From NCBI GenBank assembly GCA_965207885.1, contig OZ242311.1, positions 6,144,001 to 6,208,000 of the forward strand: a stretch of DNA of 64,000 bases. Reading direction: 5' to 3'. This DNA is from Candidatus Latescibacterota bacterium (GTDB lineage: Bacteria; Latescibacterota; UBA2968). A model generated the notes under the pieces. That model was not told the origin of the DNA. It saw only the letters and a program-made list of their open reading frames with translations, and did not search any database. The position numbers and the translations under genes were made by a program. Shown piece after piece: positions 1 through 64,000 of the stretch. Positions within the stretch are counted from its first letter, which is position 1. Each line of letters opens with the position of its first letter.

Positions 1-498
1 CAGCCACACTTCCCAGGGCATGGACGCGCCGGGTGGCAGGCCTTCGTAGAACATGCGCAGGGCTTCGGGGTCTATGGGTACGACCCACGAGTCGAGATTG
101 GGATGATAGAATTCACCCCATCGATTTTCGGGTGTGGCAAAGTAAATCGGCGTGGAAATGACGCCGATGAGAAATCCGGTTACGCCCGAAGCGGGTACCA
201 CGCACCCCACCATGCCGATTGCCGCAATTGCCAGCAGTTCTGAGGGCGAAAACGCGTGGTGCGATCCCAGGAGTTTCAAGATCGGGTTGACGGCTGCGAC
301 CAGCAAGACAAATACGGCCATCAATGTGAGCTGAAAAAAGCTCAGGTTTAGTCTGGATGCATGCACCACGGTTTCGGCATAGGTCACCCACAGGTTGATG
401 AATACCACTGCGCCCAGCGCAATACCCACTGAACGGACTGTCAGACCTTTTTCCTGTAAGGGATCGGTTTCATGTGCAAATTCTGTTTGTATTGCCAT
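1..498 (-). CDS. Polytopic membrane protein (DUF6785/DUF6784-like putative transporter), 5' part only, runs off the window; paralogue of 509..2488
   Basis: Manual translation from ATG at 498 gives MAIQTEFAHETDPLQEKGLTVRSVGIALGAVVFINLWVTYAETVVHASRLNLSFFQLT, colinear with the N-terminus of 509..2488. Confidence 0.8.
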   Translation of the reverse strand, partial: MAIQTEFAHETDPLQEKGLTVRSVGIALGAVVFINLWVTYAETVVHASRLNLSFFQLTLMAVFVLLVAAVNPILKLLGSHHAFSPSELLAIAAIGMVGCVVPASGVTGFLIGVISTPIYFATPENRWGEFYHPNLDSWVVPIDPEALRMFYEGLPPGASMPWEVWL

Positions 499-508
499 TT
501 AAGTGCCT

Positions 509-2488
509 TTACCACCAATGTACCGAGTGTCCCTGACCCGGCCACCAGATCGCATCGACGAGAAATGACCAGGCGACGCCAGCGGTGTAGCCGACGAGCA
601 GGCCCAGAAATAGGGGCATGGCTTTGCGGTAGAGGTTTACGCCGCCGATGCGGAGCAAAGAGGCTTTGCACACCCAGGCGATGAATACGGGCATGACCAG
701 CGATGCCGTGTTATCGGCAGCGGAAATGGTCAGGCCGATGGGGTTGATGGGCCACCAGGAAAATCGGTATCTCAAAAATGTCAACAGGGCCATTGCACCC
801 GCGCCAATGGCGAAAAAGATGATGCGGTTTGGGTCGGGTGCTTTGGGCGTTCGCATCATTGTAAGGGTAGATCCGTAGATGCCTTTTGGGTCGCCGCTGA
901 AGAAGGGGAAGCGCGGGAAATTGTACGCGCCATGCGTATAGCCCAGATAGAGCATGAGCCATACAGAAGAGACAAATCCGGCGAGTACGCCAATGCCCAC
1001 GCAATAGAATAACAGACGGCGGTTGCCGCGGATCAGGTCGCCCAGTTTGATCGATTGCGCCAGCGCCGGGGTGAATAGCCCGCGCATATAATCGATGAGG
1101 GAATAGGACAATGCGATGGCTGTCATGCTGCTTCCGGATATGACGTGGGTGCCGCGCAGGTCCATGACAAATGCCTGCGGTGTTACGGTGGCGCCCGAAT
1201 ACACGACGCCGGCTTCTGATACCACGCGCGCGATGCCGATGTAGATGACGGCGACGCCGGACATAAAAATCAATGCGGTGGTCAGGTCCATCCCTATTTG
1301 CAGGAGCCAGAATAAGACGTAGATGAGGCTACACGACAAAATTAAAACTGCCGACCGGTAGGAAAGTATTTCTTCGCGGTCATCTACCGGATGATTTTTG
1401 TCGAGTGCTTTGAGGACGACATCGCGCAGATGCCGCCGCGCGACCCACAATCGCCACACGACGAGACAGGCGAGTGCGCCAAAACACTGCCAGGCTTCGG
1501 TGGGCGGGTCTGCGCTGAATGAGTCGGTTGACCGTTCGATCTGATAGCCCAGGCGGTTAAAAATACCCCCTTCCAGGACGTGGAGTAAAAAGAAAAACCA
1601 GACTGAGAATAGTACCTGTGTATTGGCAAAGTACGCAAATCCGATGGTCAAAAATTGCATGGGTTGAATGTACATGCCCGGCGAATAGCGCGTGAAGCGG
1701 AAATATCCTCCGTGCGGGAGGATGCCGATGCTGGGCAGGAGCGGGTATGCCCATGACAGGGAGTGCCAGACAAAAATCAAAAATGGTATAGCCGCTGCAA
1801 TCCAGAACATGGGACCGCGCATGAATGCGGGGAGAAGACGCGCAGAGAGGGCATCTTGCGACATTTCAATGGGTACGGCGGCGATGGGATAGGCGAGTTT
1901 TTCGTATTCTACCCATTGTTTTCGCAAGATAATCATCAGTGTGGCGGAAACGGCAAATACGGCTACCACCAGACTGCCCCACCACGCGAGAGGTGCCAGC
2001 CACACGCGATAGGGGATAGCGCTGCCGGGTAATAAGCCCTCGTAAAATGCGCGTACAGCTTCCTGATTGGTGGGCACGACCCAGGAGTTGAGGTTGGGGT
2101 GATAATACTCGGCCCATCCGTTTTCGGGCGTGGCAAAATAAAAGGGGGTGGAAATTACTCCGATCAAAAATCCGGTGATGCCGGATGTGGGCACGACGCA
2201 GCCGACGATGCCAATGGCGACAACGGATAGCAATTCGGCGGGGGCAAAGGCGTAGCGGCGGTTTATAGATTTGATCAGGGGATTGACTACCCCGATCAGG
2301 ATGATGAAGATGGCGAGGAGCGTGATTTGAAATACGCTCAGGTTCAGGCGAGAGGTTTTTACCACGGTCTCGGCATAGGTCACCCACAGGTTGATGAAGA
2401 TTACGATTCCAATGCCCAGGGCAACCGAGCGGAGTGTTATGCCTCTTGCATGTTCACTTGTTGGGTCTGATTGCAGTGCTTCGGCCAA
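509..2488 (-). CDS. Polytopic inner-membrane protein, DUF6785/DUF6784-like putative oligomer transporter
   Basis: 659 aa, many hydrophobic segments; motifs ILRKQWVEYEKLAYPI and RYRFSWWPINPIG recognised as typical of this family. Confidence 0.7.
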   Translation of the reverse strand: MAEALQSDPTSEHARGITLRSVALGIGIVIFINLWVTYAETVVKTSRLNLSVFQITLLAIFIILIGVVNPLIKSINRRYAFAPAELLSVVAIGIVGCVVPTSGITGFLIGVISTPFYFATPENGWAEYYHPNLNSWVVPTNQEAVRAFYEGLLPGSAIPYRVWLAPLAWWGSLVVAVFAVSATLMIILRKQWVEYEKLAYPIAAVPIEMSQDALSARLLPAFMRGPMFWIAAAIPFLIFVWHSLSWAYPLLPSIGILPHGGYFRFTRYSPGMYIQPMQFLTIGFAYFANTQVLFSVWFFFLLHVLEGGIFNRLGYQIERSTDSFSADPPTEAWQCFGALACLVVWRLWVARRHLRDVVLKALDKNHPVDDREEILSYRSAVLILSCSLIYVLFWLLQIGMDLTTALIFMSGVAVIYIGIARVVSEAGVVYSGATVTPQAFVMDLRGTHVISGSSMTAIALSYSLIDYMRGLFTPALAQSIKLGDLIRGNRRLLFYCVGIGVLAGFVSSVWLMLYLGYTHGAYNFPRFPFFSGDPKGIYGSTLTMMRTPKAPDPNRIIFFAIGAGAMALLTFLRYRFSWWPINPIGLTISAADNTASLVMPVFIAWVCKASLLRIGGVNLYRKAMPLFLGLLVGYTAGVAWSFLVDAIWWPGQGHSVHWW

Positions 2489-2614
2489 ATATCTCTCCTA
2501 TTAGCACAAATGGCACACCCCGCACGGAAGTCGGATTGTGTTCCAATTCCGGCGGGGTATGGAAAAGAATTAACACCTGTGGGGACAAGGGAAATACTCC
2601 TTGTCAGACTCCTC

Positions 2615-3598
2615 CTACAGTGAACCCGAGAGATTCAGGCGCAGGGGCGGGTCAAACAAATCGCCAAAATTGCTATACGACACGTCTAAGGCAATGTGTC
2701 GTCCACCGAATTTCCCCTTGAGACCACCGCCAATACTCCAGGTTTCCGCATCGTATTTGATCTTATAACCCGCTCGAAGCGCGATAAGGTTCTGTATCCA
2801 GAGTTCACCGCCCAGGTTCCAGCGTTGCTCCCGGTCAGTGAAGAAAGCGCCTTCAAACGAGCCGGTCAGGGATACGGGGTCGCCGAGGTTGCCGTACAAT
2901 TCCATGGCTATCCCGGTGTGGAATACCAGGGGCATTTCCGATTTTTCGCTCACGATTTCCTGCTCTCCGCCCAGGTTTTTCATGTTCATGCCAATGCGCA
3001 GGCTTTGAAAGCCCGTGTACATCAAGGTGCTGACATTTACAGAGACTGCGCTGAGTGTCTCTGGTCCCAGCGCGGATTGGACAAAGCGCAGGGCTGCTGC
3101 TGCCGAGAGCTTGTCGGTCAGTTGATAGGCGTAAACCAGGCCGACGGCGAGGTCGCCCGAGTTCACCATAGCACCCGTGCCGTCTGGTTCCATGGTAGTC
3201 GTTTCGGGTATGTCGGGCAGGGTAAAGTTCACAAATGATACACCCAGAACGCCCCACTGTCCGGTATTGTAGGCGAGGGATCCGGTGACAAATGACGATT
3301 CGACCAGCCATTGGGTATAGCCAAAAGCGTATCCCAACTTGTTCACTTTGGTCAGACCGGCCGGGTTCCAGATTATGCCGTCTATCCCGTCGGATACCGC
3401 GGTAAAAGCATCGCCCATGCCCGCGACTCGGGCATTGTTGGTCACTTTCAGAAAATTGAATGTGGATGGCTTGATCTTGCTGCGGCCCTCTGGATTCAGG
3501 ACTTCTTCGGCTTCTGGGAAGAGTGCCTGCGCCGAGGCCGGAGCCGATAGGGCGAGCGCGATCAAAACGATCAGCACTACAGACATCGTATTTTTCAT
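2615..3598 (-). CDS. PorV/PorQ-family (FadL-like) outer-membrane beta-barrel
   Basis: Signal peptide; FLKV..NARVAGMGDAFTAVSDG...WNPAGL motif; alternating beta-strand pattern. Confidence 0.8.
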   Translation of the reverse strand: MKNTMSVVLIVLIALALSAPASAQALFPEAEEVLNPEGRSKIKPSTFNFLKVTNNARVAGMGDAFTAVSDGIDGIIWNPAGLTKVNKLGYAFGYTQWLVESSFVTGSLAYNTGQWGVLGVSFVNFTLPDIPETTTMEPDGTGAMVNSGDLAVGLVYAYQLTDKLSAAAALRFVQSALGPETLSAVSVNVSTLMYTGFQSLRIGMNMKNLGGEQEIVSEKSEMPLVFHTGIAMELYGNLGDPVSLTGSFEGAFFTDREQRWNLGGELWIQNLIALRAGYKIKYDAETWSIGGGLKGKFGGRHIALDVSYSNFGDLFDPPLRLNLSGSL

Positions 3599-3616
3599 AG
3601 TATCAATCCTTGTGTT

Positions 3617-5959
3617 TTAACGGTTGATTATGAACGCGCCCTTGGTCTTGCGACCGCGACTGGCAGGCACGAGCGACTCCACCACGAAGAAGTACGCGGA
3701 CGAGGTGGCTTCACCGGTGAGGAAGCGATCTTTCAAAAGCCACTGCGCTTCCCCGGCCGTTGGATCGTTGTGGTTGATTTCGGCAACGAGATCTCCCGAA
3801 ACCGTAAAAATGGAGATTTTTGCCTGGTGCGGTACCCCGACAAAGCGCAGTTTGAGCGTGCCCTGATAATTGGATTGGGCTTGCGCCAGGCTAAACGGAT
3901 TGGGCACCACGACTACCGGCCTCTCCATATTGTCGGCGGCGTCATTGGCGGCCAAAATTGGGCTGCCCGGAACGATCATGCGCTGTTCGGCCGCTGACCA
4001 TCCGCTCTCCAATCCGTTTTCCGTGAGGTGCTTGCGCACGGTCTCGGGCAAATCGTCCAGGGTTTTGGAGCCTTCGGACCAGGACGATTTGGGGCTGGCA
4101 ACAGAGCGCACATTGTAGGCAAATTGGAATCCGGCCAGCGAATTTTCATCTATCCAGGTGTACGTGCCGCCCTGGCTACTACCGGCTGGAACCGTGCCCA
4201 CCAGATCCCACGGTCCGGTTTCCTGCCAGGTCGAGCGATAGACCCGATAGGCGACCACATCGGCCTGACCGTATTCGGGGTTGATGGCTTTTTCAGCGGC
4301 ATCTGACCACGTCAGGGTAATTTTGGCCTGTGCATTGCTCCCCTGGAAGAAATCCACATCCGGGGGTGCGTTGGGTATCTGGTACTCGTTGTCGTAGGTA
4401 AATTGCGCGTGGTTCAGATGCCGCAGCATGGCTTCTTCGCCTTTGGCCAAAAGCGATTTGCGGGCGTCTGGACCAATATCGCCCACGTTCCACGACCACT
4501 TGGTAATGTCGTTGGCATAACCCGTCTCGGCGTTGATCTCAAATTCGGCTGATGATCCAAAGCCGTAGGCCAGCACGATTTTGGCTTTTTGTCCGGGTGC
4601 CAGGCTGTAGGGACCAAAGATCAGGTCTTCCCACTGCATTTGTTCAGAGGGCGGGTTGTCCATTGTGGGCGAGGTGAAAAAGTCGTACTGGGCGGCCATG
4701 CTCAACGCGCCCCGCGTGGGGTCGTCGATGTTGCGGCGGCCGAATACTTCGTACCAGTGCGACAGGGGTTCGCCCTGTGGATCGACAAAGCCTTCCGCTG
4801 CGTCTGCGGCGTTGAATGTGTGACTCGCCCCGGCATTGCGAAATGCGAGCGGTGCCATAAACTGATAGGCCGGTGCAATGGGCATGCCCTCGGGCCTGTT
4901 CCTGCTGCCCGGGAAGCCCCGCGCTTCCAGGTCCGAGAAGTAGGGATCGCCCGTGTCTTCTTCAAAGCTGGACGGGGAGTTGCCATCCCACTGGTACATG
5001 ATGTATTTGCCCTGGAAATCCGCAGGTGACAATCCGCTTAAGGGATTGTTTTCGAAGTTGGATGCTTCGCTATAGCGATAGTGGTCGTCCAGCGCCTGAC
5101 TGCGGCGATAGGTGACCAGGCCGCCTTCATGACCCCAGCGGAAAGATGTGCCAGCACTATTGACATACATGGAGTTCATGACGCCAAAGTAGGTGTTGTC
5201 GAGTTGTTGTCCGCCCCGATTTTCAAACTCGAGTTCCAGGATGAAAAAGTCGTCGAAATCCTGATGGCTCCACGCATGGGCTTTGCGCGTTACGACCACG
5301 TTGTGCTTTGTCTGCCATTGCGTGATATGGATTTCTTCGCCTGCATTTTGTACGGGCGGATAAATGCCGTAATCGAAGTTGTGAATTTCGTAGGGTCTCA
5401 AATTGGCCGGGTCAGCGGATTGGGGCGAAGCACCTTGCCACCAGTTGGATTTTACCGTGCCTGGACCCACACCGCGATTGGGCACAATGGACTGGATGCC
5501 CCACGAGGATTCTTTGGAGTTGGCGATGTCGTAATTCATCGGTATCACGTCTTCGGTGGGGGTGCGCGGGCCTGTGACCGATACGTATTTTTCGCCGCCC
5601 ACATTGGTCAATACCAGCACACCTTCACCGGCCGAGTGCATGTTTGTAAAGCCCTTTTGTGCGGACGATCCCCATGCTTTGTCGCCCCAGTATTCCACAA
5701 ATTCTTCGGTGCCCAACAGGGCGTACAATGAGTACAATTCGCCCGGGTAGGACATGCGCATCATTACCCGAGATGGGGTTACCTGATAGTGCATGCTCGA
5801 AGTACCGGAGTTGGTAAACGAGAGCCATACCAGCGACCGGGTCATGTGCCGCGACGCGCTATAGACCACCTGCGCTTGTGAATCTATTGTGCCGATTGAC
5901 ATGAGGCACAATACCATCAGACCCGGCAACCATTGTCTTTTCAAGTTTTTCAGATACAT
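3617..5959 (-). CDS. Large secreted protein with Fn3-like domain and T9SS-type C-terminal sorting domain
   Basis: Signal peptide; ITLTW...YRVYRS Fn3-like segment; C-terminal VVVPNPF...ISIFTVSGDLV...W...AYFFVV...KGAFIINR. Confidence 0.7.
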   Translation of the reverse strand: MYLKNLKRQWLPGLMVLCLMSIGTIDSQAQVVYSASRHMTRSLVWLSFTNSGTSSMHYQVTPSRVMMRMSYPGELYSLYALLGTEEFVEYWGDKAWGSSAQKGFTNMHSAGEGVLVLTNVGGEKYVSVTGPRTPTEDVIPMNYDIANSKESSWGIQSIVPNRGVGPGTVKSNWWQGASPQSADPANLRPYEIHNFDYGIYPPVQNAGEEIHITQWQTKHNVVVTRKAHAWSHQDFDDFFILELEFENRGGQQLDNTYFGVMNSMYVNSAGTSFRWGHEGGLVTYRRSQALDDHYRYSEASNFENNPLSGLSPADFQGKYIMYQWDGNSPSSFEEDTGDPYFSDLEARGFPGSRNRPEGMPIAPAYQFMAPLAFRNAGASHTFNAADAAEGFVDPQGEPLSHWYEVFGRRNIDDPTRGALSMAAQYDFFTSPTMDNPPSEQMQWEDLIFGPYSLAPGQKAKIVLAYGFGSSAEFEINAETGYANDITKWSWNVGDIGPDARKSLLAKGEEAMLRHLNHAQFTYDNEYQIPNAPPDVDFFQGSNAQAKITLTWSDAAEKAINPEYGQADVVAYRVYRSTWQETGPWDLVGTVPAGSSQGGTYTWIDENSLAGFQFAYNVRSVASPKSSWSEGSKTLDDLPETVRKHLTENGLESGWSAAEQRMIVPGSPILAANDAADNMERPVVVVPNPFSLAQAQSNYQGTLKLRFVGVPHQAKISIFTVSGDLVAEINHNDPTAGEAQWLLKDRFLTGEATSSAYFFVVESLVPASRGRKTKGAFIINR

Positions 5960-5980
5960 AGATATGATCCTCCTGTCAGA

Positions 5981-8900
5981 TTAGAACTTAAACCGCGCCC
6001 CGGCCACGATGGTTCGGGGTCTGCCCAGCCCGCCGTTGTAGCGGGTCAGTTCGGAAATATCGCCGAAAGTATCGAATTTGCTGTCTCCGGGCGGCGGTTT
6101 CTGGAGGCCGTACTGGATCCAGCGGAAGCCAGTACTCGTATCGTCGCGCTGCCCAAAGAGATTGCGGACTTCCAGGAAGGTTGTGGCTGTACCCGTCTGC
6201 CCCAGTCCAAAGTCTTTTTCAAAGCTGACATCTGTCAGTGTGGAGGGCGGGCCGTTGCGCCGTTCCCTGGGTCCCGTGGGTGGCGTGTACCAGAATGCGC
6301 CCCTGGTGTGCATCTGCCAGACCATGGTCGCGCGGAATCCGGCCAGAGCAGTAATGTGGAAATCCGGCGGTGCAGAGAAGAGGAATTGCACGCTGGCAAA
6401 GTTGCGCCTGTCCAGACCGCCATCTAAGGTGGGAATGCTGTAGTTGGCGATGTTGAAGGAGTATAGCCCGTCTTCGACGAGGACTGGCTGTTCCCAGAAG
6501 GCATTGCTCTTTGGTTCCATCACATCTGCTTTGGCTTTGTATTTCAGGGCAATTTCATTGGCTTTCTCTGCGAATGCCCTCCGTTCTTCGGCCGTTGGTG
6601 CGCGGGGCACTTCCTGTCCGTCGGCTTGCACGGTGACGCCGGCAAAGAATTTGTCGCTGTTCACATATTGAGCCGTGGGAGCGATGAACCATTCCCAGGA
6701 TGATTTGCCGCCACGGTGCGCTTTGGCCCAGTTGACGTTGTAGGCCACATACAGGGCGGTCATCTGGCTGAATTTTTTCTGGAAGGACAGCTCAAATCCG
6801 CGGGATGTGGCAAAGCGGCGATTGAAGAATGCGTGGGTATATGAAGAGTTGAAGCCAAATACGGGTTCGTCGATGAAGAAGTCCGATCCGCCGCTGGATA
6901 GCGTGCCTTCCTGGTCTTTGTAAAAAGCCGTCAGGCCCAGGACGTAATCGCCGTAGAAGTTGTAGTCGAAGCCGACCTCAAAGTTGGTCGTGCGTTCGGG
7001 TTTCATGTGGACATTGCCAAATTCGCCCGCCAGCGGATAGACCAGGGCGTTGAAAATTTCCATCTGGTCGATTTGTCCGTTGCCATTCAGGTCTTTGTCC
7101 GGTCCCGTCGCCCGCCATGTGCGGTTGTAAAGGCTTTGCAGACCGATGAACTGGTGGAAGCGTCCGGTGAAAAATCGGATGGTGGAACGATCTGTGATGG
7201 GGTGTGAAATACCCAGGCGCGGGCTGATGGCCGTCTGCGTGGGCGAATCTACGATGGGTACGTTTCGCCAGCGCGTCAGCGAGTTGTAGTGGTTCCAGGT
7301 GACGTGGTCCATGGCGCGGCCAAAGGATTCGCCGGGCGCGAGGACTTCGTAGCGCACACCCAGATTGACGATCAGGCCCTCAAATTCCATTTTGTCCTGA
7401 ATATAGGCCGCGTAGGTCGCGGGATTAAAAGGTTCCATGCCCACGATGGGGTCGCCCTTGCCCAGCAAGCGGATGTTGCGTTCGCGGGTTGTGTTATAGA
7501 CCACATCTTGCTGTTCGATGCTGTTGCGGATGATTTCAAAGCCGGCTTTTACAAAGTGTCCCCGCGTCACCTGGCTGGACAAATCGCCTTTTAGCAGGAT
7601 GCGCGTGCGCTGCGCCCAGCTAAAGGCGTGGATATCTCGCGTGCCGTAAAATCCGTTTGCACCGCGGACGATATCGGTTGTCTGTGACGGTACGTCGCTG
7701 GTATCGAGGGATGTGCTCTGGAAAGATACGCGGACTTCGTAAAATGTTTTGGGCGATATGGTGTGTGTCAAGACGCCGTAAAATACCTGATCGGTGCGCG
7801 GCGACTTGCCCGAGGAGCTATACCCTGCGGGCAGGTAGAGGTTGCGCCCGCTTTCCGAGATGCCCCGCACGCCGCCCGGCGGCACGCCCGTGGTTGCACC
7901 ACCCGGACCGCGTACCACACTGGTCGAGCCGTTGTTGAACCCGTCTTTGTACACCCATGTGGTGCCGAGCTTAACTTTGTACTTGTCGCCCGGCCGATAG
8001 GTCGCATTGGCCGATGTGTTCAGGTTAAAGGGCGCGTGATTGGAGGGTCCTGGAAAAACGGATGCCTGCCGATCTGTATAGGTGCTGAGGAAGAATCCGA
8101 GTTGTGGGTTAATCGGTCCGGAGACGTTGCCTTCCAAAAAATGTCCCAATGCTTTGTCGTAATCCGAAGGCGTTGAATCTATATTGGGATTGCCGGTGTC
8201 CGGAGTTTTGCCCTCTAACAGCGGGCTGTTATAGACATTCGCACCCCAGTGCTTTAGCCCCGGCAGGGTCAGGCGGTATTCGCCCAGGCCACCGTATCGC
8301 TCTTTGGCTTCGCGGCTCACCAGGCTGATTACGCCGCCCTGTGCATTGCCGTATTCGGCGTTCATGCCGCCAGTGACGACGGCGACTTCTTGCAATGCGC
8401 CGCGCGCCAGGCTGTTGACCTGTGAGGCTGTGTTGTTTTCGGCTACGCCATCGTCGTTGGACAGGCGAATGCCGTCGATTTCCACAAAGACTTCATTGGT
8501 GCCATTGGTTACCGAGGCGGTGTGGCTTGCGCGGATGCGCATGGCGCCGTCCAGGGATACACCCGGTTGCAATTCGATGACCTCTGCCGCGTTTCGCGCA
8601 AGGGGAACCTGTTCGACCTGTTCGACGCCGACAATATAGCGACTCACGGTTTTATCGGGTTCCACGGCAGGTCGCTCGGCAATGACGACCAGTTCGCCGA
8701 GTTCTACGGCTGCTTCCTGGAGTACGATATTTACTGTGGTGGTCAATTCGACCTGTACCAGCACGTTTTGTATGGTTTCGGTGCGGTAGCCGACCAGGGA
8801 TGCTTCCACTTCATGTACGCCCGGATCGACAGCTAATATTAAAAAATAGCCGTCTGTATCGGTTACAGCGCCGCGCCGCGTGCCTTTTACTACGACGTTG

Positions 8901-9043
8901 ACGCCGGGTAGTGCCTCACCCTGGGCATCTTTCACCACACCGGTGACTTTTCCTGTTGTAGCTGCCATCCCATCGCTTGGATAGAAGACGCATAGCGCGC
9001 CGACCAGGATCAGGAGACAGCCCAAACGAATGTTAAAACGCAT
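5981..9043 (-). CDS. TonB-dependent receptor with N-terminal carboxypeptidase-regulatory-like domain
   Basis: GKVTGVVKDAQGEALPGVNVVV; plug motif TGGMNAEYGNAQGGVI; YIQDKMEF; SPRLGISHPI; terminal Phe. Confidence 0.9.
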   Translation of the reverse strand: MRFNIRLGCLLILVGALCVFYPSDGMAATTGKVTGVVKDAQGEALPGVNVVVKGTRRGAVTDTDGYFLILAVDPGVHEVEASLVGYRTETIQNVLVQVELTTTVNIVLQEAAVELGELVVIAERPAVEPDKTVSRYIVGVEQVEQVPLARNAAEVIELQPGVSLDGAMRIRASHTASVTNGTNEVFVEIDGIRLSNDDGVAENNTASQVNSLARGALQEVAVVTGGMNAEYGNAQGGVISLVSREAKERYGGLGEYRLTLPGLKHWGANVYNSPLLEGKTPDTGNPNIDSTPSDYDKALGHFLEGNVSGPINPQLGFFLSTYTDRQASVFPGPSNHAPFNLNTSANATYRPGDKYKVKLGTTWVYKDGFNNGSTSVVRGPGGATTGVPPGGVRGISESGRNLYLPAGYSSSGKSPRTDQVFYGVLTHTISPKTFYEVRVSFQSTSLDTSDVPSQTTDIVRGANGFYGTRDIHAFSWAQRTRILLKGDLSSQVTRGHFVKAGFEIIRNSIEQQDVVYNTTRERNIRLLGKGDPIVGMEPFNPATYAAYIQDKMEFEGLIVNLGVRYEVLAPGESFGRAMDHVTWNHYNSLTRWRNVPIVDSPTQTAISPRLGISHPITDRSTIRFFTGRFHQFIGLQSLYNRTWRATGPDKDLNGNGQIDQMEIFNALVYPLAGEFGNVHMKPERTTNFEVGFDYNFYGDYVLGLTAFYKDQEGTLSSGGSDFFIDEPVFGFNSSYTHAFFNRRFATSRGFELSFQKKFSQMTALYVAYNVNWAKAHRGGKSSWEWFIAPTAQYVNSDKFFAGVTVQADGQEVPRAPTAEERRAFAEKANEIALKYKAKADVMEPKSNAFWEQPVLVEDGLYSFNIANYSIPTLDGGLDRRNFASVQFLFSAPPDFHITALAGFRATMVWQMHTRGAFWYTPPTGPRERRNGPPSTLTDVSFEKDFGLGQTGTATTFLEVRNLFGQRDDTSTGFRWIQYGLQKPPPGDSKFDTFGDISELTRYNGGLGRPRTIVAGARFKF

Positions 9044-9058
9044 GCTGAACCTCCGTTA

Positions 9059-9757
9059 TTATTTGGGGAAATACAACTTGAGCCGAACACCTATGTTGAG
9101 TTTGTGAAATGGGAATGCCTCTTGTAAGCCCCAGGCTTCGAGGGGGCGCACGTGGCCCCAGATGACGTGGTATTGTGCCCGAAGGTCAAACGCAAAATTC
9201 TGAGAGGCGAAGTATTCGACGCCCACACCGGCGTTTATGCCCAGAGCCGTGCGAACATCTGATTCGGGACGCTGTGTCAAATTGGTGTCCAGCGTGCCGC
9301 TCTGACCGGGATAAATTAATCCGCTGATTTCGTTGTTGTAGTGGTAAAAGCCCGATCCGATGACGAAGTAGGGCGCGCCACCCCCGGTGTTCAGTTTTTC
9401 ACCTCCGCCGTTGAAGTGGTAAAGATAGTTGGCGGTTACTGTAAACCAGGTCATTTCCGAACTGGCGTTGGAGCTTTCGTATTCCTGCAGGTCAACGGAC
9501 CAGAGAAATCTGCGGTTTTCCAGTTCTCCCGATCCGTATTTGGCATACCGCGCGTCCAGTTCAAATGTCCAGGTCGGGTTGTTGATGCGTGAGATTGTTC
9601 CCCCGATGTCAATGCCTCCCGAGGGAAACCACTGGTTCAATTTGAACAGCGGCATGTCGTATTGCCCGGTCACCCCAACAGACCAGGTGCCGTTCACTTC
9701 TGCCACTCCCGGCCCAACAAGGGCCAGACTTAATAACGCTGTTACTATGAATCTCAT
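9059..9757 (-). CDS. Outer-membrane beta-barrel protein (OmpA/OmpW-like)
   Basis: Signal peptide; PYFVIGSGFY and GINAGVGVEYF strands. Confidence 0.7.
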   Translation of the reverse strand: MRFIVTALLSLALVGPGVAEVNGTWSVGVTGQYDMPLFKLNQWFPSGGIDIGGTISRINNPTWTFELDARYAKYGSGELENRRFLWSVDLQEYESSNASSEMTWFTVTANYLYHFNGGGEKLNTGGGAPYFVIGSGFYHYNNEISGLIYPGQSGTLDTNLTQRPESDVRTALGINAGVGVEYFASQNFAFDLRAQYHVIWGHVRPLEAWGLQEAFPFHKLNIGVRLKLYFPK

Positions 9758-9915
9758 ACAACGACCTCCTTTGTTGCGGTTTGCGACGATTTGCGTGCTG
9801 CGGGTAAAACACTTCTATTCGTAAATTATAGGCATAACCTCCTTTCGAATTTCGGATGAAAGGATTACGTGTATTAAAGCTGATGAGCGATAACGACCAG
9901 CGGTCAGTTAAGACC

Positions 9916-9948
9916 GTCATCGCGGCAGGGTTTTAGCCGCGATCCAGT
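9916..9948. repeat. REP-like palindrome (GTCAT-stem-loop-ATCCAG family)
   Basis: gtcatcgcggc-agggtttta-gccgcgatccagt; same family as 48630-48740 and 59903-60005. Confidence 0.65.
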
Positions 9949-10065
9949 TCGCTGTTTTCTGTTTGTTAAAGATGATTCATTTTACCTAAAACGCATGTTA
10001 ATATTCAAATTGAGACGGGTCAATCGAAAACGACTATTTTTCCAAATTTATTTTTACATTTTTTT

Positions 10066-11263
10066 CATAGTACACGACAAAAAATAAAAGACCTGTGAAA
10101 AAAGCTAAAAAGAGTTAGGTTTGAATGTCCCAAGACAAACCTTTCTCATCTTAACAAGGCACAGGTCTATGTCTCCTGAAACTATTGAACTTCAAACGAT
10201 TATGCAAGGATATTTTCACTGGCATAAAGCCCGAATAACGTTTACCGCTGCGTTCATATTGTCGCTGATAAAATTGCGTAGCGTCAATTTTATGAAACTG
10301 GCAAACGCACTCAATGGAACCGTCAAGCAGAAATCTAATTATCGTCGTATCCAACGCTTCTTTGCCCACTTTGCCTTACCCTATGCGTGTGTGAGACAAT
10401 TGATCTTGCACTTATTACCTATAAAGTCGGATTTTATAGTCTCAATAGATCGCACCAATTGGAAGTTGGGAAAATTCAATATCAACATCCTAACCGCAGG
10501 CATTATCTATGAAGGGGTCGCCTTTCCTATCTGTTGGCACTTGTTAAAAAAACGGGGCAATTCCAATAGTGATGAGCGTATCCATTTGATGCAAGAAATG
10601 CTCAACTGCATCTGCAAATCGCATATCCGCGTTGTCGTCGCAGACAGAGAATTTATTGGAAGAGAATGGTTTAGGTGGTTAGACACACAAAATATACCCT
10701 TTGTTATTCGCATCAAGGAAAACGCTCTTGTCTCATCAGGCGGTAGAGAGATCCCCATAAGAAAACGGTTTGAAAATCTTAATATCCATCAGCAGGTCAA
10801 CTTGTGCAAACGCCACCGCGTTTATGACCTGCCTGTATATCTGTCTGCACTAAGATTGAAGGACCAATACCTCATTCTTGCCAGCAACCAAAAAGGTCAA
10901 GCCGCATTGGATACCTATAAAAAACGATGGGGCATTGAAGTCCTTTTTGCCAATCTTAAAAGTCGAGGATTTAATCTGGAAGAGACCCATCTTATACATC
11001 AAGACCGCATTGAGAAACTCATCGCGCTTTTGGCCATTGCCTGCATCTGGGCGCATATCATCGGCGAATGGATAGCAAAAACAAATCCTTTGACGATCAA
11101 AAATCACGGGCGGATGGAGAAAAGTCTCTTCCGATATGGGTTGGACTATTTGCAGTATGTCCTGCTCAATATAAACCAACAAACCCAACAGTTCCTCATA
11201 TGCATTCGTTTACTGAGTAATCCGCCACTGTTTAAAACAATTTAAGTTTTGTCGTGTACCATG
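10066..11263 (+). mobile_element. IS4-family insertion sequence (IS10 group, ISAba1-like ends)
   Basis: 17-bp terminal IRs catagtacacgacaaaa and ttttgtcgtgtaccatg (1 mismatch); direct repeat ATTTTTTT at 10058-10065 and 11264-11271; lower GC than the flanks. Confidence 0.9.
10169..11245 (+). CDS. IS4-family DDE transposase
   Basis: SIDRTNW, VVADREFIG, YKKRWGIEVLFANLKSRGF (YREK) motifs; ATG at 10169. Confidence 0.92.
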   Translation: MSPETIELQTIMQGYFHWHKARITFTAAFILSLIKLRSVNFMKLANALNGTVKQKSNYRRIQRFFAHFALPYACVRQLILHLLPIKSDFIVSIDRTNWKLGKFNINILTAGIIYEGVAFPICWHLLKKRGNSNSDERIHLMQEMLNCICKSHIRVVVADREFIGREWFRWLDTQNIPFVIRIKENALVSSGGREIPIRKRFENLNIHQQVNLCKRHRVYDLPVYLSALRLKDQYLILASNQKGQAALDTYKKRWGIEVLFANLKSRGFNLEETHLIHQDRIEKLIALLAIACIWAHIIGEWIAKTNPLTIKNHGRMEKSLFRYGLDYLQYVLLNINQQTQQFLICIRLLSNPPLFKTI

Positions 11264-11399
11264 ATTTTTTTCTTTAAAACTGAAATTTTAAGACAGCACC
11301 TTATTTTCAACGTGGATTTCTGCTGTATTTCGAATATCTTAAACATGGCCGTTGACAACCGCGCTTCTTTATCAATACCATTAAATCAATGAGGTTTGC

Positions 11400-11807
11400 A
11401 TGACAATCCCAGAACGAATCGATGAATTTCTCAAAGGAAAAGCATTCGGCGTTGTCGGCGCATCGCGAGATCGGGCAAAATACGGCAACAAGATCCTGCG
11501 GTGTTATCTACAGAACGGATTGAACGCTTATCCCATCAACCCCAAAGAGGCAGAAATTGAAGGACAACCCTGTTTCCCCGATATAGATTCACTCCCTGAA
11601 CCCGTTCACGGCATCTCAATCATCACACCACCTCCCGTGACAGAAACCATAATCCCTCAAGCTCACGAAGCCGGCATTCAACACGTATGGATGCAACCCG
11701 GCGCCGAGAGCGCAAAGGCGATATCAACGGGAGAAGAACTGGGACTTTCGGTCATCGGCGACGGCTCGTGTCTGCTCGTCGTATTGGGTTATCGAGAAGA
11801 TGGATAA
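11400..11807 (+). CDS. CoA-binding protein (YccU-like)
   Basis: VVGASRDRAKYG, YPINP, VWMQPGAES motifs. Confidence 0.88.
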   Translation: MTIPERIDEFLKGKAFGVVGASRDRAKYGNKILRCYLQNGLNAYPINPKEAEIEGQPCFPDIDSLPEPVHGISIITPPPVTETIIPQAHEAGIQHVWMQPGAESAKAISTGEELGLSVIGDGSCLLVVLGYREDG

Positions 11808-11812
11808 AAAAG

Positions 11813-12952
11813 ATGAAACCTTGCGTACTCTTAATCTCTTGTTTGCTCGCTATTGGGCTTTGTCAAGCCAACGACAGTATTGAAACAGCCAAAGCGCAAA
11901 CCTATGAAGCCATTGACCTGCACCCATTGAGAGACGGGATGAGTCACTGGCGCAAGCGATATGGACGCGACCGCAATGACCCGATGTACAATCCCTCGCA
12001 AATTGTCCATATTGCCGAAAACATGCTCGCTTACCAGAACGCAGATGGTGGCTGGCCCAACAATGTAGATTGGCAGGCGCAGATTGACCCCGACACAGTC
12101 AGAGCGATCAAAGGCGAACGGAGGATGGTCAGCACATTTGACAATCACAACACGTTTTCACAGATCGATTATCTGGCAAAGGTGTACATCGCGACTAACC
12201 TGGCGCGGTATCGAAATGCAGTCGAACGGGGTCTGGACTATATATTCCGCGAGCAACAACCCACAGGTGGATGGCGCGGTTGGGATGTAGATGCCATTAC
12301 TTATAATGACGGCGTAATGATTGGCATAATGACCCTGTTGAAAGATATCGCAGACCGCAAGCCTCAATTTGCATGGACAAGCCATGAACTACACGCCAAA
12401 GCCAAAGCCGCACTGCACCGGGCGATTGCTGTAACCCTGAAATGCCAGATCGTCGTCAAAGGCAAAAAAACGGGATGGAGTCAGCAACACGACCATATAA
12501 CTTATAAACCCGTAAAAGCGCGCACTTATGAACTGCCGTCCATTACAGCGGGACAAACGGCGAAGATCGTGCATTTTTTAATGGCTATTGAAAATCCGCG
12601 CGCCGAAATAATAGATGCAATCGAAACTGCGGTACAATGGTTTCAAGAGGCAAAAATAGAAGGCATTCGACTAAAACGCATCGAAATAGACCCCACGCGC
12701 TTTAGAAATCACACAGCGACCACAGACCTGATCGTCGTCAAAGACCCGGACGCCCCGCCTTTGTGGGCGCGCTTTCACGAAATAGGTACAAACCGCCCCT
12801 TTATGGCCAACCGGGACGGCAACAAAGTCTATTCTCTATCACAGGTCGCCCTGGAAAGACGAACCGGATATGCGTGGTATGGCTACTGGCCCGCGCGAAT
12901 TCTGGAAAAAGATTATCCCATGTGGAAAAACAAAAACAGGAGACAGGAATGA
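11813..12952 (+). CDS. Pectate lyase, polysaccharide lyase family 10
   Basis: Signal peptide from ATG 11813; YQNADGGWP, STFDN, ITYNDG, QQHD, ARTYELPS, WARF, ERRTGYAWY motifs. Confidence 0.9.
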   Translation: MKPCVLLISCLLAIGLCQANDSIETAKAQTYEAIDLHPLRDGMSHWRKRYGRDRNDPMYNPSQIVHIAENMLAYQNADGGWPNNVDWQAQIDPDTVRAIKGERRMVSTFDNHNTFSQIDYLAKVYIATNLARYRNAVERGLDYIFREQQPTGGWRGWDVDAITYNDGVMIGIMTLLKDIADRKPQFAWTSHELHAKAKAALHRAIAVTLKCQIVVKGKKTGWSQQHDHITYKPVKARTYELPSITAGQTAKIVHFLMAIENPRAEIIDAIETAVQWFQEAKIEGIRLKRIEIDPTRFRNHTATTDLIVVKDPDAPPLWARFHEIGTNRPFMANRDGNKVYSLSQVALERRTGYAWYGYWPARILEKDYPMWKNKNRRQE

Positions 12953-13884
12953 TATATCGAACATTTGGCAAAACGGGATGGCGCGTTTCCGTCGTAGGAT
13001 TGGGAACGTGGAACCTGGGCAACCAGTGGGGCGAGTTGAGCGACCAGGAGGCAACCGATATTATATTAGCCGCGATTGACAATGGCATGAACCTGCTGGA
13101 CGCCGCCGAATCCTATGGCATCCCCAACGGCATGAGCGAATTGCGCATTGGCAAAACCCTGACCCCATCCATGCGCGACAAGTTGATTATCGTGAGCAAA
13201 ATCGGCAACTGGGGAAGTCGCACCGGGGCACCTGTGCCAAAAACAGGCGTTGATGCCATTCGCCTGTGCGGACACGCCTGCCTGGGCCGCATGCAAACCG
13301 ACCGAATTGACGTCATGTTATGCCATGAAGGTAGCATTGAAGACCCAACCGTGTACATCGAAGGTTTTGATACCCTGTGCGAAGAGGGCTTTGTCCGCAC
13401 CTATGGCATCTCGACCAACAGCCTCAGTGTCCTGAAAAACTTCTACGAAATATCGAACGGCGTCTGCGCCGTAGTAGAAGTGGATTACTCCCTGATCAAT
13501 CGCGAACCAGAAGCGGGATTTCTCGATTACTGCACAGAAAAAAATTTAGGCATCCTCGTGCGAGGCCCATTGGCCAAAGGCGTCTTATCCGGCAAATACA
13601 ACCGCGAAAGCGTATTTGGCGACACCGTGCGCGACGACTGGAACCCGGGACAATCCGATCGCGAAGAATACGAAGACATGCTGGACAAGCTGGAAGCGAT
13701 CAGACAAACCATTGGAGACGATTCTAAACTCGTGGAGACCGCTCTCCGATATGTCATCTCGCACAAATCCAATCCCGTCGTCATCCCCGGCGCAACAAAA
13801 GTCGAACAAGTCATAGACAATGCGCGAGCAGGTGCCGCCTTACTGGATGAAGATCTGTATCGGAAATTGGGAGGAAACATCTAA
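12949..13884 (+). CDS. Aldo/keto reductase
   Basis: YRTFGKTGWRVSVVGLGTW, D-AESYG, RGPLAKGVLSGKY, VIPGA motifs; ATGA overlap with upstream gene. Confidence 0.9.
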   Translation: MIYRTFGKTGWRVSVVGLGTWNLGNQWGELSDQEATDIILAAIDNGMNLLDAAESYGIPNGMSELRIGKTLTPSMRDKLIIVSKIGNWGSRTGAPVPKTGVDAIRLCGHACLGRMQTDRIDVMLCHEGSIEDPTVYIEGFDTLCEEGFVRTYGISTNSLSVLKNFYEISNGVCAVVEVDYSLINREPEAGFLDYCTEKNLGILVRGPLAKGVLSGKYNRESVFGDTVRDDWNPGQSDREEYEDMLDKLEAIRQTIGDDSKLVETALRYVISHKSNPVVIPGATKVEQVIDNARAGAALLDEDLYRKLGGNI

Positions 13885-14873
13885 TGCAAACACGGGTTCC
13901 TTTTGAAAAATTAAAAGACGCATTTGTCGCGGCGCTCCTGAAGGCAGAATTATCACAGGACCGCGCGGAATTGTGCGGGCGATTATTCGCAGAGAATCAG
14001 CGAGACGGCGTCTATTCTCACGGCCTGAACCGATTTCCCGGACTACTGGCCAAACTGCGCGAAGGGCGATTAGACGGCACAGCCGAACCCGAATGCGTAA
14101 AAGCGCTCGGCGTCTTAGAACAATGGGATGGCAAAATGGGGATCGGACTAATCAATGCCCATCTCGCAATGGGACGCGCAATAGAACTCGCAAAAGCAAA
14201 CGGCATGGGATGTATAGGCTTACGCAACACAAACCACTGGATGCGTGCTGGAGCTTATGGCCTGCAAGCCGCCGACGCGGGATGCATCGGCATGTGCTGG
14301 ACCAACACAACCCCACTCATGCCGCCCTGGGGCGCAACGGAAAAACGCATTGGAAACAACCCCATGACAATGGCCATTCCGAGAAAAGAGGGACACATCC
14401 TCCTGGACATGGCGATGAGCCAGTATTCCAACGGCAAACTGGAAGTCTTGCAAGCGCGAGGAGAGACCCTGCCTATCGCCGGAGGATTTGATACAGAGGG
14501 CAATCTGACATGCGACCCCGGTGCCATACTCGATTCAAAACGCGCACTCCCAATCGGCTACTGGAAAGGATCGGCACTCGCGATCGTACTCGACACCCTC
14601 GCCGCGCTATTATCAGCCGGTCAAACAACGCACGACATCGGCGCGCAGGGCGATGAACACGCCGTATCCCAAACCTATATTGCAATTGACGTCACATCAT
14701 TAAACGGACGTGAACTATGTGAACGCATTGTAAACGGCATCATTGACGACCTGCATGAAGTTCACGAATCCGCGCGCTATCCCGGCGAAGGCATGTTGCG
14801 AACGCGACGCGAGAGTCTGGAGAAAGGGGTAGTGGTAGAGGAGGATCAGTGGGAAGAACTGTTGAAGATATAA
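13884..14873 (+). CDS. dlgD: 3-dehydro-L-gulonate 2-dehydrogenase (2,3-diketo-L-gulonate reductase, Ldh_2 family)
   Basis: DGVYSHGLNRFP, LRNTNHWMR, LDMAMSQYS, LPIGYWKGS match YiaK/DlgD. Confidence 0.88.
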   Translation: MQTRVPFEKLKDAFVAALLKAELSQDRAELCGRLFAENQRDGVYSHGLNRFPGLLAKLREGRLDGTAEPECVKALGVLEQWDGKMGIGLINAHLAMGRAIELAKANGMGCIGLRNTNHWMRAGAYGLQAADAGCIGMCWTNTTPLMPPWGATEKRIGNNPMTMAIPRKEGHILLDMAMSQYSNGKLEVLQARGETLPIAGGFDTEGNLTCDPGAILDSKRALPIGYWKGSALAIVLDTLAALLSAGQTTHDIGAQGDEHAVSQTYIAIDVTSLNGRELCERIVNGIIDDLHEVHESARYPGEGMLRTRRESLEKGVVVEEDQWEELLKI

Positions 14874-14894
14874 CCATTTTTCAGGAGCGTTTTT

Positions 14895-15743
14895 ATGTCT
14901 AACCCATTATTACCCACGACCAATGCCGACGGCTTGCCCGTCGCGCCCATGAGTGAAGAGCAGAAATACACATTTGACCTCAAGGGATGGATCTGCTTAC
15001 CCGGCTTGCTCAGTGAAGAAGAACTCATCCCCATACGCGAACACCAGATGAAACTTCTGAACGAAAGCGAATCACTGCCCCCTGATGAACGCGACAATCA
15101 CGGCGGCGCATCGCAAATACTACTCGACCACCCGGCTGTGGTCGGTGTATTAAACGAAATCATCTCACATCAGGCACTGGCAACCGAAGACTGCTACGGA
15201 TTTCGGTTTGACCATACGTACACCAGCCATCGACGAGCCGGTCACGACAACTTCCGACCCCATGGCGGAGGTGGGTACTTCAACTTCTGCGGCAACTCAC
15301 ACATCTATCAAATGCAACCCGGGAAAATTCACGCGGGATTGATCCGCGTTGTCTGGGAATTAAATGAAGTGCGAAAAGGCGACGGCACCATGTTCTTATC
15401 GGGCAGTCACAAAGCCGCATTCCCGCGCCCCGAAACCCTGAGTGGACGCGAAAGCGACCTGTGGGACACGTATTCATGCGTTGCGGGATCCGCAGTAATC
15501 TTCACCGAAGCCCTGTGCCATACAGGCACAACATGGGGCAACGAAGAATGGGACCGATTGAGCCTATTCACCTGTTACAACACCGTAAATGCAAAATGGG
15601 GCAAAAAATGCCCACCGCCTGAAGTCATTGCCGCCATGCCCCCAAAGCGACAAACCCTGTTCCGCGGCGTCTGGCACGGCATGCGCGAAATACCGAATGT
15701 GAATAAATACTACGACGAAGCTAATATCGGGCGCTACGTATAA
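14895..15743 (+). CDS. Phytanoyl-CoA dioxygenase (PhyH)-like Fe/2OG oxygenase
   Basis: MSEEQKYTFDLKGW start, GSHK, GSAVIFTEALCH motifs. Confidence 0.7.
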   Translation: MSNPLLPTTNADGLPVAPMSEEQKYTFDLKGWICLPGLLSEEELIPIREHQMKLLNESESLPPDERDNHGGASQILLDHPAVVGVLNEIISHQALATEDCYGFRFDHTYTSHRRAGHDNFRPHGGGGYFNFCGNSHIYQMQPGKIHAGLIRVVWELNEVRKGDGTMFLSGSHKAAFPRPETLSGRESDLWDTYSCVAGSAVIFTEALCHTGTTWGNEEWDRLSLFTCYNTVNAKWGKKCPPPEVIAAMPPKRQTLFRGVWHGMREIPNVNKYYDEANIGRYV

Positions 15744-15761
15744 TAAAAACAGGAGTAACCC

Positions 15762-16406
15762 ATGAACGTATTGATCACCTCGGGCAAAACAGCACTATCC
15801 CGGGCACTATCAGCGGATCTGTCGAAAGAACACAACGTCGTACTGACAGATCTCGTAGAAGTAGAAACAGATTGCGACTTTGTTAAATGCGAACTGGGGC
15901 ACGAAGGAGAAACAGAAACCCTCGTACAGGGAATGGACGCCATAGTACACCTCGCGAAACTGCCCGAAGAACTGAAAAGCGATGAACGGGAAATAGACTT
16001 TCAAACCCGATGTACTTATAACATCATGCACGCAGCACGGGAGAAAAACGTCCCCCACGTCATCTATATCAGTTCCCTCAGCCTATTCGCGTCATGCGAC
16101 CCCAACTGGAACGTCACAGAAGTCTGGGCACCGAGACCCACAACAGAATCGGGTCCCATGGCGCGGTACCTGGGTGAATTTACCTGCCGGGAATTTGCGC
16201 GCGAGCACTCCGTCCGCGTAACCTGCCTGCGATTCGGAGACATAGACGGCGATGGCGACACAGCATTGACAACAGAAGACGCGGTAAAAGCCATCGGCAA
16301 GGCACTGGTAAAAAACGGACCCATGTGGCAGGTCTTGCACGTACAATCAGACGTTGCAAATGCCCAGTTCCCCACAAACCAGGCAAAGCAAGCACTGGGA
16401 CTTTAA
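15762..16406 (+). CDS. NAD-dependent epimerase/dehydratase family protein with degenerate motifs
   Basis: Rossmann-like start; DAIVHLA; TYNIMHAA; paralogous to the next gene. Confidence 0.7.
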   Translation: MNVLITSGKTALSRALSADLSKEHNVVLTDLVEVETDCDFVKCELGHEGETETLVQGMDAIVHLAKLPEELKSDEREIDFQTRCTYNIMHAAREKNVPHVIYISSLSLFASCDPNWNVTEVWAPRPTTESGPMARYLGEFTCREFAREHSVRVTCLRFGDIDGDGDTALTTEDAVKAIGKALVKNGPMWQVLHVQSDVANAQFPTNQAKQALGL

Positions 16407-16419
16407 CAATGAGGTAAAC

Positions 16420-17151
16420 ATGAAAGTTGTAATCTACGGAAGCAATGGCCAATTGGGACCGCATGTGGTCAAAGCACTGGAAGGACATGTAGAACTGCGC
16501 TTAACCGACCTGGAGCCTTATGACACCCCACACGAAATGATGATCGTCGATGTATCGGACCCCGATGCGGTCGCGCGCGCGGCAGAGGGAATGGACGCAA
16601 TCATCAACCTATCCGTCTTGCGCCCCCACCGACAGATCGCCTTTGATGTCAACACCCTGGGATGCTACAACATCATGCGCGCAGCAGTTGAACAGGGGAT
16701 CCCGCGGGTCATCAACACAGGACCCCACTTCACCGTACAAGGCGCACCCTACGAGGCACTGGATTACAACATCGGTCCCGATGTCCCCCCCAAACCCAGC
16801 ACAAACCTATACGCCCTATCCAAGGGCCTGGGCCAAGAAATCTGCCGAATCTTCACCACACAGAGCGACGTCTATGTACTGTGTTACTTATTCTACATCT
16901 TCTGCTATCACGACGACCTGTCAAGACCCGGTCTGAACCGCCCGTTCCTCGTAACCTGGCGAGATGCATCAGCCGCGTTCTTACCGGGCCTGACCATCGA
17001 CCTCAAAACCCTCCCATCGCAATGCGAAGTCTTCAACATCTTTGCAAATCGACCGCACCAGAAATTCTCAAACGAAAAAGCAAAACGCATATTGGGATGG
17101 CAGCCGAAGGATGATCTGTCCCATACTTATACAAAGGAAAACACAAAATGA
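16420..17151 (+). CDS. NAD-dependent epimerase/dehydrogenase (uronate dehydrogenase-like SDR)
   Basis: YGSNGQLG glycine motif, YALSK catalytic YxxxK; RBS gagg before ATG 16420. Confidence 0.8.
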   Translation: MKVVIYGSNGQLGPHVVKALEGHVELRLTDLEPYDTPHEMMIVDVSDPDAVARAAEGMDAIINLSVLRPHRQIAFDVNTLGCYNIMRAAVEQGIPRVINTGPHFTVQGAPYEALDYNIGPDVPPKPSTNLYALSKGLGQEICRIFTTQSDVYVLCYLFYIFCYHDDLSRPGLNRPFLVTWRDASAAFLPGLTIDLKTLPSQCEVFNIFANRPHQKFSNEKAKRILGWQPKDDLSHTYTKENTK

Positions 17152-18377
17152 AAATCCGACCCGACCTCGTTCCTGAGACCGAGCGGAACAACCTCGAAGT
17201 CATCCAGCTCACGGATGAAACGGTCCCCTCATCCCACATCTACATGGAAGCGCAGATCTTCACGCCCGACTCCCAGCGGCTAATCATTCACCGGTCTGCA
17301 CATCCCCATGGCTCTGACCCAAAGGATCCCGAGCACCAGTTCCTCATCTGCGACCTCGAAGACCATTGCAGCTTAACGCCCATCACCACCGAACTCGGAA
17401 CCACGGGACCATCCATCTCGCCCGATGGCGAATGGCTATACTACTTCGTCAACGAAACAGAACCCGGAGGCGGACGCCTGACGCTCAAACGCGTCAAGAT
17501 GGACGGAACAGAACGCGACACCATCTATGTCCTGGACCACGCCATACCCGACACCGACTTCAGATTGAGCCGACCGTATCCCCTCTCGACCATCTCATCC
17601 GACGGCAAGCGCATCGCAATCTCGGGATTCCTCGGCGACGGCAAAACCGCAGGCGCACCCTGGGGTCTCCTCGTCTTTGAAATTGAAAAGCCATCTGTAC
17701 GCCTGATCTTTCACGGACCCTCCTGGTGCAATATCCACCCACAATACACGCGCCAAACAGACCCTGAAGCCTCCCACGACATCATGATCCAGGAAAACCA
17801 CGGCAACACCGCATCGCCCGACGGCAGCGTAGAAACGCTCGTCAGTGGACAGGGCGCAGACATCCACCTGATCCGGGACGACGGATCCGCACTGCGCGAC
17901 TTCCCCTGGGGACGGGACGGAAACGAATTCTGCCAGGGGCATCAATGCTGGCAGGGACAAAGCGACATCGCCATCACCAGCACGAGCACACGCGAACCCG
18001 CTGAAAGACAACTCATCTCCGGACGCGCCGCGCCTCACATCGGCGACGAAGGCATCAACACCCCGGGTGGTTGGCGAAACGACCTCTCCCGATCCTTCGA
18101 CACGCCCGACTTCTGCCACTTCGCAACAGACATCGACGGAACGCGGTTAATCACAGACGCAGGTCCAATAGACGCGGGCGGATCAGTCTGGCTATTCGAC
18201 CTCCCCGAAGAAGAGGAAGGCGCCCTCGCAAACGCGCGGAAAGTCGCGGACCCCGGATCGTCCTGGCAAAAAAACACACACATCCACCCCTTCCTCTCCC
18301 CGGATGGACAGTCGGGCTTCTTCAACTCCGATGAAAGCGGCATATTACAGGCGTATATGGTACGCGGTTGGTCTTAA
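17148..18377 (+). CDS. Oligogalacturonate lyase-like beta-propeller (PL22-like; called ogl below)
   Basis: SHIYMEAQIFTPD; HIHPFLSPDG...FNSDESG C-terminal motif; TolB-like repeats. Confidence 0.7.
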   Translation: MKIRPDLVPETERNNLEVIQLTDETVPSSHIYMEAQIFTPDSQRLIIHRSAHPHGSDPKDPEHQFLICDLEDHCSLTPITTELGTTGPSISPDGEWLYYFVNETEPGGGRLTLKRVKMDGTERDTIYVLDHAIPDTDFRLSRPYPLSTISSDGKRIAISGFLGDGKTAGAPWGLLVFEIEKPSVRLIFHGPSWCNIHPQYTRQTDPEASHDIMIQENHGNTASPDGSVETLVSGQGADIHLIRDDGSALRDFPWGRDGNEFCQGHQCWQGQSDIAITSTSTREPAERQLISGRAAPHIGDEGINTPGGWRNDLSRSFDTPDFCHFATDIDGTRLITDAGPIDAGGSVWLFDLPEEEEGALANARKVADPGSSWQKNTHIHPFLSPDGQSGFFNSDESGILQAYMVRGWS

Positions 18378-18401
18378 GCAAAACTAAAAGGAGATACCAA
18401 A

Positions 18402-20333
18402 TTGATTCCCCGACAAGTGCTGTTTGGCAACCCAGAAAAATCCATGGCCCGAATCAGTCCCGACGGCGAGTACCTGAGCTACCTCGCGCCAGTGGCGGGC
18501 GTTTTGAACGTCTGGATCGCCGCAATAGAAGATCCCGACTCAGCCAGGCCGATCACCAAAGACAAGGAACGCGGCATCCGCTACTACGACTGGACCTATG
18601 ATGGGCAGCACATTCTGTACTACCAGGATGCCAAAGGCGACGAAGACTGGCACGTGTACGCGACGAATATCACCACAGGCGAGACCCGAGACCTGACGCC
18701 CTTTGAAAAAGTCAACGCGCAGATTCTCTCAGTCAATGAAAAGACGCCCAACGAAATCCTGATCGGCATCAACAACCGCAATCCGCAGTTGCACGACGTC
18801 TATCGAATCGCGCTTTCCACCGGCGAGCGGACCTTGATCGAAGAGAATCCGGGCTTTGTCTCTTACCTGTTCGACAACGACGACCGCACGCGTTTTGCCA
18901 TGACATTTTCGCCGACCGGGGGACAGGAGATCCTCCAACGGGACGAGAACAACCAGTGGCAACCCTTCATAGAGATTCCCAACACCGACGCCCTGACGAC
19001 CTATCTGACCGGCTTCGACAAATCAAACCAGATCCTCTATATGATCGACAGCCGCAAGCGAAACACGGCCGCCTTATTCACCCTCGACCTGGCGTCCAGC
19101 AAACGAGAACTGGTAGCCGAGAACGATCGCGCGGATGTGGGCGGGATGTTGGTTCATCCAACAGAGAAACACGTACAAGCCGTATCGTTCATTTACGACC
19201 GCAACCGCTGGCATGTGCTGGACCCAGCGATTCAAGAGGACATGGATTACTTGCACTCGGTGGAAGACGGCGAATTGTCCATCACCAGCCGCACGCTCGA
19301 CGACCGCTTGTGGACAGCGGCCTACGTCCTGGACAACGGGCCGGTCAAATACTACCTGTACGACCGCACCAGAAAGCAGGCGAATTACCTGTTCAGCAAC
19401 CGCACGGACCTGGACGAGTACCAACTGGCCAGGATGCATTCGCTGACCATCAAATCCCGCGACGGGTGGAATCTGATCAGCTATCTGACGCTCCCCCCCA
19501 ACAGCGCCCCCGACGGCGACGCTCGGCCGAGCAATCCTGTACCGCTGGTTTTACTGGTGCACGGGGGTCCCTGGGGACGCGACATCTGGGGCTACAATTC
19601 GGAGCATCAATGGCTGGCGAACCGCGGTTACGCCGTACTGAGCGTCAACTTCCGCGGCTCGACCGGCTTCGGCAAAGAGTTCACCAACGCCGGCAATGGC
19701 GAGTGGGCTGGCAAAATGCACGACGACCTGATTGACGCTGTCAACTGGGCAGTCCGTGAAAAGATCACGCAGCGCGACCAGGTGGCGATAATGGGCGGCA
19801 GCTACGGCGGATACGCGACCCTGGTCGGATTGACCTTCACCCCCGAGACATTCGTCTGCGGCGTCGATATTGTCGGCCCGAGCAACCTCGTCACGTTGCT
19901 ACAAAACGTGCCGCCTTATTGGGTCCCGATCCTCCCAATGATGAAAGACCGCGTAGGTGACTGGACGACACAGGAGGGCCAGAAATCCTTGCTCGCCAAA
20001 TCGCCGCTTGCGCGCGTAGATCAGATCCAGCGGTCTCTGCTGATCGGCCAGGGAGCCAACGACCCGCGCGTCAAACAAGTCGAATCCGATCAAATCGTAG
20101 AGGCGATGAAACAAAAAAACATCCCCGTGACCTACGTGCTTTATCCAGACGAAGGGCACGGATTCGCACGACCGGAAAACCGCTTATCGTTTTACGCCGT
20201 CGCTGAGGCGTTCTTATCCGAGCACCTGGGCGGACAGTTTGAACCGGTCGGAAAGGACTTTCAAGGAGCGAAAATTCAGGTGACAGAAGGAGCGGACCAG
20301 GTCCCCGGGCTCCAGACGGCCCTGGGTCAATGA
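18402..20333 (+). CDS. S9 family prolyl oligopeptidase/acylaminoacyl peptidase
   Basis: VHGGPW, GGSYGGY nucleophile elbow, GANDPRV, DEGHGF. Confidence 0.93.
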   Translation: MIPRQVLFGNPEKSMARISPDGEYLSYLAPVAGVLNVWIAAIEDPDSARPITKDKERGIRYYDWTYDGQHILYYQDAKGDEDWHVYATNITTGETRDLTPFEKVNAQILSVNEKTPNEILIGINNRNPQLHDVYRIALSTGERTLIEENPGFVSYLFDNDDRTRFAMTFSPTGGQEILQRDENNQWQPFIEIPNTDALTTYLTGFDKSNQILYMIDSRKRNTAALFTLDLASSKRELVAENDRADVGGMLVHPTEKHVQAVSFIYDRNRWHVLDPAIQEDMDYLHSVEDGELSITSRTLDDRLWTAAYVLDNGPVKYYLYDRTRKQANYLFSNRTDLDEYQLARMHSLTIKSRDGWNLISYLTLPPNSAPDGDARPSNPVPLVLLVHGGPWGRDIWGYNSEHQWLANRGYAVLSVNFRGSTGFGKEFTNAGNGEWAGKMHDDLIDAVNWAVREKITQRDQVAIMGGSYGGYATLVGLTFTPETFVCGVDIVGPSNLVTLLQNVPPYWVPILPMMKDRVGDWTTQEGQKSLLAKSPLARVDQIQRSLLIGQGANDPRVKQVESDQIVEAMKQKNIPVTYVLYPDEGHGFARPENRLSFYAVAEAFLSEHLGGQFEPVGKDFQGAKIQVTEGADQVPGLQTALGQ

Positions 20334-20340
20334 GAACCAC

Positions 20341-21309
20341 ATGACAATCTCCCTCGACCCCATCCGCGACGATTTGATCGCCTGGGCGGAATCCCTCTAC
20401 CTCCCGGACACTGGAGCCTTCCGCAACGGCGACATACCTGCGCCCAGCCTTCCGAGTACCCTCTTCATCACCTATATCCTGTACAGCATGGACGCGCTCG
20501 ACGCAGTCGCGCTTGACCGCGCAAAATGGATCGCCTGGATCCAGTCACAACAGAGCGAACAGGACGGATCCTTTGCCTTCCCACCCTCAAACAGGCGGGG
20601 AATCGCATTTTGGAACGCAGTTCGCGCACTCAATATGCTGGGTGCTCAGGTCCTGAAATTCCCCGACGACCAGCGCGGCGCAACAACCGTCACCGGACTC
20701 CACCAGTGGTTCAAAACGTGGAAAACATCCGGCGACACCCATCACGAAGTCCTCGCGCGCGTACCCATGCTCGTCAGCCATCCAGACCCCGCCTGGGTCA
20801 ACACATTCTTCGACGAACTCGCCGCACAACAGCACCCCACGCTCGGAACATGGCCCGCTGAAGGACCCACCAACATCAGCCGCACCTTCGCCTACAGCCT
20901 GATCTACACCGGAATGGACAAACTCCCACCGCAAGCTGAGAAAATCATAGATGCCATGCTAAATCTCCAGGAAGAGAACGGCTTCTGGCACGGACGCCCC
21001 AACTTTTCAACCATGGACGCGGTCTATCTCCTATCGCGACTGCCAAAAGCCACCAGGTGGTGGCGCGAGACAGAAGCAAACGCCGCGCTACACCGCACAG
21101 CAGATGCGCTCATCCCCTATTACAAAGCACACGCAGAACGCGACAAGCAGGACACCCATCAATTCGCGGCCACCGTACAAACATTTGCCCTGCTATACGA
21201 AGCATTGTCCCAGCGATTTGCAACATCGCACCCGTGGCAATTCGGATGGAGCAACAGGGCATTCTGGCAGTGCCGCGTAATCAAAGAGAAACTAACCGTC
21301 CATTATTAA
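20341..21309 (+). CDS. Prenyltransferase/squalene-oxidase-repeat-like alpha-toroid protein
   Basis: QW-like repeats WIQSQQSEQDGSF, QQHPTLGTW, LQEENGFW. Confidence 0.5.
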   Translation: MTISLDPIRDDLIAWAESLYLPDTGAFRNGDIPAPSLPSTLFITYILYSMDALDAVALDRAKWIAWIQSQQSEQDGSFAFPPSNRRGIAFWNAVRALNMLGAQVLKFPDDQRGATTVTGLHQWFKTWKTSGDTHHEVLARVPMLVSHPDPAWVNTFFDELAAQQHPTLGTWPAEGPTNISRTFAYSLIYTGMDKLPPQAEKIIDAMLNLQEENGFWHGRPNFSTMDAVYLLSRLPKATRWWRETEANAALHRTADALIPYYKAHAERDKQDTHQFAATVQTFALLYEALSQRFATSHPWQFGWSNRAFWQCRVIKEKLTVHY

Positions 21310-21527
21310 CACACGAAAACGGGTCAAGTCCAAGATACGAACACTGGATGAGGCCCAGTTCCCAACGGCATTCGGCTTGGCGATGGAAGCAGAGGAATAC
21401 ACACAGGTAAGGGAGAAGCAGGTCAAAGAGGCACTATCGGACATGGAGCATCTGGGGCTGGACGATCGATCTACTGATGAACCTGATGACCCCAGCATGG
21501 ACATTATAGATCAAGAACAGAACGCAG

Positions 21528-21584
21528 ACAGGACCTGGTCTGGGGATCGAACTCGACGAAAGCGGTCGTCAATAAACATCGTGC
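21528..21584 (+). pseudogene. Remnant copy of the 3' end of the dehydratase gene (48567-48629), cut by the TnpB element
   Basis: 30/33 identity over acaggacctgg...ctcgacgaa; continues as ATAAGGT at 22867 beyond the element. Confidence 0.85.
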
Positions 21585-21750
21585 GTGACTACTCCCAACG
21601 CTAAAGCAGTTGGGCTTCTTGGCGGTCAATCCGCCTGACGTTGTAGCCCCAACGTCAATATGTTTATCGCAGCATTGTGGTCTCTGTCCGTCTTATAGCC
21701 ACACGCCTTGCAATGATGCACACGCTCAGAAAGTGCTTTCTTCTCTCTAT
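21585..21750 (-). ncRNA. Predicted TnpB omega/reRNA scaffold (upstream boundary approximate)
   Basis: TnpB guide RNAs are known to derive from the right end overlapping the tnpB 3' end; right-end hairpin is visible; extent is inferred. Confidence 0.5.
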
Positions 21751-22750
21751 GTCCGCATGCAGAGCAATCTTGTGACGTATATTCAGGATCAACGGCCTTG
21801 AATCCAATACCAGCCTCTTCCGCTTTGTATTTGAGACAGTGCCGAAACAGGGACCATGCTACGTCTGCTATTGATTTAGCCAATCGTCTGTTCTTTTGCA
21901 TCTCTTTCACGTCCAATTTCTCTACGGCTATGAATCCGTGACGATTGACCATTTTTCTTGATTCTTGATGAGCAAAGTTATGTCGTTTATTACGGATACG
22001 CTCATGCACTCTACCAATGACTTTACGACGCTTTTCTCTTACAGCGTCGGTCTTGGGTCTTTTTTTCACCGCGTCCCATTTGCGCTGTGTTTTGGCAAGA
22101 GATTTCTCTTCTTTCCTAAAGAATCTCTGATTCTCTATTTTCTGTCCGTCACTGGTCACAGCAAAGGAATTGAGACCCACGTCAATGCCAACAGCAGAGC
22201 CAGCGGTTGGTTTCTTCTCTTTTTCGCCAATATCGCAAGAGATAGACACAAACCACTTGCCTGTTGCTGTGCGTGTGATTGTGCAAGACTTAGGGATACC
22301 CTCAAGTGACCTGTGCTGGACAATGCGAATGCAACCAATACTGCCCAATCGCAAGCCCTTGTCGTCCAATCGACATCCATTGGCAAACTGAGGATAGGTG
22401 ATAGAATCATAGCGATGCTCATTCTTGTATCTGGGAAAGCCAGCTTTCTCGCCTGTCTCTGACTTCTCTTTGAGACGCCGAAAGAATCCTTTGAATGCCA
22501 AATCTACTCTTGCTGACACTTGTTGCAACACTTGACTATATACTTGCTTGAAAGCGGCGTGTTGTTGTTTTAACAATGGTATTGTTTTGGTCTGGTCATA
22601 TTGCGAGAGAGACTTATTCTCATTTTTCCATGCTTGTATTCTGGCACAGAGTAGTTGATTATAGAGAATACGACATTCGTCAATATGCGCCAGCAAGATT
22701 TGTTCTTGCTTTTTGGTCGGACGCAATCTGTATTTGAATGATTTAACCAT
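21626..22750 (-). CDS. tnpB: RNA-guided endonuclease TnpB
   Basis: FKYRLRPT HTH; RuvC triad GIDVG / AVEKL / DRDHNAA intact; CSAC...CKAC zinc finger. Confidence 0.95.
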   Translation of the reverse strand: MVKSFKYRLRPTKKQEQILLAHIDECRILYNQLLCARIQAWKNENKSLSQYDQTKTIPLLKQQHAAFKQVYSQVLQQVSARVDLAFKGFFRRLKEKSETGEKAGFPRYKNEHRYDSITYPQFANGCRLDDKGLRLGSIGCIRIVQHRSLEGIPKSCTITRTATGKWFVSISCDIGEKEKKPTAGSAVGIDVGLNSFAVTSDGQKIENQRFFRKEEKSLAKTQRKWDAVKKRPKTDAVREKRRKVIGRVHERIRNKRHNFAHQESRKMVNRHGFIAVEKLDVKEMQKNRRLAKSIADVAWSLFRHCLKYKAEEAGIGFKAVDPEYTSQDCSACGHREKKALSERVHHCKACGYKTDRDHNAAINILTLGLQRQAD

Positions 22751-22872
22751 AATAAAAATATATACTTATATGCATTTTTTGTCAAGATTTTTATCGCTAA
22801 AGCAATACCAAAATCACAAGCCCTCATATCCCAACGCTAAAGCTGTTGGGTTTTACGGGCTGTTTGATAAGG

Positions 22873-22901
22873 TTGCGTAAAATTGCAACATTTGCTATAA
22901 T
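22873..22901 (+). promoter_or_regulatory. Sigma70-type promoter of the TA module
   Basis: TTGCGT-17 nt-TATAAT with extended -10 TG. Confidence 0.55.
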
Positions 22902-22937
22902 TTATTGCTTCCATGACATCATTAAAGGATTTTAGCC

Positions 22938-23192
22938 ATGAGTAAAATGATAAAAACAAAAGTAACAGCGCAAGGGGTTTTGATCCCTCGGCAGTTGTTA
23001 GAAGGAATAGAGGAAGTAGAAATAAAAAAAGAAAATGATGTGATTACAATTATGCCGACGGGACAGATGAACGCCTGCGGTAGTAGTACACAGCTTGATC
23101 CCATTTGGAATCTGGGTGAAAATCCAGTCGAATGTGGTATTTCAGATGCTTCCGAACAGCATGACAAATATTTGTATGACACATCTTCATGA
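22938..23192 (+). CDS. Putative antitoxin (AbrB-like N-terminus)
   Basis: TKVTAQGVLIP; C-terminal DASEQHDKYLY; ATGA overlap with PIN gene. Confidence 0.7.
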   Translation: MSKMIKTKVTAQGVLIPRQLLEGIEEVEIKKENDVITIMPTGQMNACGSSTQLDPIWNLGENPVECGISDASEQHDKYLYDTSS

Positions 23193-23602
23193 ACACAAAT
23201 ATATTCTTTCTTGATACAGGTTATCTCATTGCCCTTGAAGCTTCTAACGACAAAAATCATACACGCGCAAAAAATCATTGGCGAACTTTTATTCGCACAC
23301 GCCCGTCATTAGTGACCACTTCCTTTGTGTTTGATGAAGTGGTCACTTTTTTTAACAGTCGAAATCGGCATGATAAAGCAATTGAAGTTGGCACACGCCT
23401 CTTGAATAGCCCTTCTGTTCAGCTAATCCAAGTAGATGACTCTCTTTTTCGCAAAGGTTGGGAATATTTCGAGCAACATTCAGATAAGCTCTACTCTTTG
23501 ACAGATTGCATTTCATTTGTTGTTATGCAGCAACGGAAAATTCAGACTGCCCTAACTTTTGATAGGCATTTTACTCAAGCCAATTTTTTGACCATTCCCT
23601 GA
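23189..23602 (+). CDS. vapC: VapC/PIN-domain toxin
   Basis: FLDTG, SLTDCISF, TFDRHF PIN motifs. Confidence 0.9.
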   Translation: MNTNIFFLDTGYLIALEASNDKNHTRAKNHWRTFIRTRPSLVTTSFVFDEVVTFFNSRNRHDKAIEVGTRLLNSPSVQLIQVDDSLFRKGWEYFEQHSDKLYSLTDCISFVVMQQRKIQTALTFDRHFTQANFLTIP

Positions 23603-23608
23603 ATCTCC

Positions 23609-23664
23609 TGAAAGTGGCATACTACAGGCGTATATGGTGCGTGGTTGGCTTTGAGTAGGACTAA
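23609..23664 (+). repeat. Diverged direct copy of the ogl 3' end (18332-18387)
   Basis: 46/56 identity; reads ESGILQAYMVRGWL* versus ESGILQAYMVRGWS*. Confidence 0.9.
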
Positions 23665-23695
23665 GCGGCCATCGCACAAACATCTCTGCCTTGTA

Positions 23696-23713
23696 ATATA
23701 ACATATGTTATAT
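23696..23713. promoter_or_regulatory. Perfect 18-bp palindrome, candidate operator upstream of the helicase
   Basis: ATATAACAT-ATGTTATAT, followed by TTGATA-17-TATATT promoter-like sequence. Confidence 0.5.
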
Positions 23714-23795
23714 GATTCTTGATATTCACCCGACCATATTATATATTCCGGTTGTCCAAAAATTGAGACATGACAGGTAGAAGGATATATCACCC

Positions 23796-26700
23796 ATGAT
23801 TTTAACTGACCTACCAGGCGATTACGCCCGAAGAATCAAAAACATCCGGGGCGTCAAAGAACTGACCCAAACGCAGTTCGCGGAGTGCATTGGTGTGTCC
23901 TATGCCTCAGTCAACCGCTGGGAGAACGGACAGTCGCGTCCCAACAATCTGGCCTGGCAACGCATCTTAGAGCTGGAAGCGTACCCCCATGATGGCATTG
24001 ATGAGGTACCGGCGATACCAGAAGTGAGATCAACATCTCCACTGAGCATGGACTTCTCCGCGAACCCGGACGCTATTTCAGCAGTCGCCGAAGCGCATCG
24101 CCTCACCTACGGACATCTTTTTAACTCTGCGTTTGCCGCTGAAACATCGTTGATCGACCCGCTACCTCATCAGCGCATCGCCGTGTACGAGCAAATGCTG
24201 CAACAGGCCCCCCTGCGATTCTTGCTCGCCGACGACGCGGGCGCCGGTAAAACGATCATGACGGGCCTGTACGTGCGCGAGATGTTGTCCCGCAGACTCA
24301 TCCGCCGCGTGCTCATCGTCCCACCTGCTGGCCTGGTTGGCAACTGGGAGCGAGAATTGCGCACCCTGTTTCACCTGCCATTCCGCATCATCAGCGGCGC
24401 AGACGCGCGAACCGGCAATCCCTTCCTTGGAGCAGAGAGTGACCGGGCAATCGTCAGCATCGACACTCTGGCCGGGGAACGCATGTTCAACTACCTCAAA
24501 GACCCGCAGACTGACGCTTATGACCTCGTCGTCTTCGACGAAGCGCACAAGCTATCCGCGAATCGCCAGCCGGACTTCAGGGTACGCAAAACGGATCGCT
24601 ACAGGCTGGCAGAAGCCCTATCTGGCGCTGAGGTAGATAGTGAAGACTGGAGACTCCCCTGGTCGGCTCAACATCTGCTATTGCTCACCGCAACGCCGCA
24701 TATGGGAAAGGATCACCCCTACTACTATCTATGGCGTCTGCTACTTCCCGACGCACTCTCTACCTATGATGCTTTCGAAGAGTTTCCCCAAGAATCTCGG
24801 CAGAAGCACTATATCCGCCGGACCAAAGAAGAGATGGTCCACTTTGATGGTTCCCCGCTATATCCACAGCGAAACTGCGACACATTGGGCTACGCACTCT
24901 CACAAGGACAAGAAAGCGAACAGGAACTCTACGACGAAACCACAGAATACATCCGGTATTATTACAACCGCGCTGGCATTTTGAACCGCTCCGCCGCCCG
25001 CCTGGCAATGAGCGTCTTCCAGCGCCGTCTCGCCAGTTCCACGTACGCCCTCCTGCGCTCCTTTGAGCGTCGCCATGAGAAACTCGAAGGACTGATTGAC
25101 GACATACAGAACGGGCGTCTCTCCGAGGAACAACTCTTACGCCAACAACGACGCCTCGACACTCTCGACGATCTCTATGAAACCCGCACTGCCGATGAGG
25201 ATGGAGAACAACAGGAGGGATTCGAGAGCGATGCTCTGGGCGGCACCATCGCGGTCAATCTCAGCGAACTGGAGACAGAACGTCTCAGGGTCGAAGAACT
25301 GTTCAACAAGGCCCAGAACCTGTACGACACTGGCGAGGAATCCAAATTCGAGAAACTGCGCGAGGTGCTCAGTAATCCGAAATACACCGACGAAAAATTC
25401 ATCATATTCACCGAGCACCGCGACACAGCGGAGTTCCTTGTGCGCCGTCTCGAAGGTCTCGGCTACACCGGTCAAGTCGCCCTGATCCACGGTGGCCTGC
25501 CGTACCAGGAAAGAGAGCGACAGGTCGAGTTTTTCCGCCGACCAGCGACGGAAGGCGGGGCCAACTATCTGGTAGCTACCGACGCCGCTGGCGAAGGTAT
25601 CAATCTGCAGTTCTGCTGGCTGATGGTCAACTACGACATCCCCTGGAATCCGGCGCGGCTCGAACAGCGGATGGGTCGTATCCATCGCTACGGACAAACG
25701 CACGATCCCGTAGTCATAATCAACTTGGTGTCCAGCGGCACGCGCGAGGGGCGGGTCTTGAAAACCCTTCTCGACAAGCTGGAGGCGATCCGACGACAAC
25801 TCCAATCTGACAAGGTCTTCGACGTCGTAGGCCGTCTGTTTGAAGAATACTCCATGAAGGACTATCTCGAACAAGCGATCACCGAAGACGCCGATACCCT
25901 TGCCGAACAACTGGAAGGCGATCTCACTGAAGAGCAAGTCCGTGCTCTCGAACAAAAGGAGCGCATGATCTATGGGGAAGGTGGCGAAGTGCGTAGCCGA
26001 TTACCCCATCTCAAAAAGGAAGCAGAGCAGGAAAACTACCGCCGGCTGCTGCCCGGATACGTGCGACGCCTCGTGGAAAAAGCCGCACCGCTACTCGACC
26101 TGCACATTGAAGGGGACCCCGAAGAAACCTTCACCCTGGTACCTGCTCGACCTCGTGCAGCTGATCCCCTGCTATCCGCACTTGAGTTGTATCCCGAAAG
26201 CGCGTGGAATCGACTGACAGTGTACAAGCCATTCACTCGCGAAAACGCGATCTGGCTACACCCCGGCGAGCCGGTATTCGACAGCATCTCTGCAACGATC
26301 CTGAATCGATTCAAACACGAGGGACTAAAAGGAGCCATATTCATCGATCCTTACGCAACCGAGCCGTATCTGTTCCACATCGCACTCATTTCCGTCGAAC
26401 AACACAGCCAGGTCAACACACAGGAGACCAATCTGCTATCTGCCCTCAATAATGACGAAACAGCCCCGAAACTGCTCGAATCGCGACTGGTCGGACTGCG
26501 CCAACTAAGCGATGGTACCGTAGAGGAGTGTGCGGTCGAGCATCTTCTTCTCCTCAGAGGTGCCCATGGCATTGCCCCGAGCCGGGTGCCACTTGCCACT
26601 TTTGCTCGCACCATGGCTCAGGATGCCGCCAATTTTATCCGCGATGAAGTGACCCAACGACTCGCACAAACACATCGACAGCGCATCCTCAACGATCTAC

Positions 26701-27392
26701 CCTCACGCATGGACTTTGTCAACCGCGGCTTCGACTTCCAGGCAGCCGAACTCGCAGCAGCCCGATCCCATCTCACCCAAAGGGCACGCACTGGTGATAG
26801 GCATGCCAATACAGAACTCACCAGAGTCAAAGAACAACAACGAAGCCTGACGGATCTCCGCAACCGTCGCCTCGCCGAACTACAAACCGAACCGGACCTC
26901 ATCCAGGCTGGTGAAATGGAATTCCTCGTCCATGCCCTCGTGGTACCCGTCCAGGATACCGGGGAAACCGAGCGTTACGATGCCGATGTCGAAGCCATTG
27001 CCGTAAAAGTCGCCACCGCCTACGAGGAAAGTTTTGGCGCTGAGGTCCAGGATGTCTCACGCCCCGAACTCGCACGGCGCGCGGGACTAACCGACTGGCC
27101 GGGCTTTGACCTCAGATCCCGCCATCCCGCAAATGACCAAAGCAACGCAGAAGAACGCGCCATCGAAGTCAAAGGCCGCGCTGGCTCCGGTAATATTCAA
27201 ATGAGCGAAAACGAATGGGCCAGAGCCTGCAACCTGCGCGATGATTACTGGCTCTATGTCGTCTTCGACTGCGCCACGCCACGCCCACGCCTCGTGAGAG
27301 TGCGCGACCCATTTGGCAAACTACTCGTCAGAACCCACGAATCTATTGCATTCACTATCACCTCAGGGGAACTGTTGGAAGCCGCCGAGTAA
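23796..27392 (+). CDS. XRE-HTH + SNF2-family helicase + DUF3883 (NOV-C-like) nuclease
   Basis: LTQTQFAECIGVSYASVNRWENG; ADDAGAGKT; DEAH; TATPH; QRMGRIHRYGQ; PGFDL...IEVKG...SENEW. Confidence 0.92.
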   Translation: MILTDLPGDYARRIKNIRGVKELTQTQFAECIGVSYASVNRWENGQSRPNNLAWQRILELEAYPHDGIDEVPAIPEVRSTSPLSMDFSANPDAISAVAEAHRLTYGHLFNSAFAAETSLIDPLPHQRIAVYEQMLQQAPLRFLLADDAGAGKTIMTGLYVREMLSRRLIRRVLIVPPAGLVGNWERELRTLFHLPFRIISGADARTGNPFLGAESDRAIVSIDTLAGERMFNYLKDPQTDAYDLVVFDEAHKLSANRQPDFRVRKTDRYRLAEALSGAEVDSEDWRLPWSAQHLLLLTATPHMGKDHPYYYLWRLLLPDALSTYDAFEEFPQESRQKHYIRRTKEEMVHFDGSPLYPQRNCDTLGYALSQGQESEQELYDETTEYIRYYYNRAGILNRSAARLAMSVFQRRLASSTYALLRSFERRHEKLEGLIDDIQNGRLSEEQLLRQQRRLDTLDDLYETRTADEDGEQQEGFESDALGGTIAVNLSELETERLRVEELFNKAQNLYDTGEESKFEKLREVLSNPKYTDEKFIIFTEHRDTAEFLVRRLEGLGYTGQVALIHGGLPYQERERQVEFFRRPATEGGANYLVATDAAGEGINLQFCWLMVNYDIPWNPARLEQRMGRIHRYGQTHDPVVIINLVSSGTREGRVLKTLLDKLEAIRRQLQSDKVFDVVGRLFEEYSMKDYLEQAITEDADTLAEQLEGDLTEEQVRALEQKERMIYGEGGEVRSRLPHLKKEAEQENYRRLLPGYVRRLVEKAAPLLDLHIEGDPEETFTLVPARPRAADPLLSALELYPESAWNRLTVYKPFTRENAIWLHPGEPVFDSISATILNRFKHEGLKGAIFIDPYATEPYLFHIALISVEQHSQVNTQETNLLSALNNDETAPKLLESRLVGLRQLSDGTVEECAVEHLLLLRGAHGIAPSRVPLATFARTMAQDAANFIRDEVTQRLAQTHRQRILNDLPSRMDFVNRGFDFQAAELAAARSHLTQRARTGDRHANTELTRVKEQQRSLTDLRNRRLAELQTEPDLIQAGEMEFLVHALVVPVQDTGETERYDADVEAIAVKVATAYEESFGAEVQDVSRPELARRAGLTDWPGFDLRSRHPANDQSNAEERAIEVKGRAGSGNIQMSENEWARACNLRDDYWLYVVFDCATPRPRLVRVRDPFGKLLVRTHESIAFTITSGELLEAAE

Positions 27393-27410
27393 CTCAGAAA
27401 GAAAAACGGC

Positions 27411-27710
27411 ATGAAATTACGACAGCCGCGCCATAGCAAAGAGGAATTCGCCCGACGTGGTCAGGCGATCTACGAACAACAAGTGAGGGCGCAAGTGGAA
27501 GAAGACAACTACGGCAGGATCGTAGCGATTGATATTGAAACAGGCGAATTCGAGGTAGCGGACGACCCACTTGCCGCCGCTGACCAACTTTTTGCGCGTT
27601 GTCCAGATGCACAGCCGTGGTTGATCCGCATCGGCCATCGTGCGCTATATCGGTTCGGGCAGCACAATCATGGGGTGGTGCCCAAGCCCGAACAGAGAGC
27701 CATTCTGTAG
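27411..27710 (+). CDS. Small conserved protein (DUF5678-like)
   Basis: EEFARRGQAIYE, GRIVAIDIETGEFE, RIG motifs. Confidence 0.65.
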   Translation: MKLRQPRHSKEEFARRGQAIYEQQVRAQVEEDNYGRIVAIDIETGEFEVADDPLAAADQLFARCPDAQPWLIRIGHRALYRFGQHNHGVVPKPEQRAIL

Positions 27711-27763
27711 AAGACCCTATTTCGCCAAAGCAATATCCCAATTCAACTAACGGAGATGACGAT

Positions 27764-29359
27764 ATGACGACTAACAGCAAATCTTCCAACGCAGCATCCC
27801 ACAACGGCCAATCCCAGAACGGTACGGGCATGCCGATGGAATTACGTCTGCACATAACAGATCCAGATTTATGCGACGAACTGAGCGGGTACCAGGAGGG
27901 AATGGAGCGCGATAATTTTGCCCTCTCTGCGCTGAAGATAGGCGTCATCGCTCTGCGTCAGGCACAAGGCCGCATTGACGCTGAACAGATTCGGCAGGCG
28001 GGGGATACCATTATCCAGAATATGGCTCAGGCTCTCAACCAGCATCAGCGTGACGTAACCGATAAAATCGGCGATTTCCTCAAAGATTACTTTGATCCGG
28101 AAAGCGGGCGGTTCAACGAAAGAGTGCAGCAGTTAGTGGGAAATGACGGAGAACTGGAGCGGATCATTCGCCCCCTAATCGAAGGTGACGGCTCCCAGTT
28201 AGCCCAGACTCTCATCGCCCATGTGGGCAAGGATAGCCCACTAATGCAAACCCTTAACCCCGACTCCGCCAGCGGCCTAATTGCCCAGCTTACACAATCC
28301 ACTGAGACCACGCTGAGTGCGCAGAGCGAGCGGATACTCAGCGAGTTCTCGCAGGATAATAAAGACAGTGCCATTAACCGCCTGATTGTACAGTTGAAGG
28401 ATAATCACGGAGAAGTTGGCAAGGCACTGGAAGAGCGCATCAGCGAGGTAGTCAGTGAGTTCTCGCTGGACAAGGAAGATTCAGCTCTTACCCGCCTGAT
28501 GAACGGAGTTGAACAGGCGCAGCGTCAAATCAGCAGCGAGTTTGACCTGAACCAGGAAGATTCCGCGCTGGCCCGGATGCGCAAAGAATTGCTGGACAGC
28601 ATCGAGACCCAACGTCAGACCAACGAGAAGTTCCAACGCGATGTAATCGAGAAGTTGGCTGAAATGACTGCCCGCAAACAGGAAGCCCAAAAAAGCACTC
28701 GCCACGGCCTGGAGTTCGAATCTGCCGTTTTCGATTTTATCAACCAACAGAGCCAAAACGCTGGCGACATCGCCACCCACACTGGCAATACGACGGGGCA
28801 AATCAAGAACAATAAGAAGGGCGATATAGTCATTGAGCTCGGCCCCGAATCTGCCGCTGCCGGAGCCAAGATAGTGGTTGAAGCCAAAGAGGACGGTTCC
28901 TTTAACCTGACGAAAGCCCTAGAAGAACTGGAGGTTGCCCGAAAGAACCGAGACGCCGACATTGGCCTCTTTGTCTTCTCCAAGACCACCGCGCCGGAAG
29001 GACTGGATGCGTTCAACCGCTACGGAAACAATATAGTGACCATCTGGGACAAAGATGACACTGCCAGTGACATCTTCCTTAATGTCGGGCTGTCAGTCTC
29101 CAAAGCCCTCTCCCTGCGCCCCAAGTCCCATAGCCAAGAAACAGGGGCTGATTTTGAGGCGATTGAAAAGGCGATCATAGAAATTGAACGGCAAACGGAT
29201 GGACTTAACGAGATTAGGACTTCTGCCGAAACCATTCGCAATAGCAGCGACAAGATTCTTAACCGCGCCCGCATAATGCGCGAAGGGTTGGACAAGCAAA
29301 CCGGCATCCTGAACGATAAGGTAGATAACTTACGCGAGGCGGTCGGCAGCGCGGTCTGA
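27764..29359 (+). CDS. Coiled-coil protein with RmuC/DUF2130-like PD-(D/E)XK domain
   Basis: Long heptad region then HGLEFE...KGDIVI...IVVEAK...ARKNRDADIGLFV; RBS ggag before ATG 27764. Confidence 0.65.
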   Translation: MTTNSKSSNAASHNGQSQNGTGMPMELRLHITDPDLCDELSGYQEGMERDNFALSALKIGVIALRQAQGRIDAEQIRQAGDTIIQNMAQALNQHQRDVTDKIGDFLKDYFDPESGRFNERVQQLVGNDGELERIIRPLIEGDGSQLAQTLIAHVGKDSPLMQTLNPDSASGLIAQLTQSTETTLSAQSERILSEFSQDNKDSAINRLIVQLKDNHGEVGKALEERISEVVSEFSLDKEDSALTRLMNGVEQAQRQISSEFDLNQEDSALARMRKELLDSIETQRQTNEKFQRDVIEKLAEMTARKQEAQKSTRHGLEFESAVFDFINQQSQNAGDIATHTGNTTGQIKNNKKGDIVIELGPESAAAGAKIVVEAKEDGSFNLTKALEELEVARKNRDADIGLFVFSKTTAPEGLDAFNRYGNNIVTIWDKDDTASDIFLNVGLSVSKALSLRPKSHSQETGADFEAIEKAIIEIERQTDGLNEIRTSAETIRNSSDKILNRARIMREGLDKQTGILNDKVDNLREAVGSAV

Positions 29360-29381
29360 TTTGGGTGAGACGGGAGTTCCC

Positions 29382-29488
29382 TGCACAGCCGTGGTTAGTG
29401 TGCATCGGGCACCGTGCGCTACATCGGTTCGGGCAGCACAATCATGGCGTGGTGCCTAACCCCAAACAGAGGCCCTTTCCGTAGAGGA
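29382..29488 (+). repeat. Diverged direct copy of the 3' end of 27411..27710 (27608-27714)
   Basis: 91/107 identity, ungapped, includes the TAG stop. Confidence 0.92.
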
Positions 29489-29496
29489 TACTGATA

Positions 29497-30531
29497 ATGC
29501 TTGATTTGAACGTCCCAGCTATCGAAAAACTTGTAGATTATACCGCCAGCGGAATAGGAGCAATTGCCGGGCCGATGTTGGCTCTCTGGAAGGCTTCCAG
29601 AGAAGGAAAGGCAAGAGCCATTGCCGCTAAGGCAGACGCAGAAGTGCGTAACATTGAAGCGGAATCAGACGCTCGATCATTGCAGATCATTGCCGACGCG
29701 CAGGCCCAGGCCCGGCGGGCCATTACTAAACCGATTGAATCAGGGCAAAGCAGGGTGGAAATCACTCGGGGCGACATTACTCAGCGAATCGAATTCCAAG
29801 AACGCAAACGTCTCGCAAATGTCAAATCGGTTATAGAGGATGCCGCTGCTGAGCTTGGCGACAAGGAGGTTCCCGACCAGGAACCCGACCCAGATTGGAC
29901 GGCGCGTTTTTTCGATTCCGTTCAGGACGTATCCGCCGAAGAAATGCAAAAAATCTGGTCGAAAATCCTTGCAGGGGAAGTGGAGACACCCGGCAGAACT
30001 TCGTTGCGCACCCTCTCTGTTCTCAGAGATATGTCGCAGAAGGACGCAAAGATGTTTTCTGAAACAATGCGATACAAAATTGGTAATTTCATTCACTATG
30101 AAAGTTACATATTCTCATCCAACTTGGCACGCGGAATGCATAAGTATGATTCGTTCGGCTTTTTGCCGGAATTTTTCGTCGTTATTCAAGACTGGGGATT
30201 ATTGCGCGGCACATATGACCCATCTCCCCAATTGATATTAGATGATAAAGGAATAAAAATAACAACAAATTGTAATCAAATTTTGGTTATTGAAGGAAGT
30301 TCGGGGAGAAAGATTGAACTCCAAGATACCCTTACCATGGCTGTAACTCCTCCGGCAATAGAATTATCAACGTTCTGCGAAATGAAACCAGATTTCAAGT
30401 ATCTGGGTTGTTTTGCAGAACTTCTTAAATGCCAAAACTGCACGCTCAAGATAGCCCCCAGGAAGATAACTCCTGCTGGAGATATTGCTTTTGACCCAGA
30501 TGACCTTCACATAGTCGAGCCAGCATCGTGA
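29497..30531 (+). CDS. DUF2806 domain-containing protein
   Basis: DPDWTARFFDSVQDVS.EEMQKIWSKILAGEVETPG.TSLRTL motif. Confidence 0.8.
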   Translation: MLDLNVPAIEKLVDYTASGIGAIAGPMLALWKASREGKARAIAAKADAEVRNIEAESDARSLQIIADAQAQARRAITKPIESGQSRVEITRGDITQRIEFQERKRLANVKSVIEDAAAELGDKEVPDQEPDPDWTARFFDSVQDVSAEEMQKIWSKILAGEVETPGRTSLRTLSVLRDMSQKDAKMFSETMRYKIGNFIHYESYIFSSNLARGMHKYDSFGFLPEFFVVIQDWGLLRGTYDPSPQLILDDKGIKITTNCNQILVIEGSSGRKIELQDTLTMAVTPPAIELSTFCEMKPDFKYLGCFAELLKCQNCTLKIAPRKITPAGDIAFDPDDLHIVEPAS

Positions 30532-30582
30532 ACTAAGTTCTTTGCCACAATTCTCTCTAACACACATACGGAATAGCTAAAG

Positions 30583-32499
30583 ATGATCAATGCTAACCTG
30601 TCATTACATCTTCCTTCTCCCTGGGAGAATCAATCCTTCAAAATCAACCAGATAGGGCCCATCAACTTCCTCGTCGGGCCGAACGGGAGCGGTAAATCGC
30701 GGTTCGCCGGTGTCTTGTTAGACCAAATGAAGTCTATACCTGGAGGTGCACGCTTACTTGGCACAGATCGGCTTAAAGAGATGGCAGATCCCGTAGCGAC
30801 TCAGAGCTTTGTCGGCGACCCTTTTGCTGGCGGCTTTGCTAAGAATTGGTTCCATCATCTAAAGACGGCAGGCGAAGAAGGATCTGGAATCGATACGATA
30901 GTGCTTCTGGAAGAACGAATGGATCTTCGTATTCAGGTTGAAGCAACGCTAAGCCATCTTTTTGATCGCGAGATCATTCTCGAATGGGACTCTGGAAATC
31001 TGGTAGGTAAGATACGACGCAGAGGTAGTAGCGAGTCTTACAGGCTGGATCGTGAAGAATGTCACGGAATCAAAGAACTCTTGGTTCTGTTGACACATCT
31101 TTACGATGACAAGCATCAATACCTGATCATTGACGAACCCGAACTCAATCTACATCCACAGTATCAAGCCTTCTTCATGCAGGAGGTTCGTAAGCTCGCA
31201 GGGGATCCTTCAACCGATAGTAAAAAGAAGATTATTTTTTTGATAACGCACTCTCCATTTATTCTTGATTTTCGGTCTGAGGAAGATTTGAAATCCGTCA
31301 TATCCTTCAGTCTGGATTACTCGGTGCCAAAGCAGATTGCCAACCTGGAGCTGGATACGCCTCAGCAGCCGTTTTCCTTAACGCAAAGATTGAATGCACA
31401 TCATAAGCAACTCTTTTTTTCTGACAATCCAATCTTCGTTGAAGGCATTCTCGATGCGCGGCTCGTCGAGGCTATTCAGGAGGCTCGTGGTGTTTCGGTC
31501 GCTGGAGTAGGAAGCTGTATAATTGACGCTGGCGGAGCCGAAGAAGTGAACCAATATTTCAAGCTGTGTAAAGGTCTTGGAAAGAATGCCCACTTCCTTT
31601 ACGACCTTGACAGTCTTTTTTCTGGAAACCTCCGTGCTTGTATAAGAGACGACGAATCCATACAGAGCTTTTTGGCCTCCGCAGGACTTGGAAGCGACTT
31701 TGGAAGATATTGTGGGGAGTTGGATCGAAAACTGACATATCTGATTGATCAAATATTACAGATCGGAGTATCTCTCCCGATAGAACTCACTCAATTGGGT
31801 GAGTTTCTTAAAGGTCTCGGTAATAGGCAACAGTGGAAAAAAGAACAGTGGGCCAGGGCCCGCACGGCGGTGATGACAGCAATTAGTCTATATGAGAAGG
31901 ACATATCATCGGTATCGAAGCAAGATGTTGCAGATATTAAAGGACGACTAACACAGATCGTTACAGCCCTAAAGGAGAAGAACATACATCTTCTCCCCGG
32001 AGGTACGATAGAGAGATATTTACCTTGCTATGGCGGAGACGATTATAAGCTTGCTGAACATGCAAAGCGGCAGGCTGTCGAGGATGAGATACAAGAGCTA
32101 TCCAAATCACTGACCGAAGCAGAGTTGTCGTCTCGATATGACGAATTATACAATGCTATCTGCAACTTGCCATCCAAGGCAGATGTGGACGTTAATCCTG
32201 TTCTTTGCCATTATCTAAGTGACTACATACATAAACTTCAGCAGACAATCGTAAAAAATCCAGACTGGAACCAAGACCAAATACAAAATCGCTTGAATAC
32301 ACTTGAACCATCATTTACTGGCGTTTTCTCTATTCGGAAGTTTGAGCGTATCCAGAAAGATGAGTTTAATGCGACCATAGAAATCTTGGAAATGCTTGGA
32401 CAAGGAAAACGATTTACTCAAGTGGACCATCGCACTAATGCGGGAATGGGAGAGTTCGAGATTGAATCCGATCAGATGATTAGTGAGGGTGAACTATAA
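30583..32499 (+). CDS. OLD-like ABC ATPase-TOPRIM nuclease
   Basis: GPNGSGKS, IIDEPELNLHP, ITHSP, FVEGILD, LYDLD. Confidence 0.82.
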   Translation: MINANLSLHLPSPWENQSFKINQIGPINFLVGPNGSGKSRFAGVLLDQMKSIPGGARLLGTDRLKEMADPVATQSFVGDPFAGGFAKNWFHHLKTAGEEGSGIDTIVLLEERMDLRIQVEATLSHLFDREIILEWDSGNLVGKIRRRGSSESYRLDREECHGIKELLVLLTHLYDDKHQYLIIDEPELNLHPQYQAFFMQEVRKLAGDPSTDSKKKIIFLITHSPFILDFRSEEDLKSVISFSLDYSVPKQIANLELDTPQQPFSLTQRLNAHHKQLFFSDNPIFVEGILDARLVEAIQEARGVSVAGVGSCIIDAGGAEEVNQYFKLCKGLGKNAHFLYDLDSLFSGNLRACIRDDESIQSFLASAGLGSDFGRYCGELDRKLTYLIDQILQIGVSLPIELTQLGEFLKGLGNRQQWKKEQWARARTAVMTAISLYEKDISSVSKQDVADIKGRLTQIVTALKEKNIHLLPGGTIERYLPCYGGDDYKLAEHAKRQAVEDEIQELSKSLTEAELSSRYDELYNAICNLPSKADVDVNPVLCHYLSDYIHKLQQTIVKNPDWNQDQIQNRLNTLEPSFTGVFSIRKFERIQKDEFNATIEILEMLGQGKRFTQVDHRTNAGMGEFEIESDQMISEGEL

Positions 32500-32591
32500 A
32501 CAACAAACGCTTACGCCTTTCCGCTCAAGCAGGTCTCGCTGGACTTCGTTTACAGGAAGAATGTGCGGCATGAGCACATCCCGACTCTACA
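32496..32591 (+). pseudogene. Decayed copy of the 5' end of the DUF1156 gene (34587-34690)
   Basis: Shares cgcctttccgctcaagcaggtctcgctggact exactly; 8-nt deletion; ATG changed to ATA. Confidence 0.9.
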
Positions 32592-32672
32592 AGTGATTAA
32601 AATGAAAATCTACTCATGTACTACCGATGACAGCACCAGGCGACTCAATAGAGATAGATAGGAGAATATAGA

Positions 32673-34496
32673 ATGCGAATTAAGCGAATTTCGGCCACCG
32701 ATATTCCCCCGGTCGAGACTTTCATTGCCGATGACCTAAAGGATTTAGTCGTCATTGCAGGCCCAAATGGCGTAGGAAAGACGCGTTTGATTGACGGAAT
32801 ATTAAATTACTTTCGAACGTTCCAACCTAACATGGGAGGGCACTTAACCAATCTGAGCTTCATTATTGAAGCAACCGACCCGTCAGAAGGCGAGATCTGG
32901 GGTCAGCAAGAGTTGGATACCACGGATCCCCAGCACGCAGCTACTTTGACAGATTTCCTCCGCCAAAATCGCAGAAGACGCAACTTTCGAAATAGCGTTC
33001 TTTACTATGAAAGCAACCGCACTATACAACAGGTAACACCTTTCCAATTTCAGTTCGACCTTCCTGACCCGTGGGAAGAACATGTCTCTTGGGATTTCGC
33101 ATTGGGCGGTCTTAACCACCGATGGGAAGATACCCAACACGCTATTTTCAAAAAATTAGAGAGCCAAAGGACTTCAATAGGTAATCGAGCAATCCAATTG
33201 CGGAATGAAGGACGCGATTCCATGAGATTATTATTCTCTGATCCGATGATCCCCTTCAATGAAGCGTTTTCCAAACTGTTGGGCCCAAAGACTTTTGCAA
33301 CACCGAGGATTCGTGAGCAACGTTTAACATATATGGATGGAGAAAATGAGTTCGATATTGAGTACCTGAGCAGTGGCGAGCGTGAAGTTCTTAGCATAGC
33401 TTTCGACTTTATCCTCCGCAATCCTTCGCATTGTATTGTCTTTTTCGATGAGCCGGAATTGCACTTACACCCAGAACTGCTTTATCGTCTGATTATGACG
33501 CTTCGAAGTGTCGGCGAATCAAATCAGTTTATCCTTCTCACACATTCCGCAGAACTCATTTCTTCCTCTTTAGACGAAAGTGTCATATTTCTTACGCCGC
33601 CGAAGGAAGACCAGGGTAATCAAGCAGTGAAGATTGAGCCTACAGGTGATGTGGCAGAAGCATTACACCAACTCGGCCAATCCGTAGGTATCGTCTCGTT
33701 GGGCAAAAAGATCGTCCTCATAGAAGGTTCTGATTCGAGCCTGGATAAGAAGACCTATGGACAGATAGTTAAGGACAAATTCCCTGAGCTTGTGCTTTTG
33801 CCGAGTGGTGGCAAAGAAAATCTATCATCCTTCAAAACAATTGCATCAGAAGTGCTTGATAAGTCATTATGGGGTATCCGATTTTTCATGTTAGCGGACC
33901 GAGATGCAGCTACGGAGACGCAACCGACTGGATCCGACAACTTTCGGATACTAACCCGATACCATTTAGAGAATTACTTCCTTGACGCTAAAATACTGTG
34001 TCAATGCTTTGTAGATAGAGAAAATGAGGATTCCTGGCTTCTATCAGTAGAAAAAATAGAGGCTCGTTTGCGAAAAATAGCGAAAGATGCATTGGGTTAC
34101 TCGGTTAGTCTCGTGGTGTCGAAGAAAATTCGTGAAGCGGCCGGGAATGTCAGCATAATGCCAAAGGGTAGCCATGCGATGGATGTCTCTATACTTGCCG
34201 ATACATTCTCAAAAAAAGCCGCGGACGAAAGGCAACGTATAGCAAATGAATTAGACGACGACAGCGTTCGGAAGTTGGTAGAAGATACTTACCAGAAATT
34301 CGAGGATTTGCTGGCGAAACCGAGTGATGATTGGAAGAATGTGTTTCCAGGTAAGCTGATTCTTTCACGCTTCTGTCACGAAGCTCGAGAAGAGGAAAGC
34401 CGTCTAAAGAATCTATATATTCGAAAGGCACAAGAAGCAGATACCAATCCTTTTCAGGAAATAATCGACATATTTTCCTCCTTTGCACGGGCATGA
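32673..34496 (+). CDS. ABC ATPase (AAA_21) + TOPRIM/DUF4435-like protein
   Basis: GPNGVGKT, LSSGERE, FFDEPELHLHP, LTHS, LIEG...D, ADRD, HLENY. Confidence 0.82.
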   Translation: MRIKRISATDIPPVETFIADDLKDLVVIAGPNGVGKTRLIDGILNYFRTFQPNMGGHLTNLSFIIEATDPSEGEIWGQQELDTTDPQHAATLTDFLRQNRRRRNFRNSVLYYESNRTIQQVTPFQFQFDLPDPWEEHVSWDFALGGLNHRWEDTQHAIFKKLESQRTSIGNRAIQLRNEGRDSMRLLFSDPMIPFNEAFSKLLGPKTFATPRIREQRLTYMDGENEFDIEYLSSGEREVLSIAFDFILRNPSHCIVFFDEPELHLHPELLYRLIMTLRSVGESNQFILLTHSAELISSSLDESVIFLTPPKEDQGNQAVKIEPTGDVAEALHQLGQSVGIVSLGKKIVLIEGSDSSLDKKTYGQIVKDKFPELVLLPSGGKENLSSFKTIASEVLDKSLWGIRFFMLADRDAATETQPTGSDNFRILTRYHLENYFLDAKILCQCFVDRENEDSWLLSVEKIEARLRKIAKDALGYSVSLVVSKKIREAAGNVSIMPKGSHAMDVSILADTFSKKAADERQRIANELDDDSVRKLVEDTYQKFEDLLAKPSDDWKNVFPGKLILSRFCHEAREEESRLKNLYIRKAQEADTNPFQEIIDIFSSFARA

Positions 34497-34586
34497 TAGA
34501 TTTTTATTTTATTGGCATTGGTTAGCGAGTACATGTTTGCAAACTGCGTAATCGCGGACCGAATTTTCACGAGGTAATTCATACAA

Positions 34587-37500
34587 ATGAACGACAAACG
34601 CTTAATCGAAGTCGCCTTTCCGCTCAAGCAGGTCTCGCTGGACTCTGTCCACGAGAAGAATGTGCGACATGGACATATTTCCACGCTGCATATATGGCCG
34701 GCGAGGCGCCCACTGGCCGCGTCCCGAGCTGCGCTGATTGCGACGCTGCTTCCCGATCCCGGCAATCCCGAGAAACGGAAGGAGATTCTGGAGCGCATGG
34801 CTGGCAGGGTGATTGAGAAAATCGAACGCAAGCGCGTAGGTGGGCGTACGGTCGAAAAAATCAAAGAGGAAACAATCGGTGGCATCCTGCACTGGAAGAG
34901 GGAAAATGACCCGGATATCCAGTGGTTCCGCGACGAAATCCGCAAAGCTTACGATGGACGAGCGCCCAAAGTGCTAGACCCATTCGCTGGCGGCGGTGCC
35001 ATTCCCCTCGAAGCCATGCGCCTGGGCTGCGACGTGACCGCTATGGACATCAACCCGGTTGCATGGTTCATCCTCAAATGTACCCTCGATTACCCCCAAA
35101 AGCTCTCCGGTCAAACCCGCCCATTGCCCGAGTTCGCGCTGAAAGACCGCGAATTTATGGAGACATTCCTGAAAGCAAAAGGGTTTAAGGGAGCCAGCTT
35201 ACGGACATTCCTCGAACGACTCGGCCATGGCGACGGCGGCGAAATCCAACTCGACTTCGTACAGCATGACGATCCGATACTCGAAGCGGACCTCGCCTGG
35301 CATGTGCGTGCCTGGGGGCGTTGGGTACTGGCAAGAGCACGCAAAGAATTATCTTCGTATTATCCTACCTACGCCGATTTCGAGCCATTAGAGTCAGATG
35401 AAGAATTTTTGTTGCGCCCCAGCAGACGGTTGCTGGAGGTTGACGAAGAAGGCGTGCCGCAAGTCGATCCGCTCAACGCCGAGTTTGACGACGCCTATCT
35501 CGAGGACAAGAAAAATCTGCGCTGGATCGCCAAACCAACAGTGGCCTATCTCTGGGCGCGGACCGTAACCTGCAAACAGTGCCGAGCCACGCTGCCGCTG
35601 CTCAAGACACAATGGCTGTGCAAAAAATCTCGAAAGCGCGTGCTGCTAAATATGGAACCGAATGCAGACCAAACGGGCATTGTCTTCGATGTGCAGAATG
35701 ACGTACCTCAAAACGGCGGCAACGCGGCACAGCGACGAGAACACGACAAGCGCATCGGGGCTGGAACCATGTCTCGTACCGGCGCAACCTGTCCATGCTG
35801 CGGCACGATCATGACCATGGAAGATATCCGCCTTGAAGGTCGTGCTGGACGTTTGGATGCGACCATGACGGCTGTGGTGGTGGATGGAGGAAGGAAAAAG
35901 GGTAAGGAATACCGTTTGCCGACCGACCATGAACTTGCGATAGCGGAAGTGAGCGAGGAACAGCTTCAGGCCCTGTATGCAGGTATCCCGTTTGGGTTAC
36001 CAGAGGAACCAATCATTGAGGACGCGAAACGAAATACATGGTGTGTTCAATATGGAAAAACTACCTGGCGGAAGCTGTTCACGAATCGGCAGCTATTAGC
36101 TCTTGGCGAGTTTGTTCTGAGTCTTCGGAGAATGATGCAAGAACTCGAAGGCCAGCCAGAGAGTTGGCAAAAAGCTCTGATTGCAAATCTTGCGCTTGTG
36201 AATGATCGACTATCTGATTATTCCAGCGCGGTCTGCTCCTGGCACAACGGAAGGGAAAAACTTGGACATACGTTTGCGCGGTTTGCACTTCCGATGGTGT
36301 GGGATTATACTGAAGTCAATCCGTTATCAGATTCATCCGGCAATTACCACGGCGCACTTGAATGGGTCTCACGTTGCGTTGACCACTTACTTGAATCAGC
36401 GCAATCGGCAGAAATAACAAATATACAAGCCTCCAGTGCTACTAAGACATCGGGGGAGTACGACGTCATTCTTACAGATCCTCCTTACTATGATGCAATC
36501 GGCTATTCCGTTCTCATGGACTTTTTTTATGTCTGGCTTCGGCGATCATCACATGGATTGTCCGCTGAGGTCGAGTCGGTCTTCTCCGATACCCTTAGCC
36601 CCAAATGGGATCATGACACAGAGGACGGCGAACTCATAGATGATGCCAGCAGATTTGGTGGCGACAAAGCGCGATCCAAGCAGAACTATGAAGACGGAAT
36701 GGCCCGTGCGTTCCGCTCTTGTCACGCTGCATTGCAACCAGACGGGCGGCTCGTGGTTGTGTTCGCCAACAAGCAACCCGATGCCTGGGAAACATTGGTA
36801 GCCGCGCTGATTCGGGCTGGCTTTGTCGTTGATGGGTCCTGGCCTATTCAGACCGAGATGGGTACCAGGACTCGTGCGATGGCATCTGCTGCCTTGTCAT
36901 CCTCCGTCTGGATCGTCTGCAAAAAACGCCCCCCTGCTCGCCCCGGTTGGGATAACACTGTACTCAATGAAATGCGCAAAAATATCACACAGCAACTCCG
37001 CGACTTCTGGGACGCGGGCATCCGAGGACCGGACTTTGTGTGGGCCGCGACCGGGCCAGCACTCGAAGCCTTTAGCAAGCATCCCGTGGTCAAGAAGGCG
37101 AACGATCCGAACCAATTCATGACCGTCTCGGAATTTCTCCGCGAGGTGCGGCGCATGGTCGTAGATTTTGTCGTTGGTCGCGTCCTGACGCAGGATGACA
37201 AAGAAGCTATCACTGGACTCGACGATGTGACCACCTATTACTTGCTCCATCGCCACGACTTCGGCATGGAAGACGCGCCTGTAGGCGGCTGCATCCTCTA
37301 CGCACTATCTTGCAACCTCTCCGACTCAGCCCTGGTCAATCAGTACGACCTTCTGGCTCAATCGGGCAAGGGGGGATCGAGCGACGAGACAGAGGAATCG
37401 GAAACCACGGGCGGCGCAAAGGTCAAACTCAAAACCTGGAGCCGACGCCAAGGCCGCAACCTCGGCCTCCACGCACCGAGCGGACGGCCCGTGCCATTAA

Positions 37501-37751
37501 TTGACCAGGTACACAAACTAATGCACCTCTGGCGCGCCGGAGATCAGGTCAAAGTTGACGATTACCTCGACACAGGCGGCCTCCAGCGCAACGCCCTGTT
37601 CAATCAGATACTCCAGGCACTCATCGAACTGGCCGACGCCGGTTCCGATGAGCGGTCAATTCTCGAAGCTCTGTGTAATCACGTAGCTGCCCGCGACAAT
37701 ATCCAGAAACCGGGGCAGAGACAGCTTCAATTCGGAGGAGCCGAGGGCTGA
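34587..37751 (+). CDS. DUF1156 adenine-specific DNA methyltransferase with Zn ribbon
   Basis: LHIWPARRPLAASRA, LDPFAGGG, TDPPYYD, CxxC pairs. Confidence 0.92.
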   Translation: MNDKRLIEVAFPLKQVSLDSVHEKNVRHGHISTLHIWPARRPLAASRAALIATLLPDPGNPEKRKEILERMAGRVIEKIERKRVGGRTVEKIKEETIGGILHWKRENDPDIQWFRDEIRKAYDGRAPKVLDPFAGGGAIPLEAMRLGCDVTAMDINPVAWFILKCTLDYPQKLSGQTRPLPEFALKDREFMETFLKAKGFKGASLRTFLERLGHGDGGEIQLDFVQHDDPILEADLAWHVRAWGRWVLARARKELSSYYPTYADFEPLESDEEFLLRPSRRLLEVDEEGVPQVDPLNAEFDDAYLEDKKNLRWIAKPTVAYLWARTVTCKQCRATLPLLKTQWLCKKSRKRVLLNMEPNADQTGIVFDVQNDVPQNGGNAAQRREHDKRIGAGTMSRTGATCPCCGTIMTMEDIRLEGRAGRLDATMTAVVVDGGRKKGKEYRLPTDHELAIAEVSEEQLQALYAGIPFGLPEEPIIEDAKRNTWCVQYGKTTWRKLFTNRQLLALGEFVLSLRRMMQELEGQPESWQKALIANLALVNDRLSDYSSAVCSWHNGREKLGHTFARFALPMVWDYTEVNPLSDSSGNYHGALEWVSRCVDHLLESAQSAEITNIQASSATKTSGEYDVILTDPPYYDAIGYSVLMDFFYVWLRRSSHGLSAEVESVFSDTLSPKWDHDTEDGELIDDASRFGGDKARSKQNYEDGMARAFRSCHAALQPDGRLVVVFANKQPDAWETLVAALIRAGFVVDGSWPIQTEMGTRTRAMASAALSSSVWIVCKKRPPARPGWDNTVLNEMRKNITQQLRDFWDAGIRGPDFVWAATGPALEAFSKHPVVKKANDPNQFMTVSEFLREVRRMVVDFVVGRVLTQDDKEAITGLDDVTTYYLLHRHDFGMEDAPVGGCILYALSCNLSDSALVNQYDLLAQSGKGGSSDETEESETTGGAKVKLKTWSRRQGRNLGLHAPSGRPVPLIDQVHKLMHLWRAGDQVKVDDYLDTGGLQRNALFNQILQALIELADAGSDERSILEALCNHVAARDNIQKPGQRQLQFGGAEG

Positions 37752-37897
37752 CTGACGCGAGTTCCATGATTAATAGCGAATGCTTACGTTTGATATGTAG
37801 CTGGCCCATGTAAAGGTCGGCGGGTATAGCAACTTCAACCGGAGTAATCGCATCGCCATTGCAACAATCGGACGAGAGGTAAAGACGAGGTGTTCTG

Positions 37898-39451
37898 ATG
37901 CAAGTTCATAGACGACTGTTGAATTTCTGGACTGGATCGGTGAGCAGGCTTTGGCACTCGGCCGGTTTCGTGAGGCGACGGCGAGCAATCGTGGGCAGGC
38001 CCTCAAGATCATTGCGCTATTACGCCCGGACAGCGATCTATTTTCTGCGCCTGCTTTTCTCTGCCTCGCGCCTCAGGTTGGCTTGGCGGCCCTTGTGGTG
38101 GGGCGGTCTGGGATTGGCCGTGACGCTTGCAGTCTTTCTGGAATGGGATTGGCTGTACGGAAAGGGGTGGATCTGGTTGAGCAAGAACGAGGACGATCCG
38201 GCGCGGACAATCAGGGATATTGTTCTGACTCTGGCCGCTCCGATTAGCATTATGCTTGCGCTCTGGCGCAGCAGGATAGCGGCAGCCGGGCTTCTGCACG
38301 ACCGTTATCAGCGGAGTGCCGAAATGCTCGGCCACGCTGACCTTCGTTCGGTTCGTCTCGGTGGCATCCATGCTCTTGCCAACCTCGCCGATGAACACCG
38401 CTCAACCTATCACCTGCAAGCGATGCAGTTGTTCGCGGCACTTGTGGTGGAGAATACGAATGCCGACAAGGCACTCAAACCGGTTGATTCTGCCACGGAC
38501 CCCGAGGTTGGCGGCGAGACGGAGGGATCGAACGCCGAGGATCTCCATCTCGTGGAGGACGTGCGCGAGGCCCTGAGGCTGATCGCCGGACGAGACCGCC
38601 GACAAGTCGCTCTCGAACGCAGGAAAAGATCGCGGCTGAACCTGTCTGGGGCAGTCCTTGTCCGCCTGGTCCAAATGAATGCCGCGAACTTTTCGAATAT
38701 CGATTTTTCCGATGCCAATTTGTCCCGTGCACGTCTCTGGCTGGCGCAGTTCTCGGGATCAATCCTGACCGGGGTTCGGCTTCGCGAAGCATCGCTGCAC
38801 AAAGCCGATCTACGAAAGGTCGATATGAGGGGAGCCGACCTTACGGGCACTCGACTGATAGACGCGGATTTGCGACAGGTGGATATGGGACCACGTAATC
38901 GGGTCGGTGAATGGGCGAGCAGTTGGAAGGACCGCCTAACAACACTTCGCGGTGCGGAGATGATGTGCGCGGACCTGAGAGGGGCGAAGTTATACCGTGC
39001 CGATCTCCAACAGGCTATGCTGGGTGGAGCGAATCTGGACAACGCGAATCTGTGTGGTGCTGATCTGCGCCGAGCGGATCTCAAGGCTGCCGTTCTCTAT
39101 GAAGCGAACCTGACTGGAGCAAATCTAACTGACGCGAACCTTGGAGGTGCAGACCTCCGCAAAGCAAACCTCACCAACGCGAACTTGACGGGCGCGAACC
39201 TGAGTCTCGCAGTCTTGACTGATGCCGATCTGACCGACGCGAATTTAAGCGGTGCAGATTTTTCCCGTCATCACTTAGAAAGGAACCCCCAATCACCGGA
39301 AAAGTTAAGCCCCGCAACCGGATTGACTCAAGATCAGCTTGATCAGGCGAAGGCCGATCCAAATTGTCCACCGTACCTCGAAGGTGTCCTGGACGCCATT
39401 ACGAAGAGAAAACTGGTCTGGAGAGGGCGACCCCTCCATGACGACAGTTGA
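37898..39451 (+). CDS. Membrane-anchored pentapeptide-repeat protein
   Basis: Two TM segments, DRYQRSAEMLG...VRLGGIHAL, long A(D/N)Lxx repeat tract; start uncertain. Confidence 0.85.
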   Translation: MQVHRRLLNFWTGSVSRLWHSAGFVRRRRAIVGRPSRSLRYYARTAIYFLRLLFSASRLRLAWRPLWWGGLGLAVTLAVFLEWDWLYGKGWIWLSKNEDDPARTIRDIVLTLAAPISIMLALWRSRIAAAGLLHDRYQRSAEMLGHADLRSVRLGGIHALANLADEHRSTYHLQAMQLFAALVVENTNADKALKPVDSATDPEVGGETEGSNAEDLHLVEDVREALRLIAGRDRRQVALERRKRSRLNLSGAVLVRLVQMNAANFSNIDFSDANLSRARLWLAQFSGSILTGVRLREASLHKADLRKVDMRGADLTGTRLIDADLRQVDMGPRNRVGEWASSWKDRLTTLRGAEMMCADLRGAKLYRADLQQAMLGGANLDNANLCGADLRRADLKAAVLYEANLTGANLTDANLGGADLRKANLTNANLTGANLSLAVLTDADLTDANLSGADFSRHHLERNPQSPEKLSPATGLTQDQLDQAKADPNCPPYLEGVLDAITKRKLVWRGRPLHDDS

Positions 39452-39506
39452 AGCCGCCCGCGACAATATCCAGGCACCGGGGCAGAAACAACTCCAATTC
39501 GGATAG
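39452..39506 (+). repeat. Diverged direct copy of the DUF1156 gene 3' end (37685-37736)
   Basis: 46/52 identity; AARDNIQAPGQKQLQFG* versus AARDNIQKPGQRQLQFGGAEG*. Confidence 0.9.
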
Positions 39507-39519
39507 ATATAAAATCGTT

Positions 39520-39771
39520 ATGTCCATACCTGCAATTCATCCAGGAGAACACCTCGCCGAGGAATTGAAAAAACTCGACATGAGCGCAGCATCACTCGCA
39601 CGACAGATTGAAGTGTCCCCCAGCCGAATCACCGAAATCCTCAATGGGCGACGTGCAATCACTGGCGATACCGCCCTGAAATTGGCTCATTTTTTTGACA
39701 CCTGTGTAGAGTTCTGGCTAAATTTGCAGAAGCTCTATGAACTGCGGATTGCTGAGGAGAAAATCCGATGA
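39520..39771 (+). CDS. higA: HigA-family antitoxin/HTH, orphan
   Basis: IHPGEHL, GRRAITGDTALKL, FWLNLQ; ATGA overlap with the downstream ATPase. Confidence 0.85.
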   Translation: MSIPAIHPGEHLAEELKKLDMSAASLARQIEVSPSRITEILNGRRAITGDTALKLAHFFDTCVEFWLNLQKLYELRIAEEKIR

Positions 39772-41027
39772 TTACGTCGATTCGACTCGTAAATTTCAAA
39801 AATTTCGCTGACGAAACCCTGCGCGTAGGCCCATTTACCGTAATCGTGGGTGCAAACGCCAGCGGCAAGAGCAATATCCGCGACGCCTTCCGCTTCCTGC
39901 ACGGCATAGGCCGAAACTATACCCTGGCGGAGATCATTGGCGGGAAGTCCCGCTCGGACTGGGAACCAATCCGCGGTGCAGCCAATGAAATCATCCGCTT
40001 TGGACAAGAGAGGTTTTCTATTGAAGTTGAGATGAAGCTTGACTATGTGAGAGAGCGTTCTGAGAAGGCGCATTATATGATCGAGATCGGTCCCGACGAA
40101 AGAAAACCCGATGAATTTCAAATAAAAAAAGAAAAACTTAAGGTCGAATCAGAGACCATCTACATAGCGCAAAGTGACGGTGAGAAGCTCAGGGTTCGCG
40201 GTGCGTGGGACAAAGAGCAGAAAGAAATTCTGCTTGAATCAAATCGAGCAGTTCCGATGCAGCTTATAGACCATTTCCAGGTTGAAGCAGTCAGCCAGAA
40301 AGCATTTCGCAAGCTTATACCAAAGATGGCAGACATCTACTTCATTCTGTCTGACATGCGTTTTTTAGAACTGTCTCCTGACAGAATGCGAGAGGCTTCC
40401 TTCCCCGGTGCGAACGTGTTGGGCGATTTCGGTGAAAATTTGCCGACTGTACTGGAGGAAATTTGCATCGATCCCGAACGACAGGAGATTCTGATAAGTT
40501 GGGTACACGAACTCACGCCCATGGATGTGCAGGGATTCGATTTCCTGCGTGACCCGAGTGGTCGGATTCATCTCAGACTGTGTGAGGCAAACGGCAGACA
40601 GGTATCGGCCTATAGCGCGTCGGACGGCACGCTGCGTTTTCTCGCCATGTTAGCTGCGTTGCTCGGCAGAAATCCCAGGGGCCTGTATTTCTTTGAAGAA
40701 ATTGACACTGGCATTCACCCGGCGCGGCAATGGCTCTTGCTCGAACTGATCGAAAAGCAGGCCGCAAAGGAAGACATTCAGATAATAACCACCACCCATT
40801 CGCCAGATCTATTGACCTTTGTCAACGACAGCACATTCGAAAATATGTCCGTCGTTTGCCGACTGGAAGATTCGCACGACGCCATCATCCGCCGAGTTGC
40901 CGAACTGCCCAATGCCAAGGAATTGCGCAAGTCCCAAGGACTGGGCAGGCTCCTAACCGAAGGCTGGATGGAAACCGCTCTCGCCTTTACCGAAGACTAC
41001 GACGAAGCGGAGGGTGACGGCGAATGA
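39768..41027 (+). CDS. Predicted ATPase (COG4637/AAA_21)
   Basis: GANASGKSN, SDGTLRFL, FEEIDTGIHP, TTHSP. Confidence 0.88.
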   Translation: MITSIRLVNFKNFADETLRVGPFTVIVGANASGKSNIRDAFRFLHGIGRNYTLAEIIGGKSRSDWEPIRGAANEIIRFGQERFSIEVEMKLDYVRERSEKAHYMIEIGPDERKPDEFQIKKEKLKVESETIYIAQSDGEKLRVRGAWDKEQKEILLESNRAVPMQLIDHFQVEAVSQKAFRKLIPKMADIYFILSDMRFLELSPDRMREASFPGANVLGDFGENLPTVLEEICIDPERQEILISWVHELTPMDVQGFDFLRDPSGRIHLRLCEANGRQVSAYSASDGTLRFLAMLAALLGRNPRGLYFFEEIDTGIHPARQWLLLELIEKQAAKEDIQIITTTHSPDLLTFVNDSTFENMSVVCRLEDSHDAIIRRVAELPNAKELRKSQGLGRLLTEGWMETALAFTEDYDEAEGDGE

Positions 41028-41587
41028 ACATCCTCATCATTCCCGAAGACTTCCGCAAAGATCAGTATATTCTAAAACCCCTTTTCTCGCGGCTCTTTCG
41101 ATCTATAGGTAAGCCGCGTGTAACTGTTGATGTCTGCCGTGACCCGCTACTCGGCGGCGTCGGAGAAGCACTGAAACGAGAACGCATTGCAGAGGTCGTC
41201 GAAAAACACGATGGAATGACGGATATCTTCATCCTGTGCGTTGATCGTGACGGTGACACGAATCGGCGTCAGAGACTTGACCACATCGAAGGGGAATTTG
41301 AGAATACTCGGGTATTCCTGGCTGAAAATGCCTGGGAAGAGATAGAGACCTGGGTACTCGCGGGCCTGAATTTGCCCAGAGATTGGCGGTGGTCGGATGT
41401 TAGAGCAGAAATACAAGTCAAGGAAATTTACTTCGAGCCGCTTGTCGCCCAGCGCAACTTATCGGACACACCCGACGGTGGTCGAAAGTCTCTCGGAGAA
41501 GAGGCATCGCACCAAATCAAGGCAATCCGACAGAAATGTCGCGAGGATTTTGACGCCCTTGCCCGGCGTCTCGAAGATGCGATATAA
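41024..41587 (+). CDS. DUF4276/RloB-like TOPRIM-fold partner
   Basis: IIPED...D, LCVDRDG, EEIETW motifs; coupled to the ATPase. Confidence 0.6.
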   Translation: MNILIIPEDFRKDQYILKPLFSRLFRSIGKPRVTVDVCRDPLLGGVGEALKRERIAEVVEKHDGMTDIFILCVDRDGDTNRRQRLDHIEGEFENTRVFLAENAWEEIETWVLAGLNLPRDWRWSDVRAEIQVKEIYFEPLVAQRNLSDTPDGGRKSLGEEASHQIKAIRQKCREDFDALARRLEDAI

Positions 41588-41606
41588 CACCTGAACGAGG
41601 TTTGAC

Positions 41607-44600
41607 ATGACGCGAAAACTCCCCCATAAACCCTGGCACGAAGTCGTGCAACTACGCGACGACCTGAAGACCGGCGAACTCTCGCTGGCCGTATTTGCCG
41701 CTGACCTGTACGACGTGGTCATGCAAAAGGGCCAACGACCAGTTTACGAAGATCCCGACAAGTTCTTCGCCCTCACCTTCCCCACCTACAACCTGCGGGA
41801 ACTGGTCAAAGATGTGTGTCTCCGCCTGGCCGGTAAGACCGACAAGGCGTATCGAAAACTCTCCGTCAACTACGGCGGCGGCAAAACCCATACCCTCATC
41901 GCCCTCAGACATCTGGCACACGACCCGGACGCGCTGCCCGATCTGCCAGCAGTCCGGGAGTTTGAGGCCCATATTGGCTTCAAGCCGCCAAAAGCACGGA
42001 TAGCGGCACTGTGCTTCGACAAGATCGACCTGGAAAAAGGCGTCGAAACAACCGGACCCGATGGCACCATTAGAATGCTCAAGCACCCCTGGAGCATTCT
42101 CGCCTTTCAATTGGCGGGGGCTGACGGCCTCAAGCTCATCCACGCCGAGGGCAAAGACGAAGAGCGCGAAACACCACCCGCGGAACCGTTGGTTGTAGAA
42201 CTGCTATCGAGACCACAAGAAGACGATCTCTCAACCCTGATTCTCCTCGACGAAGTATTGATGTATATCCGCACAAAAGCGGAAAATGACCCGGACTGGC
42301 GTGGGCGGCTAATGAGCTTCTTCCAATACCTCACGCAAGCCGTTGTAAAGGTAGATCGCTGCGCCATGGTAGCCTCACTACTCGCCTCCGATCCAGGAAA
42401 ACATGACAGCCTGGGAAACGAATTATTTCAAGACATATCCGACGTCTTTGGCCGCCAGATGGAAGAAGACGCCAGTCCCGTAAGCAAAGAGGACGTGGCA
42501 GAAGTTCTGCGACGCCGTTTCTTCAAACCCGAGTCCATTAGCGATCAGGGCATTTTCCGTCCCCATGTGACCTCAGTAGTGGGTAGCATCGCCGCACTCG
42601 ACGAACAGACCAAAAAAGAGCAAGGAACCGCAGAAGAACGCTATATAGATAGCTATCCCTTTCATCCGGACCTCACCGAAATCTTCTACACTCGCTGGAC
42701 CCAAATCGAAGGATTCCAGCGCACCCGCGGCATCCTGCGAACATTTGCCATTGCCCTGCGCGATGCGGAAAAGTGGGACACAAGCCCGCTGGTGGGGCCA
42801 AATGTGTTTTTGAACGACCCGGAAAAGACCGACCTATCCGAAGCCGCAGGAGAACTCGCATCCTTTGCCAGTGTTGACACAGAAACAGGCAGTCATCATG
42901 AATGGGGTCCCATTCTCGAAGGCGAACTTGGCAAAGCGCGTGAGATCCAATCCGAAGCGACGGGTCTGCGCCACCGGGAAATCGAACAAGCAGTCATTTC
43001 AGTATTTCTGAGTTCTCAGCCAATCGGTCAAAAGGCATCGACACAAGAGTTGCTCGTACTGCTCGGAGCAGCCAACCCGGACAAGATAGAATTGGAAAAA
43101 GCCCTGCGTCGCTGGACCGAACTGTCCTGGTTTTTAGACGAAGTGGAGATCTCTGCAGGAGAACCCGACTCAAGCGACCAGTTGCCGAGGGCATGGCGAC
43201 TGGGCAATCGCCCCAACCTGCGCCAGATGCACCACGACGCCTGTAATATGCGCGTACCAGACACACTCGTAAAATCACAGGTCATCGATGCCATCGAAAA
43301 ACTCAGGGAACTTACCACGGGCGCATCAGCGGCCGGGGCAAGAGTTCACACCTTGCCGGAACGCCCGCAGGATATCGCAGACGATGGCGAGTTTCACTAC
43401 GCAGTCCTCGGTCCAAAAGCAGCCTCAGAATCCGGCAAACCCAGCGCGGAAGTGAAGCGGTTCATAAACGAGACGACTGCGCCTGACCGTCCCCGGGTCT
43501 ATCGCAACGCTATCGTCCTCGCCGTTCCCTCCAGAGATGGTCTCGATGCCGTGCACACGCGGGTTCGAGAGTATCTGGGTTGGCAAGAAGTCCGCGAACA
43601 ACTCAGCGGCCAGCAGATCGATCCCATTCGTCAACAGATGCTCGCCGATGAGATAAGAACGGCAAGCAAACGCATCCCGGATGCGATCAGGCAGGCATAC
43701 TCCATAGTCGTGACCGTCAACGAAAGCAATGATATCCATGCTTTCAAAATCGTGATAACCGACGAGCCTTTATTCACGATCATCAAAGCCGACAAGCGAT
43801 CTCGCATCCAGGAAACTGCGATCAGCGCAGAGGCGATGATGCCGGGCGGTCCCTACGACTTGTGGCGAGAAGACGAGCAATCCCGCCGGGTTAAGGATCT
43901 GGTTGGTGCTTTTGCGCAGTTCCCAAAACTACCCAAGATGCTACGATCAAAGGAGATTCTGGATACGGTCGTACAAGGGGTCCAACAGGGAATCTGGGTG
44001 GCACAGATCGTACGACCAGACCGCACAACAAAGACATTCTGGCAAACCACTATTGATGAGCCTGCTCTCAAAGACTCCAGTCTGGAGGTATGGCTGCCTG
44101 AATTTGCCACACTGAGCGAACTCGCGCCCGATTTGTTGGCGTATCAGAAGCTCCCGGGACTCTGGTCGGGCGAAGAGATTAGTGTCCAGAAGGTGTACGA
44201 CTACTTCGCTGGTGGTCACACCGTGAGCGTGCCCAAAGAGGGCTACGAAGAAACACTCACCATCCCGAAATGCGAATCAGCAGATGTCGAGACCGCGATT
44301 TCACAAGCCGTAGAACAAGGACTGGTGTGGTTGACCAGCGGACCGGCATCTATCCTAAAGGAGCCTGTCCCTGCTGGCGTGCTCAGTGCCTCTGCGATAT
44401 TGCGATCCCCACCCGAGCGGATCGAGGTTGCCGAACTGATGGGCGATTCGATCCCAGATGCGTGGAAAAACGATAAGACAAACGCCCTCGCCATTGCCAC
44501 TGCGCTCTCCGCCCAGCGAGACATGACCCTCCCCTGGCACACAGTAAAAACGGCGATAGATGATGGTATCCGCGCGCGATGGATCGAACTCAGCGACAGC

Positions 44601-44921
44601 AACATCACATGGCCCTGCGACATCAATGGTGCCCAGCATGTGGTCCTTCAGATTCCTCAAAACGAAAAAATTCGCGAGGATGAAAAGGACCGCTACCAGC
44701 CGACGCCATCGGGAATGCTTATTGCAGAAGCTGCCCTGGAAGCCAACGGCATCCAGGATTTGGCGGATCAGATTCCGGACATAGCTAAAGCAGCGGTCGG
44801 CAGTAGCCTTAAGTTTAACGTCCGTATCGAGTTCAGCGGAGAAACCACGCCCGATCCAGAGCAAGTACAAAAGATCAACGAGTTGCTCTCTGATGTGTCC
44901 GATGACCTAAAGCTCACTTGA
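41607..44921 (+). CDS. DUF499 AAA+ ATPase
   Basis: KPWHEVV, FAADL, YGGGKTH, ILLDEV, SYPFHP, FQRTRGILR. Confidence 0.92.
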   Translation: MTRKLPHKPWHEVVQLRDDLKTGELSLAVFAADLYDVVMQKGQRPVYEDPDKFFALTFPTYNLRELVKDVCLRLAGKTDKAYRKLSVNYGGGKTHTLIALRHLAHDPDALPDLPAVREFEAHIGFKPPKARIAALCFDKIDLEKGVETTGPDGTIRMLKHPWSILAFQLAGADGLKLIHAEGKDEERETPPAEPLVVELLSRPQEDDLSTLILLDEVLMYIRTKAENDPDWRGRLMSFFQYLTQAVVKVDRCAMVASLLASDPGKHDSLGNELFQDISDVFGRQMEEDASPVSKEDVAEVLRRRFFKPESISDQGIFRPHVTSVVGSIAALDEQTKKEQGTAEERYIDSYPFHPDLTEIFYTRWTQIEGFQRTRGILRTFAIALRDAEKWDTSPLVGPNVFLNDPEKTDLSEAAGELASFASVDTETGSHHEWGPILEGELGKAREIQSEATGLRHREIEQAVISVFLSSQPIGQKASTQELLVLLGAANPDKIELEKALRRWTELSWFLDEVEISAGEPDSSDQLPRAWRLGNRPNLRQMHHDACNMRVPDTLVKSQVIDAIEKLRELTTGASAAGARVHTLPERPQDIADDGEFHYAVLGPKAASESGKPSAEVKRFINETTAPDRPRVYRNAIVLAVPSRDGLDAVHTRVREYLGWQEVREQLSGQQIDPIRQQMLADEIRTASKRIPDAIRQAYSIVVTVNESNDIHAFKIVITDEPLFTIIKADKRSRIQETAISAEAMMPGGPYDLWREDEQSRRVKDLVGAFAQFPKLPKMLRSKEILDTVVQGVQQGIWVAQIVRPDRTTKTFWQTTIDEPALKDSSLEVWLPEFATLSELAPDLLAYQKLPGLWSGEEISVQKVYDYFAGGHTVSVPKEGYEETLTIPKCESADVETAISQAVEQGLVWLTSGPASILKEPVPAGVLSASAILRSPPERIEVAELMGDSIPDAWKNDKTNALAIATALSAQRDMTLPWHTVKTAIDDGIRARWIELSDSNITWPCDINGAQHVVLQIPQNEKIREDEKDRYQPTPSGMLIAEAALEANGIQDLADQIPDIAKAAVGSSLKFNVRIEFSGETTPDPEQVQKINELLSDVSDDLKLT

Positions 44922-44954
44922 TATGGACTCTGATTTCCGTTTACTTATAAACAC

Positions 44955-44990
44955 CAAAACAGAAGCATATCAACCATGAAAATTACTGAT
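44955..44990 (+). repeat. Diverged direct copy of the RBS and first codons of the dehydratase gene (47481-47516)
   Basis: 30/36 identity; both encode MKITD. Confidence 0.8.
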
Positions 44991-45025
44991 AAGGAAATTT
45001 AGACACAAAATCGAAAGGACTGAGA

Positions 45026-45313
45026 ATGGTACTCAATCTCAAAGAAGCTGGAAGAAGGTTCCAAGAACTGGTTCAATCTCTCAGATCTTCTAACGAAGCA
45101 TGTGAAGTACGAAATGAAAAGGGGCAGATGGTGGCGGTTGTATTGCCTGTAGAACGCTATCGACTCTATCAGCAGGAGTGGGAAAAAGACTTCGTTGCGG
45201 TTGACCGGATCCGGGATAAGATGAGGGACAATGATCCCGATTACGTCGAGACACAGATTGTGAAAGCTGTTTCTGAGGTCAAGGCCAAATCAGGAGATGC
45301 CAGTGCCACCTGA
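45026..45313 (+). CDS. Phd/YefM-like antitoxin
   Basis: LNLKEAGRRFQELV...VAVVLP; upstream of a PIN gene. Confidence 0.65.
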   Translation: MVLNLKEAGRRFQELVQSLRSSNEACEVRNEKGQMVAVVLPVERYRLYQQEWEKDFVAVDRIRDKMRDNDPDYVETQIVKAVSEVKAKSGDASAT

Positions 45314-45317
45314 GCGT

Positions 45318-45743
45318 ATGATACGAGTCGTCCTTGATGTCAATGTAATCGTGAGTTCCATAATCGCGCCTTCCGGTACCCCTGGTCGTATCTTCGATGC
45401 CTGGAAACGCCAGCAACTCTATGTCATCACCTCGCCAGTGATCATTGCAAAAACGCTGGAAGTCATTCGACGACCATCCATTCAGGAAAATTTTTCTATC
45501 AGTGAGACTGATATTCAAGCTATCAAAACCCTTTTGGAGCGACGAACTATTCTCACGCCTCACAACCTGAAACTGAAGGTTGTTGAACGAGATCCAGAGG
45601 ACGACAACATCATTATTGCTGCAGTTGAAGGTAAAGCCGACTGCATTGTTTCAGGTGACCGCCATCTGCAAGATCTGGATTCGTACGAAGACATTCCGAT
45701 TCTGTCACCATCCGAATTTGTCGTCCGTTATAATATTCAGTGA
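45318..45743 (+). CDS. PIN-family putative toxin
   Basis: VVLDVNVIVS, RDPEDD, IVSGDRHL. Confidence 0.88.
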   Translation: MIRVVLDVNVIVSSIIAPSGTPGRIFDAWKRQQLYVITSPVIIAKTLEVIRRPSIQENFSISETDIQAIKTLLERRTILTPHNLKLKVVERDPEDDNIIIAAVEGKADCIVSGDRHLQDLDSYEDIPILSPSEFVVRYNIQ

Positions 45744-45839
45744 TGTTCTCTCACAACTCCTGTCATAAAAAGAGGTGGAGGTCATGGAGTCCCACGTTGC
45801 GCTACAGCCCAGGACCTCTCGCCGCCAGGGAGTCTCAAC

Positions 45840-47441
45840 ATGACGACAACAGCCATGCGTTTCTTCAACACTGCCGGCCCCATCGATGCGGAGATACACT
45901 ACCACATCCCGCCCCTGGCGCGGCTCGATGTCGATGATCTTCTGCTGCTCATCCAGCAGCGGAAGTACTTCGTCCTGCACGCGCCTCGCCAGACCGGCAA
46001 GACCTCCGCGCTCCTCGCGCTGAAAGACGACCTCAATGCCAGCGGCGAGTTCCGCTGTGCGTACGTCAACGTCGAAATCGGACAAGCGGCACGGGAAGAT
46101 GTGGCCGCGGCCATGCGGGCGATTCTCAGCGCGCTGGGTCGTGCTGCACGCCACACGCTGGACGACTTGTTCGTCTCTCAAATCTGGCCCGGCATTCTCG
46201 ATGGTGCCGGTCCCAACGACGCGCTGGGGGAGACCCTTGCACGCTGGGCCGAGTCGGACGCCAGACCGCTGGTACTCATGATTGACGAGATCGACGCGCT
46301 GATCGGCGATACCCTGCTGTCCGTGCTGCGACAATTGCGCGCGGGCTACCCGGAGCGTCCGCGACGATTTCCACAGAGCGTGATCCTGTGCGGTGTGCGC
46401 GATGTGCGCGATTACCGCATCCAATCTTCCGCCGAGAATGCCATCATCGCCGGGGGCAGCGCGTTCAATATCCGCGCCGAGTCCCTGCGGCTGGGAGACT
46501 TCTCCCGCGACGACGTCGAATCGCTGCTGGCGCAACACACCGCAGAGACCGGACAGGCACTCGCCGAGGAGGCACGTGCCGCGATCTGGGAACTGACTCA
46601 GGGCCAGCCATGGCTGGTCAACGCGCTGGCCTACGAAGCCTGCTTCAAGAACAAGGCCGGACGCGACCATAGCCAGTCAATCACCGCCGACGCCATCCAG
46701 GACGCCCGCGAACAGTTGATCCGCCGACGCGAAACACACCTGGACCAACTCACCGACAAGCTCCAGGAGGAACGGGTGCGCCGGGTAATCGAACCACTAC
46801 TAAAAGGATCAGATGAAGCTGGCTCATTCGCCGACGACGACCTGCAGTACGTACGCGACCTGGGCCTCGTGCGCACCGACAATCCAATTGCCATTGCCAA
46901 CCCAATTTATCGCGAGGTAATCCCGCGCGACCTCACCTACACCACCCAGGCGGGCTTTCACCATGACCCGACCTGGTACATTGATGCTAACGGCACCCTG
47001 CAAGTAGGCAAGTTGCTGGCCGCGTTCCAGGCGTTTTTCCGCGAGCACTCCGAGCACTGGATAGAGCGGTTCCAGTACAAGGAAGCCGGTCCGCAGTTGT
47101 TGCTACAGGCATTTTTGCAGCGCATCATCAACAGCGGTGGGCGGATTGAACGCGAGTATGGCCTGGGTCGCAGGCGCACGGATTTGCTGGTAATATGGCC
47201 GGTGGGCGGGGATTCCAGCAGAATACAGAAGGTCGTCATTGAGTGCAAGCTACTGCACCGGAGTCTGGAGCAGACATTGCGCGACGGGCTTGAGCAAACA
47301 CGCGCCTACATGGACCGCTGCGCGACGGTGGAAGGACACCTCGTGCTCTTTGACCGCACCGAGGATAAGTCATGGGACGACAAGGTGTATCGCCGCGATG
47401 AAACCGAAGGCGGCGCACCGGTCACGGTGTGGGGAATGTGA
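45840..47441 (+). CDS. AAA-like ATPase with C-terminal PD-(D/E)XK nuclease
   Basis: RFFNTAGP, APRQTGKT, MIDEID, REYGLGRRRTDL...VIECK. Confidence 0.85.
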   Translation: MTTTAMRFFNTAGPIDAEIHYHIPPLARLDVDDLLLLIQQRKYFVLHAPRQTGKTSALLALKDDLNASGEFRCAYVNVEIGQAAREDVAAAMRAILSALGRAARHTLDDLFVSQIWPGILDGAGPNDALGETLARWAESDARPLVLMIDEIDALIGDTLLSVLRQLRAGYPERPRRFPQSVILCGVRDVRDYRIQSSAENAIIAGGSAFNIRAESLRLGDFSRDDVESLLAQHTAETGQALAEEARAAIWELTQGQPWLVNALAYEACFKNKAGRDHSQSITADAIQDAREQLIRRRETHLDQLTDKLQEERVRRVIEPLLKGSDEAGSFADDDLQYVRDLGLVRTDNPIAIANPIYREVIPRDLTYTTQAGFHHDPTWYIDANGTLQVGKLLAAFQAFFREHSEHWIERFQYKEAGPQLLLQAFLQRIINSGGRIEREYGLGRRRTDLLVIWPVGGDSSRIQKVVIECKLLHRSLEQTLRDGLEQTRAYMDRCATVEGHLVLFDRTEDKSWDDKVYRRDETEGGAPVTVWGM

Positions 47442-47477
47442 GGGCACTGATGGAAACTGCTGAGTAACTCAGAAAGA
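47442..47477 (+). repeat. Diverged direct copy of the helicase 3' end (27367-27402)
   Basis: 31/36 identity, ending in identical gagtaactcagaaaga; ALMETAE* versus ELLEAAE*. Confidence 0.8.
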
Positions 47478-47501
47478 GATCAAAACAGGAGCACATCACC
47501 C

Positions 47502-48626
47502 ATGAAAATCACCGACGTGGAAACTATCGTAATCCAAAACATCCAGCCCTATCGCGGGGGAAGATACTGGCTCTTTGTCCAGCTCATCACCGACGAAGGC
47601 ATCGTCGGACTGGGCGAGCGACCCTCGGGAAATGCCACTAATCTGGACTCCCAAATCAGCCTCATCAAAAACCTGTGTCAGCAATTCGCCATCGGCACAA
47701 GCCCCTTTGACATCGAAAGCCTGTGGCAGCGCATCTTTGCGTCCCGGCACGACTATCGCCATCCCGGCCTCGACGCAACACCCGCCTTGAGCGCCATTGA
47801 AATGGCGTGTTGGGACATCGTCGGCAAAGCATTGAACCAGCCCATCTACAATCTACTCGGCGGCAGAGTCCACGACAAACTCAGGGCTTATGCCTACATG
47901 CCGACCGACGGCATCTGGGAAAATCCAGAACGCGCAGGTGAGATCGCAACCCGTCTGGTCGCAGACGGAAACACCGCCTGCAAATTCGACCCCTTCCACC
48001 CGATCTTTCCCAACCCGCGCGACTTCCCACTCAAAACCATCCGCCACGTCGCCAAAATATTTAAAAGCATCCGGGATGCAGTCGGCGACGAATTGGAAAT
48101 CGGCATCGGCACCCACGGACAATTCAGCACATCTGGCGCAATCCGCGTGGCAAAAGAACTGGAAGAATTTAGCCCCTTCTGGTTTGAAGAACCCGTCCCT
48201 CCGGAAAACATCGACGAAATGGCCCGCGTCGCCGCCCACACCAGCATCCCAATCGCCACAGGCGAACGACTCGTCACCAAATACGAATTTGCCGAACTCC
48301 TTAAAAAACAGGCCGCGCAGATCCTTCAATTAGACGTGGGACAATGTGGCGGGATATTGGAATCCAAAAAAATCGCCAGCATGGCCGAAGCCCACTACGC
48401 CCTCATCGCGCCCCACATGTATTGCGGACCCGTCGCCGCAGCCGCCGCGGTGCAACTCGACACATGCTCGCCGAACTTTCTGATCCAGGAATTCAACGCC
48501 AACGACCTCCACAGCGAAATATTCGTAGAACCAATCCAATTTGAAAGCGGCTATATCACCCCGCCAACAGGACCTGGTTTAGGGATTGAACTCGACGAAT
48601 CAATGGTTGCCAAACACCGCGCATAA
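47502..48626 (+). CDS. Mandelate racemase/enolase-superfamily acid-sugar dehydratase
   Basis: SAIEMACWDIVGK, WFEEP, ATGERL, PTGPGLGIELD. Confidence 0.9.
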   Translation: MKITDVETIVIQNIQPYRGGRYWLFVQLITDEGIVGLGERPSGNATNLDSQISLIKNLCQQFAIGTSPFDIESLWQRIFASRHDYRHPGLDATPALSAIEMACWDIVGKALNQPIYNLLGGRVHDKLRAYAYMPTDGIWENPERAGEIATRLVADGNTACKFDPFHPIFPNPRDFPLKTIRHVAKIFKSIRDAVGDELEIGIGTHGQFSTSGAIRVAKELEEFSPFWFEEPVPPENIDEMARVAAHTSIPIATGERLVTKYEFAELLKKQAAQILQLDVGQCGGILESKKIASMAEAHYALIAPHMYCGPVAAAAAVQLDTCSPNFLIQEFNANDLHSEIFVEPIQFESGYITPPTGPGLGIELDESMVAKHRA

Positions 48627-48629
48627 GGT

Positions 48630-48740
48630 CTGGACTCCGGCCTGCGCCGGAGTGACGAACGGCGGTTGTCATTGCCGCATGCCTAAAGCCGCAATCCAGT
48701 CTATCAAAAAAACATATCAGCAAATTTTTTTGAAAAAGCA
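48630..48740 (+). repeat. REP-doublet element with conserved AT-rich tail (copy 1)
   Basis: ctggactccggc..gccggagtgac plus gtcattgc..gcaatccagtctatca...catatca; reverse complement of 59903-60005. Confidence 0.8.
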
Positions 48741-48790
48741 GTAAATTATTGTGAAATAGTAATTTTCTTTCCAATAAGTAGGGGGATAAG

Positions 48791-50071
48791 ATGGACAAGC
48801 TGAATGTTTTTGGTGGTGGTCTTTCCTATCCGTTAGGTGGGGAAAACCGCCTTACCTATGCTCTGATGAACCTGATACGCATCTCGCCGATCATTCGTGC
48901 GGCATTTCTGGACCTCGTCCGGGACAAGCAGGAGCAACCGATACCTGCATTGACGGCCTTAAGAGAGCGTGAGTGCGTCGTTCAAACGCAGACCGGAGAG
49001 CTGTCCGCACAGGAAGGACGCCTTGTGGCTATTGGAATCACCGCTGAGGGAAATGATGTCGATGCCGACATCCAGCGGAAGGATAGAAGAGCGATATACG
49101 ACGGCGTAGTGACCTTTATCGCACCAGAGAACCGGCAGCATCAGCAGGAGAGTTTGATCCTCACTGTCGAGAGCAAACTCGGTTCCGAAGTCGGAGCGTG
49201 GCAGTTGATGCCGAGTACGGCGAGTTTGGGTAACCAGATCATGGAAGATCCACAGGCAGTGATTCTGGCATGGCGGGATATCGTCAGTACGCTCACCGAC
49301 CTTGAACTAAGAGGGTTGGTCAGTCCCGCAGAGAGGGTGCTCATCCGAGACTTCATTGATTATGTTGCAGCCAACCATTCAGTGCTCAATCCATTCGAGC
49401 ACTTCGCGGTATGTAGAGACGTCTTGCACCTCCTCAATCGGCGATGTGAAGCGATCCTGCGGGAGATTTGCCCAACTGTGGCACGGCATGGATCGTCGCC
49501 TATCATCGCTGTGGAATTTCCCTCTTTCAAGCAGATTTGGCTCTGGGCAGAACAGGATGATGCAGGATCATGGCAAATTAAACTCGGTCTCTATCCAGGG
49601 GATACTATGACACAGGCACAGGAGTTCTGGCTGAAGGTTAATACAGGGCAGCTCTTGGCGTTGCACACAGATTGGCGACTGAAGCCGAATCTGCATTTCT
49701 CTTACATAGCAACACATCTGCACCGGGCAGACACGCTACTTGCGGTAAGCGATTACATTGAATTTTGGAAGTTCCGCGAGATGAAGATTACCTCTCTCTC
49801 CCGAGACGGTGCAGATTCTTACGGCCACAACTGGAACCGTATGGGTGCCAGAGGCTTGATTTCTCCCGCTGACGTGGAGCCACTTGAAGAAAAGACGACC
49901 CGGACAAAACGCGATCGAATCTCCATGTCACCCGGCCTCGATATTAGCTACACATGGTCGGCGGAGCGAGCCTCCCAACTCGATAGAGATGGTGCCTTTG
50001 TGTGTGAGGTCAAAGAAAGGATCCGTGAGGCGACCGAGACCTGGGGTGAAGTTCCCGATTTCTGTATTTAA
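48791..50071 (+). CDS. Hypothetical protein with N-terminal PD-(D/E)XK-like nuclease motif
   Basis: ENRLTYAL...YDGVV...VESKL...QL spacing. Confidence 0.55.
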   Translation: MDKLNVFGGGLSYPLGGENRLTYALMNLIRISPIIRAAFLDLVRDKQEQPIPALTALRERECVVQTQTGELSAQEGRLVAIGITAEGNDVDADIQRKDRRAIYDGVVTFIAPENRQHQQESLILTVESKLGSEVGAWQLMPSTASLGNQIMEDPQAVILAWRDIVSTLTDLELRGLVSPAERVLIRDFIDYVAANHSVLNPFEHFAVCRDVLHLLNRRCEAILREICPTVARHGSSPIIAVEFPSFKQIWLWAEQDDAGSWQIKLGLYPGDTMTQAQEFWLKVNTGQLLALHTDWRLKPNLHFSYIATHLHRADTLLAVSDYIEFWKFREMKITSLSRDGADSYGHNWNRMGARGLISPADVEPLEEKTTRTKRDRISMSPGLDISYTWSAERASQLDRDGAFVCEVKERIREATETWGEVPDFCI

Positions 50072-50165
50072 GAAGTAGTCCTTGAACTGATGCCATTGCC
50101 GGCGTGATGAGCTTCCAAACCGAATTTTTTTATGACGAAATGTCCAATTATGGTATAATACGCAT

Positions 50166-50459
50166 ATGAGAATTATTTCACGCAGGGCTTTGAGAGAATT
50201 TTGGAGAACGCATGCAGATTCCGAACAGCCGCTTAAAGCCTGGTATGCCAATGTGAAACGGGCCGATTGGAAAACGCCATCCGATGTAAAAGCCACATAT
50301 CGAAATGCCAGTTTTGTCGAAAACAATCGGGTGATATTCAACATCAAGGGTAATGCCTACCGTTTAGTCGCGGCAATTGATTATCAATACGGTATCGTTT
50401 ATATTCGATTTGTTGGTACACACCAGATATATAATAAAATCAACACAGCCACGATATGA
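50166..50459 (+). CDS. higB: HigB toxin
   Basis: MRIISRRALREFW, IFNIKGN.YRL, FVGTH..Y. Confidence 0.92.
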   Translation: MRIISRRALREFWRTHADSEQPLKAWYANVKRADWKTPSDVKATYRNASFVENNRVIFNIKGNAYRLVAAIDYQYGIVYIRFVGTHQIYNKINTATI

Positions 50460-50469
50460 GGTGATAACC

Positions 50470-50850
50470 ATGGATATTAAACCCATCAAAACCGAATCAG
50501 ACCATGAAGCCGCTTTGAGAGAGATCGAACGGCTTTGGGGAGCAACTCATGGTTCGCCAGAAGGTGATAAACTCGATGTTTTGGTCACGCTCGTTGAAGT
50601 TTATGAACAGAAGCACTACTCTATCCCGCCACCGGATCCAATTGAGGCAATCCTTCACCACATGGAGAGTCAAGGTTTATCTCATAGTGATCTTGAACCC
50701 TACCTGGGTTCAGGCACCAGTGTGTCAGAGGTTTTGAATCGAAAATGCTCACTGTCACTGAACATGATTCGCAAGTTGCATAAGGGTCTTGGAATTTCGG
50801 CGGATATTTTGGTTCAGCCTTATGAGTGCTCTTTGAAAAAAATTTATTGA
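50470..50850 (+). CDS. higA: HigA antitoxin
   Basis: IKPIKTE.D, PDPIEAI, VSEVLN, MIRKLH. Confidence 0.9.
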   Translation: MDIKPIKTESDHEAALREIERLWGATHGSPEGDKLDVLVTLVEVYEQKHYSIPPPDPIEAILHHMESQGLSHSDLEPYLGSGTSVSEVLNRKCSLSLNMIRKLHKGLGISADILVQPYECSLKKIY

Positions 50851-50876
50851 TATGTTTTTCTGATAGACTGGATTGC
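50827..50876 (-). repeat. Partial copy (tail) of the REP-doublet element, inverted relative to 48691-48740
   Basis: tgatatgtttttctgatagactggattgc is 28/29 to the reverse complement of 48691-48719. Confidence 0.8.
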
Positions 50877-50886
50877 AACGAATCTT

Positions 50887-52683
50887 TCACTGAAACGCGA
50901 TGCGATAAGTCAATGTATTTTCAGCATTGATGTACGCCGTCACGACCTGGCGATCACCGGATTTGAGATCGGTATCGGAAAAAGTGAGCGCGTTTTCGGT
51001 TTCAATACAGAGAGAAACATCACCGCGCGTGAGAACCGCCCCGTTCTTTTTTGTATCCATATCCCCTTTCAGAAGCGGGAGGACCTCGGTAAAGGCACCG
51101 GGGTAATTGACAGAAACCGTAATCGCATCGCTGGCAAAAAGAATCGTCTTGCTACCACTTTCTCCCAGAGGATAGGTAATCTCGAGATCGCCACCGGGCA
51201 GGTCGCGGATGCCGGGTCGCGGTATGACCGGATCCCCATCAATCCGAAAAACAGCGGCAATATCGGCCTTTTCGCAGAGCGTACCATTGACAACCGTCCC
51301 CCAGGCAGCATGATCTGTATCCGTTTGAGACTGCAGAACAGCACCAGCGCGAGGATGCCAGAGCAACCCCAGCCCATACCGCTGTTGGGCACTCAGCACA
51401 GGCCCCGTATTAAAAGCAACGTAATAGGTTGGACGACGGACAAAAGTAAAAACCACCGGATGGCGGCTGTCAACCCGCTGGTGTGTGAAGTGGTCTCGTG
51501 CGATATACGGCAACATCGCAGTGGCCGCTTTTTTTTGTTCCGGCGCGGGATACCATGTAATGTGATCCCGATGCAAAAACGCATAAGGCGTAAAAGCCCA
51601 AAATTCACCGACCTGGAGCGGCGCAACAGAGGGCCAATTGGCTTCAAGGCGGGCGCGCGCATCTGCAATATCCCGTGCATGTGCCTCAGCCGTACGCCCA
51701 TAAGCGCGGGGCAACTCGAGTACTTCACCGAGCGCAGTCGTGTCGATATCCCCAGAATTAGACCTCTCGGCACCGCCGAGATTGGCGCGATACTCAGTGA
51801 GAAAAGCTCTCTGCTGGCGGGTTTCAATACCGCGGTTGAGCGCGTAACCCGTACCATCGGGTTCGCGCACGGCATTGTAGGAAAACCAATCGTACCAGCG
51901 CTGTTCTTTCTCCAGAAAAACAGATGCCCGATCCGTGCCGCGAGCATAGTGATAGGCAACGTGGATATCGCTGTGGTGAGTACCGAGAAAATAGCCCCAA
52001 TCGGGACCGCTACGCTCGTAAAAATAACCTGCTGGACTCTGAAATTCCGTCAGACTATCTTCAAGACGCTGATCGAGCAAGCGTTCCAGTTCTGCATCGG
52101 GAAAGAGGTTGAGATACGCCAGCGCACCGCCCCAGGCATTGGCGTACTGATTGGTAAAGTTGCGACCCTGGGTTTGCAATTCATCAATAGTAAAAGTGGC
52201 GTAGAGTGCTTTGTGGTCGGCGGCTATGACGCGCTCGTGCAGGGCTGAATCAATGGCCGGACCGCTGTCAAGCAGGTGGAGGGTTTGCCCCATAAACTTT
52301 GTGGCAAAAGCAGTGGCGGCGAGATTCCAATTGCCGGGACCGTACTCGCTAAAACGCCCATCCCCGTTTTGAATGCCGCACCAGAAGTCGAGCGCAGCTT
52401 CGAGACGCTGGCGCAGGTCGGGCTGTGCGTAAAACACATTCCAGGGGCGGTCGGTGCAATAAAAGAAAGCCAGCGCCAGAATATTCTCCATAATACGCGC
52501 ATTGTGCGGTTTATTATCCTTCGGATTCCGCCAGACCGAAATATTGATAAAGCCGCGATCGGGGCCGTACATCTCAACAGCATTGGCAACCCGGTGAAAA
52601 TGCGACAAATAATAGGGCAAATCGAGTTCGCCATCGGCAAAGTCGGCTGGTGAAAAATCAGCAACAGGCGCGGGATTAAGCAT
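50887..52683 (-). CDS. Hypothetical protein, possibly alpha-toroid plus beta-sandwich (lyase-like)
   Basis: 598-aa ORF with RBS; aromatic/His-rich helical N-half and beta-rich C-half; function not recognised. Confidence 0.6.
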   Translation of the reverse strand: MLNPAPVADFSPADFADGELDLPYYLSHFHRVANAVEMYGPDRGFINISVWRNPKDNKPHNARIMENILALAFFYCTDRPWNVFYAQPDLRQRLEAALDFWCGIQNGDGRFSEYGPGNWNLAATAFATKFMGQTLHLLDSGPAIDSALHERVIAADHKALYATFTIDELQTQGRNFTNQYANAWGGALAYLNLFPDAELERLLDQRLEDSLTEFQSPAGYFYERSGPDWGYFLGTHHSDIHVAYHYARGTDRASVFLEKEQRWYDWFSYNAVREPDGTGYALNRGIETRQQRAFLTEYRANLGGAERSNSGDIDTTALGEVLELPRAYGRTAEAHARDIADARARLEANWPSVAPLQVGEFWAFTPYAFLHRDHITWYPAPEQKKAATAMLPYIARDHFTHQRVDSRHPVVFTFVRRPTYYVAFNTGPVLSAQQRYGLGLLWHPRAGAVLQSQTDTDHAAWGTVVNGTLCEKADIAAVFRIDGDPVIPRPGIRDLPGGDLEITYPLGESGSKTILFASDAITVSVNYPGAFTEVLPLLKGDMDTKKNGAVLTRGDVSLCIETENALTFSDTDLKSGDRQVVTAYINAENTLTYRIAFQ

Positions 52684-52736
52684 GAATCAACTCCTTTGTT
52701 TAACGATTCGTCGAAGAGAGCAAACCATTGAAAAAT

Positions 52737-52770
52737 AAAAAAGCGGTGATCCGAAGACCACCGCTTTTTT
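52737..52770. terminator. Rho-independent terminator (A/T tracts on both sides)
   Basis: aaaaaagcggtg-loop-caccgctttttt. Confidence 0.8.
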
Positions 52771-52787
52771 GCGTTTATCGCGAACAC

Positions 52788-53906
52788 TTATTTATCGCGA
52801 TGTAAAATCTGTCGCAAACGCCCGACTTCGCGTTGCAGATAATTGATATGTTGATAAACCGCTGCATCTTTGGGCTTCACCAGAGGCGCTGGACGCAAAG
52901 CGACCAGAGCAGCGCTATCCATCTGATCCAGCTCGACTTGTATCGCCACCACCTGTCCCTCGCGTCGAATACCTATCGTTGCGGTCTCGCCCGGCGTACT
53001 TTCCAGCACCATCCGCTTCAAATGCACTGGACCACCAATGGCGCGCCCACGATATGAAAGCACCACATCGCCCGGCTGAATCCCGCCCTCAGTTGCAGGA
53101 CTATTCGGCTGCACATTGACCACCACCACCTCGTTGCCCCGTGGTGCAACCTCCACACCCAGTTTGCCATACGCCATTTGCCCATGTGCAACCAGCGCGC
53201 GCGCCACCCGCATCGCGCGATTGATCGGAATGACAAAAACCGACGACGGCAGGGAGGTCCATCCAAATAGAGAACCATCGTCTTGAGTAACGGTGCGAAT
53301 CGGGTCTTCATAGCGCCACACCATACCCCCAACCCGTCCATTACCGCAAAACACGGGAGCCCCGCCATAACTGCTCTGCACGCGGGCCGACACCTGAAAC
53401 AAATCCCTATCCCGATAGATTCCGTACACCATCCCAACAGAAGGCACCAGATTGCCAAAGTCATTGCCCAACAAAAGGGCGTAATGCCCAATTTTAATAT
53501 ACTGTGAATCTCCCACCACAACCGTGGGCAAATTCTCTGCCTCAACGCGAATAACAGCAATCCCCGAAATCGGATCTGCCCCCACGAGCGCCGCCCGCAC
53601 CTGCACGCCAGAAGCCAGCGTCACCCGAATCTCATCGGCATCTGCAATAGCGGCTTCAATCGTTAAAATATAACCCTGGGGATCAAAAATAAACCCCGTG
53701 CCGTGGGTAAACACCGAACCAAACGGCCCGCTATCTGCCCGCGCACGGGGAGGATAGAGCGTGTGAATCCGCACCACACTCTGCCGATTATCTTCCAAAA
53801 TTGCAGCAATTTCCTCTTCAAGCGTGCACAACAGGCTGCGTTCTTCCGTCCATCCCCTGCCCACAAAGAGCAGGCACAACGCCATTGTGCAACACAAAGA
53901 TCTCAT
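52788..53906 (-). CDS. HtrA/DegP-like trypsin-fold + PDZ protein with degenerate catalytic triad
   Basis: GTGFIFDPQGYILT, VGDS, IPIN, PDZ NSPA..GGIQPGDVV; H/D/S motifs altered. Confidence 0.8.
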   Translation of the reverse strand: MRSLCCTMALCLLFVGRGWTEERSLLCTLEEEIAAILEDNRQSVVRIHTLYPPRARADSGPFGSVFTHGTGFIFDPQGYILTIEAAIADADEIRVTLASGVQVRAALVGADPISGIAVIRVEAENLPTVVVGDSQYIKIGHYALLLGNDFGNLVPSVGMVYGIYRDRDLFQVSARVQSSYGGAPVFCGNGRVGGMVWRYEDPIRTVTQDDGSLFGWTSLPSSVFVIPINRAMRVARALVAHGQMAYGKLGVEVAPRGNEVVVVNVQPNSPATEGGIQPGDVVLSYRGRAIGGPVHLKRMVLESTPGETATIGIRREGQVVAIQVELDQMDSAALVALRPAPLVKPKDAAVYQHINYLQREVGRLRQILHRDK

Positions 53907-53938
53907 AATCCCGCCTCTCTCCACTTGTCGAGTCAACG

Positions 53939-54535
53939 TCAAAATGAATACGAAACGGGAACTTGTTTCACGCGGCGCAAATCGCGCATATCCGATGGCA
54001 GTTGCTTCAACCGCGATGCGGAATCCACACGCGCCGAATCCCGATAATGACGAGAATCCAGACTATAAGACTCCTTGGACAAACGCTCCAATTCCAGAGC
54101 ACCAACATCAACACTCGGCAATATCTGGCCCTTCATCAGTGGAATTTCCGAACGCTCCACTGCCACTTGCGGCACCGGTGTTGTATCGCCATGGAAAACC
54201 GCCTGAGTCAACCCCAGGCCGATCACCACAGCCGCAGCCAGTGTTGTAATCTTCCGCGAGACAGAAGAAAACATTGCGCGACGTGCCTTGTTCAAAGGGT
54301 GTTTTTCTTTTGCCATAGCCATTGCCAAATGGCTGCGCAAGGTAAAATCAAACTCAGCCGATGGGCGCACCTGTGGCAATTGCGCCAGGCGCTCCCTCAA
54401 AGTTTGCACATCGGCCAACAAAGTGCGACAATGCTCGCACTCGGCGGCTTTGCGCTCCATTTCCGCCATCTCAACCGGACTCATTTCGCCATCTACATAA
54501 GCCGAAACTCGCGCTTCAAAATCGGTAACGGTCAT
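53939..54535 (-). CDS. Anti-sigma factor (zf-HC2-like, one TM)
   Basis: VSAYVDGEM...CEHC; TM LAAAVVIGLGL; follows the ECF sigma. Confidence 0.8.
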   Translation of the reverse strand: MTVTDFEARVSAYVDGEMSPVEMAEMERKAAECEHCRTLLADVQTLRERLAQLPQVRPSAEFDFTLRSHLAMAMAKEKHPLNKARRAMFSSVSRKITTLAAAVVIGLGLTQAVFHGDTTPVPQVAVERSEIPLMKGQILPSVDVGALELERLSKESYSLDSRHYRDSARVDSASRLKQLPSDMRDLRRVKQVPVSYSF

Positions 54536-54573
54536 GTCTATATTTTACCTCCGAGCAGGGTTTCCGGGATGTC

Positions 54574-55185
54574 TTAGACATTCAGGCCCACATCCCGACC
54601 TTCATTTTTCAATTTTTGTTGTAATTTTAAGCGCCCGCGATTGACGCGCGATTTCACCGTCCCAACCGGACACTTCACAATTTCAGAAATCTCGTAATAC
54701 GACATACCTTCCACATCGCGCAACAAAATCACCTGGCGGTAATTATCGGGCAACGAAGCAATGGCATTCTGAATCTCCACATCGGCCAGAGAAGATTCCG
54801 CCATGCGATCGGGACGCATAGATTCATCGGGCAAATCCATGCCCGTATCTGACTCCTCGTCTCGATCCAGTGAAAACAACCGCCATCGCTTGCGCCTCCT
54901 CAACTCACTTTTGGCCAAATTTCCGGCAATCGTAAACAGCCAGGTAGAAAAATTGGCAATTGCACGGTATTCCTCGCGCTTTCCAAACGCGCGCAAAAAC
55001 GCCTCTTGCACGATATCTTCTGCTGTTTCCCGATCGCTCACAAAGCGAAAAACAAAATTGTACAACCGCCCTTGATAGCGCCGCACAATTTTTCCATAAG
55101 CATCAATATCTCCAGCAGATACTTCAGCTAAAATCTCCACATCGGGTTGTTCGCCAAGTCCATATCTCGAATTTGCCATAAGCAT
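54574..55185 (-). CDS. ECF sigma-70 factor (RpoE/SigW-like)
   Basis: AEDIVQEAF, FSTWLFTIA, GTVKSRVNRGR; strong RBS before ATG 55185. Confidence 0.92.
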   Translation of the reverse strand: MLMANSRYGLGEQPDVEILAEVSAGDIDAYGKIVRRYQGRLYNFVFRFVSDRETAEDIVQEAFLRAFGKREEYRAIANFSTWLFTIAGNLAKSELRRRKRWRLFSLDRDEESDTGMDLPDESMRPDRMAESSLADVEIQNAIASLPDNYRQVILLRDVEGMSYYEISEIVKCPVGTVKSRVNRGRLKLQQKLKNEGRDVGLNV

Positions 55186-55391
55186 GGAATTCCTCCCCTT
55201 CGGGCATGTATTCCCCCTCCCATCCCAAAGCTTTACATCCTCAATCCTACTATTAAACCCCCCATGCACCGTCAGGGTTCCCAAAAATACGCGCCGACTG
55301 TTTTTCCACATTGCGCCTTCGTCAATCCCGTCTTATATTCATCACCCCAAATCCGAAACTGATGACATTCATAAGAAAGCGAGGAACCCCG

Positions 55392-57386
55392 ATGGCAGCA
55401 AATCAGGTCGTCGAACAAAACGGACAATACATCCCACCGCAAAATCTCAGCACCAATGCACATGTCCCCAGCATAGATGCCTACGGGAAACAATACGAAA
55501 AATCAATTGCCGATCCCGAAGCATTCTGGGTAGAAATTGCCAATACATTTCACTGGTACAAAAAATGGGACACCGTGCGGTCCTACAACTACAATATAGA
55601 TAACGGGCCGATCTCTATCAAGTGGTTTGAAGGGGCCAGAACCAACATCACGTACAACTGCATTGACCGTCACCTCGCGTCTCGAGGAGATCAAGTCGCC
55701 ATCTTATGGGAAGGCAATGAGCCTGGTGAAGACGCCAAACTCACCTATAGTGAACTGCATGAACAAGTCTGCAAATTTGCCAACGTACTCAAATCTCGAG
55801 GCGTAAAAAAAGGCGACTGCGTCTCCATCTACATGCCCATGATCCCCGAACTCGCCATCGCTATGCTGGCCTGCGCGCGCATCGGCGCTGTCCACTCCAT
55901 CGTCTTTGGCGGCTTCTCTGCCGAAGCACTGGCAGACCGCATCGTCGATTCCGCCTGCCAGATCGTACTCACCACAGATGGCATGTTCCGAGGCGACCGC
56001 CCCATGGAACGCAAGCAACCCGCCGACGAAGCCATCGCATTAGCCAACTCGCGCATGGGCAACATTAGTGTTCACACCTGCATCGTGGTCCAGCGCGTAG
56101 GTGAAGACAGTGGCATCGCATGTCCCATGCGTGAAGGACGCGACTTATGGTGGCACGAAGCCATGTCAGAAGCTGATGCCGACTGCCCCTGCGAAGAAAT
56201 GGACGCCGAAGACCCGCTCTTCATCCTCTATACATCTGGCTCTACCGGCAAACCCAAAGGCGTACAGCACAACGTAGGTGGCTACATGGTGTACACGGGC
56301 TACACGCACAAAAACGTCTTTGACTATCAGGATGGCGACATCTACTTTTGCGCCGCCGACATAGGCTGGATCACAGGTCACTCCTACATCATCTACGGAC
56401 CCTTATCAAATGCCGCCACCACCATCATGTTTGAAAGCACGCCCGTCTATCCCGACCCGGGCCGATATTGGCAGGTCATCGACAAATACAAAGTCAACCA
56501 ATTCTACACTGCGCCCACAGCCATACGCGCCCTCACCCGAGAAGGCGACGAATGGCCCGCCAAATACGACCTGTCATCCCTCAAAATACTCGGCACTGTG
56601 GGCGAACCCATCAATCCCGAAGCCTGGCAATGGTATCACCGCAATATCGGGAGAGAGCGGTGTCCCATCGTAGATACCTGGTGGCAAACCGAAACCGGGG
56701 GCATCCTCATCAGTCCCCTGCCCGGTGCAACCCCCACCAAACCCGGATCCGCGACTTTTCCCCTCTACGGCATCAAACCCGTGGTCCTCGAACCCGAATC
56801 GGGCAAAATCGTCGAAGGCAATGGCGTAGATGGCGTACTCGCCATCTCAGAACCCTGGCCGGGACAAATGCGCACCGTCTATGGCGATCACAAACGCTTT
56901 GAAGAAACCTACTTCCAGCAATACAAAGGCTTCTACTTCACCGGTGACGGCTGTCGTCGAGATGAAGACGGCTACTACTGGATCACCGGCCGCGTAGATG
57001 ACGTCATCAATATCTCGGGCCACCGCATGGGCACCGCCGAAGTCGAAAGCGCCCTGGTCTCACACGGAAAAGTGGCCGAAGCCGCTGTAGTGGGTTTCCC
57101 ACACGAAATCAAAGGACAGGGCATCTATGCCTACGTCACCCTCAACGTGGGCGAAGCCTATACCGACGACCTCAAAGCCGAACTCGTCCAACAAGTCCGC
57201 ACCGAAATCGGCCCCATCGCCACCCCGGACGTAATCCACTGGGCACCGGGCTTACCCAAAACGCGATCGGGCAAAATCATGCGCCGAATCCTGCGCAAAA
57301 TCGCCGAAGACGACACCTCGGACCTCGGCGACACCTCCACCCTCGCCGACCCAACCGTCGTTGACGACCTCCTCGCCAACCGGTAG
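55392..57386 (+). CDS. acs: Acetate--CoA ligase
   Basis: [38 protein letters not shown]. Confidence 0.96.
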
Positions 57387-57391
57387 GATAC

Positions 57392-57425
57392 AAAAAAGCG
57401 GGCACAAAATCGTGCCCGCTTTTTT
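57392..57425. terminator. Bidirectional Rho-independent terminator
   Basis: aaaaaagcgggcac-aaaatc-gtgcccgctttttt between convergent genes. Confidence 0.88.
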
Positions 57426-57439
57426 AATCAACCATCATC

Positions 57440-58405
57440 TCACGGCACTGCGTCATCTAACATATGTTCAAATGCTTCAAGACTGGACACCTGGACCGCC
57501 GAGCGGAGCACCTGTTTGAGGCGTTGCAAATCTTCAATGGCGGCAATGCGAGCAGATAGGGGATCTGTCGCGCGGAGATCAAATCGAATCTCCAACACAT
57601 CAAGAATATCTGCAATAGCGCGGTCTCTTTCACCTCGCTTAAGGCCCTGCTCAAGGCCCTGCTCAAGGCCCTGCTCAAGGCCCTGCTCAAGGCCCTCTTC
57701 TCTGGCTTCCTCTCTGCTTTGTTGGGTAAGGGATTGAAAAAGAGATGATTCGCGCAAGATGTCCATGATGCCCTCCTTGAAAATAATATTAGAAATCGTT
57801 TCAGACGCATATACCAACTCGCTCAACGCCACCATCCCTGCCAGATAATCCGCCCTATATGACCGAGCGATGGGACGCGTCCGAGCCGTGTGAATACACT
57901 GATGCAACCACGCATCCGAAGCCATCCCTTCAGGTGGCTTCATCAATGGCGTGAAGGGTATCAGACCCGATTGCCCCGATTCGAGGACGCGCTCGCCTTC
58001 TATCTCAATCAGTCTGATCACGCGATACCGAATTGTGATTTCGTAGTCAAGATGCGCCTGGACATAGTACCCGGTATCGTGCTGCCCCGCATTGGGACGC
58101 AAGTAGATCACATTGGAATAGATCGGCAGACCGTGTTGCCGAATAGCATGTCCAATATAGCCTGCCATGCGACGCGGCATAGGTGGATTGGTGCTGTCAG
58201 TCGTTTGAAACTCGTTGTGGACCAATACCTCCTCACCATCGATACGCACGCGAATCAGGCTGTCGGTTTGGCGTGCTTCAACAGTGTATTGCTCTGTGTC
58301 AATGACTGCAAGAACTTCAACATCCTCGCGCCCGAGGGTGAATCCGGCAAAGTCGTCGGGATATTTCTGAATCAGGTGTTTGGATATCGTATCAAATTCT
58401 GCCAT
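57440..58405 (-). CDS. Rpn-family recombination-promoting nuclease/putative transposase
   Basis: FDTISKHLI, RQTDSLI, HNEFQT, MPRRMAGY; C-terminal GLEQ repeats and LEIRF. Confidence 0.85.
   Translation of the reverse strand: MAEFDTISKHLIQKYPDDFAGFTLGREDVEVLAVIDTEQYTVEARQTDSLIRVRIDGEEVLVHNEFQTTDSTNPPMPRRMAGYIGHAIRQHGLPIYSNVIYLRPNAGQHDTGYYVQAHLDYEITIRYRVIRLIEIEGERVLESGQSGLIPFTPLMKPPEGMASDAWLHQCIHTARTRPIARSYRADYLAGMVALSELVYASETISNIIFKEGIMDILRESSLFQSLTQQSREEAREEGLEQGLEQGLEQGLEQGLKRGERDRAIADILDVLEIRFDLRATDPLSARIAAIEDLQRLKQVLRSAVQVSSLEAFEHMLDDAVP
57641..57696 (-). repeat. 12-bp tandem repeat, 4.7 copies (GLEQ)
   Basis: (aaggccctgctc)x4 plus aaggccct on the + strand. Confidence 0.95.
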
Positions 58406-58689
58406 GTGAGATGCCTTGGTCTGAAAGTTGGTCGTATTTTGGACAAACGCAACAATCAGAACTCAAGCAAATATCAGGCCAATTATCACAGAATTGAGCG
58501 ATAAATTGCATATAAGCATCTCATTATGCTTTCAATATGCGGTATTGCGCTGTGGTTCACAACTTGAATTTAAATCCGCAGATGGACGCAGGCATGTCCC
58601 TGTGAAAACAGGGATGGGCACAGATGAAAGGCGAGACGGTAAATTTTGAGCCATGAACAGGCGACATAGTGAAAGATATGTGCCACTTG

Positions 58690-58750
58690 CCCGATATTGG
58701 GAGAGCGGCATAGAATAGGCTGATGCGGTGGACCGACGCTTGTGTTCTTC
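58690..58750 (+). repeat. Direct repeat, left of the TA module (partner 59509-59568)
   Basis: About 80% identity over about 60 bp. Confidence 0.8.
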
Positions 58751-58795
58751 AAATTTCACTTTGACAAAAACTAACATATTTGATATGTATATAAA

Positions 58796-59119
58796 ATGAA
58801 ATTCGAAATCACATACTACAGCGACATACTACAGCGAGATATTTTGCGCTTTCCTCCCGGCATCCGAGCGCGTTATTTTCTTTTAACCGACAGAATGGAA
58901 AAATTTGGTCCCAATCTTGGAATGCCGCACACGCGAGCAATGGGTAACGGTTTATTCGAGCTCAGATTGAGAGCGAAGGAAGGTATCGCCCGTGTGTTTT
59001 TCTGCACCATAGTCAACCGAAAAATTGTGATGTTGCACAGCTTCGTCAAGAAATCTCAGCAAACACCTAAAAGAGACCTCGATATTGCCATCCAAAGAAT
59101 GAGGGAAATCAAACAATGA
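58796..59119 (+). CDS. RelE/ParE-family (Gp49-like) toxin
   Basis: GPNLGMPHTRAMGNGLFELR, LHSFVKKSQQTP. Confidence 0.9.
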   Translation: MKFEITYYSDILQRDILRFPPGIRARYFLLTDRMEKFGPNLGMPHTRAMGNGLFELRLRAKEGIARVFFCTIVNRKIVMLHSFVKKSQQTPKRDLDIAIQRMREIKQ

Positions 59120-59409
59120 TGACACACGCAGAATTAAAAATGAAGGCTCTCGCAGACCCCGAAACCAGGGCAGAGTATGAAGCTCAAAAACCTGAGTTTG
59201 AATTGCTCGACAAGCTGTTAGAAGCCCGAAAACGCGCTGGTCTGACCCAGGAACAGGTCGCCGAGAAGATGGGCACCAAAGCAACGGCAATCACCCGCTT
59301 AGAGTCTGCGAATAGCAATCACTCGCCATCTGTTCACACGCTGCAAAAATTCGCTGAAGCTGTCGGCTGTCAGCTCAAAATTGAACTGATACCCCACAGT
59401 ACGCGATAA
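59116..59409 (+). CDS. XRE-family HTH antitoxin
   Basis: ARKRAGLTQEQVAEKMGT...ITRLES. Confidence 0.9.
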   Translation: MMTHAELKMKALADPETRAEYEAQKPEFELLDKLLEARKRAGLTQEQVAEKMGTKATAITRLESANSNHSPSVHTLQKFAEAVGCQLKIELIPHSTR

Positions 59410-59508
59410 ACGTTTGTATCTCTCGCTTGCGGATCTCGATCGCTCGGGCGGCATCACGCTTACACACAAAATAGGTCCGTCGCCAGTTGCTCACAAAAAT
59501 ACCGCCCT

Positions 59509-59568
59509 CCCGATATAGGAGAGCGGCATAGGATGGATTGGTGCTATGAACCGACGCCTGTATTCTTC
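59509..59568 (+). repeat. Direct repeat, right of the TA module (partner 58690-58750)
   Basis: cccgatataggagagcggcata...ccgacgcctgtattcttc. Confidence 0.8.
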
Positions 59569-59870
59569 TATCCCTTCAGTTCCACAATAATATTCCGCCA
59601 GGGTCCATCCCCCACATTGATAGCCTCGTGTACATCTTCGCCATCGACATCTCGCCATTGCACCTGCCCATCCACCATATCGCGGGCCTCGCGTTTGACA
59701 CCATCTGACGAGACACCCTGGAGCTTTCCCCCGCCGATAACCACGTACAAATAGTCATTCTCGTGCCGGTGCATGCCCGTACTCTCGCCCGGGGCAAGCG
59801 CGAGATCCCAAACGCGCACGCGGTCGTTTTCAAAAAGCAATTTGGTACCAATATCTTCAGATATATTCAT
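59568..59870 (-). CDS. Cupin-domain protein
   Basis: LFENDRVRVW, HRHENDY, HEAINVG. Confidence 0.85.
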   Translation of the reverse strand: MNISEDIGTKLLFENDRVRVWDLALAPGESTGMHRHENDYLYVVIGGGKLQGVSSDGVKREARDMVDGQVQWRDVDGEDVHEAINVGDGPWRNIIVELKG

Positions 59871-59902
59871 GGCTTCGATCTCCTGTGGATAAGTGGTCTA
59901 TT

Positions 59903-60005
59903 AAAAAAAATTTACTGATATGTTTTCTGATAGACTGGATTGCGGCTCAACATCATGCCGCAATGACACCCCTCGTTTGTCACTCCTGCGAAAGCAGGAG
60001 TCCAG
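59903..60005 (-). repeat. REP-doublet element with AT-rich tail (full copy 2)
   Basis: ctggattgcggc..gccgcaatgac plus gtcactcctgcgaaagcaggagtccag. Confidence 0.8.
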
Positions 60006-60044
60006 TGGATTAACACAAAAAACTTATTTGACAAAACAAATTAG

Positions 60045-63163
<3,119 letters not shown>

Positions 63164-63176
<13 letters not shown>

Positions 63177-63205
63177 CGTCCATCGCTCATCGTCCATCGC
63201 TCATC
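63164..63205 (-). repeat. Heptamer tandem repeat, 6 copies (GATGAGC/GATGGAC)
   Basis: gctcatc gctcatc gtccatc gctcatc gtccatc gctcatc on the + strand. Confidence 0.9.
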
Positions 63206-64000
63206 GCCGCGCCAACCTCCCGCGCAACCCGGGGGCGACGCAACTTCCAGATCATGCCATCGTAAATAAAATGCATAAACGACGTGCCATACGTAAAAAC
63301 GAGAAAAATCGGAAGAGAAAGAAATTTGAGGCCATATAACAAGCCGCTGACCACAACAATAAAACCCGCAGTATAGGGCACAATACGCTTTCCCGCCCGC
63401 GTCAGCACAGGCGACGCAAACGCATCGAGTTTTGCCTTATTGTGAACCGTAAGCGCGACAAGGGCGATATATTCCGCGGCATGGCTAAAGCTGGTCGCAA
63501 TAAAAAGCGCGTCTGCAGATAAAATGGGCACAACGCCATACATGAACGCGACCGAAGCAAAAAAAAGCAATTTGGGCCAGTTGAGCTGCGCGCTCCGAAA
63601 CTCGTAGATAAGCCATGCAATAGTAACAGCAATAGCAGCGACATAGATCCCTTGCGCACCCACCTGCGGAAGCGGCGTCCCGATAAGCGTATGCAAATAA
63701 TGCATAACGCGACCTTCGACATCGGCCTGAAACGCAAACAGATACCCAAAACCCGCAATGCCCCAGAGATACGAAGTATAGGCATCGAGCTGTTTGTGCC
63801 CCCATTGTCCCTTGCCGGAATAAATCCGCAAAATGCCGTACTTTTGACGGACAAAATGGAAATAATTAAAAAGATACCAGAACGCGAACATCTCGGGCTC
63901 TTCAACCCGAAAATAATAACACAAGGCGACAAACCCCAGACACAGCACCGGGGTAATGAGATAAATCAGCCGCCGACGTTCAAATTCAATGCGATCGAGA
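63187..64000 (-). CDS. Polytopic membrane protein, 5'-truncated by the window edge
   Basis: Frame open to the edge; HFVRQKYGILRIY, H..EY, HFIYDG.IWKLR motifs. Confidence 0.75.
   Translation of the reverse strand, partial: LDRIEFERRRLIYLITPVLCLGFVALCYYFRVEEPEMFAFWYLFNYFHFVRQKYGILRIYSGKGQWGHKQLDAYTSYLWGIAGFGYLFAFQADVEGRVMHYLHTLIGTPLPQVGAQGIYVAAIAVTIAWLIYEFRSAQLNWPKLLFFASVAFMYGVVPILSADALFIATSFSHAAEYIALVALTVHNKAKLDAFASPVLTRAGKRIVPYTAGFIVVVSGLLYGLKFLSLPIFLVFTYGTSFMHFIYDGMIWKLRRPRVAREVGAAMSDGR

Follow-up and report, generated by a model that had tools for sequence, protein, structure and literature searches.

Diverged gene ends between the stacked defence cargoes of an Hma operon look like recombination scars rather than the work of an insertion enzyme

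In the Hma (helicase-methylase-ATPase) anti-phage systems, embedded genes have been found in 62.7% of 1,485 cases; 3.1% of the embedded genes are mobility-associated and 96.7% are co-oriented (Payne et al., 2024). In integrase-free T6SS immunity arrays and Rhs orphans, the mechanism that we favour below was proposed earlier (Kirchberger et al., 2017). The sequential displacement proposed there for T6SS, Rhs, and CDI arrays is closely analogous to the process considered here. The locus described below adds a footprint of gene embedding in Hma systems, which is new and concerns a question left open by Payne et al. (2024).

The window (the whole 64,000-nucleotide stretch analysed, from contig OZ242311.1 of a Candidatus Latescibacterota bacterium) holds a backbone that is, according to its Pfam and PADLOC assignments, a chromosomal Hma anti-phage operon with three genes: (i) HmaA, with HTH, SNF2 helicase, and NOV_C domains (23796..27392; E = 1.8e-172); (ii) HmaB, a DUF1156 DNA methyltransferase (34587..37751; E = 2.3e-122); and (iii) HmaC, a DUF499 ATPase (41607..44921; E = 7.1e-74). 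Unless stated otherwise, the features named here lie on the forward strand, and gene families are those of Pfam. The operon is flanked by a prenyltransferase-like gene on one side and a dehydratase of the mandelate racemase/enolase family (47502..48626), the right core flank, on the other. The left core flank is an ogl-like gene with a PD40 beta-propeller (17148..18377); next to it come an S9 peptidase (18402-20333) and the prenyltransferase-like gene (20341-21309). In some alleles, HmaA is succeeded by a small gene, orf99 (27411..27710). Whole genes distinguish eight further alleles of this chromosomal locus (B, G001, G002, G004, G078, G088, G095, and pieces in run X23). Orthologues of the ogl-like gene are 91–97% identical in B, G001, G004, and G002. 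The S9 peptidase and the prenyltransferase-like gene are its native neighbours in B, G001, and G004, and G002 and G095 lack the peptidase.

At least six further defence or toxin-antitoxin modules are stacked in the operon, all co-oriented; the cargo types are OLD-family, AriAB-like, PDC-M07, pentapeptide, AAA_22, and two PIN toxin-antitoxin modules. The first cargo contains an IS605-family TnpB-only element on the reverse strand (21582..22786; ORF 21626-22750), which the genome has in about 12 copies or relatives. Downstream lie an antitoxin-like ORF (22938-23192) and a PIN toxin (23189-23602), a pair shared with locus B at 97%. The product of orf586 (27764..29359), first called as a 586-aa ORF, has 531 aa from its true start at 27764 and is 94% identical to the G002 copy. 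It is followed by a DUF2806 protein (29497-30531) and an OLD-family ATPase-TOPRIM nuclease (30583-32499; GajA and Old in PADLOC), and homologues of one or the other directly precede HmaB in L021, L025, L026, L028, L031, L032, L036, and L059. The AriAB-like cargo (32673..34496; PADLOC AriAB, E = 2e-59), a PARIS-type fused ATPase, was detected in none of 167 further genomes from the phylum. Relatives of the pentapeptide-repeat protein (37898..39451) occur at 45–51% in 2 of these 167 genomes and at 36–44% in metagenome contigs. The HTH gene (39520-39771, from a corrected start at 39520), a PDC-M07A ABC ATPase (39768-41027; also PADLOC), and orf187 (41024-41587) form a module often found between HmaB and HmaC. 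After HmaC lie an antitoxin-like orf95 (45026-45313), with a 91% paralogue at genome position 2263584, its PIN_3 toxin (45297-45743), and an AAA_22 ATPase, predicted to be a STAND-like NTPase (45840..47441), with orthologues of 94–98% in G004, G078, G088, and G095.

The earlier note had reported seven direct-repeat pairs, each a copy of the end of a gene of this locus. All seven were recovered at its coordinates by a repeat-family search and gapped local alignment (36–107 nt, 81–91% identity). The ogl 3′ pair (18326-18387/23605-23664) aligns over 60 nt at 83%, and its resident copy comprises the final 52 nt of the gene and 10 nt downstream. The dehydratase region carries the resident copies of two repeats, one 3′ (48567-48625) and one 5′ (47481-47523). 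The 3′ copy pairs with 21528-21560 over 33 nt at 91% (48567-48599), and against locus B the match is longer (59 nt at 81%); the 5′ copy pairs with 44955-44997 (43 nt, 81%). HmaB likewise carries two, paired at its 5′ end (34587-34671/32496-32572; 77 nt aligned, 88%, with an 8-nt gap) and at its 3′ end (37685-37736/39452-39503; 52 nt, 88%). The remaining pairs belong to the 3′ ends of HmaA, the helicase of the earlier note (27367-27402/47442-47477; 36 nt, 86%), and of orf99 (27608-27714/29382-29488; 107 nt, 85%). Two further stubs had not been listed there, a prenyl-like 3′ stub (23665-23688) and a clan-AA aspartic protease 3′ stub (27711-27763).

The repeats exceed chance, as self-BLAST of positions 17001-49000 (E ≤ 0.01, length 28–400) returned 7 direct and 0 inverted repeats; across 81 sequences the figures were 96 and 23. 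Backbone copies were found for 15 of 415 termini vs. 17 of 1955 interiors (OR 4.3, P = 1e-4). Genome-wide, copies were terminus-only in 136 of 9,706 windows and interior-only in 47 of 4,853, a modest enrichment. Copies of backbone termini occur in 11 of the 80 Hma sequences examined, so that they are no obligatory signature of embedding. The statement that the copies share no common core was borne out, since k-mer sharing across 16 junction windows did not exceed that of random windows (P ≥ 0.43), and the same windows showed no hairpin excess. Most stubs do start close to the preceding stop codon, as had been noted, with spacings of 0 (the HmaB 3′ stub after the pentapeptide gene and the HmaA 3′ stub after AAA_22), 2 (the PIN stop to the ogl 3′ stub), −4 (the OLD stop, overlapped by the HmaB 5′ stub), 22, 33, and 218 nt. 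Stubs starting exactly 0 nt past a stop codon number three, and every stub measures at most 120 nt.

Empty sites were sought in the relatives, as the earlier note had suggested, and they are present, with split points that coincide with the repeats. The HmaB|HTH junction is empty in G001 and G004, split exactly at the 52-nt repeat. The HmaC|dehydratase junction lacks cargo in G001 and G002, as does the prenyl|HmaA junction in G001, G002, and G004. The Hma genes are absent from B, G088, and G095; G088 retains the protease, orf99, and HEC-01, and G095 retains AAA_22 with an identical HmaA stub. The backbone itself is a mosaic: M07A is 96.6% identical to G001 vs. 84.0% to G004, and over the last third of HmaB, identity is 92.0% to G004 vs. 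88.8% to G001. Coding DNA of the relatives differs by 8–10%.

The stubs correspond to former neighbours and to other alleles. The dehydratase 3′ stub (21528..21586), in which only 12 codons are recognisable and which extends to the left boundary of the TnpB element, agrees at 32 of 33 positions with the G001 dehydratase vs. 30 of 33 with the resident gene. The ogl 3′ stub differs from the resident ends of A and B at 13–14 of 62 positions and has derived states in common with the G002 ogl allele. The protease gene is intact in G001, G002, G004, G078, and G088, and its stub adjoins orf586, whose native leader it forms, in the same arrangement in G002. The HmaB 3′ stub (39452..39518), the final 67 nt of a different HmaB allele, ends 1 nt before the HTH start; comparison with G001 and G004 identifies it as the leader that the HTH gene natively has. 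The dehydratase 5′ stub, with 21 nt of leader and 22 nt of coding sequence, stands after HmaC at a spacing that is native in G001 and G002. The HmaA 3′ stub is 36/36 identical in G095, which lacks Hma genes, and in G088 AAA_22 has no HmaA stub behind it. In the HmaB 5′ stub (32496..32591) the former ATG is now ATA, overlapping the OLD stop; an 8-nt deletion has spared a conserved 32-nt block. The same block is kept in HmaB 5′ stubs of independent genomes, which end at about +50 to +106, and L045 has an array of units of cargo plus HmaB 5′ stub, one with a stop/start overlap. By the sequence comparisons, stubs become shorter with time: orf99 is full length at the equivalent position in G002 and reduced here to 107 nt, ending 8 nt before the DUF2806 start, and the prenyl-like stub has 24 nt here and 120 nt in locus B.

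At its truncation point, the prenyl-like stub shares 9/10 nt of microhomology with the spacer that precedes HmaA; the left junction of the protease stub has a microhomology of about 5 nt, and the right junction of the dehydratase 5′ stub one of about 5 nt (GGAAA). These are all three of the junctions for which both parents could be approximated. At the left edges of five repeats, the cargo end has no identity to the sequence upstream of the resident copy; microhomology is thus not universal. For the AriAB-like, pentapeptide, and toxin-antitoxin cargo, 167 phylum genomes and metagenome contigs contained no parental alleles and only distant relatives (2 genomes and 2 contigs), which leaves most junctions without a reading against both parents.

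We consider that the stubs probably arose through homology-facilitated illegitimate recombination (HFIR) or unequal crossover between alleles with different cargo loads, and were later trimmed by deletions. The population contains many alleles of the locus, each with its own load. One end of incoming allele DNA would cross over within a shared backbone gene, and the other would join illegitimately, either blunt or via 5–10 nt of microhomology. Where this joint falls “backwards” along the operon, the cargo of both alleles would be retained, and the piece of backbone gene trapped between them would form a diverged direct copy. Later deletions would strip sequence that is not under selection; on the left they would reach no further than the stop codon of the gene there, and on the right no further than the leader or ribosome-binding region of the next gene, which is why the surviving stubs of 24–107 nt would resemble gene ends. 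Such trimming and selection could account for the 0-nt starts and for the lengths of at most 120 nt. Their shortness and divergence would make RecA-mediated deletion inefficient, so that the stubs persist, and exchange between alleles would keep orientation automatically. The interpretation in the earlier note is therefore partly supported. Its integrase-free accretion is borne out: the window has no tyrosine or serine recombinase, the junctions have no shared core or hairpin, and neither a RecT nor, within ~380 kb of the locus, a reverse transcriptase was found. The dedicated “sequence-flexible route” is unneeded, as alleles supply the empty junctions, stubs match former neighbours, and junctions are blunt or carry 5–10 nt of microhomology; nor is a host gene end regenerated, the stubs being leftovers of the cargo's former neighbour in another allele. 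The repeats look like recombination scars.

A self-propagating, RecA-driven cassette seems unlikely. Recombination between repeat copies would excise a circle of cargo plus one copy, which would re-insert by a single Campbell-type crossover into alleles sharing the gene end; conserved stretches, e.g., the first ~100 nt of HmaB, would in effect serve as attachment sites. Every unit of cargo plus stub is indeed a circular permutation of such a circle, and the HmaB block recurs in stubs of the window, G001, G004, L024, L045, and L062 (longest exact match to the resident 32 nt here; 103 nt at 96% in L062). Its slightly reduced synonymous variation (0.70 vs. 0.80, P = 0.004) may point to a favoured site of recombination. 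Both Hma-containing and Hma-less alleles have AAA_22 with the same HmaA stub, but these instances may be orthologous by descent rather than separate insertions, and the stub lies beside no other AAA_22 paralogue in the genome. The longest exact matches within pairs are 10–32 nt, and at most 18 nt in 5 of 7, which makes a poor RecA substrate; the search for a RecT-type annealing protein found none, events differ in the length and end points of their stubs, and stubs decay. Four runs yielded neither circles nor repeat-to-repeat deletion joints, a weak test on contigs only. In-situ tandem duplication with differential loss in one lineage, the copies diverging in place without allelic exchange, appears improbable. 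Elsewhere in the genome, terminus-only direct remnants do lie within apparent diverged tandem segmental duplications (e.g., 2.905–2.920 Mb, offsets ~9–11 kb), and L088 has two tandem HmaB genes. Given the coding divergence of relatives, neutral stubs could reach 10–19%, and an old duplication is compatible with 81–91% pair identity taken alone. However, the cargo between copies differs every time and is never duplicated, the stubs share derived states with alleles of other lineages, the backbone is mosaic relative to G001 and G004, and up to eight tandem copies with many precise deletions would be required.

Insertion in trans by a site-specific recombinase, whether from a distant tyrosine integrase, from an integron-like system, or from TnpB/IS605, is very improbable and already largely refuted. 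Four tyrosine recombinases are encoded elsewhere in the genome, and insertions recur at a few junctions (e.g., epim2|ogl in B, G002, and G004), but the window has no tyrosine recombinase, serine recombinases number zero in window and genome alike, and the 16 junctions share no core, k-mer, or hairpin. The 24–107 nt repeats are unrelated in sequence and do not sit at IS ends, and the junction microhomologies look random. The claim that no transposase accounts for the repeats holds in that none explains them, but a TnpB (IS605 OrfB) lies inside the first cargo, immediately next to the dehydratase 3′ stub. An assembly artefact, in which reads of co-occurring strains were joined into chimeras, is an extremely improbable source of the repeats, although the window probably represents the haplotype of a second strain, joined through an IS: its locus is a second copy of genome 66–129 kb (94–98.6% identical), is attached behind a multi-copy IS, is not syntenic with the left flank, and reaches the end of the contig within a tandem repeat; estimated genome contamination is 5.03%. 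Against an artefact, orthologous stubs occur in the separately assembled G001, G004, L024, G078, and G095, and a run of another study contains pieces of orf586, OLD, AriAB, and the pentapeptide gene with 0–1 differences. Independent k-mer contigs from two runs of the sample in which the island occurs cover 27560-47559 with 0 differences at even depth. A single contig (27560-32543) bridges the orf99, protease-stub, orf586, orf99-stub, DUF2806, and OLD junctions, and another (34615-39857) the HmaB, pentapeptide, HmaB-stub, and HTH junctions, so that the island itself is supported despite the haplotype caveat.

By the PADLOC definition, the locus is an Hma defense system with a predicted anti-phage role: HmaA, an SNF2/DEAD helicase (1.8e-172), HmaB (2.3e-122), and HmaC (7.1e-74) are intact and all lie on the + strand, and the backbone is also supported in Pfam by SNF2/Helicase_C, DUF1156, and DUF499. 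According to the ORF map and family scans of window 17–49 kb, every gene in this region but TnpB is on the + strand. The left flank consists of an ogl-like gene, an S9 peptidase gene, and a prenyltransferase-like (prenyl) gene, followed by a stub (a short diverged copy of a gene end) of the dehydratase 3′ end, the TnpB element, a VapB-like/PIN pair, an ogl 3′ stub, and a prenyl 3′ stub. HmaA (HTH, SNF2, and NOV_C) and orf99 come next, and then an aspartic-protease 3′ stub, orf586, and an orf99 3′ stub; DUF2806, an OLD-family nuclease, an HmaB 5′ stub, and an AriAB-like ATPase; HmaB (DUF1156 methylase), a pentapeptide-repeat protein, and an HmaB 3′ stub; and HTH, PDC-M07A, orf187, and HmaC (DUF499). 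The right end is made up of a dehydratase 5′ stub, orf95/PIN_3, AAA_22, an HmaA 3′ stub, and the dehydratase gene. The ORFs orf99, orf586, orf187, and orf95, the VapB-like ORF, a 426-aa ORF at 48791, and a 1,219-aa ORF of relatives have no match in NCBIfam, Pfam, or PADLOC. A palindromic AT-rich stretch is conserved upstream of HmaA (window 23695–23760, with equivalents in the relatives' genomes G001, G088, and G095), beside a promoter-like site at 23719–23747; since HmaA starts with an HTH domain, the palindrome may be a putative autoregulatory operator.

The seven direct-repeat pairs that an earlier note had picked out by eye were all recovered in place, at 36–107 nt and 81–91% identity, and they are the sole matches in a self-BLAST of window 17001–49000 (7 direct, 0 inverted). 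Two additional stubs, the 24-nt 3′ end of the prenyl gene (23665–23688) and the 53-nt 3′ end of a clan-AA aspartic protease gene that is intact in relatives (27711–27763), bring the total in the window to nine, all in direct orientation. In several cases, the stub starts 0–2 nt past the preceding stop codon. The longest exact match within a repeat pair is 10–32 nt, and in 5 of the 7 pairs it does not exceed 18 nt. A protein-level search for a dehydratase remnant upstream of 21528 recognized only 12 residues and nothing longer. Consensus scans of the stubs for promoters and terminators were at background (20 vs. 16.5 ± 3.9; 22 vs. 20.4 ± 3.9) and are thus uninformative for this phylum.

As judged from sequence comparison, each stub is the native neighbor context of the cargo next to it. 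The OLD gene terminates with a stop codon that overlaps what was once the start codon of the HmaB 5′ stub, and eight other loci have a DUF2806 or OLD homologue immediately upstream of HmaB. Likewise, the HmaB 3′ stub stops 1 nt short of the true start of HTH, matching the arrangement in G001 and G004, the protease stub runs into orf586 just as in G002 (these three genomes being close relatives), and the dehydratase 5′ stub stands at native spacing downstream of HmaC. What looks like the left boundary of the pentapeptide insertion is natural variation of the HmaB C-terminal tail, because another Hma locus (L035) has the same tail, which leaves one novel junction per event rather than two. The ogl stub differs at 13–14 of 62 positions from the resident ends of both the window's copy of the locus (A) and the second copy in the same assembly (B), and has derived states in common with G002. 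The dehydratase 3′ stub is identical to G001 at 32 of 33 positions, vs. 30 of 33 for the resident gene. Decay is visible as well: the orf99 stub is 107 nt here vs. full length in G002, and the prenyl stub is 24 nt here vs. 120 nt in B, having been cut at a 9/10-nt microhomology. Microhomology of 5–10 nt is present at each of the 3 junctions whose two parents could be approximated (about 5 nt at two of them); it is absent at five repeat left edges, and other junctions look blunt or have parents that are not known.

The same chromosomal locus is present in A, in the three close relatives, and as four further alleles (B, G078, G088, and G095, the last three from relatives' genomes). The identity of A to G001, G002, and G004 is 89–93%, for core and Hma genes alike, and to B it is 94–98.6%, while the alleles differ from one another by whole genes. 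In G001, HmaC runs straight into the dehydratase gene and HmaB straight into the HTH gene. G004 and G078 have HmaC, a 38-nt prenyl stub, an HmaA-3′-like leader, AAA_22, an HmaA stub, and the dehydratase gene; G002 has HmaA, the protease gene, orf586, full-length orf99, and the 1,219-aa ORF, then HmaB. Three alleles are devoid of Hma genes: in B, the dehydratase gene is preceded by an ogl stub and then a prenyl stub of 120 nt; in G095 (locus L117, 12641–17960), prenyl is followed by AAA_22, an HmaA stub identical to that of the window at 36 of 36 positions, and the dehydratase gene; and in G088 (locus L114, 11430–18337), prenyl is followed by AAA_22, the protease gene, orf99, HEC-01A/B, and the dehydratase gene. 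Simpler or intermediate alleles, comprising empty junctions and partial forms, are thus found in B, G001, G002, G004, G078, G088, and G095. The empty sites in relatives that the earlier note had anticipated do exist: mapped onto A, the empty junctions split exactly at the repeats, with overlaps of 52 nt at HmaB/HTH and 26–29 nt at HmaC/dehydratase. Since G088 and G095 keep cargo that is embedded elsewhere without having Hma genes themselves, cargo can outlive its host operon, which bears on how defense islands are interpreted.

Parental alleles were sought for three cargo modules and none was found. For the pentapeptide cargo, a metagenome protein scan gave only 2 loci at 36–44% identity, and across the phylum there are distant hits in 2 of 167 genomes; for the AriAB-like cargo, 0 of 167 phylum genomes had a candidate. 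That G004 arose by simple recombination between a G001-like and a G095-like parent is only partly borne out, because the AAA_22 leader differs between G004 and G095. In G088 and G095, which belong to the same genus and lack HmaA, HmaB, and HmaC, AAA_22 sits under the Hma promoter region. AAA_22 itself is a large paralogous family, with up to 19 matches per same-genus genome at 67–74% identity to the query stretch; paralogues in the source genome lie at 241560, 2671779, and 4097381. A conserved ORF of about 1,215–1,219 aa lies between the small gene and HmaB in G001, G002, and G004 (e.g., 2930–6589 of L104, a relative's locus) and is absent in A.

Presence/absence differences extend beyond the Hma operon. 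In B, the junction of epim2 (the gene left of ogl) and ogl contains a separate 7.6-kb insertion (genome 72103–79723; locus L107), which starts with an HTH homologue (87% to window 39519–39780) and 70 nt from the orf95/PIN_3 junction and continues with a 291-aa ORF, an Eco57I-like N6 methyltransferase, a GHKL ATPase, and a 381-aa ORF. At the same junction, G002 has a related 11-kb insertion and G004 a 2-kb insertion of PDC-M07A and orf187. No clean gene-end duplication was found at epim2/ogl; what B, G002, and G004 have upstream of ogl is only a 3′ fossil resembling PIN_3. Immediately downstream from the dehydratase gene, A has 2.25 kb (window 48629–50879) with the 426-aa ORF and smaller ORFs, vs. 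87 bp in B.

The reading of the array as integrase-free accretion held up: there is no tyrosine or serine recombinase in the window, and no motif or hairpin is shared by the junctions. The four tyrosine recombinases of the genome (PF00589) lie at 0.66, 1.70, 4.84, and 5.82 Mb, and no serine recombinase was found in the whole genome. Among 16 junction windows, no shared k-mer rises above random expectation, and there is no excess of hairpins (mean MFE −15.9 vs. −18.1 ± 5.4). Site-specific recombination was therefore rejected. An integron was likewise dismissed, with no IntI next to the array (no PF00589 match in the window) and no attC-like inverted repeats at cassette boundaries, as was an integrase-mediated island with att duplication, which would carry a tyrosine or serine recombinase inside the element. 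A reverse-transcriptase route was rejected because the reverse transcriptases of the genome are found only at 3.12, 4.08, and 5.77 Mb, none within ~380 kb, and RecT-mediated insertion because the genome, estimated to be 97% complete, has no RecT match. The earlier note overlooked a TnpB element at 21582–22786. As the sole transposon-type gene, TnpB sits in one cargo only and was rejected as the cause, and the repeats, at 24–107 nt and 81–91% identity, do not lie at the TnpB ends as a target-site duplication would. This element is a TnpB-only member of the IS605 family with about 10 further copies or relatives in the genome (72–97% identical), and its left end adjoins the stop codon of the dehydratase 3′ stub.

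The dedicated new route of insertion proposed in the earlier note is not needed. Most simply, the array is accounted for by recombination among alleles of the locus with different cargo loads. According to this proposal, one joint would be homologous and the other illegitimate, i.e., homology-facilitated illegitimate recombination (HFIR) or unequal crossover, and deletional trimming would follow, its extent limited by selection acting on the ORFs to either side and on the downstream gene's leader. Such a process would explain why the copies are diverged and in direct orientation, why the pairs interleave, and why 5′ and 3′ stubs are mixed. The 0-nt distances to stop codons would be explained because native spacers in these operons are about −4 to 50 nt. 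The minimal homology for RecA is roughly 25 bp or more. Given exact matches of 10–32 nt, mostly ≤18 nt, the stubs would be stable once formed. The locus has the features of an HFIR array: it grows at a conserved operon without a site-specific recombinase, anchor-gene fragments are kept in direct orientation beside older cargo (the nine window stubs; the array of HmaB stubs in locus L045), the illegitimate joints have short or no microhomology, and simpler intermediate alleles exist in relatives. Accretion in this defense operon is thus most simply read as HFIR-type with its footprints preserved.

An alternative is that the embedded cassettes are truly mobile, with conserved backbone gene ends serving as portable homology arms or attachment sites, such that cassettes excise as circles and re-insert by general recombination. 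The main arm would be the initial ~100 nt of the gene for the DUF1156 methylase, near-identical across phyla, and the targets would be other Hma operons, possibly also BREX, DISARM, or type I R-M. If true, the integron would have an integrase-free counterpart here, and the co-orientation of embedded genes and their lack of mobility genes would be explained. The ends of HmaB 5′ stubs cluster just past the conserved block, which would be in keeping with a de facto attachment site, and the synonymous diversity of that block is slightly reduced (0.70 vs. 0.80, P = 0.004). Neither circles nor repeat-to-repeat deletions appear among the joints listed for four sequencing runs, as represented in Logan contigs rather than raw reads, and the one joint that goes back 19918 is the HmaA 3′ repeat cross-matching itself. 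Mobility of this kind is considered unlikely.

Stubs are also found beyond this locus. In 80 Hma loci plus the window, short repeats are direct in 96 cases vs. 23 inverted (85 vs. 12 without the repeat-rich locus L064). A direct copy elsewhere in the locus was seen for 15 of 415 windows at the termini of HmaA, HmaB, and HmaC vs. 17 of 1,955 interior windows (OR 4.3, P = 1e-4); one locus with two tandem HmaB genes contributes six of those 17. Locus L045 has three HmaB 5′ stubs in series with different cargo ahead of each, L062 has one of 103 nt at 96% identity, and a single orthologous HmaB 5′ stub, in front of a HEC-01 cassette, is common to G001, G004, and locus L024. Throughout the genome, terminus-only direct copies occur for 136 genes (9,706 terminal windows) vs. 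47 with interior-only copies (4,853 windows), the inverted counterparts being 8 and 5, and the 50-kb bin of the window is in the top three for copies located between genes. Since such copies occur in several Hma loci and genome bins, with a backbone-terminus copy in just 11 of the 80 Hma sequences, the footprint is recurrent and general, being neither obligatory nor specific to Hma. Other clusters of terminus-only direct gene-end remnants lie at genome ~1.12–1.15, 2.60–2.63, and 2.90–2.95 Mb (31–110 nt, 78–97% identical, 1–11 kb apart), and some of these fall inside apparent diverged tandem segmental duplications.

Defense genes found embedded within Hma, BREX, DISARM, and type I R-M operons are a productive source of new anti-phage systems. 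Embedding in Hma has been described by Payne et al. (2021) and in a preprint (Payne et al., 2024; 10.1101/2024.01.29.577857), according to parts of which 62.7% of 1,485 Hma systems have embedded genes, 96.7% of these genes being co-oriented and 3.1% mobility-associated; anti-phage activity is reported there for embedded candidates of loci other than this one. Similarly, the window has the HmaA/HmaB/HmaC backbone with co-oriented defense cassettes between hma genes, overlapping cargo types (ABC-ATPases, e.g., HEC-01 and PDC-M07; OLD/TOPRIM; PIN), and almost no mobility genes. In contrast, its stacked modules exceed the maximum of that search, three embedded genes between hma genes, and the backbone gene-end stubs beside cargo are not described in the main-text parts of the preprint considered here. 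In those parts, embedding is used for discovery, its origin is left open, the term “recombination” never appears, and the significance of embedding “remains to be explored” (Payne et al., 2024). Among the papers listed in literature searches, no title or abstract links gene-end stubs to embedding; the supplements to Payne et al. might bear on this point. Exchange of alleles would account for both the co-orientation and the near absence of mobility genes reported for embedded systems. The backbone stubs, the empty and intermediate alleles, and the microhomology joints preserved in this locus and its relatives are footprints of embedding that, at the level of sequence, suggest that alleles of one operon with different cargo loads have exchanged DNA. 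The HFIR mechanism is not surprising; what appears to be new is its likely footprints in a defense operon, which make the open question of embedding directly testable. Through backbone-terminus stubs, the testing can be done at scale, and stubs can be used as markers of the former neighbors of a cargo and thus of the order of events.

Sequential displacement driven by HFIR has been put forward for T6SS effector-immunity arrays and Rhs orphans (Kirchberger et al., 2017; PMC5361080), with Rhs/CDI orphan arrays as a second source for comparison (PMC8189183). As set out in parts of these sources, such arrays share with the window integrase-free accretion at a conserved operon by repeated events, a proposed homologous anchor in a conserved gene with an illegitimate joint, and the shifting along of older modules and gene fragments in direct orientation. 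They are anchored in a toxin gene's constant 5′ part, whereas the anchors in the window are several different backbone genes; they accumulate immunity genes and 3′ toxin fragments, whereas the window accumulates anti-phage systems and TA pairs, and its stubs are of both 5′ and 3′ type, trimmed to 24–107 nt (PMC5361080; PMC8189183). Integron arrays resemble the window in the promoter-proximal stacking of co-oriented, mostly promoterless cassettes of one or few genes each, but the repeats here copy neighboring genes rather than a cassette-borne site, and IntI, attC-like hairpins, and a core site are absent. As with islands and prophages integrated in gene 3′ ends, where an att duplication restores the gene, cargo is bracketed by a direct repeat that is the 3′ end of a target that stays intact (ogl, HmaB, and orf99); unlike them, the window has no integrase, at least seven different “sites” that include 5′ ends, and repeats that are 9–19% diverged, in pairs interleaved rather than nested. 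Minimal mobile elements of Neisseria are cargo without mobility genes of their own, exchanged from strain to strain via homology in conserved flanking genes, with clean replacement by a double homologous crossover. The cargo of the window likewise has no mobility genes of its own and would be exchanged through conserved neighbors, but it shows accretion and trapped gene-end stubs, which are absent from that model.

The island itself is soundly assembled. Logan contigs from two runs of the holder sample cover 27560–47559 with no differences and even depth, and most junctions are bridged by single Logan contigs, with breaks only at exact repeats of 28–32 nt. A run of another study has pieces of orf586, OLD, AriAB, and the pentapeptide gene with 0–1 differences, and a run of a third study has the B-type, Hma-less junction. 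The genome is one 6.23-Mb contig, whose last 73 kb (window 11264 to contig end, genome 6155264–6228721) is collinear with genome 66234–129205 at 93–98.6% identity. This stretch follows directly on a multi-copy DDE IS and runs out in a giant tandem repeat. The upstream flank of B is syntenic with two relatives, while the first 10 kb of the window has its match in two relatives on the opposite strand, at a distance of 300–550 kb. Because left-flank synteny fails for A while that of B holds, A is probably the haplotype of a second strain, appended through the IS by the assembler. This DDE_Tnp_1 insertion sequence (window 10050–11270; ORF 10121–11245) has about 25 genome copies at 99–100% identity, and a second family has about 20 copies at ~83.5%. 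The tandem repeat is a giant gene or gene array of ~681-bp units (81–88% identical) at window 64772 onward (genome 6208772–6228721), within which the contig ends, and also at genome 111800–129205.

The closest relatives of HmaB are from Latescibacterota MAGs. HmaB is also present at 70–93% protein identity (loci L009–L088) in MAGs titled Binatia, Dehalococcoidia, Caldilineaceae, Poribacteria, and others, and this identity across several phyla suggests that the Hma operon moved between phyla recently. One Hma locus (L088, 10001–16650) has two full-length tandem HmaB genes, 73–81% identical in the windows compared. According to run metadata, the runs holding the DNA of the window are mostly sponge metagenomes.

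Follow-up and report, generated by a model that had tools for sequence, protein, structure and literature searches.

The defence island that separates two genes of a conserved operon in this Candidatus Latescibacterota genome contains a series of short gene-end stubs, which are probably scars of recombination between diverged alleles, anchored by homology at one end of the incoming DNA and joined illegitimately at the other. One arrangement is shared by seven pairs in the window (the whole 64-kb stretch of DNA analyzed) and by a prenyl pair in the close relative L007: the cargo lies between an intact gene end and a truncated homologue of that end. Sequence comparisons indicate that the stubs are ends of alleles that once worked in other lineages and have since decayed, in proportions that vary from stub to stub.

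The window was compared with 12 close relatives (L001-L012), Candidatus Latescibacterota MAGs found by comparing the ogl protein with genome contigs (80 loci), with 94-98% amino acid identity to ogl and several of them complete chromosomes. The operon common to these relatives, Ldh2-g14895-epi1-epi2-ogl-pepS9-prenyl-dehydratase, is a conserved sugar-acid operon of uncultured Latescibacterota. In L001, L005, L008, and L012 the prenyl stop is followed, after ~26 nt, by the dehydratase ATG. Relative to this empty site, the 26-kb island of the window (~21315-47480) is therefore an insertion. The same prenyl|dehydratase slot is filled in six of the 11 relatives with data (L004, L006, L007, L009, L010, and L011), the epi2|ogl slot in four (L002, L009, L011, and L012), the ogl|pepS9 slot in L003 and L012, and the gap 3' of the dehydratase gene in several. 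The intergenic gaps of this operon are hotspots for defence and toxin-antitoxin cargo. The pepS9 gene directly follows ogl in 10 of the 12 relatives; it is missing from L006, and the L003 contig ends in a TnpB gene after ogl. L006 (11228-11373) represents an operon deletion variant, where ogl is followed by the first pepS9 bases and then by prenyl. Where the epi2|ogl slot is filled, in L002 (~6240-6275 and 9960-10000), L009, L011, and L012, the ogl leader differs (..TAAGGAGAACAAAA ATG). L002 also has a 13-nt remnant of the ogl start, with ATG changed to ATA, right after epi2, a 5' displacement below the size reached by the repeat search.

In the window, the core genes pepS9 (18402-20333, plus strand) and prenyl, a prenyltransferase-like gene with a 'type-1' 3' tail (20341-21309, plus), both assigned with Pfam, lie between ogl and the island. 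The island begins with a segment that we named Y, a dehydratase 3' stub, a TnpB-only IS, VapBC, and an ogl 3' stub with a fragment of a prenyl 3' stub. HmaA, ORF99, a gene of up to 586 aa, an ORF99 stub, DUF2806 and OLD-like genes, and an HmaB 5' stub come next, followed by AriAB, HmaB, a pentapeptide-repeat gene, an HmaB 3' stub, HTH, PDC-M07A, and HmaC. A dehydratase 5' stub, PIN_3, AAA_22, and an HmaA 3' stub then precede the intact dehydratase gene. Segment Y, the 212 nt (21316-21527) between the prenyl stop (+CACAC) and the dehydratase 3' stub, is common only to L007 (97.6%), and the ORF running through it has no Pfam match. The VapB-like/VapC toxin-antitoxin cargo (22938-23602, plus; Pfam PIN) has a promoter-like element upstream (GGTTGCGTAAAATTGC...TATAAT..., 22869-22937), beside the dehydratase stub. 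The same element stands right after the intact dehydratase gene in L002 (~15313-15390), L005 (~15307-15380), L011 (~19762-19840), and L012 (15373-15453), where it precedes a different cargo gene in each.

The 56-nt ogl stub (23609-23664, plus; family D5 of the window repeat search) pairs at 82% identity with 18332-18387, a source-type end made up of the final 15 codons and stop codon of a 409-aa PD40 beta-propeller gene (17148-18377, plus) together with 10 nt downstream. We keep for this ORF the name ogl given in the earlier note, which is unconfirmed, as Pfam gives PD40 alone and NCBIfam nothing. The stub is non-coding, has no start codon, begins 7 nt past the VapC/PIN stop, and occurs also in L007 at 16456-16511. 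Within the window its 33-nt core recovers, besides itself, only the gene end (3 mismatches), and 100 dinucleotide shuffles yielded no match. Compared in frame, the two copies show exactly the differences that the earlier note had listed: AGC/AGT, TTA/CTA, GTA/GTG, and CGC/CGT, all silent, one S/L change (TCT/CTT), and TAA/TGA. Over 48 nt the stub has eight mismatches to the local gene, five to L003, and six each to L004 and L012 (12 orthologues compared). AGT occurs in two of these 12 intact orthologues, CTA in four, and GTG in 11, and the intact ogl of L003 carries all three together, like the stub. GTA is a private state of the window's intact ogl, found otherwise only in L002. CGT is absent from the L007 copy of the stub, which has CGC, and so arose after the stub had formed. 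None of the 80 ogl loci has an intact gene ending in GWL* (+TGA), and TGA stops among them are confined to a more distant clade. The stub lies 5.2 kb from ogl, beyond pepS9 and prenyl, which the relatives with data keep in place; with two core genes between it and its gene, it does not represent a duplication of a local target. The repeat pair encloses genes present in 10 (pepS9) and 11 (prenyl) of the 12 relatives, the L003 contig stopping before both.

The dehydratase gene (47502-48626, plus), the right-hand core flank of the island, is intact and has orthologues in nine of the 12 relatives; it belongs to the MR/MLE family (galactonate-dehydratase-like) according to Pfam and to NCBIfam matches below the equivalog cut-offs. 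Its 3' stub (21528-21575, plus; repeat D13), identical in L007, follows the gene end for 33 nt (21528-21560 vs. 48567-48599) with only TTA/CTG and ATT/ATC differing, both silent as previously described, and continues with a shorter in-frame tail ending in TAA. The stub has three mismatches to the local gene and one to L011 (nine orthologues compared), both silent codon differences (3 nt) being majority orthologue states. The stub ending ESGRQ* was found in no intact dehydratase among the 120 best of 4960 protein matches, nor in the nine loci. Both this ending and GWL* of the ogl stub reflect either decay or unsampled alleles. The 5' stub (44955-44990, plus; repeat D12) comprises a 21-nt leader and ~5 codons, and past ~44989 cargo shared with L002 matches better. 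Comparison of 44955-44999 with 47481-47525 recovered the silent changes ATC/ATT, ACC/ACT, and GAC/GAT already reported and added three leader changes (21 nt) and the edge codons GTG/AAG and ACT/ATT. We rejected a reading of the edge codons (AAG GAA ATT) as substitutions because the L002-shared cargo matches them better; they stayed in the pooled counts nonetheless, which makes these counts conservative. The overlap GGAAA at the joint of stub and cargo looks like junction microhomology. GAT is found in all nine dehydratase orthologues, so that the local GAC is derived, and ATT and ACT are private to the stub. The anticipated closeness of the copies to orthologues of relatives thus holds for the ogl stub, nearest to L003, and for the dehydratase 3' stub, nearest to L011, but hardly for the dehydratase 5' stub, which has nine mismatches to the local gene and eight to L012, the nearest foreign allele.

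The TnpB-only element (21576-22867, minus strand; Pfam OrfB_IS605, Cas12f1-like_TNB, and HTH; ends accurate to ~4 nt) is inserted at the stop of the dehydratase 3' stub, and the L012 sequence past the dehydratase stop resumes at window position 22868. It has the features of the IS200/IS605 type, with the same subterminal hairpin near both ends, is flanked by ATAA on both sides, and lacks TnpA. No TnpB guide (omega) RNA or other Rfam family was matched in 21300-23800 at E<=0.1. At its right end, the side from which a guide would be taken, the flank corresponds to the stub allele and not to any intact dehydratase end. Related TnpB genes lie after ogl in L003 (11317-12294, 74% amino acid identity) and downstream of the dehydratase gene in L006 (17363-18484, 94%). 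TnpB-guided homing seems an unlikely origin of the dehydratase stub: the IS is located exactly at that stop, but homing explains no other stub. Transposon target-site duplications are repeats of 2-14 bp, identical at formation and abutting the element ends. The stub repeats, 26-170 nt long, 74-88% identical, and away from IS ends, do not fit this description, the TnpB element being the only IS inside the block.

L007 provides the clearest case of allelic origin. In the window, the ogl stub is fused directly to the start of a prenyl 3'-region stub (23665-23693, plus), which is cut off by the Hma block; its match, 19 nt at 89% to 21166-21184, is weak alone. At the same junction, L007 carries 120 nt at 96.7% identity to the prenyl 3' region, followed by a type-2 tail. 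The intact prenyl gene of L007 shares its type-1 tail with the window and with L001, where the site is empty; on the remnant that follows the cargo, the tail is of type 2, the form that intact prenyl genes have in L002, L005, L008, and L012. The two tails are distinct alleles, and each of them is found intact in other genomes. Over its first ~105 nt, the duplicated segment differs at only three sites, and the intact L007 gene is like its own remnant to about -65 nt from the stop and then identical to the window (two genomes only). L007 holds Y, the dehydratase stub, the IS, VapBC, and the ogl stub without the Hma part. Identity between the window and L007 is 97.5-100% over most of the length of the cargo block and ~93.5% in the core genes.

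The other stubs derive from the Hma genes and ORF99. HmaA (helicase, 23796-27392, plus), HmaB (DUF1156 methylase, intact, 34587-37751, plus), and HmaC (DUF499 ATPase, 41607-44921, plus) are all strong PADLOC matches (1.8e-172, 2.3e-122, and 7.1e-74, respectively), with NCBIfam scores below the equivalog cut-offs. In the excerpt of the PADLOC paper (PMC8565338), Hma (helicase-methylase-ATPase) is a candidate defence system described as a three-gene operon. The same three genes are present here but are split by other defence-type genes, each bordered by Hma stubs: the HmaA/HmaB gap of ~7 kb contains ORF99, the gene of up to 586 aa, DUF2806, the OLD-like gene, and AriAB (PARIS-like), and the HmaB/HmaC gap of ~4 kb contains the pentapeptide-repeat protein, HTH, and the PDC-M07A pair. 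The last 26 nt of HmaA and 10 nt downstream (27367-27402) form the source-type copy of repeat D14, whose remnant (47442-47477, plus; 86%) lies between the AAA_22 gene and the dehydratase gene, a junction found in L006 at 99%; its Leu-to-Met difference is the state of the intact HmaA of L009. The HmaB 5' stub (32514-32591, plus; D3, 81% to 34613-34690) lies upstream of the inserted AriAB gene. All of its six amino acid changes affect residues that are invariant in 115/115 homologues (114/115 for the last). The HmaB 3' stub (39452-39506, plus; D7, 88%), located after the inserted pentapeptide-repeat gene and compared over 37685-37736 and 39452-39503, ends in ..QFG followed by TAG. This ..QFG* terminus matches six of eight comparable intact HmaB C-termini (among 120 homologues), and the intact HmaB of the window is four residues longer. 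ORF99 (99 aa, 27411-27710, plus), with homologues in L002 and L011, has its 3' 102 nt (27609-27710) repeated at 29383-29484, within a stub (29382-29488, plus; D2, 85% over 107 nt, compared codon by codon) that follows the inserted gene of up to 586 aa. This ORF, which belongs to no Pfam family, recurs across slots: after HmaA in the window, after the dehydratase gene in L002 (~15400-15640), and twice in L011 (16357-16619 and 19826-20088; 91.7% over 264 nt).

The check set beforehand for the earlier note, which had seen divergence mainly at synonymous sites, was a third-position bias over all pairs. We pooled the seven gene-end/copy pairs (124 codons) and counted differences according to Nei-Gojobori, with stop-to-stop changes taken as silent and boundary codons included, a conservative choice; the stubs are short, which leaves little power in per-stub tests. 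The 68 base differences fall 20/14/34 on the three codon positions, and the 34 of 68 at third positions bear out the bias. Sd and Nd are both 34, on 85.7 synonymous and 286.3 non-synonymous sites (pN/pS 0.30). When differences were placed at random with the observed ts/tv, none of 5000 runs reached the observed Sd (third positions, P=0.001). Preserving the exact substitution spectrum gave P=0.0002, and P=0.0034 for the three pairs of the earlier note only (22 differences). The synonymous and third-position enrichment is genuine, and random decay is rejected (P<=0.001).

The differences in the three core pairs sort into two kinds. For nine of 20, the stub state is present in an intact orthologue, and seven of the eight coding ones are silent. 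The 11 stub-private differences show no codon bias, with three of eight coding ones at third positions. In some cases it is the local intact gene that has changed and not the stub (GTA in ogl, GAC in dehydratase), and the closeness of stubs to foreign alleles stems partly from such private changes (GTA, GAC, TTA/ATT). It could also stem from overwriting of the local gene by later homologous recombination. The displaced end is intact in other lineages for the L007 prenyl stub, the ogl haplotype (L003), and the HmaB 3' terminus, and not for the dehydratase 5' stub. The claim that the copies are ends of orthologous alleles and not neutrally decayed duplications therefore stands as far as foreign-allele states and ends and the location of the stubs are concerned, but not in its exclusion of decay, as the stubs have also decayed neutrally.

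From these scars we infer the following recombination steps. Related lineages would supply the cargo on DNA of which one side pairs with a conserved gene by homology, the other end being joined illegitimately. Homology-facilitated illegitimate recombination and a Campbell-type crossover of a circularized fragment are candidate routes. An outcome of the duplication type would need the joint to be on the anchor's side of the crossover, through two sister chromosomes or a circular intermediate. If the illegitimate joint fell inside the resident gene end, the incoming DNA would supply the working end, and what remains of the resident end, a stub of 13-170 nt, would lie beyond the cargo. Stubs might then be moved to other slots by later exchanges; the position of the ogl stub after VapBC, fused to a prenyl stub, would be explained by such exchanges carrying stubs along. 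Displacement of diverged alleles predicts two kinds of differences between stub and gene, allelic ones under purifying selection, mostly silent, and others due to later neutral decay. Possible microhomology is found at two joints, GGAAA between the dehydratase 5' stub and cargo and ATCAAAA between the HmaA stub and the dehydratase leader, and none at a well-defined third one, where ogl+10 meets prenyl -170. In self-comparisons, three of the 12 relatives have duplicated stretches of at least 28 nt (the gene-end stubs of L007, the 264-nt ORF99 copy in L011, and a 76-nt pair in L002), indicating that scar formation is the exception.

An unlikely alternative, which would likewise produce the stub order seen, is the tandem addition of a second diverged operon copy (a heteroallelic merodiploid arising, for example, by transformation bridging sister chromosomes), followed by loss of the redundant genes. 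Transformation-induced merodiploidy is on record, as described in the excerpt of PMC3784515. In both the window and L007, the stubs run in the order expected of two consecutive operon copies, [ogl-pepS9-prenyl]-Y-dehydratase 3' stub-VapBC-[ogl 3' stub | prenyl 3' stub-dehydratase], and in L002, L005, L011, and L012 cargo directly follows the dehydratase gene with the promoter-like element of VapB. However, at least three events with neat boundaries would be needed, and the stubs internal to the Hma genes are left unexplained. Moreover, the window and L007 are no more similar across ogl-pepS9-prenyl than across the upstream genes, and so give no sign of a recently co-transferred operon copy.

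We give somewhat less credit to an in-situ duplication of the target gene end at insertion, with neutral decay of the copy while the gene stayed under selection. When this process was simulated (gene omega 0.1, copy decaying freely), the mean Sd was 27.6, not far from the observed 34 (P=0.039), so that the codon statistic alone rejects duplication with one-sided decay only weakly. The lack of bias among stub-private changes, the loss of six invariant residues in the HmaB 5' stub, and the near identity of the first ~105 nt of the L007 prenyl segment are all in line with it. Against it, the ogl stub is not beside ogl but after pepS9, prenyl, the IS, and VapBC, fused to the prenyl stub; the minor states AGT and CTA co-occur in the intact ogl of L003; the L007 prenyl tails are distinct alleles, each intact elsewhere; and the terminus of the HmaB 3' stub is one that occurs naturally as an alternative. 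Location and allele types contradict in-situ duplication for the ogl and prenyl stubs.

Beyond displacement between diverged alleles, one may speculate, with little confidence, that cargo in this lineage moves by regular recombinase-free cassette exchange at gene boundaries, allelic stubs serving as portable arms. If true, this exchange would let defence genes enter every operon junction and the Hma-internal junctions with the genes unbroken.

Site-specific integration into gene ends by a tyrosine or serine recombinase, with an attP bearing the replacement end, is improbable. It would account for gene-end direct repeats flanking cargo with the intact copy kept functional, and the ogl pair includes an exact 16-nt stretch that is a possible core. 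Yet no tyrosine/serine recombinase (integrase) Pfam domain was found in the 49 ORFs scanned across the window, the only mobility genes among them being a DDE transposase (10121-11245) and TnpB. The stubs come from at least six genes and from both 5' and 3' ends, with no common motif seen by eye in the alignments; duplicated stretches of at least 28 nt are restricted to three of the 12 relatives, though most carry insertions; and the ogl repeat pair encloses core genes. Prophages and islands integrate in gene 3' ends with an element-borne replacement end, as in tRNA genes or for e14 in icd. The likeness to e14 lies in the gene remaining intact and the displaced end beyond the insert differing mostly at silent sites, but the window showed neither an integrase nor a common core, the ogl stub lies away from its gene, and the source genes are many.

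Least probable is that stubs are kept as portable homology arms ('homology tags') aiming cargo at gene boundaries: they do travel with cargo (the block common to the window and L007, the AAA_22-HmaA stub-dehydratase junction in L006) and their 26-170 nt are near the minimum length for RecA pairing, but they decay, with invariant residues lost and unbiased private changes, duplicated stretches of at least 28 nt are found in only three of the 12 relatives, most of which have insertions, and use of the ogl stub as an arm within this chromosome would delete pepS9 and prenyl.

Displacement of gene ends in Rhs, CDI, and T6SS arrays was reportedly treated by Jackson et al. in 2009, and homology-facilitated illegitimate recombination in transformable bacteria is said to have been documented by de Vries & Wackernagel in 2002, Prudhomme et al. 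in 2002, and Meier & Wackernagel in 2003. The excerpt of PMC3240628 also deals with homology-facilitated illegitimate recombination in transformable bacteria. This process resembles the one proposed here in having one homologous anchor, one illegitimate joint often guided by microhomology, and no dedicated recombinase; the difference is that our case is known from scars alone, and the process is deduced from them. The displacement mechanism itself has been proposed for Rhs C-termini and Vibrio cholerae T6SS effector-immunity arrays (Kirchberger et al. 2017, PMC5361080). According to the excerpt of that study, the conserved gene part anchors the module, homology-facilitated illegitimate recombination is proposed to join the far end, and the previous gene end is moved behind the incoming module, where it persists as an orphan fragment; clean replacement by homologous recombination is the commoner event. 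The orphan fragment left by the displaced end is shared with the Latescibacterota island, and a conserved anchor would be. In contrast to these arrays, the displaced ends here come from catabolic enzymes and Hma genes rather than polymorphic toxins, displacement affects 5' as well as 3' ends, the stubs are 13-170 nt long without a selected immunity gene, and the cargo consists of defence and toxin-antitoxin genes. This kind of scar is already known; what is new is to find it where cargo fills a catabolic operon and an Hma system of an uncultured phylum. In a literature search, titles and the openings of abstracts contained no description of such stubs in defence islands.

Recombination between diverged alleles would account for the assembly, without an integrase, of a defence island in an uncultured phylum: repeated exchange would have kept the flanking catabolic and Hma genes intact while leaving datable stubs. 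Sorting stub differences into those shared with intact alleles and private ones separates divergence before displacement from later decay, and silent-site bias alone should not count as proof of foreign origin.

Other features of the window lie away from the island. The DDE_Tnp_1 transposase gene (10121-11245) immediately precedes the pectate-lyase gene (11687-12952), the first gene of the sugar-acid cluster. A 119-nt repeat at 74% (284-402 vs. 2280-2398) lies inside two adjacent minus-strand ORFs, the second of which (509-2488) is a DUF6785/DUF6784 gene; it is not a gene-end stub and may reflect paralogy. Finally, a ~58-nt non-coding direct repeat (58693-58750 vs. 59511-59568; 80% over 51 nt reported) flanks a cassette of a Gp49/HigB-like toxin and an HTH antitoxin (58796-59410), with the same layout of cargo between diverged repeats.
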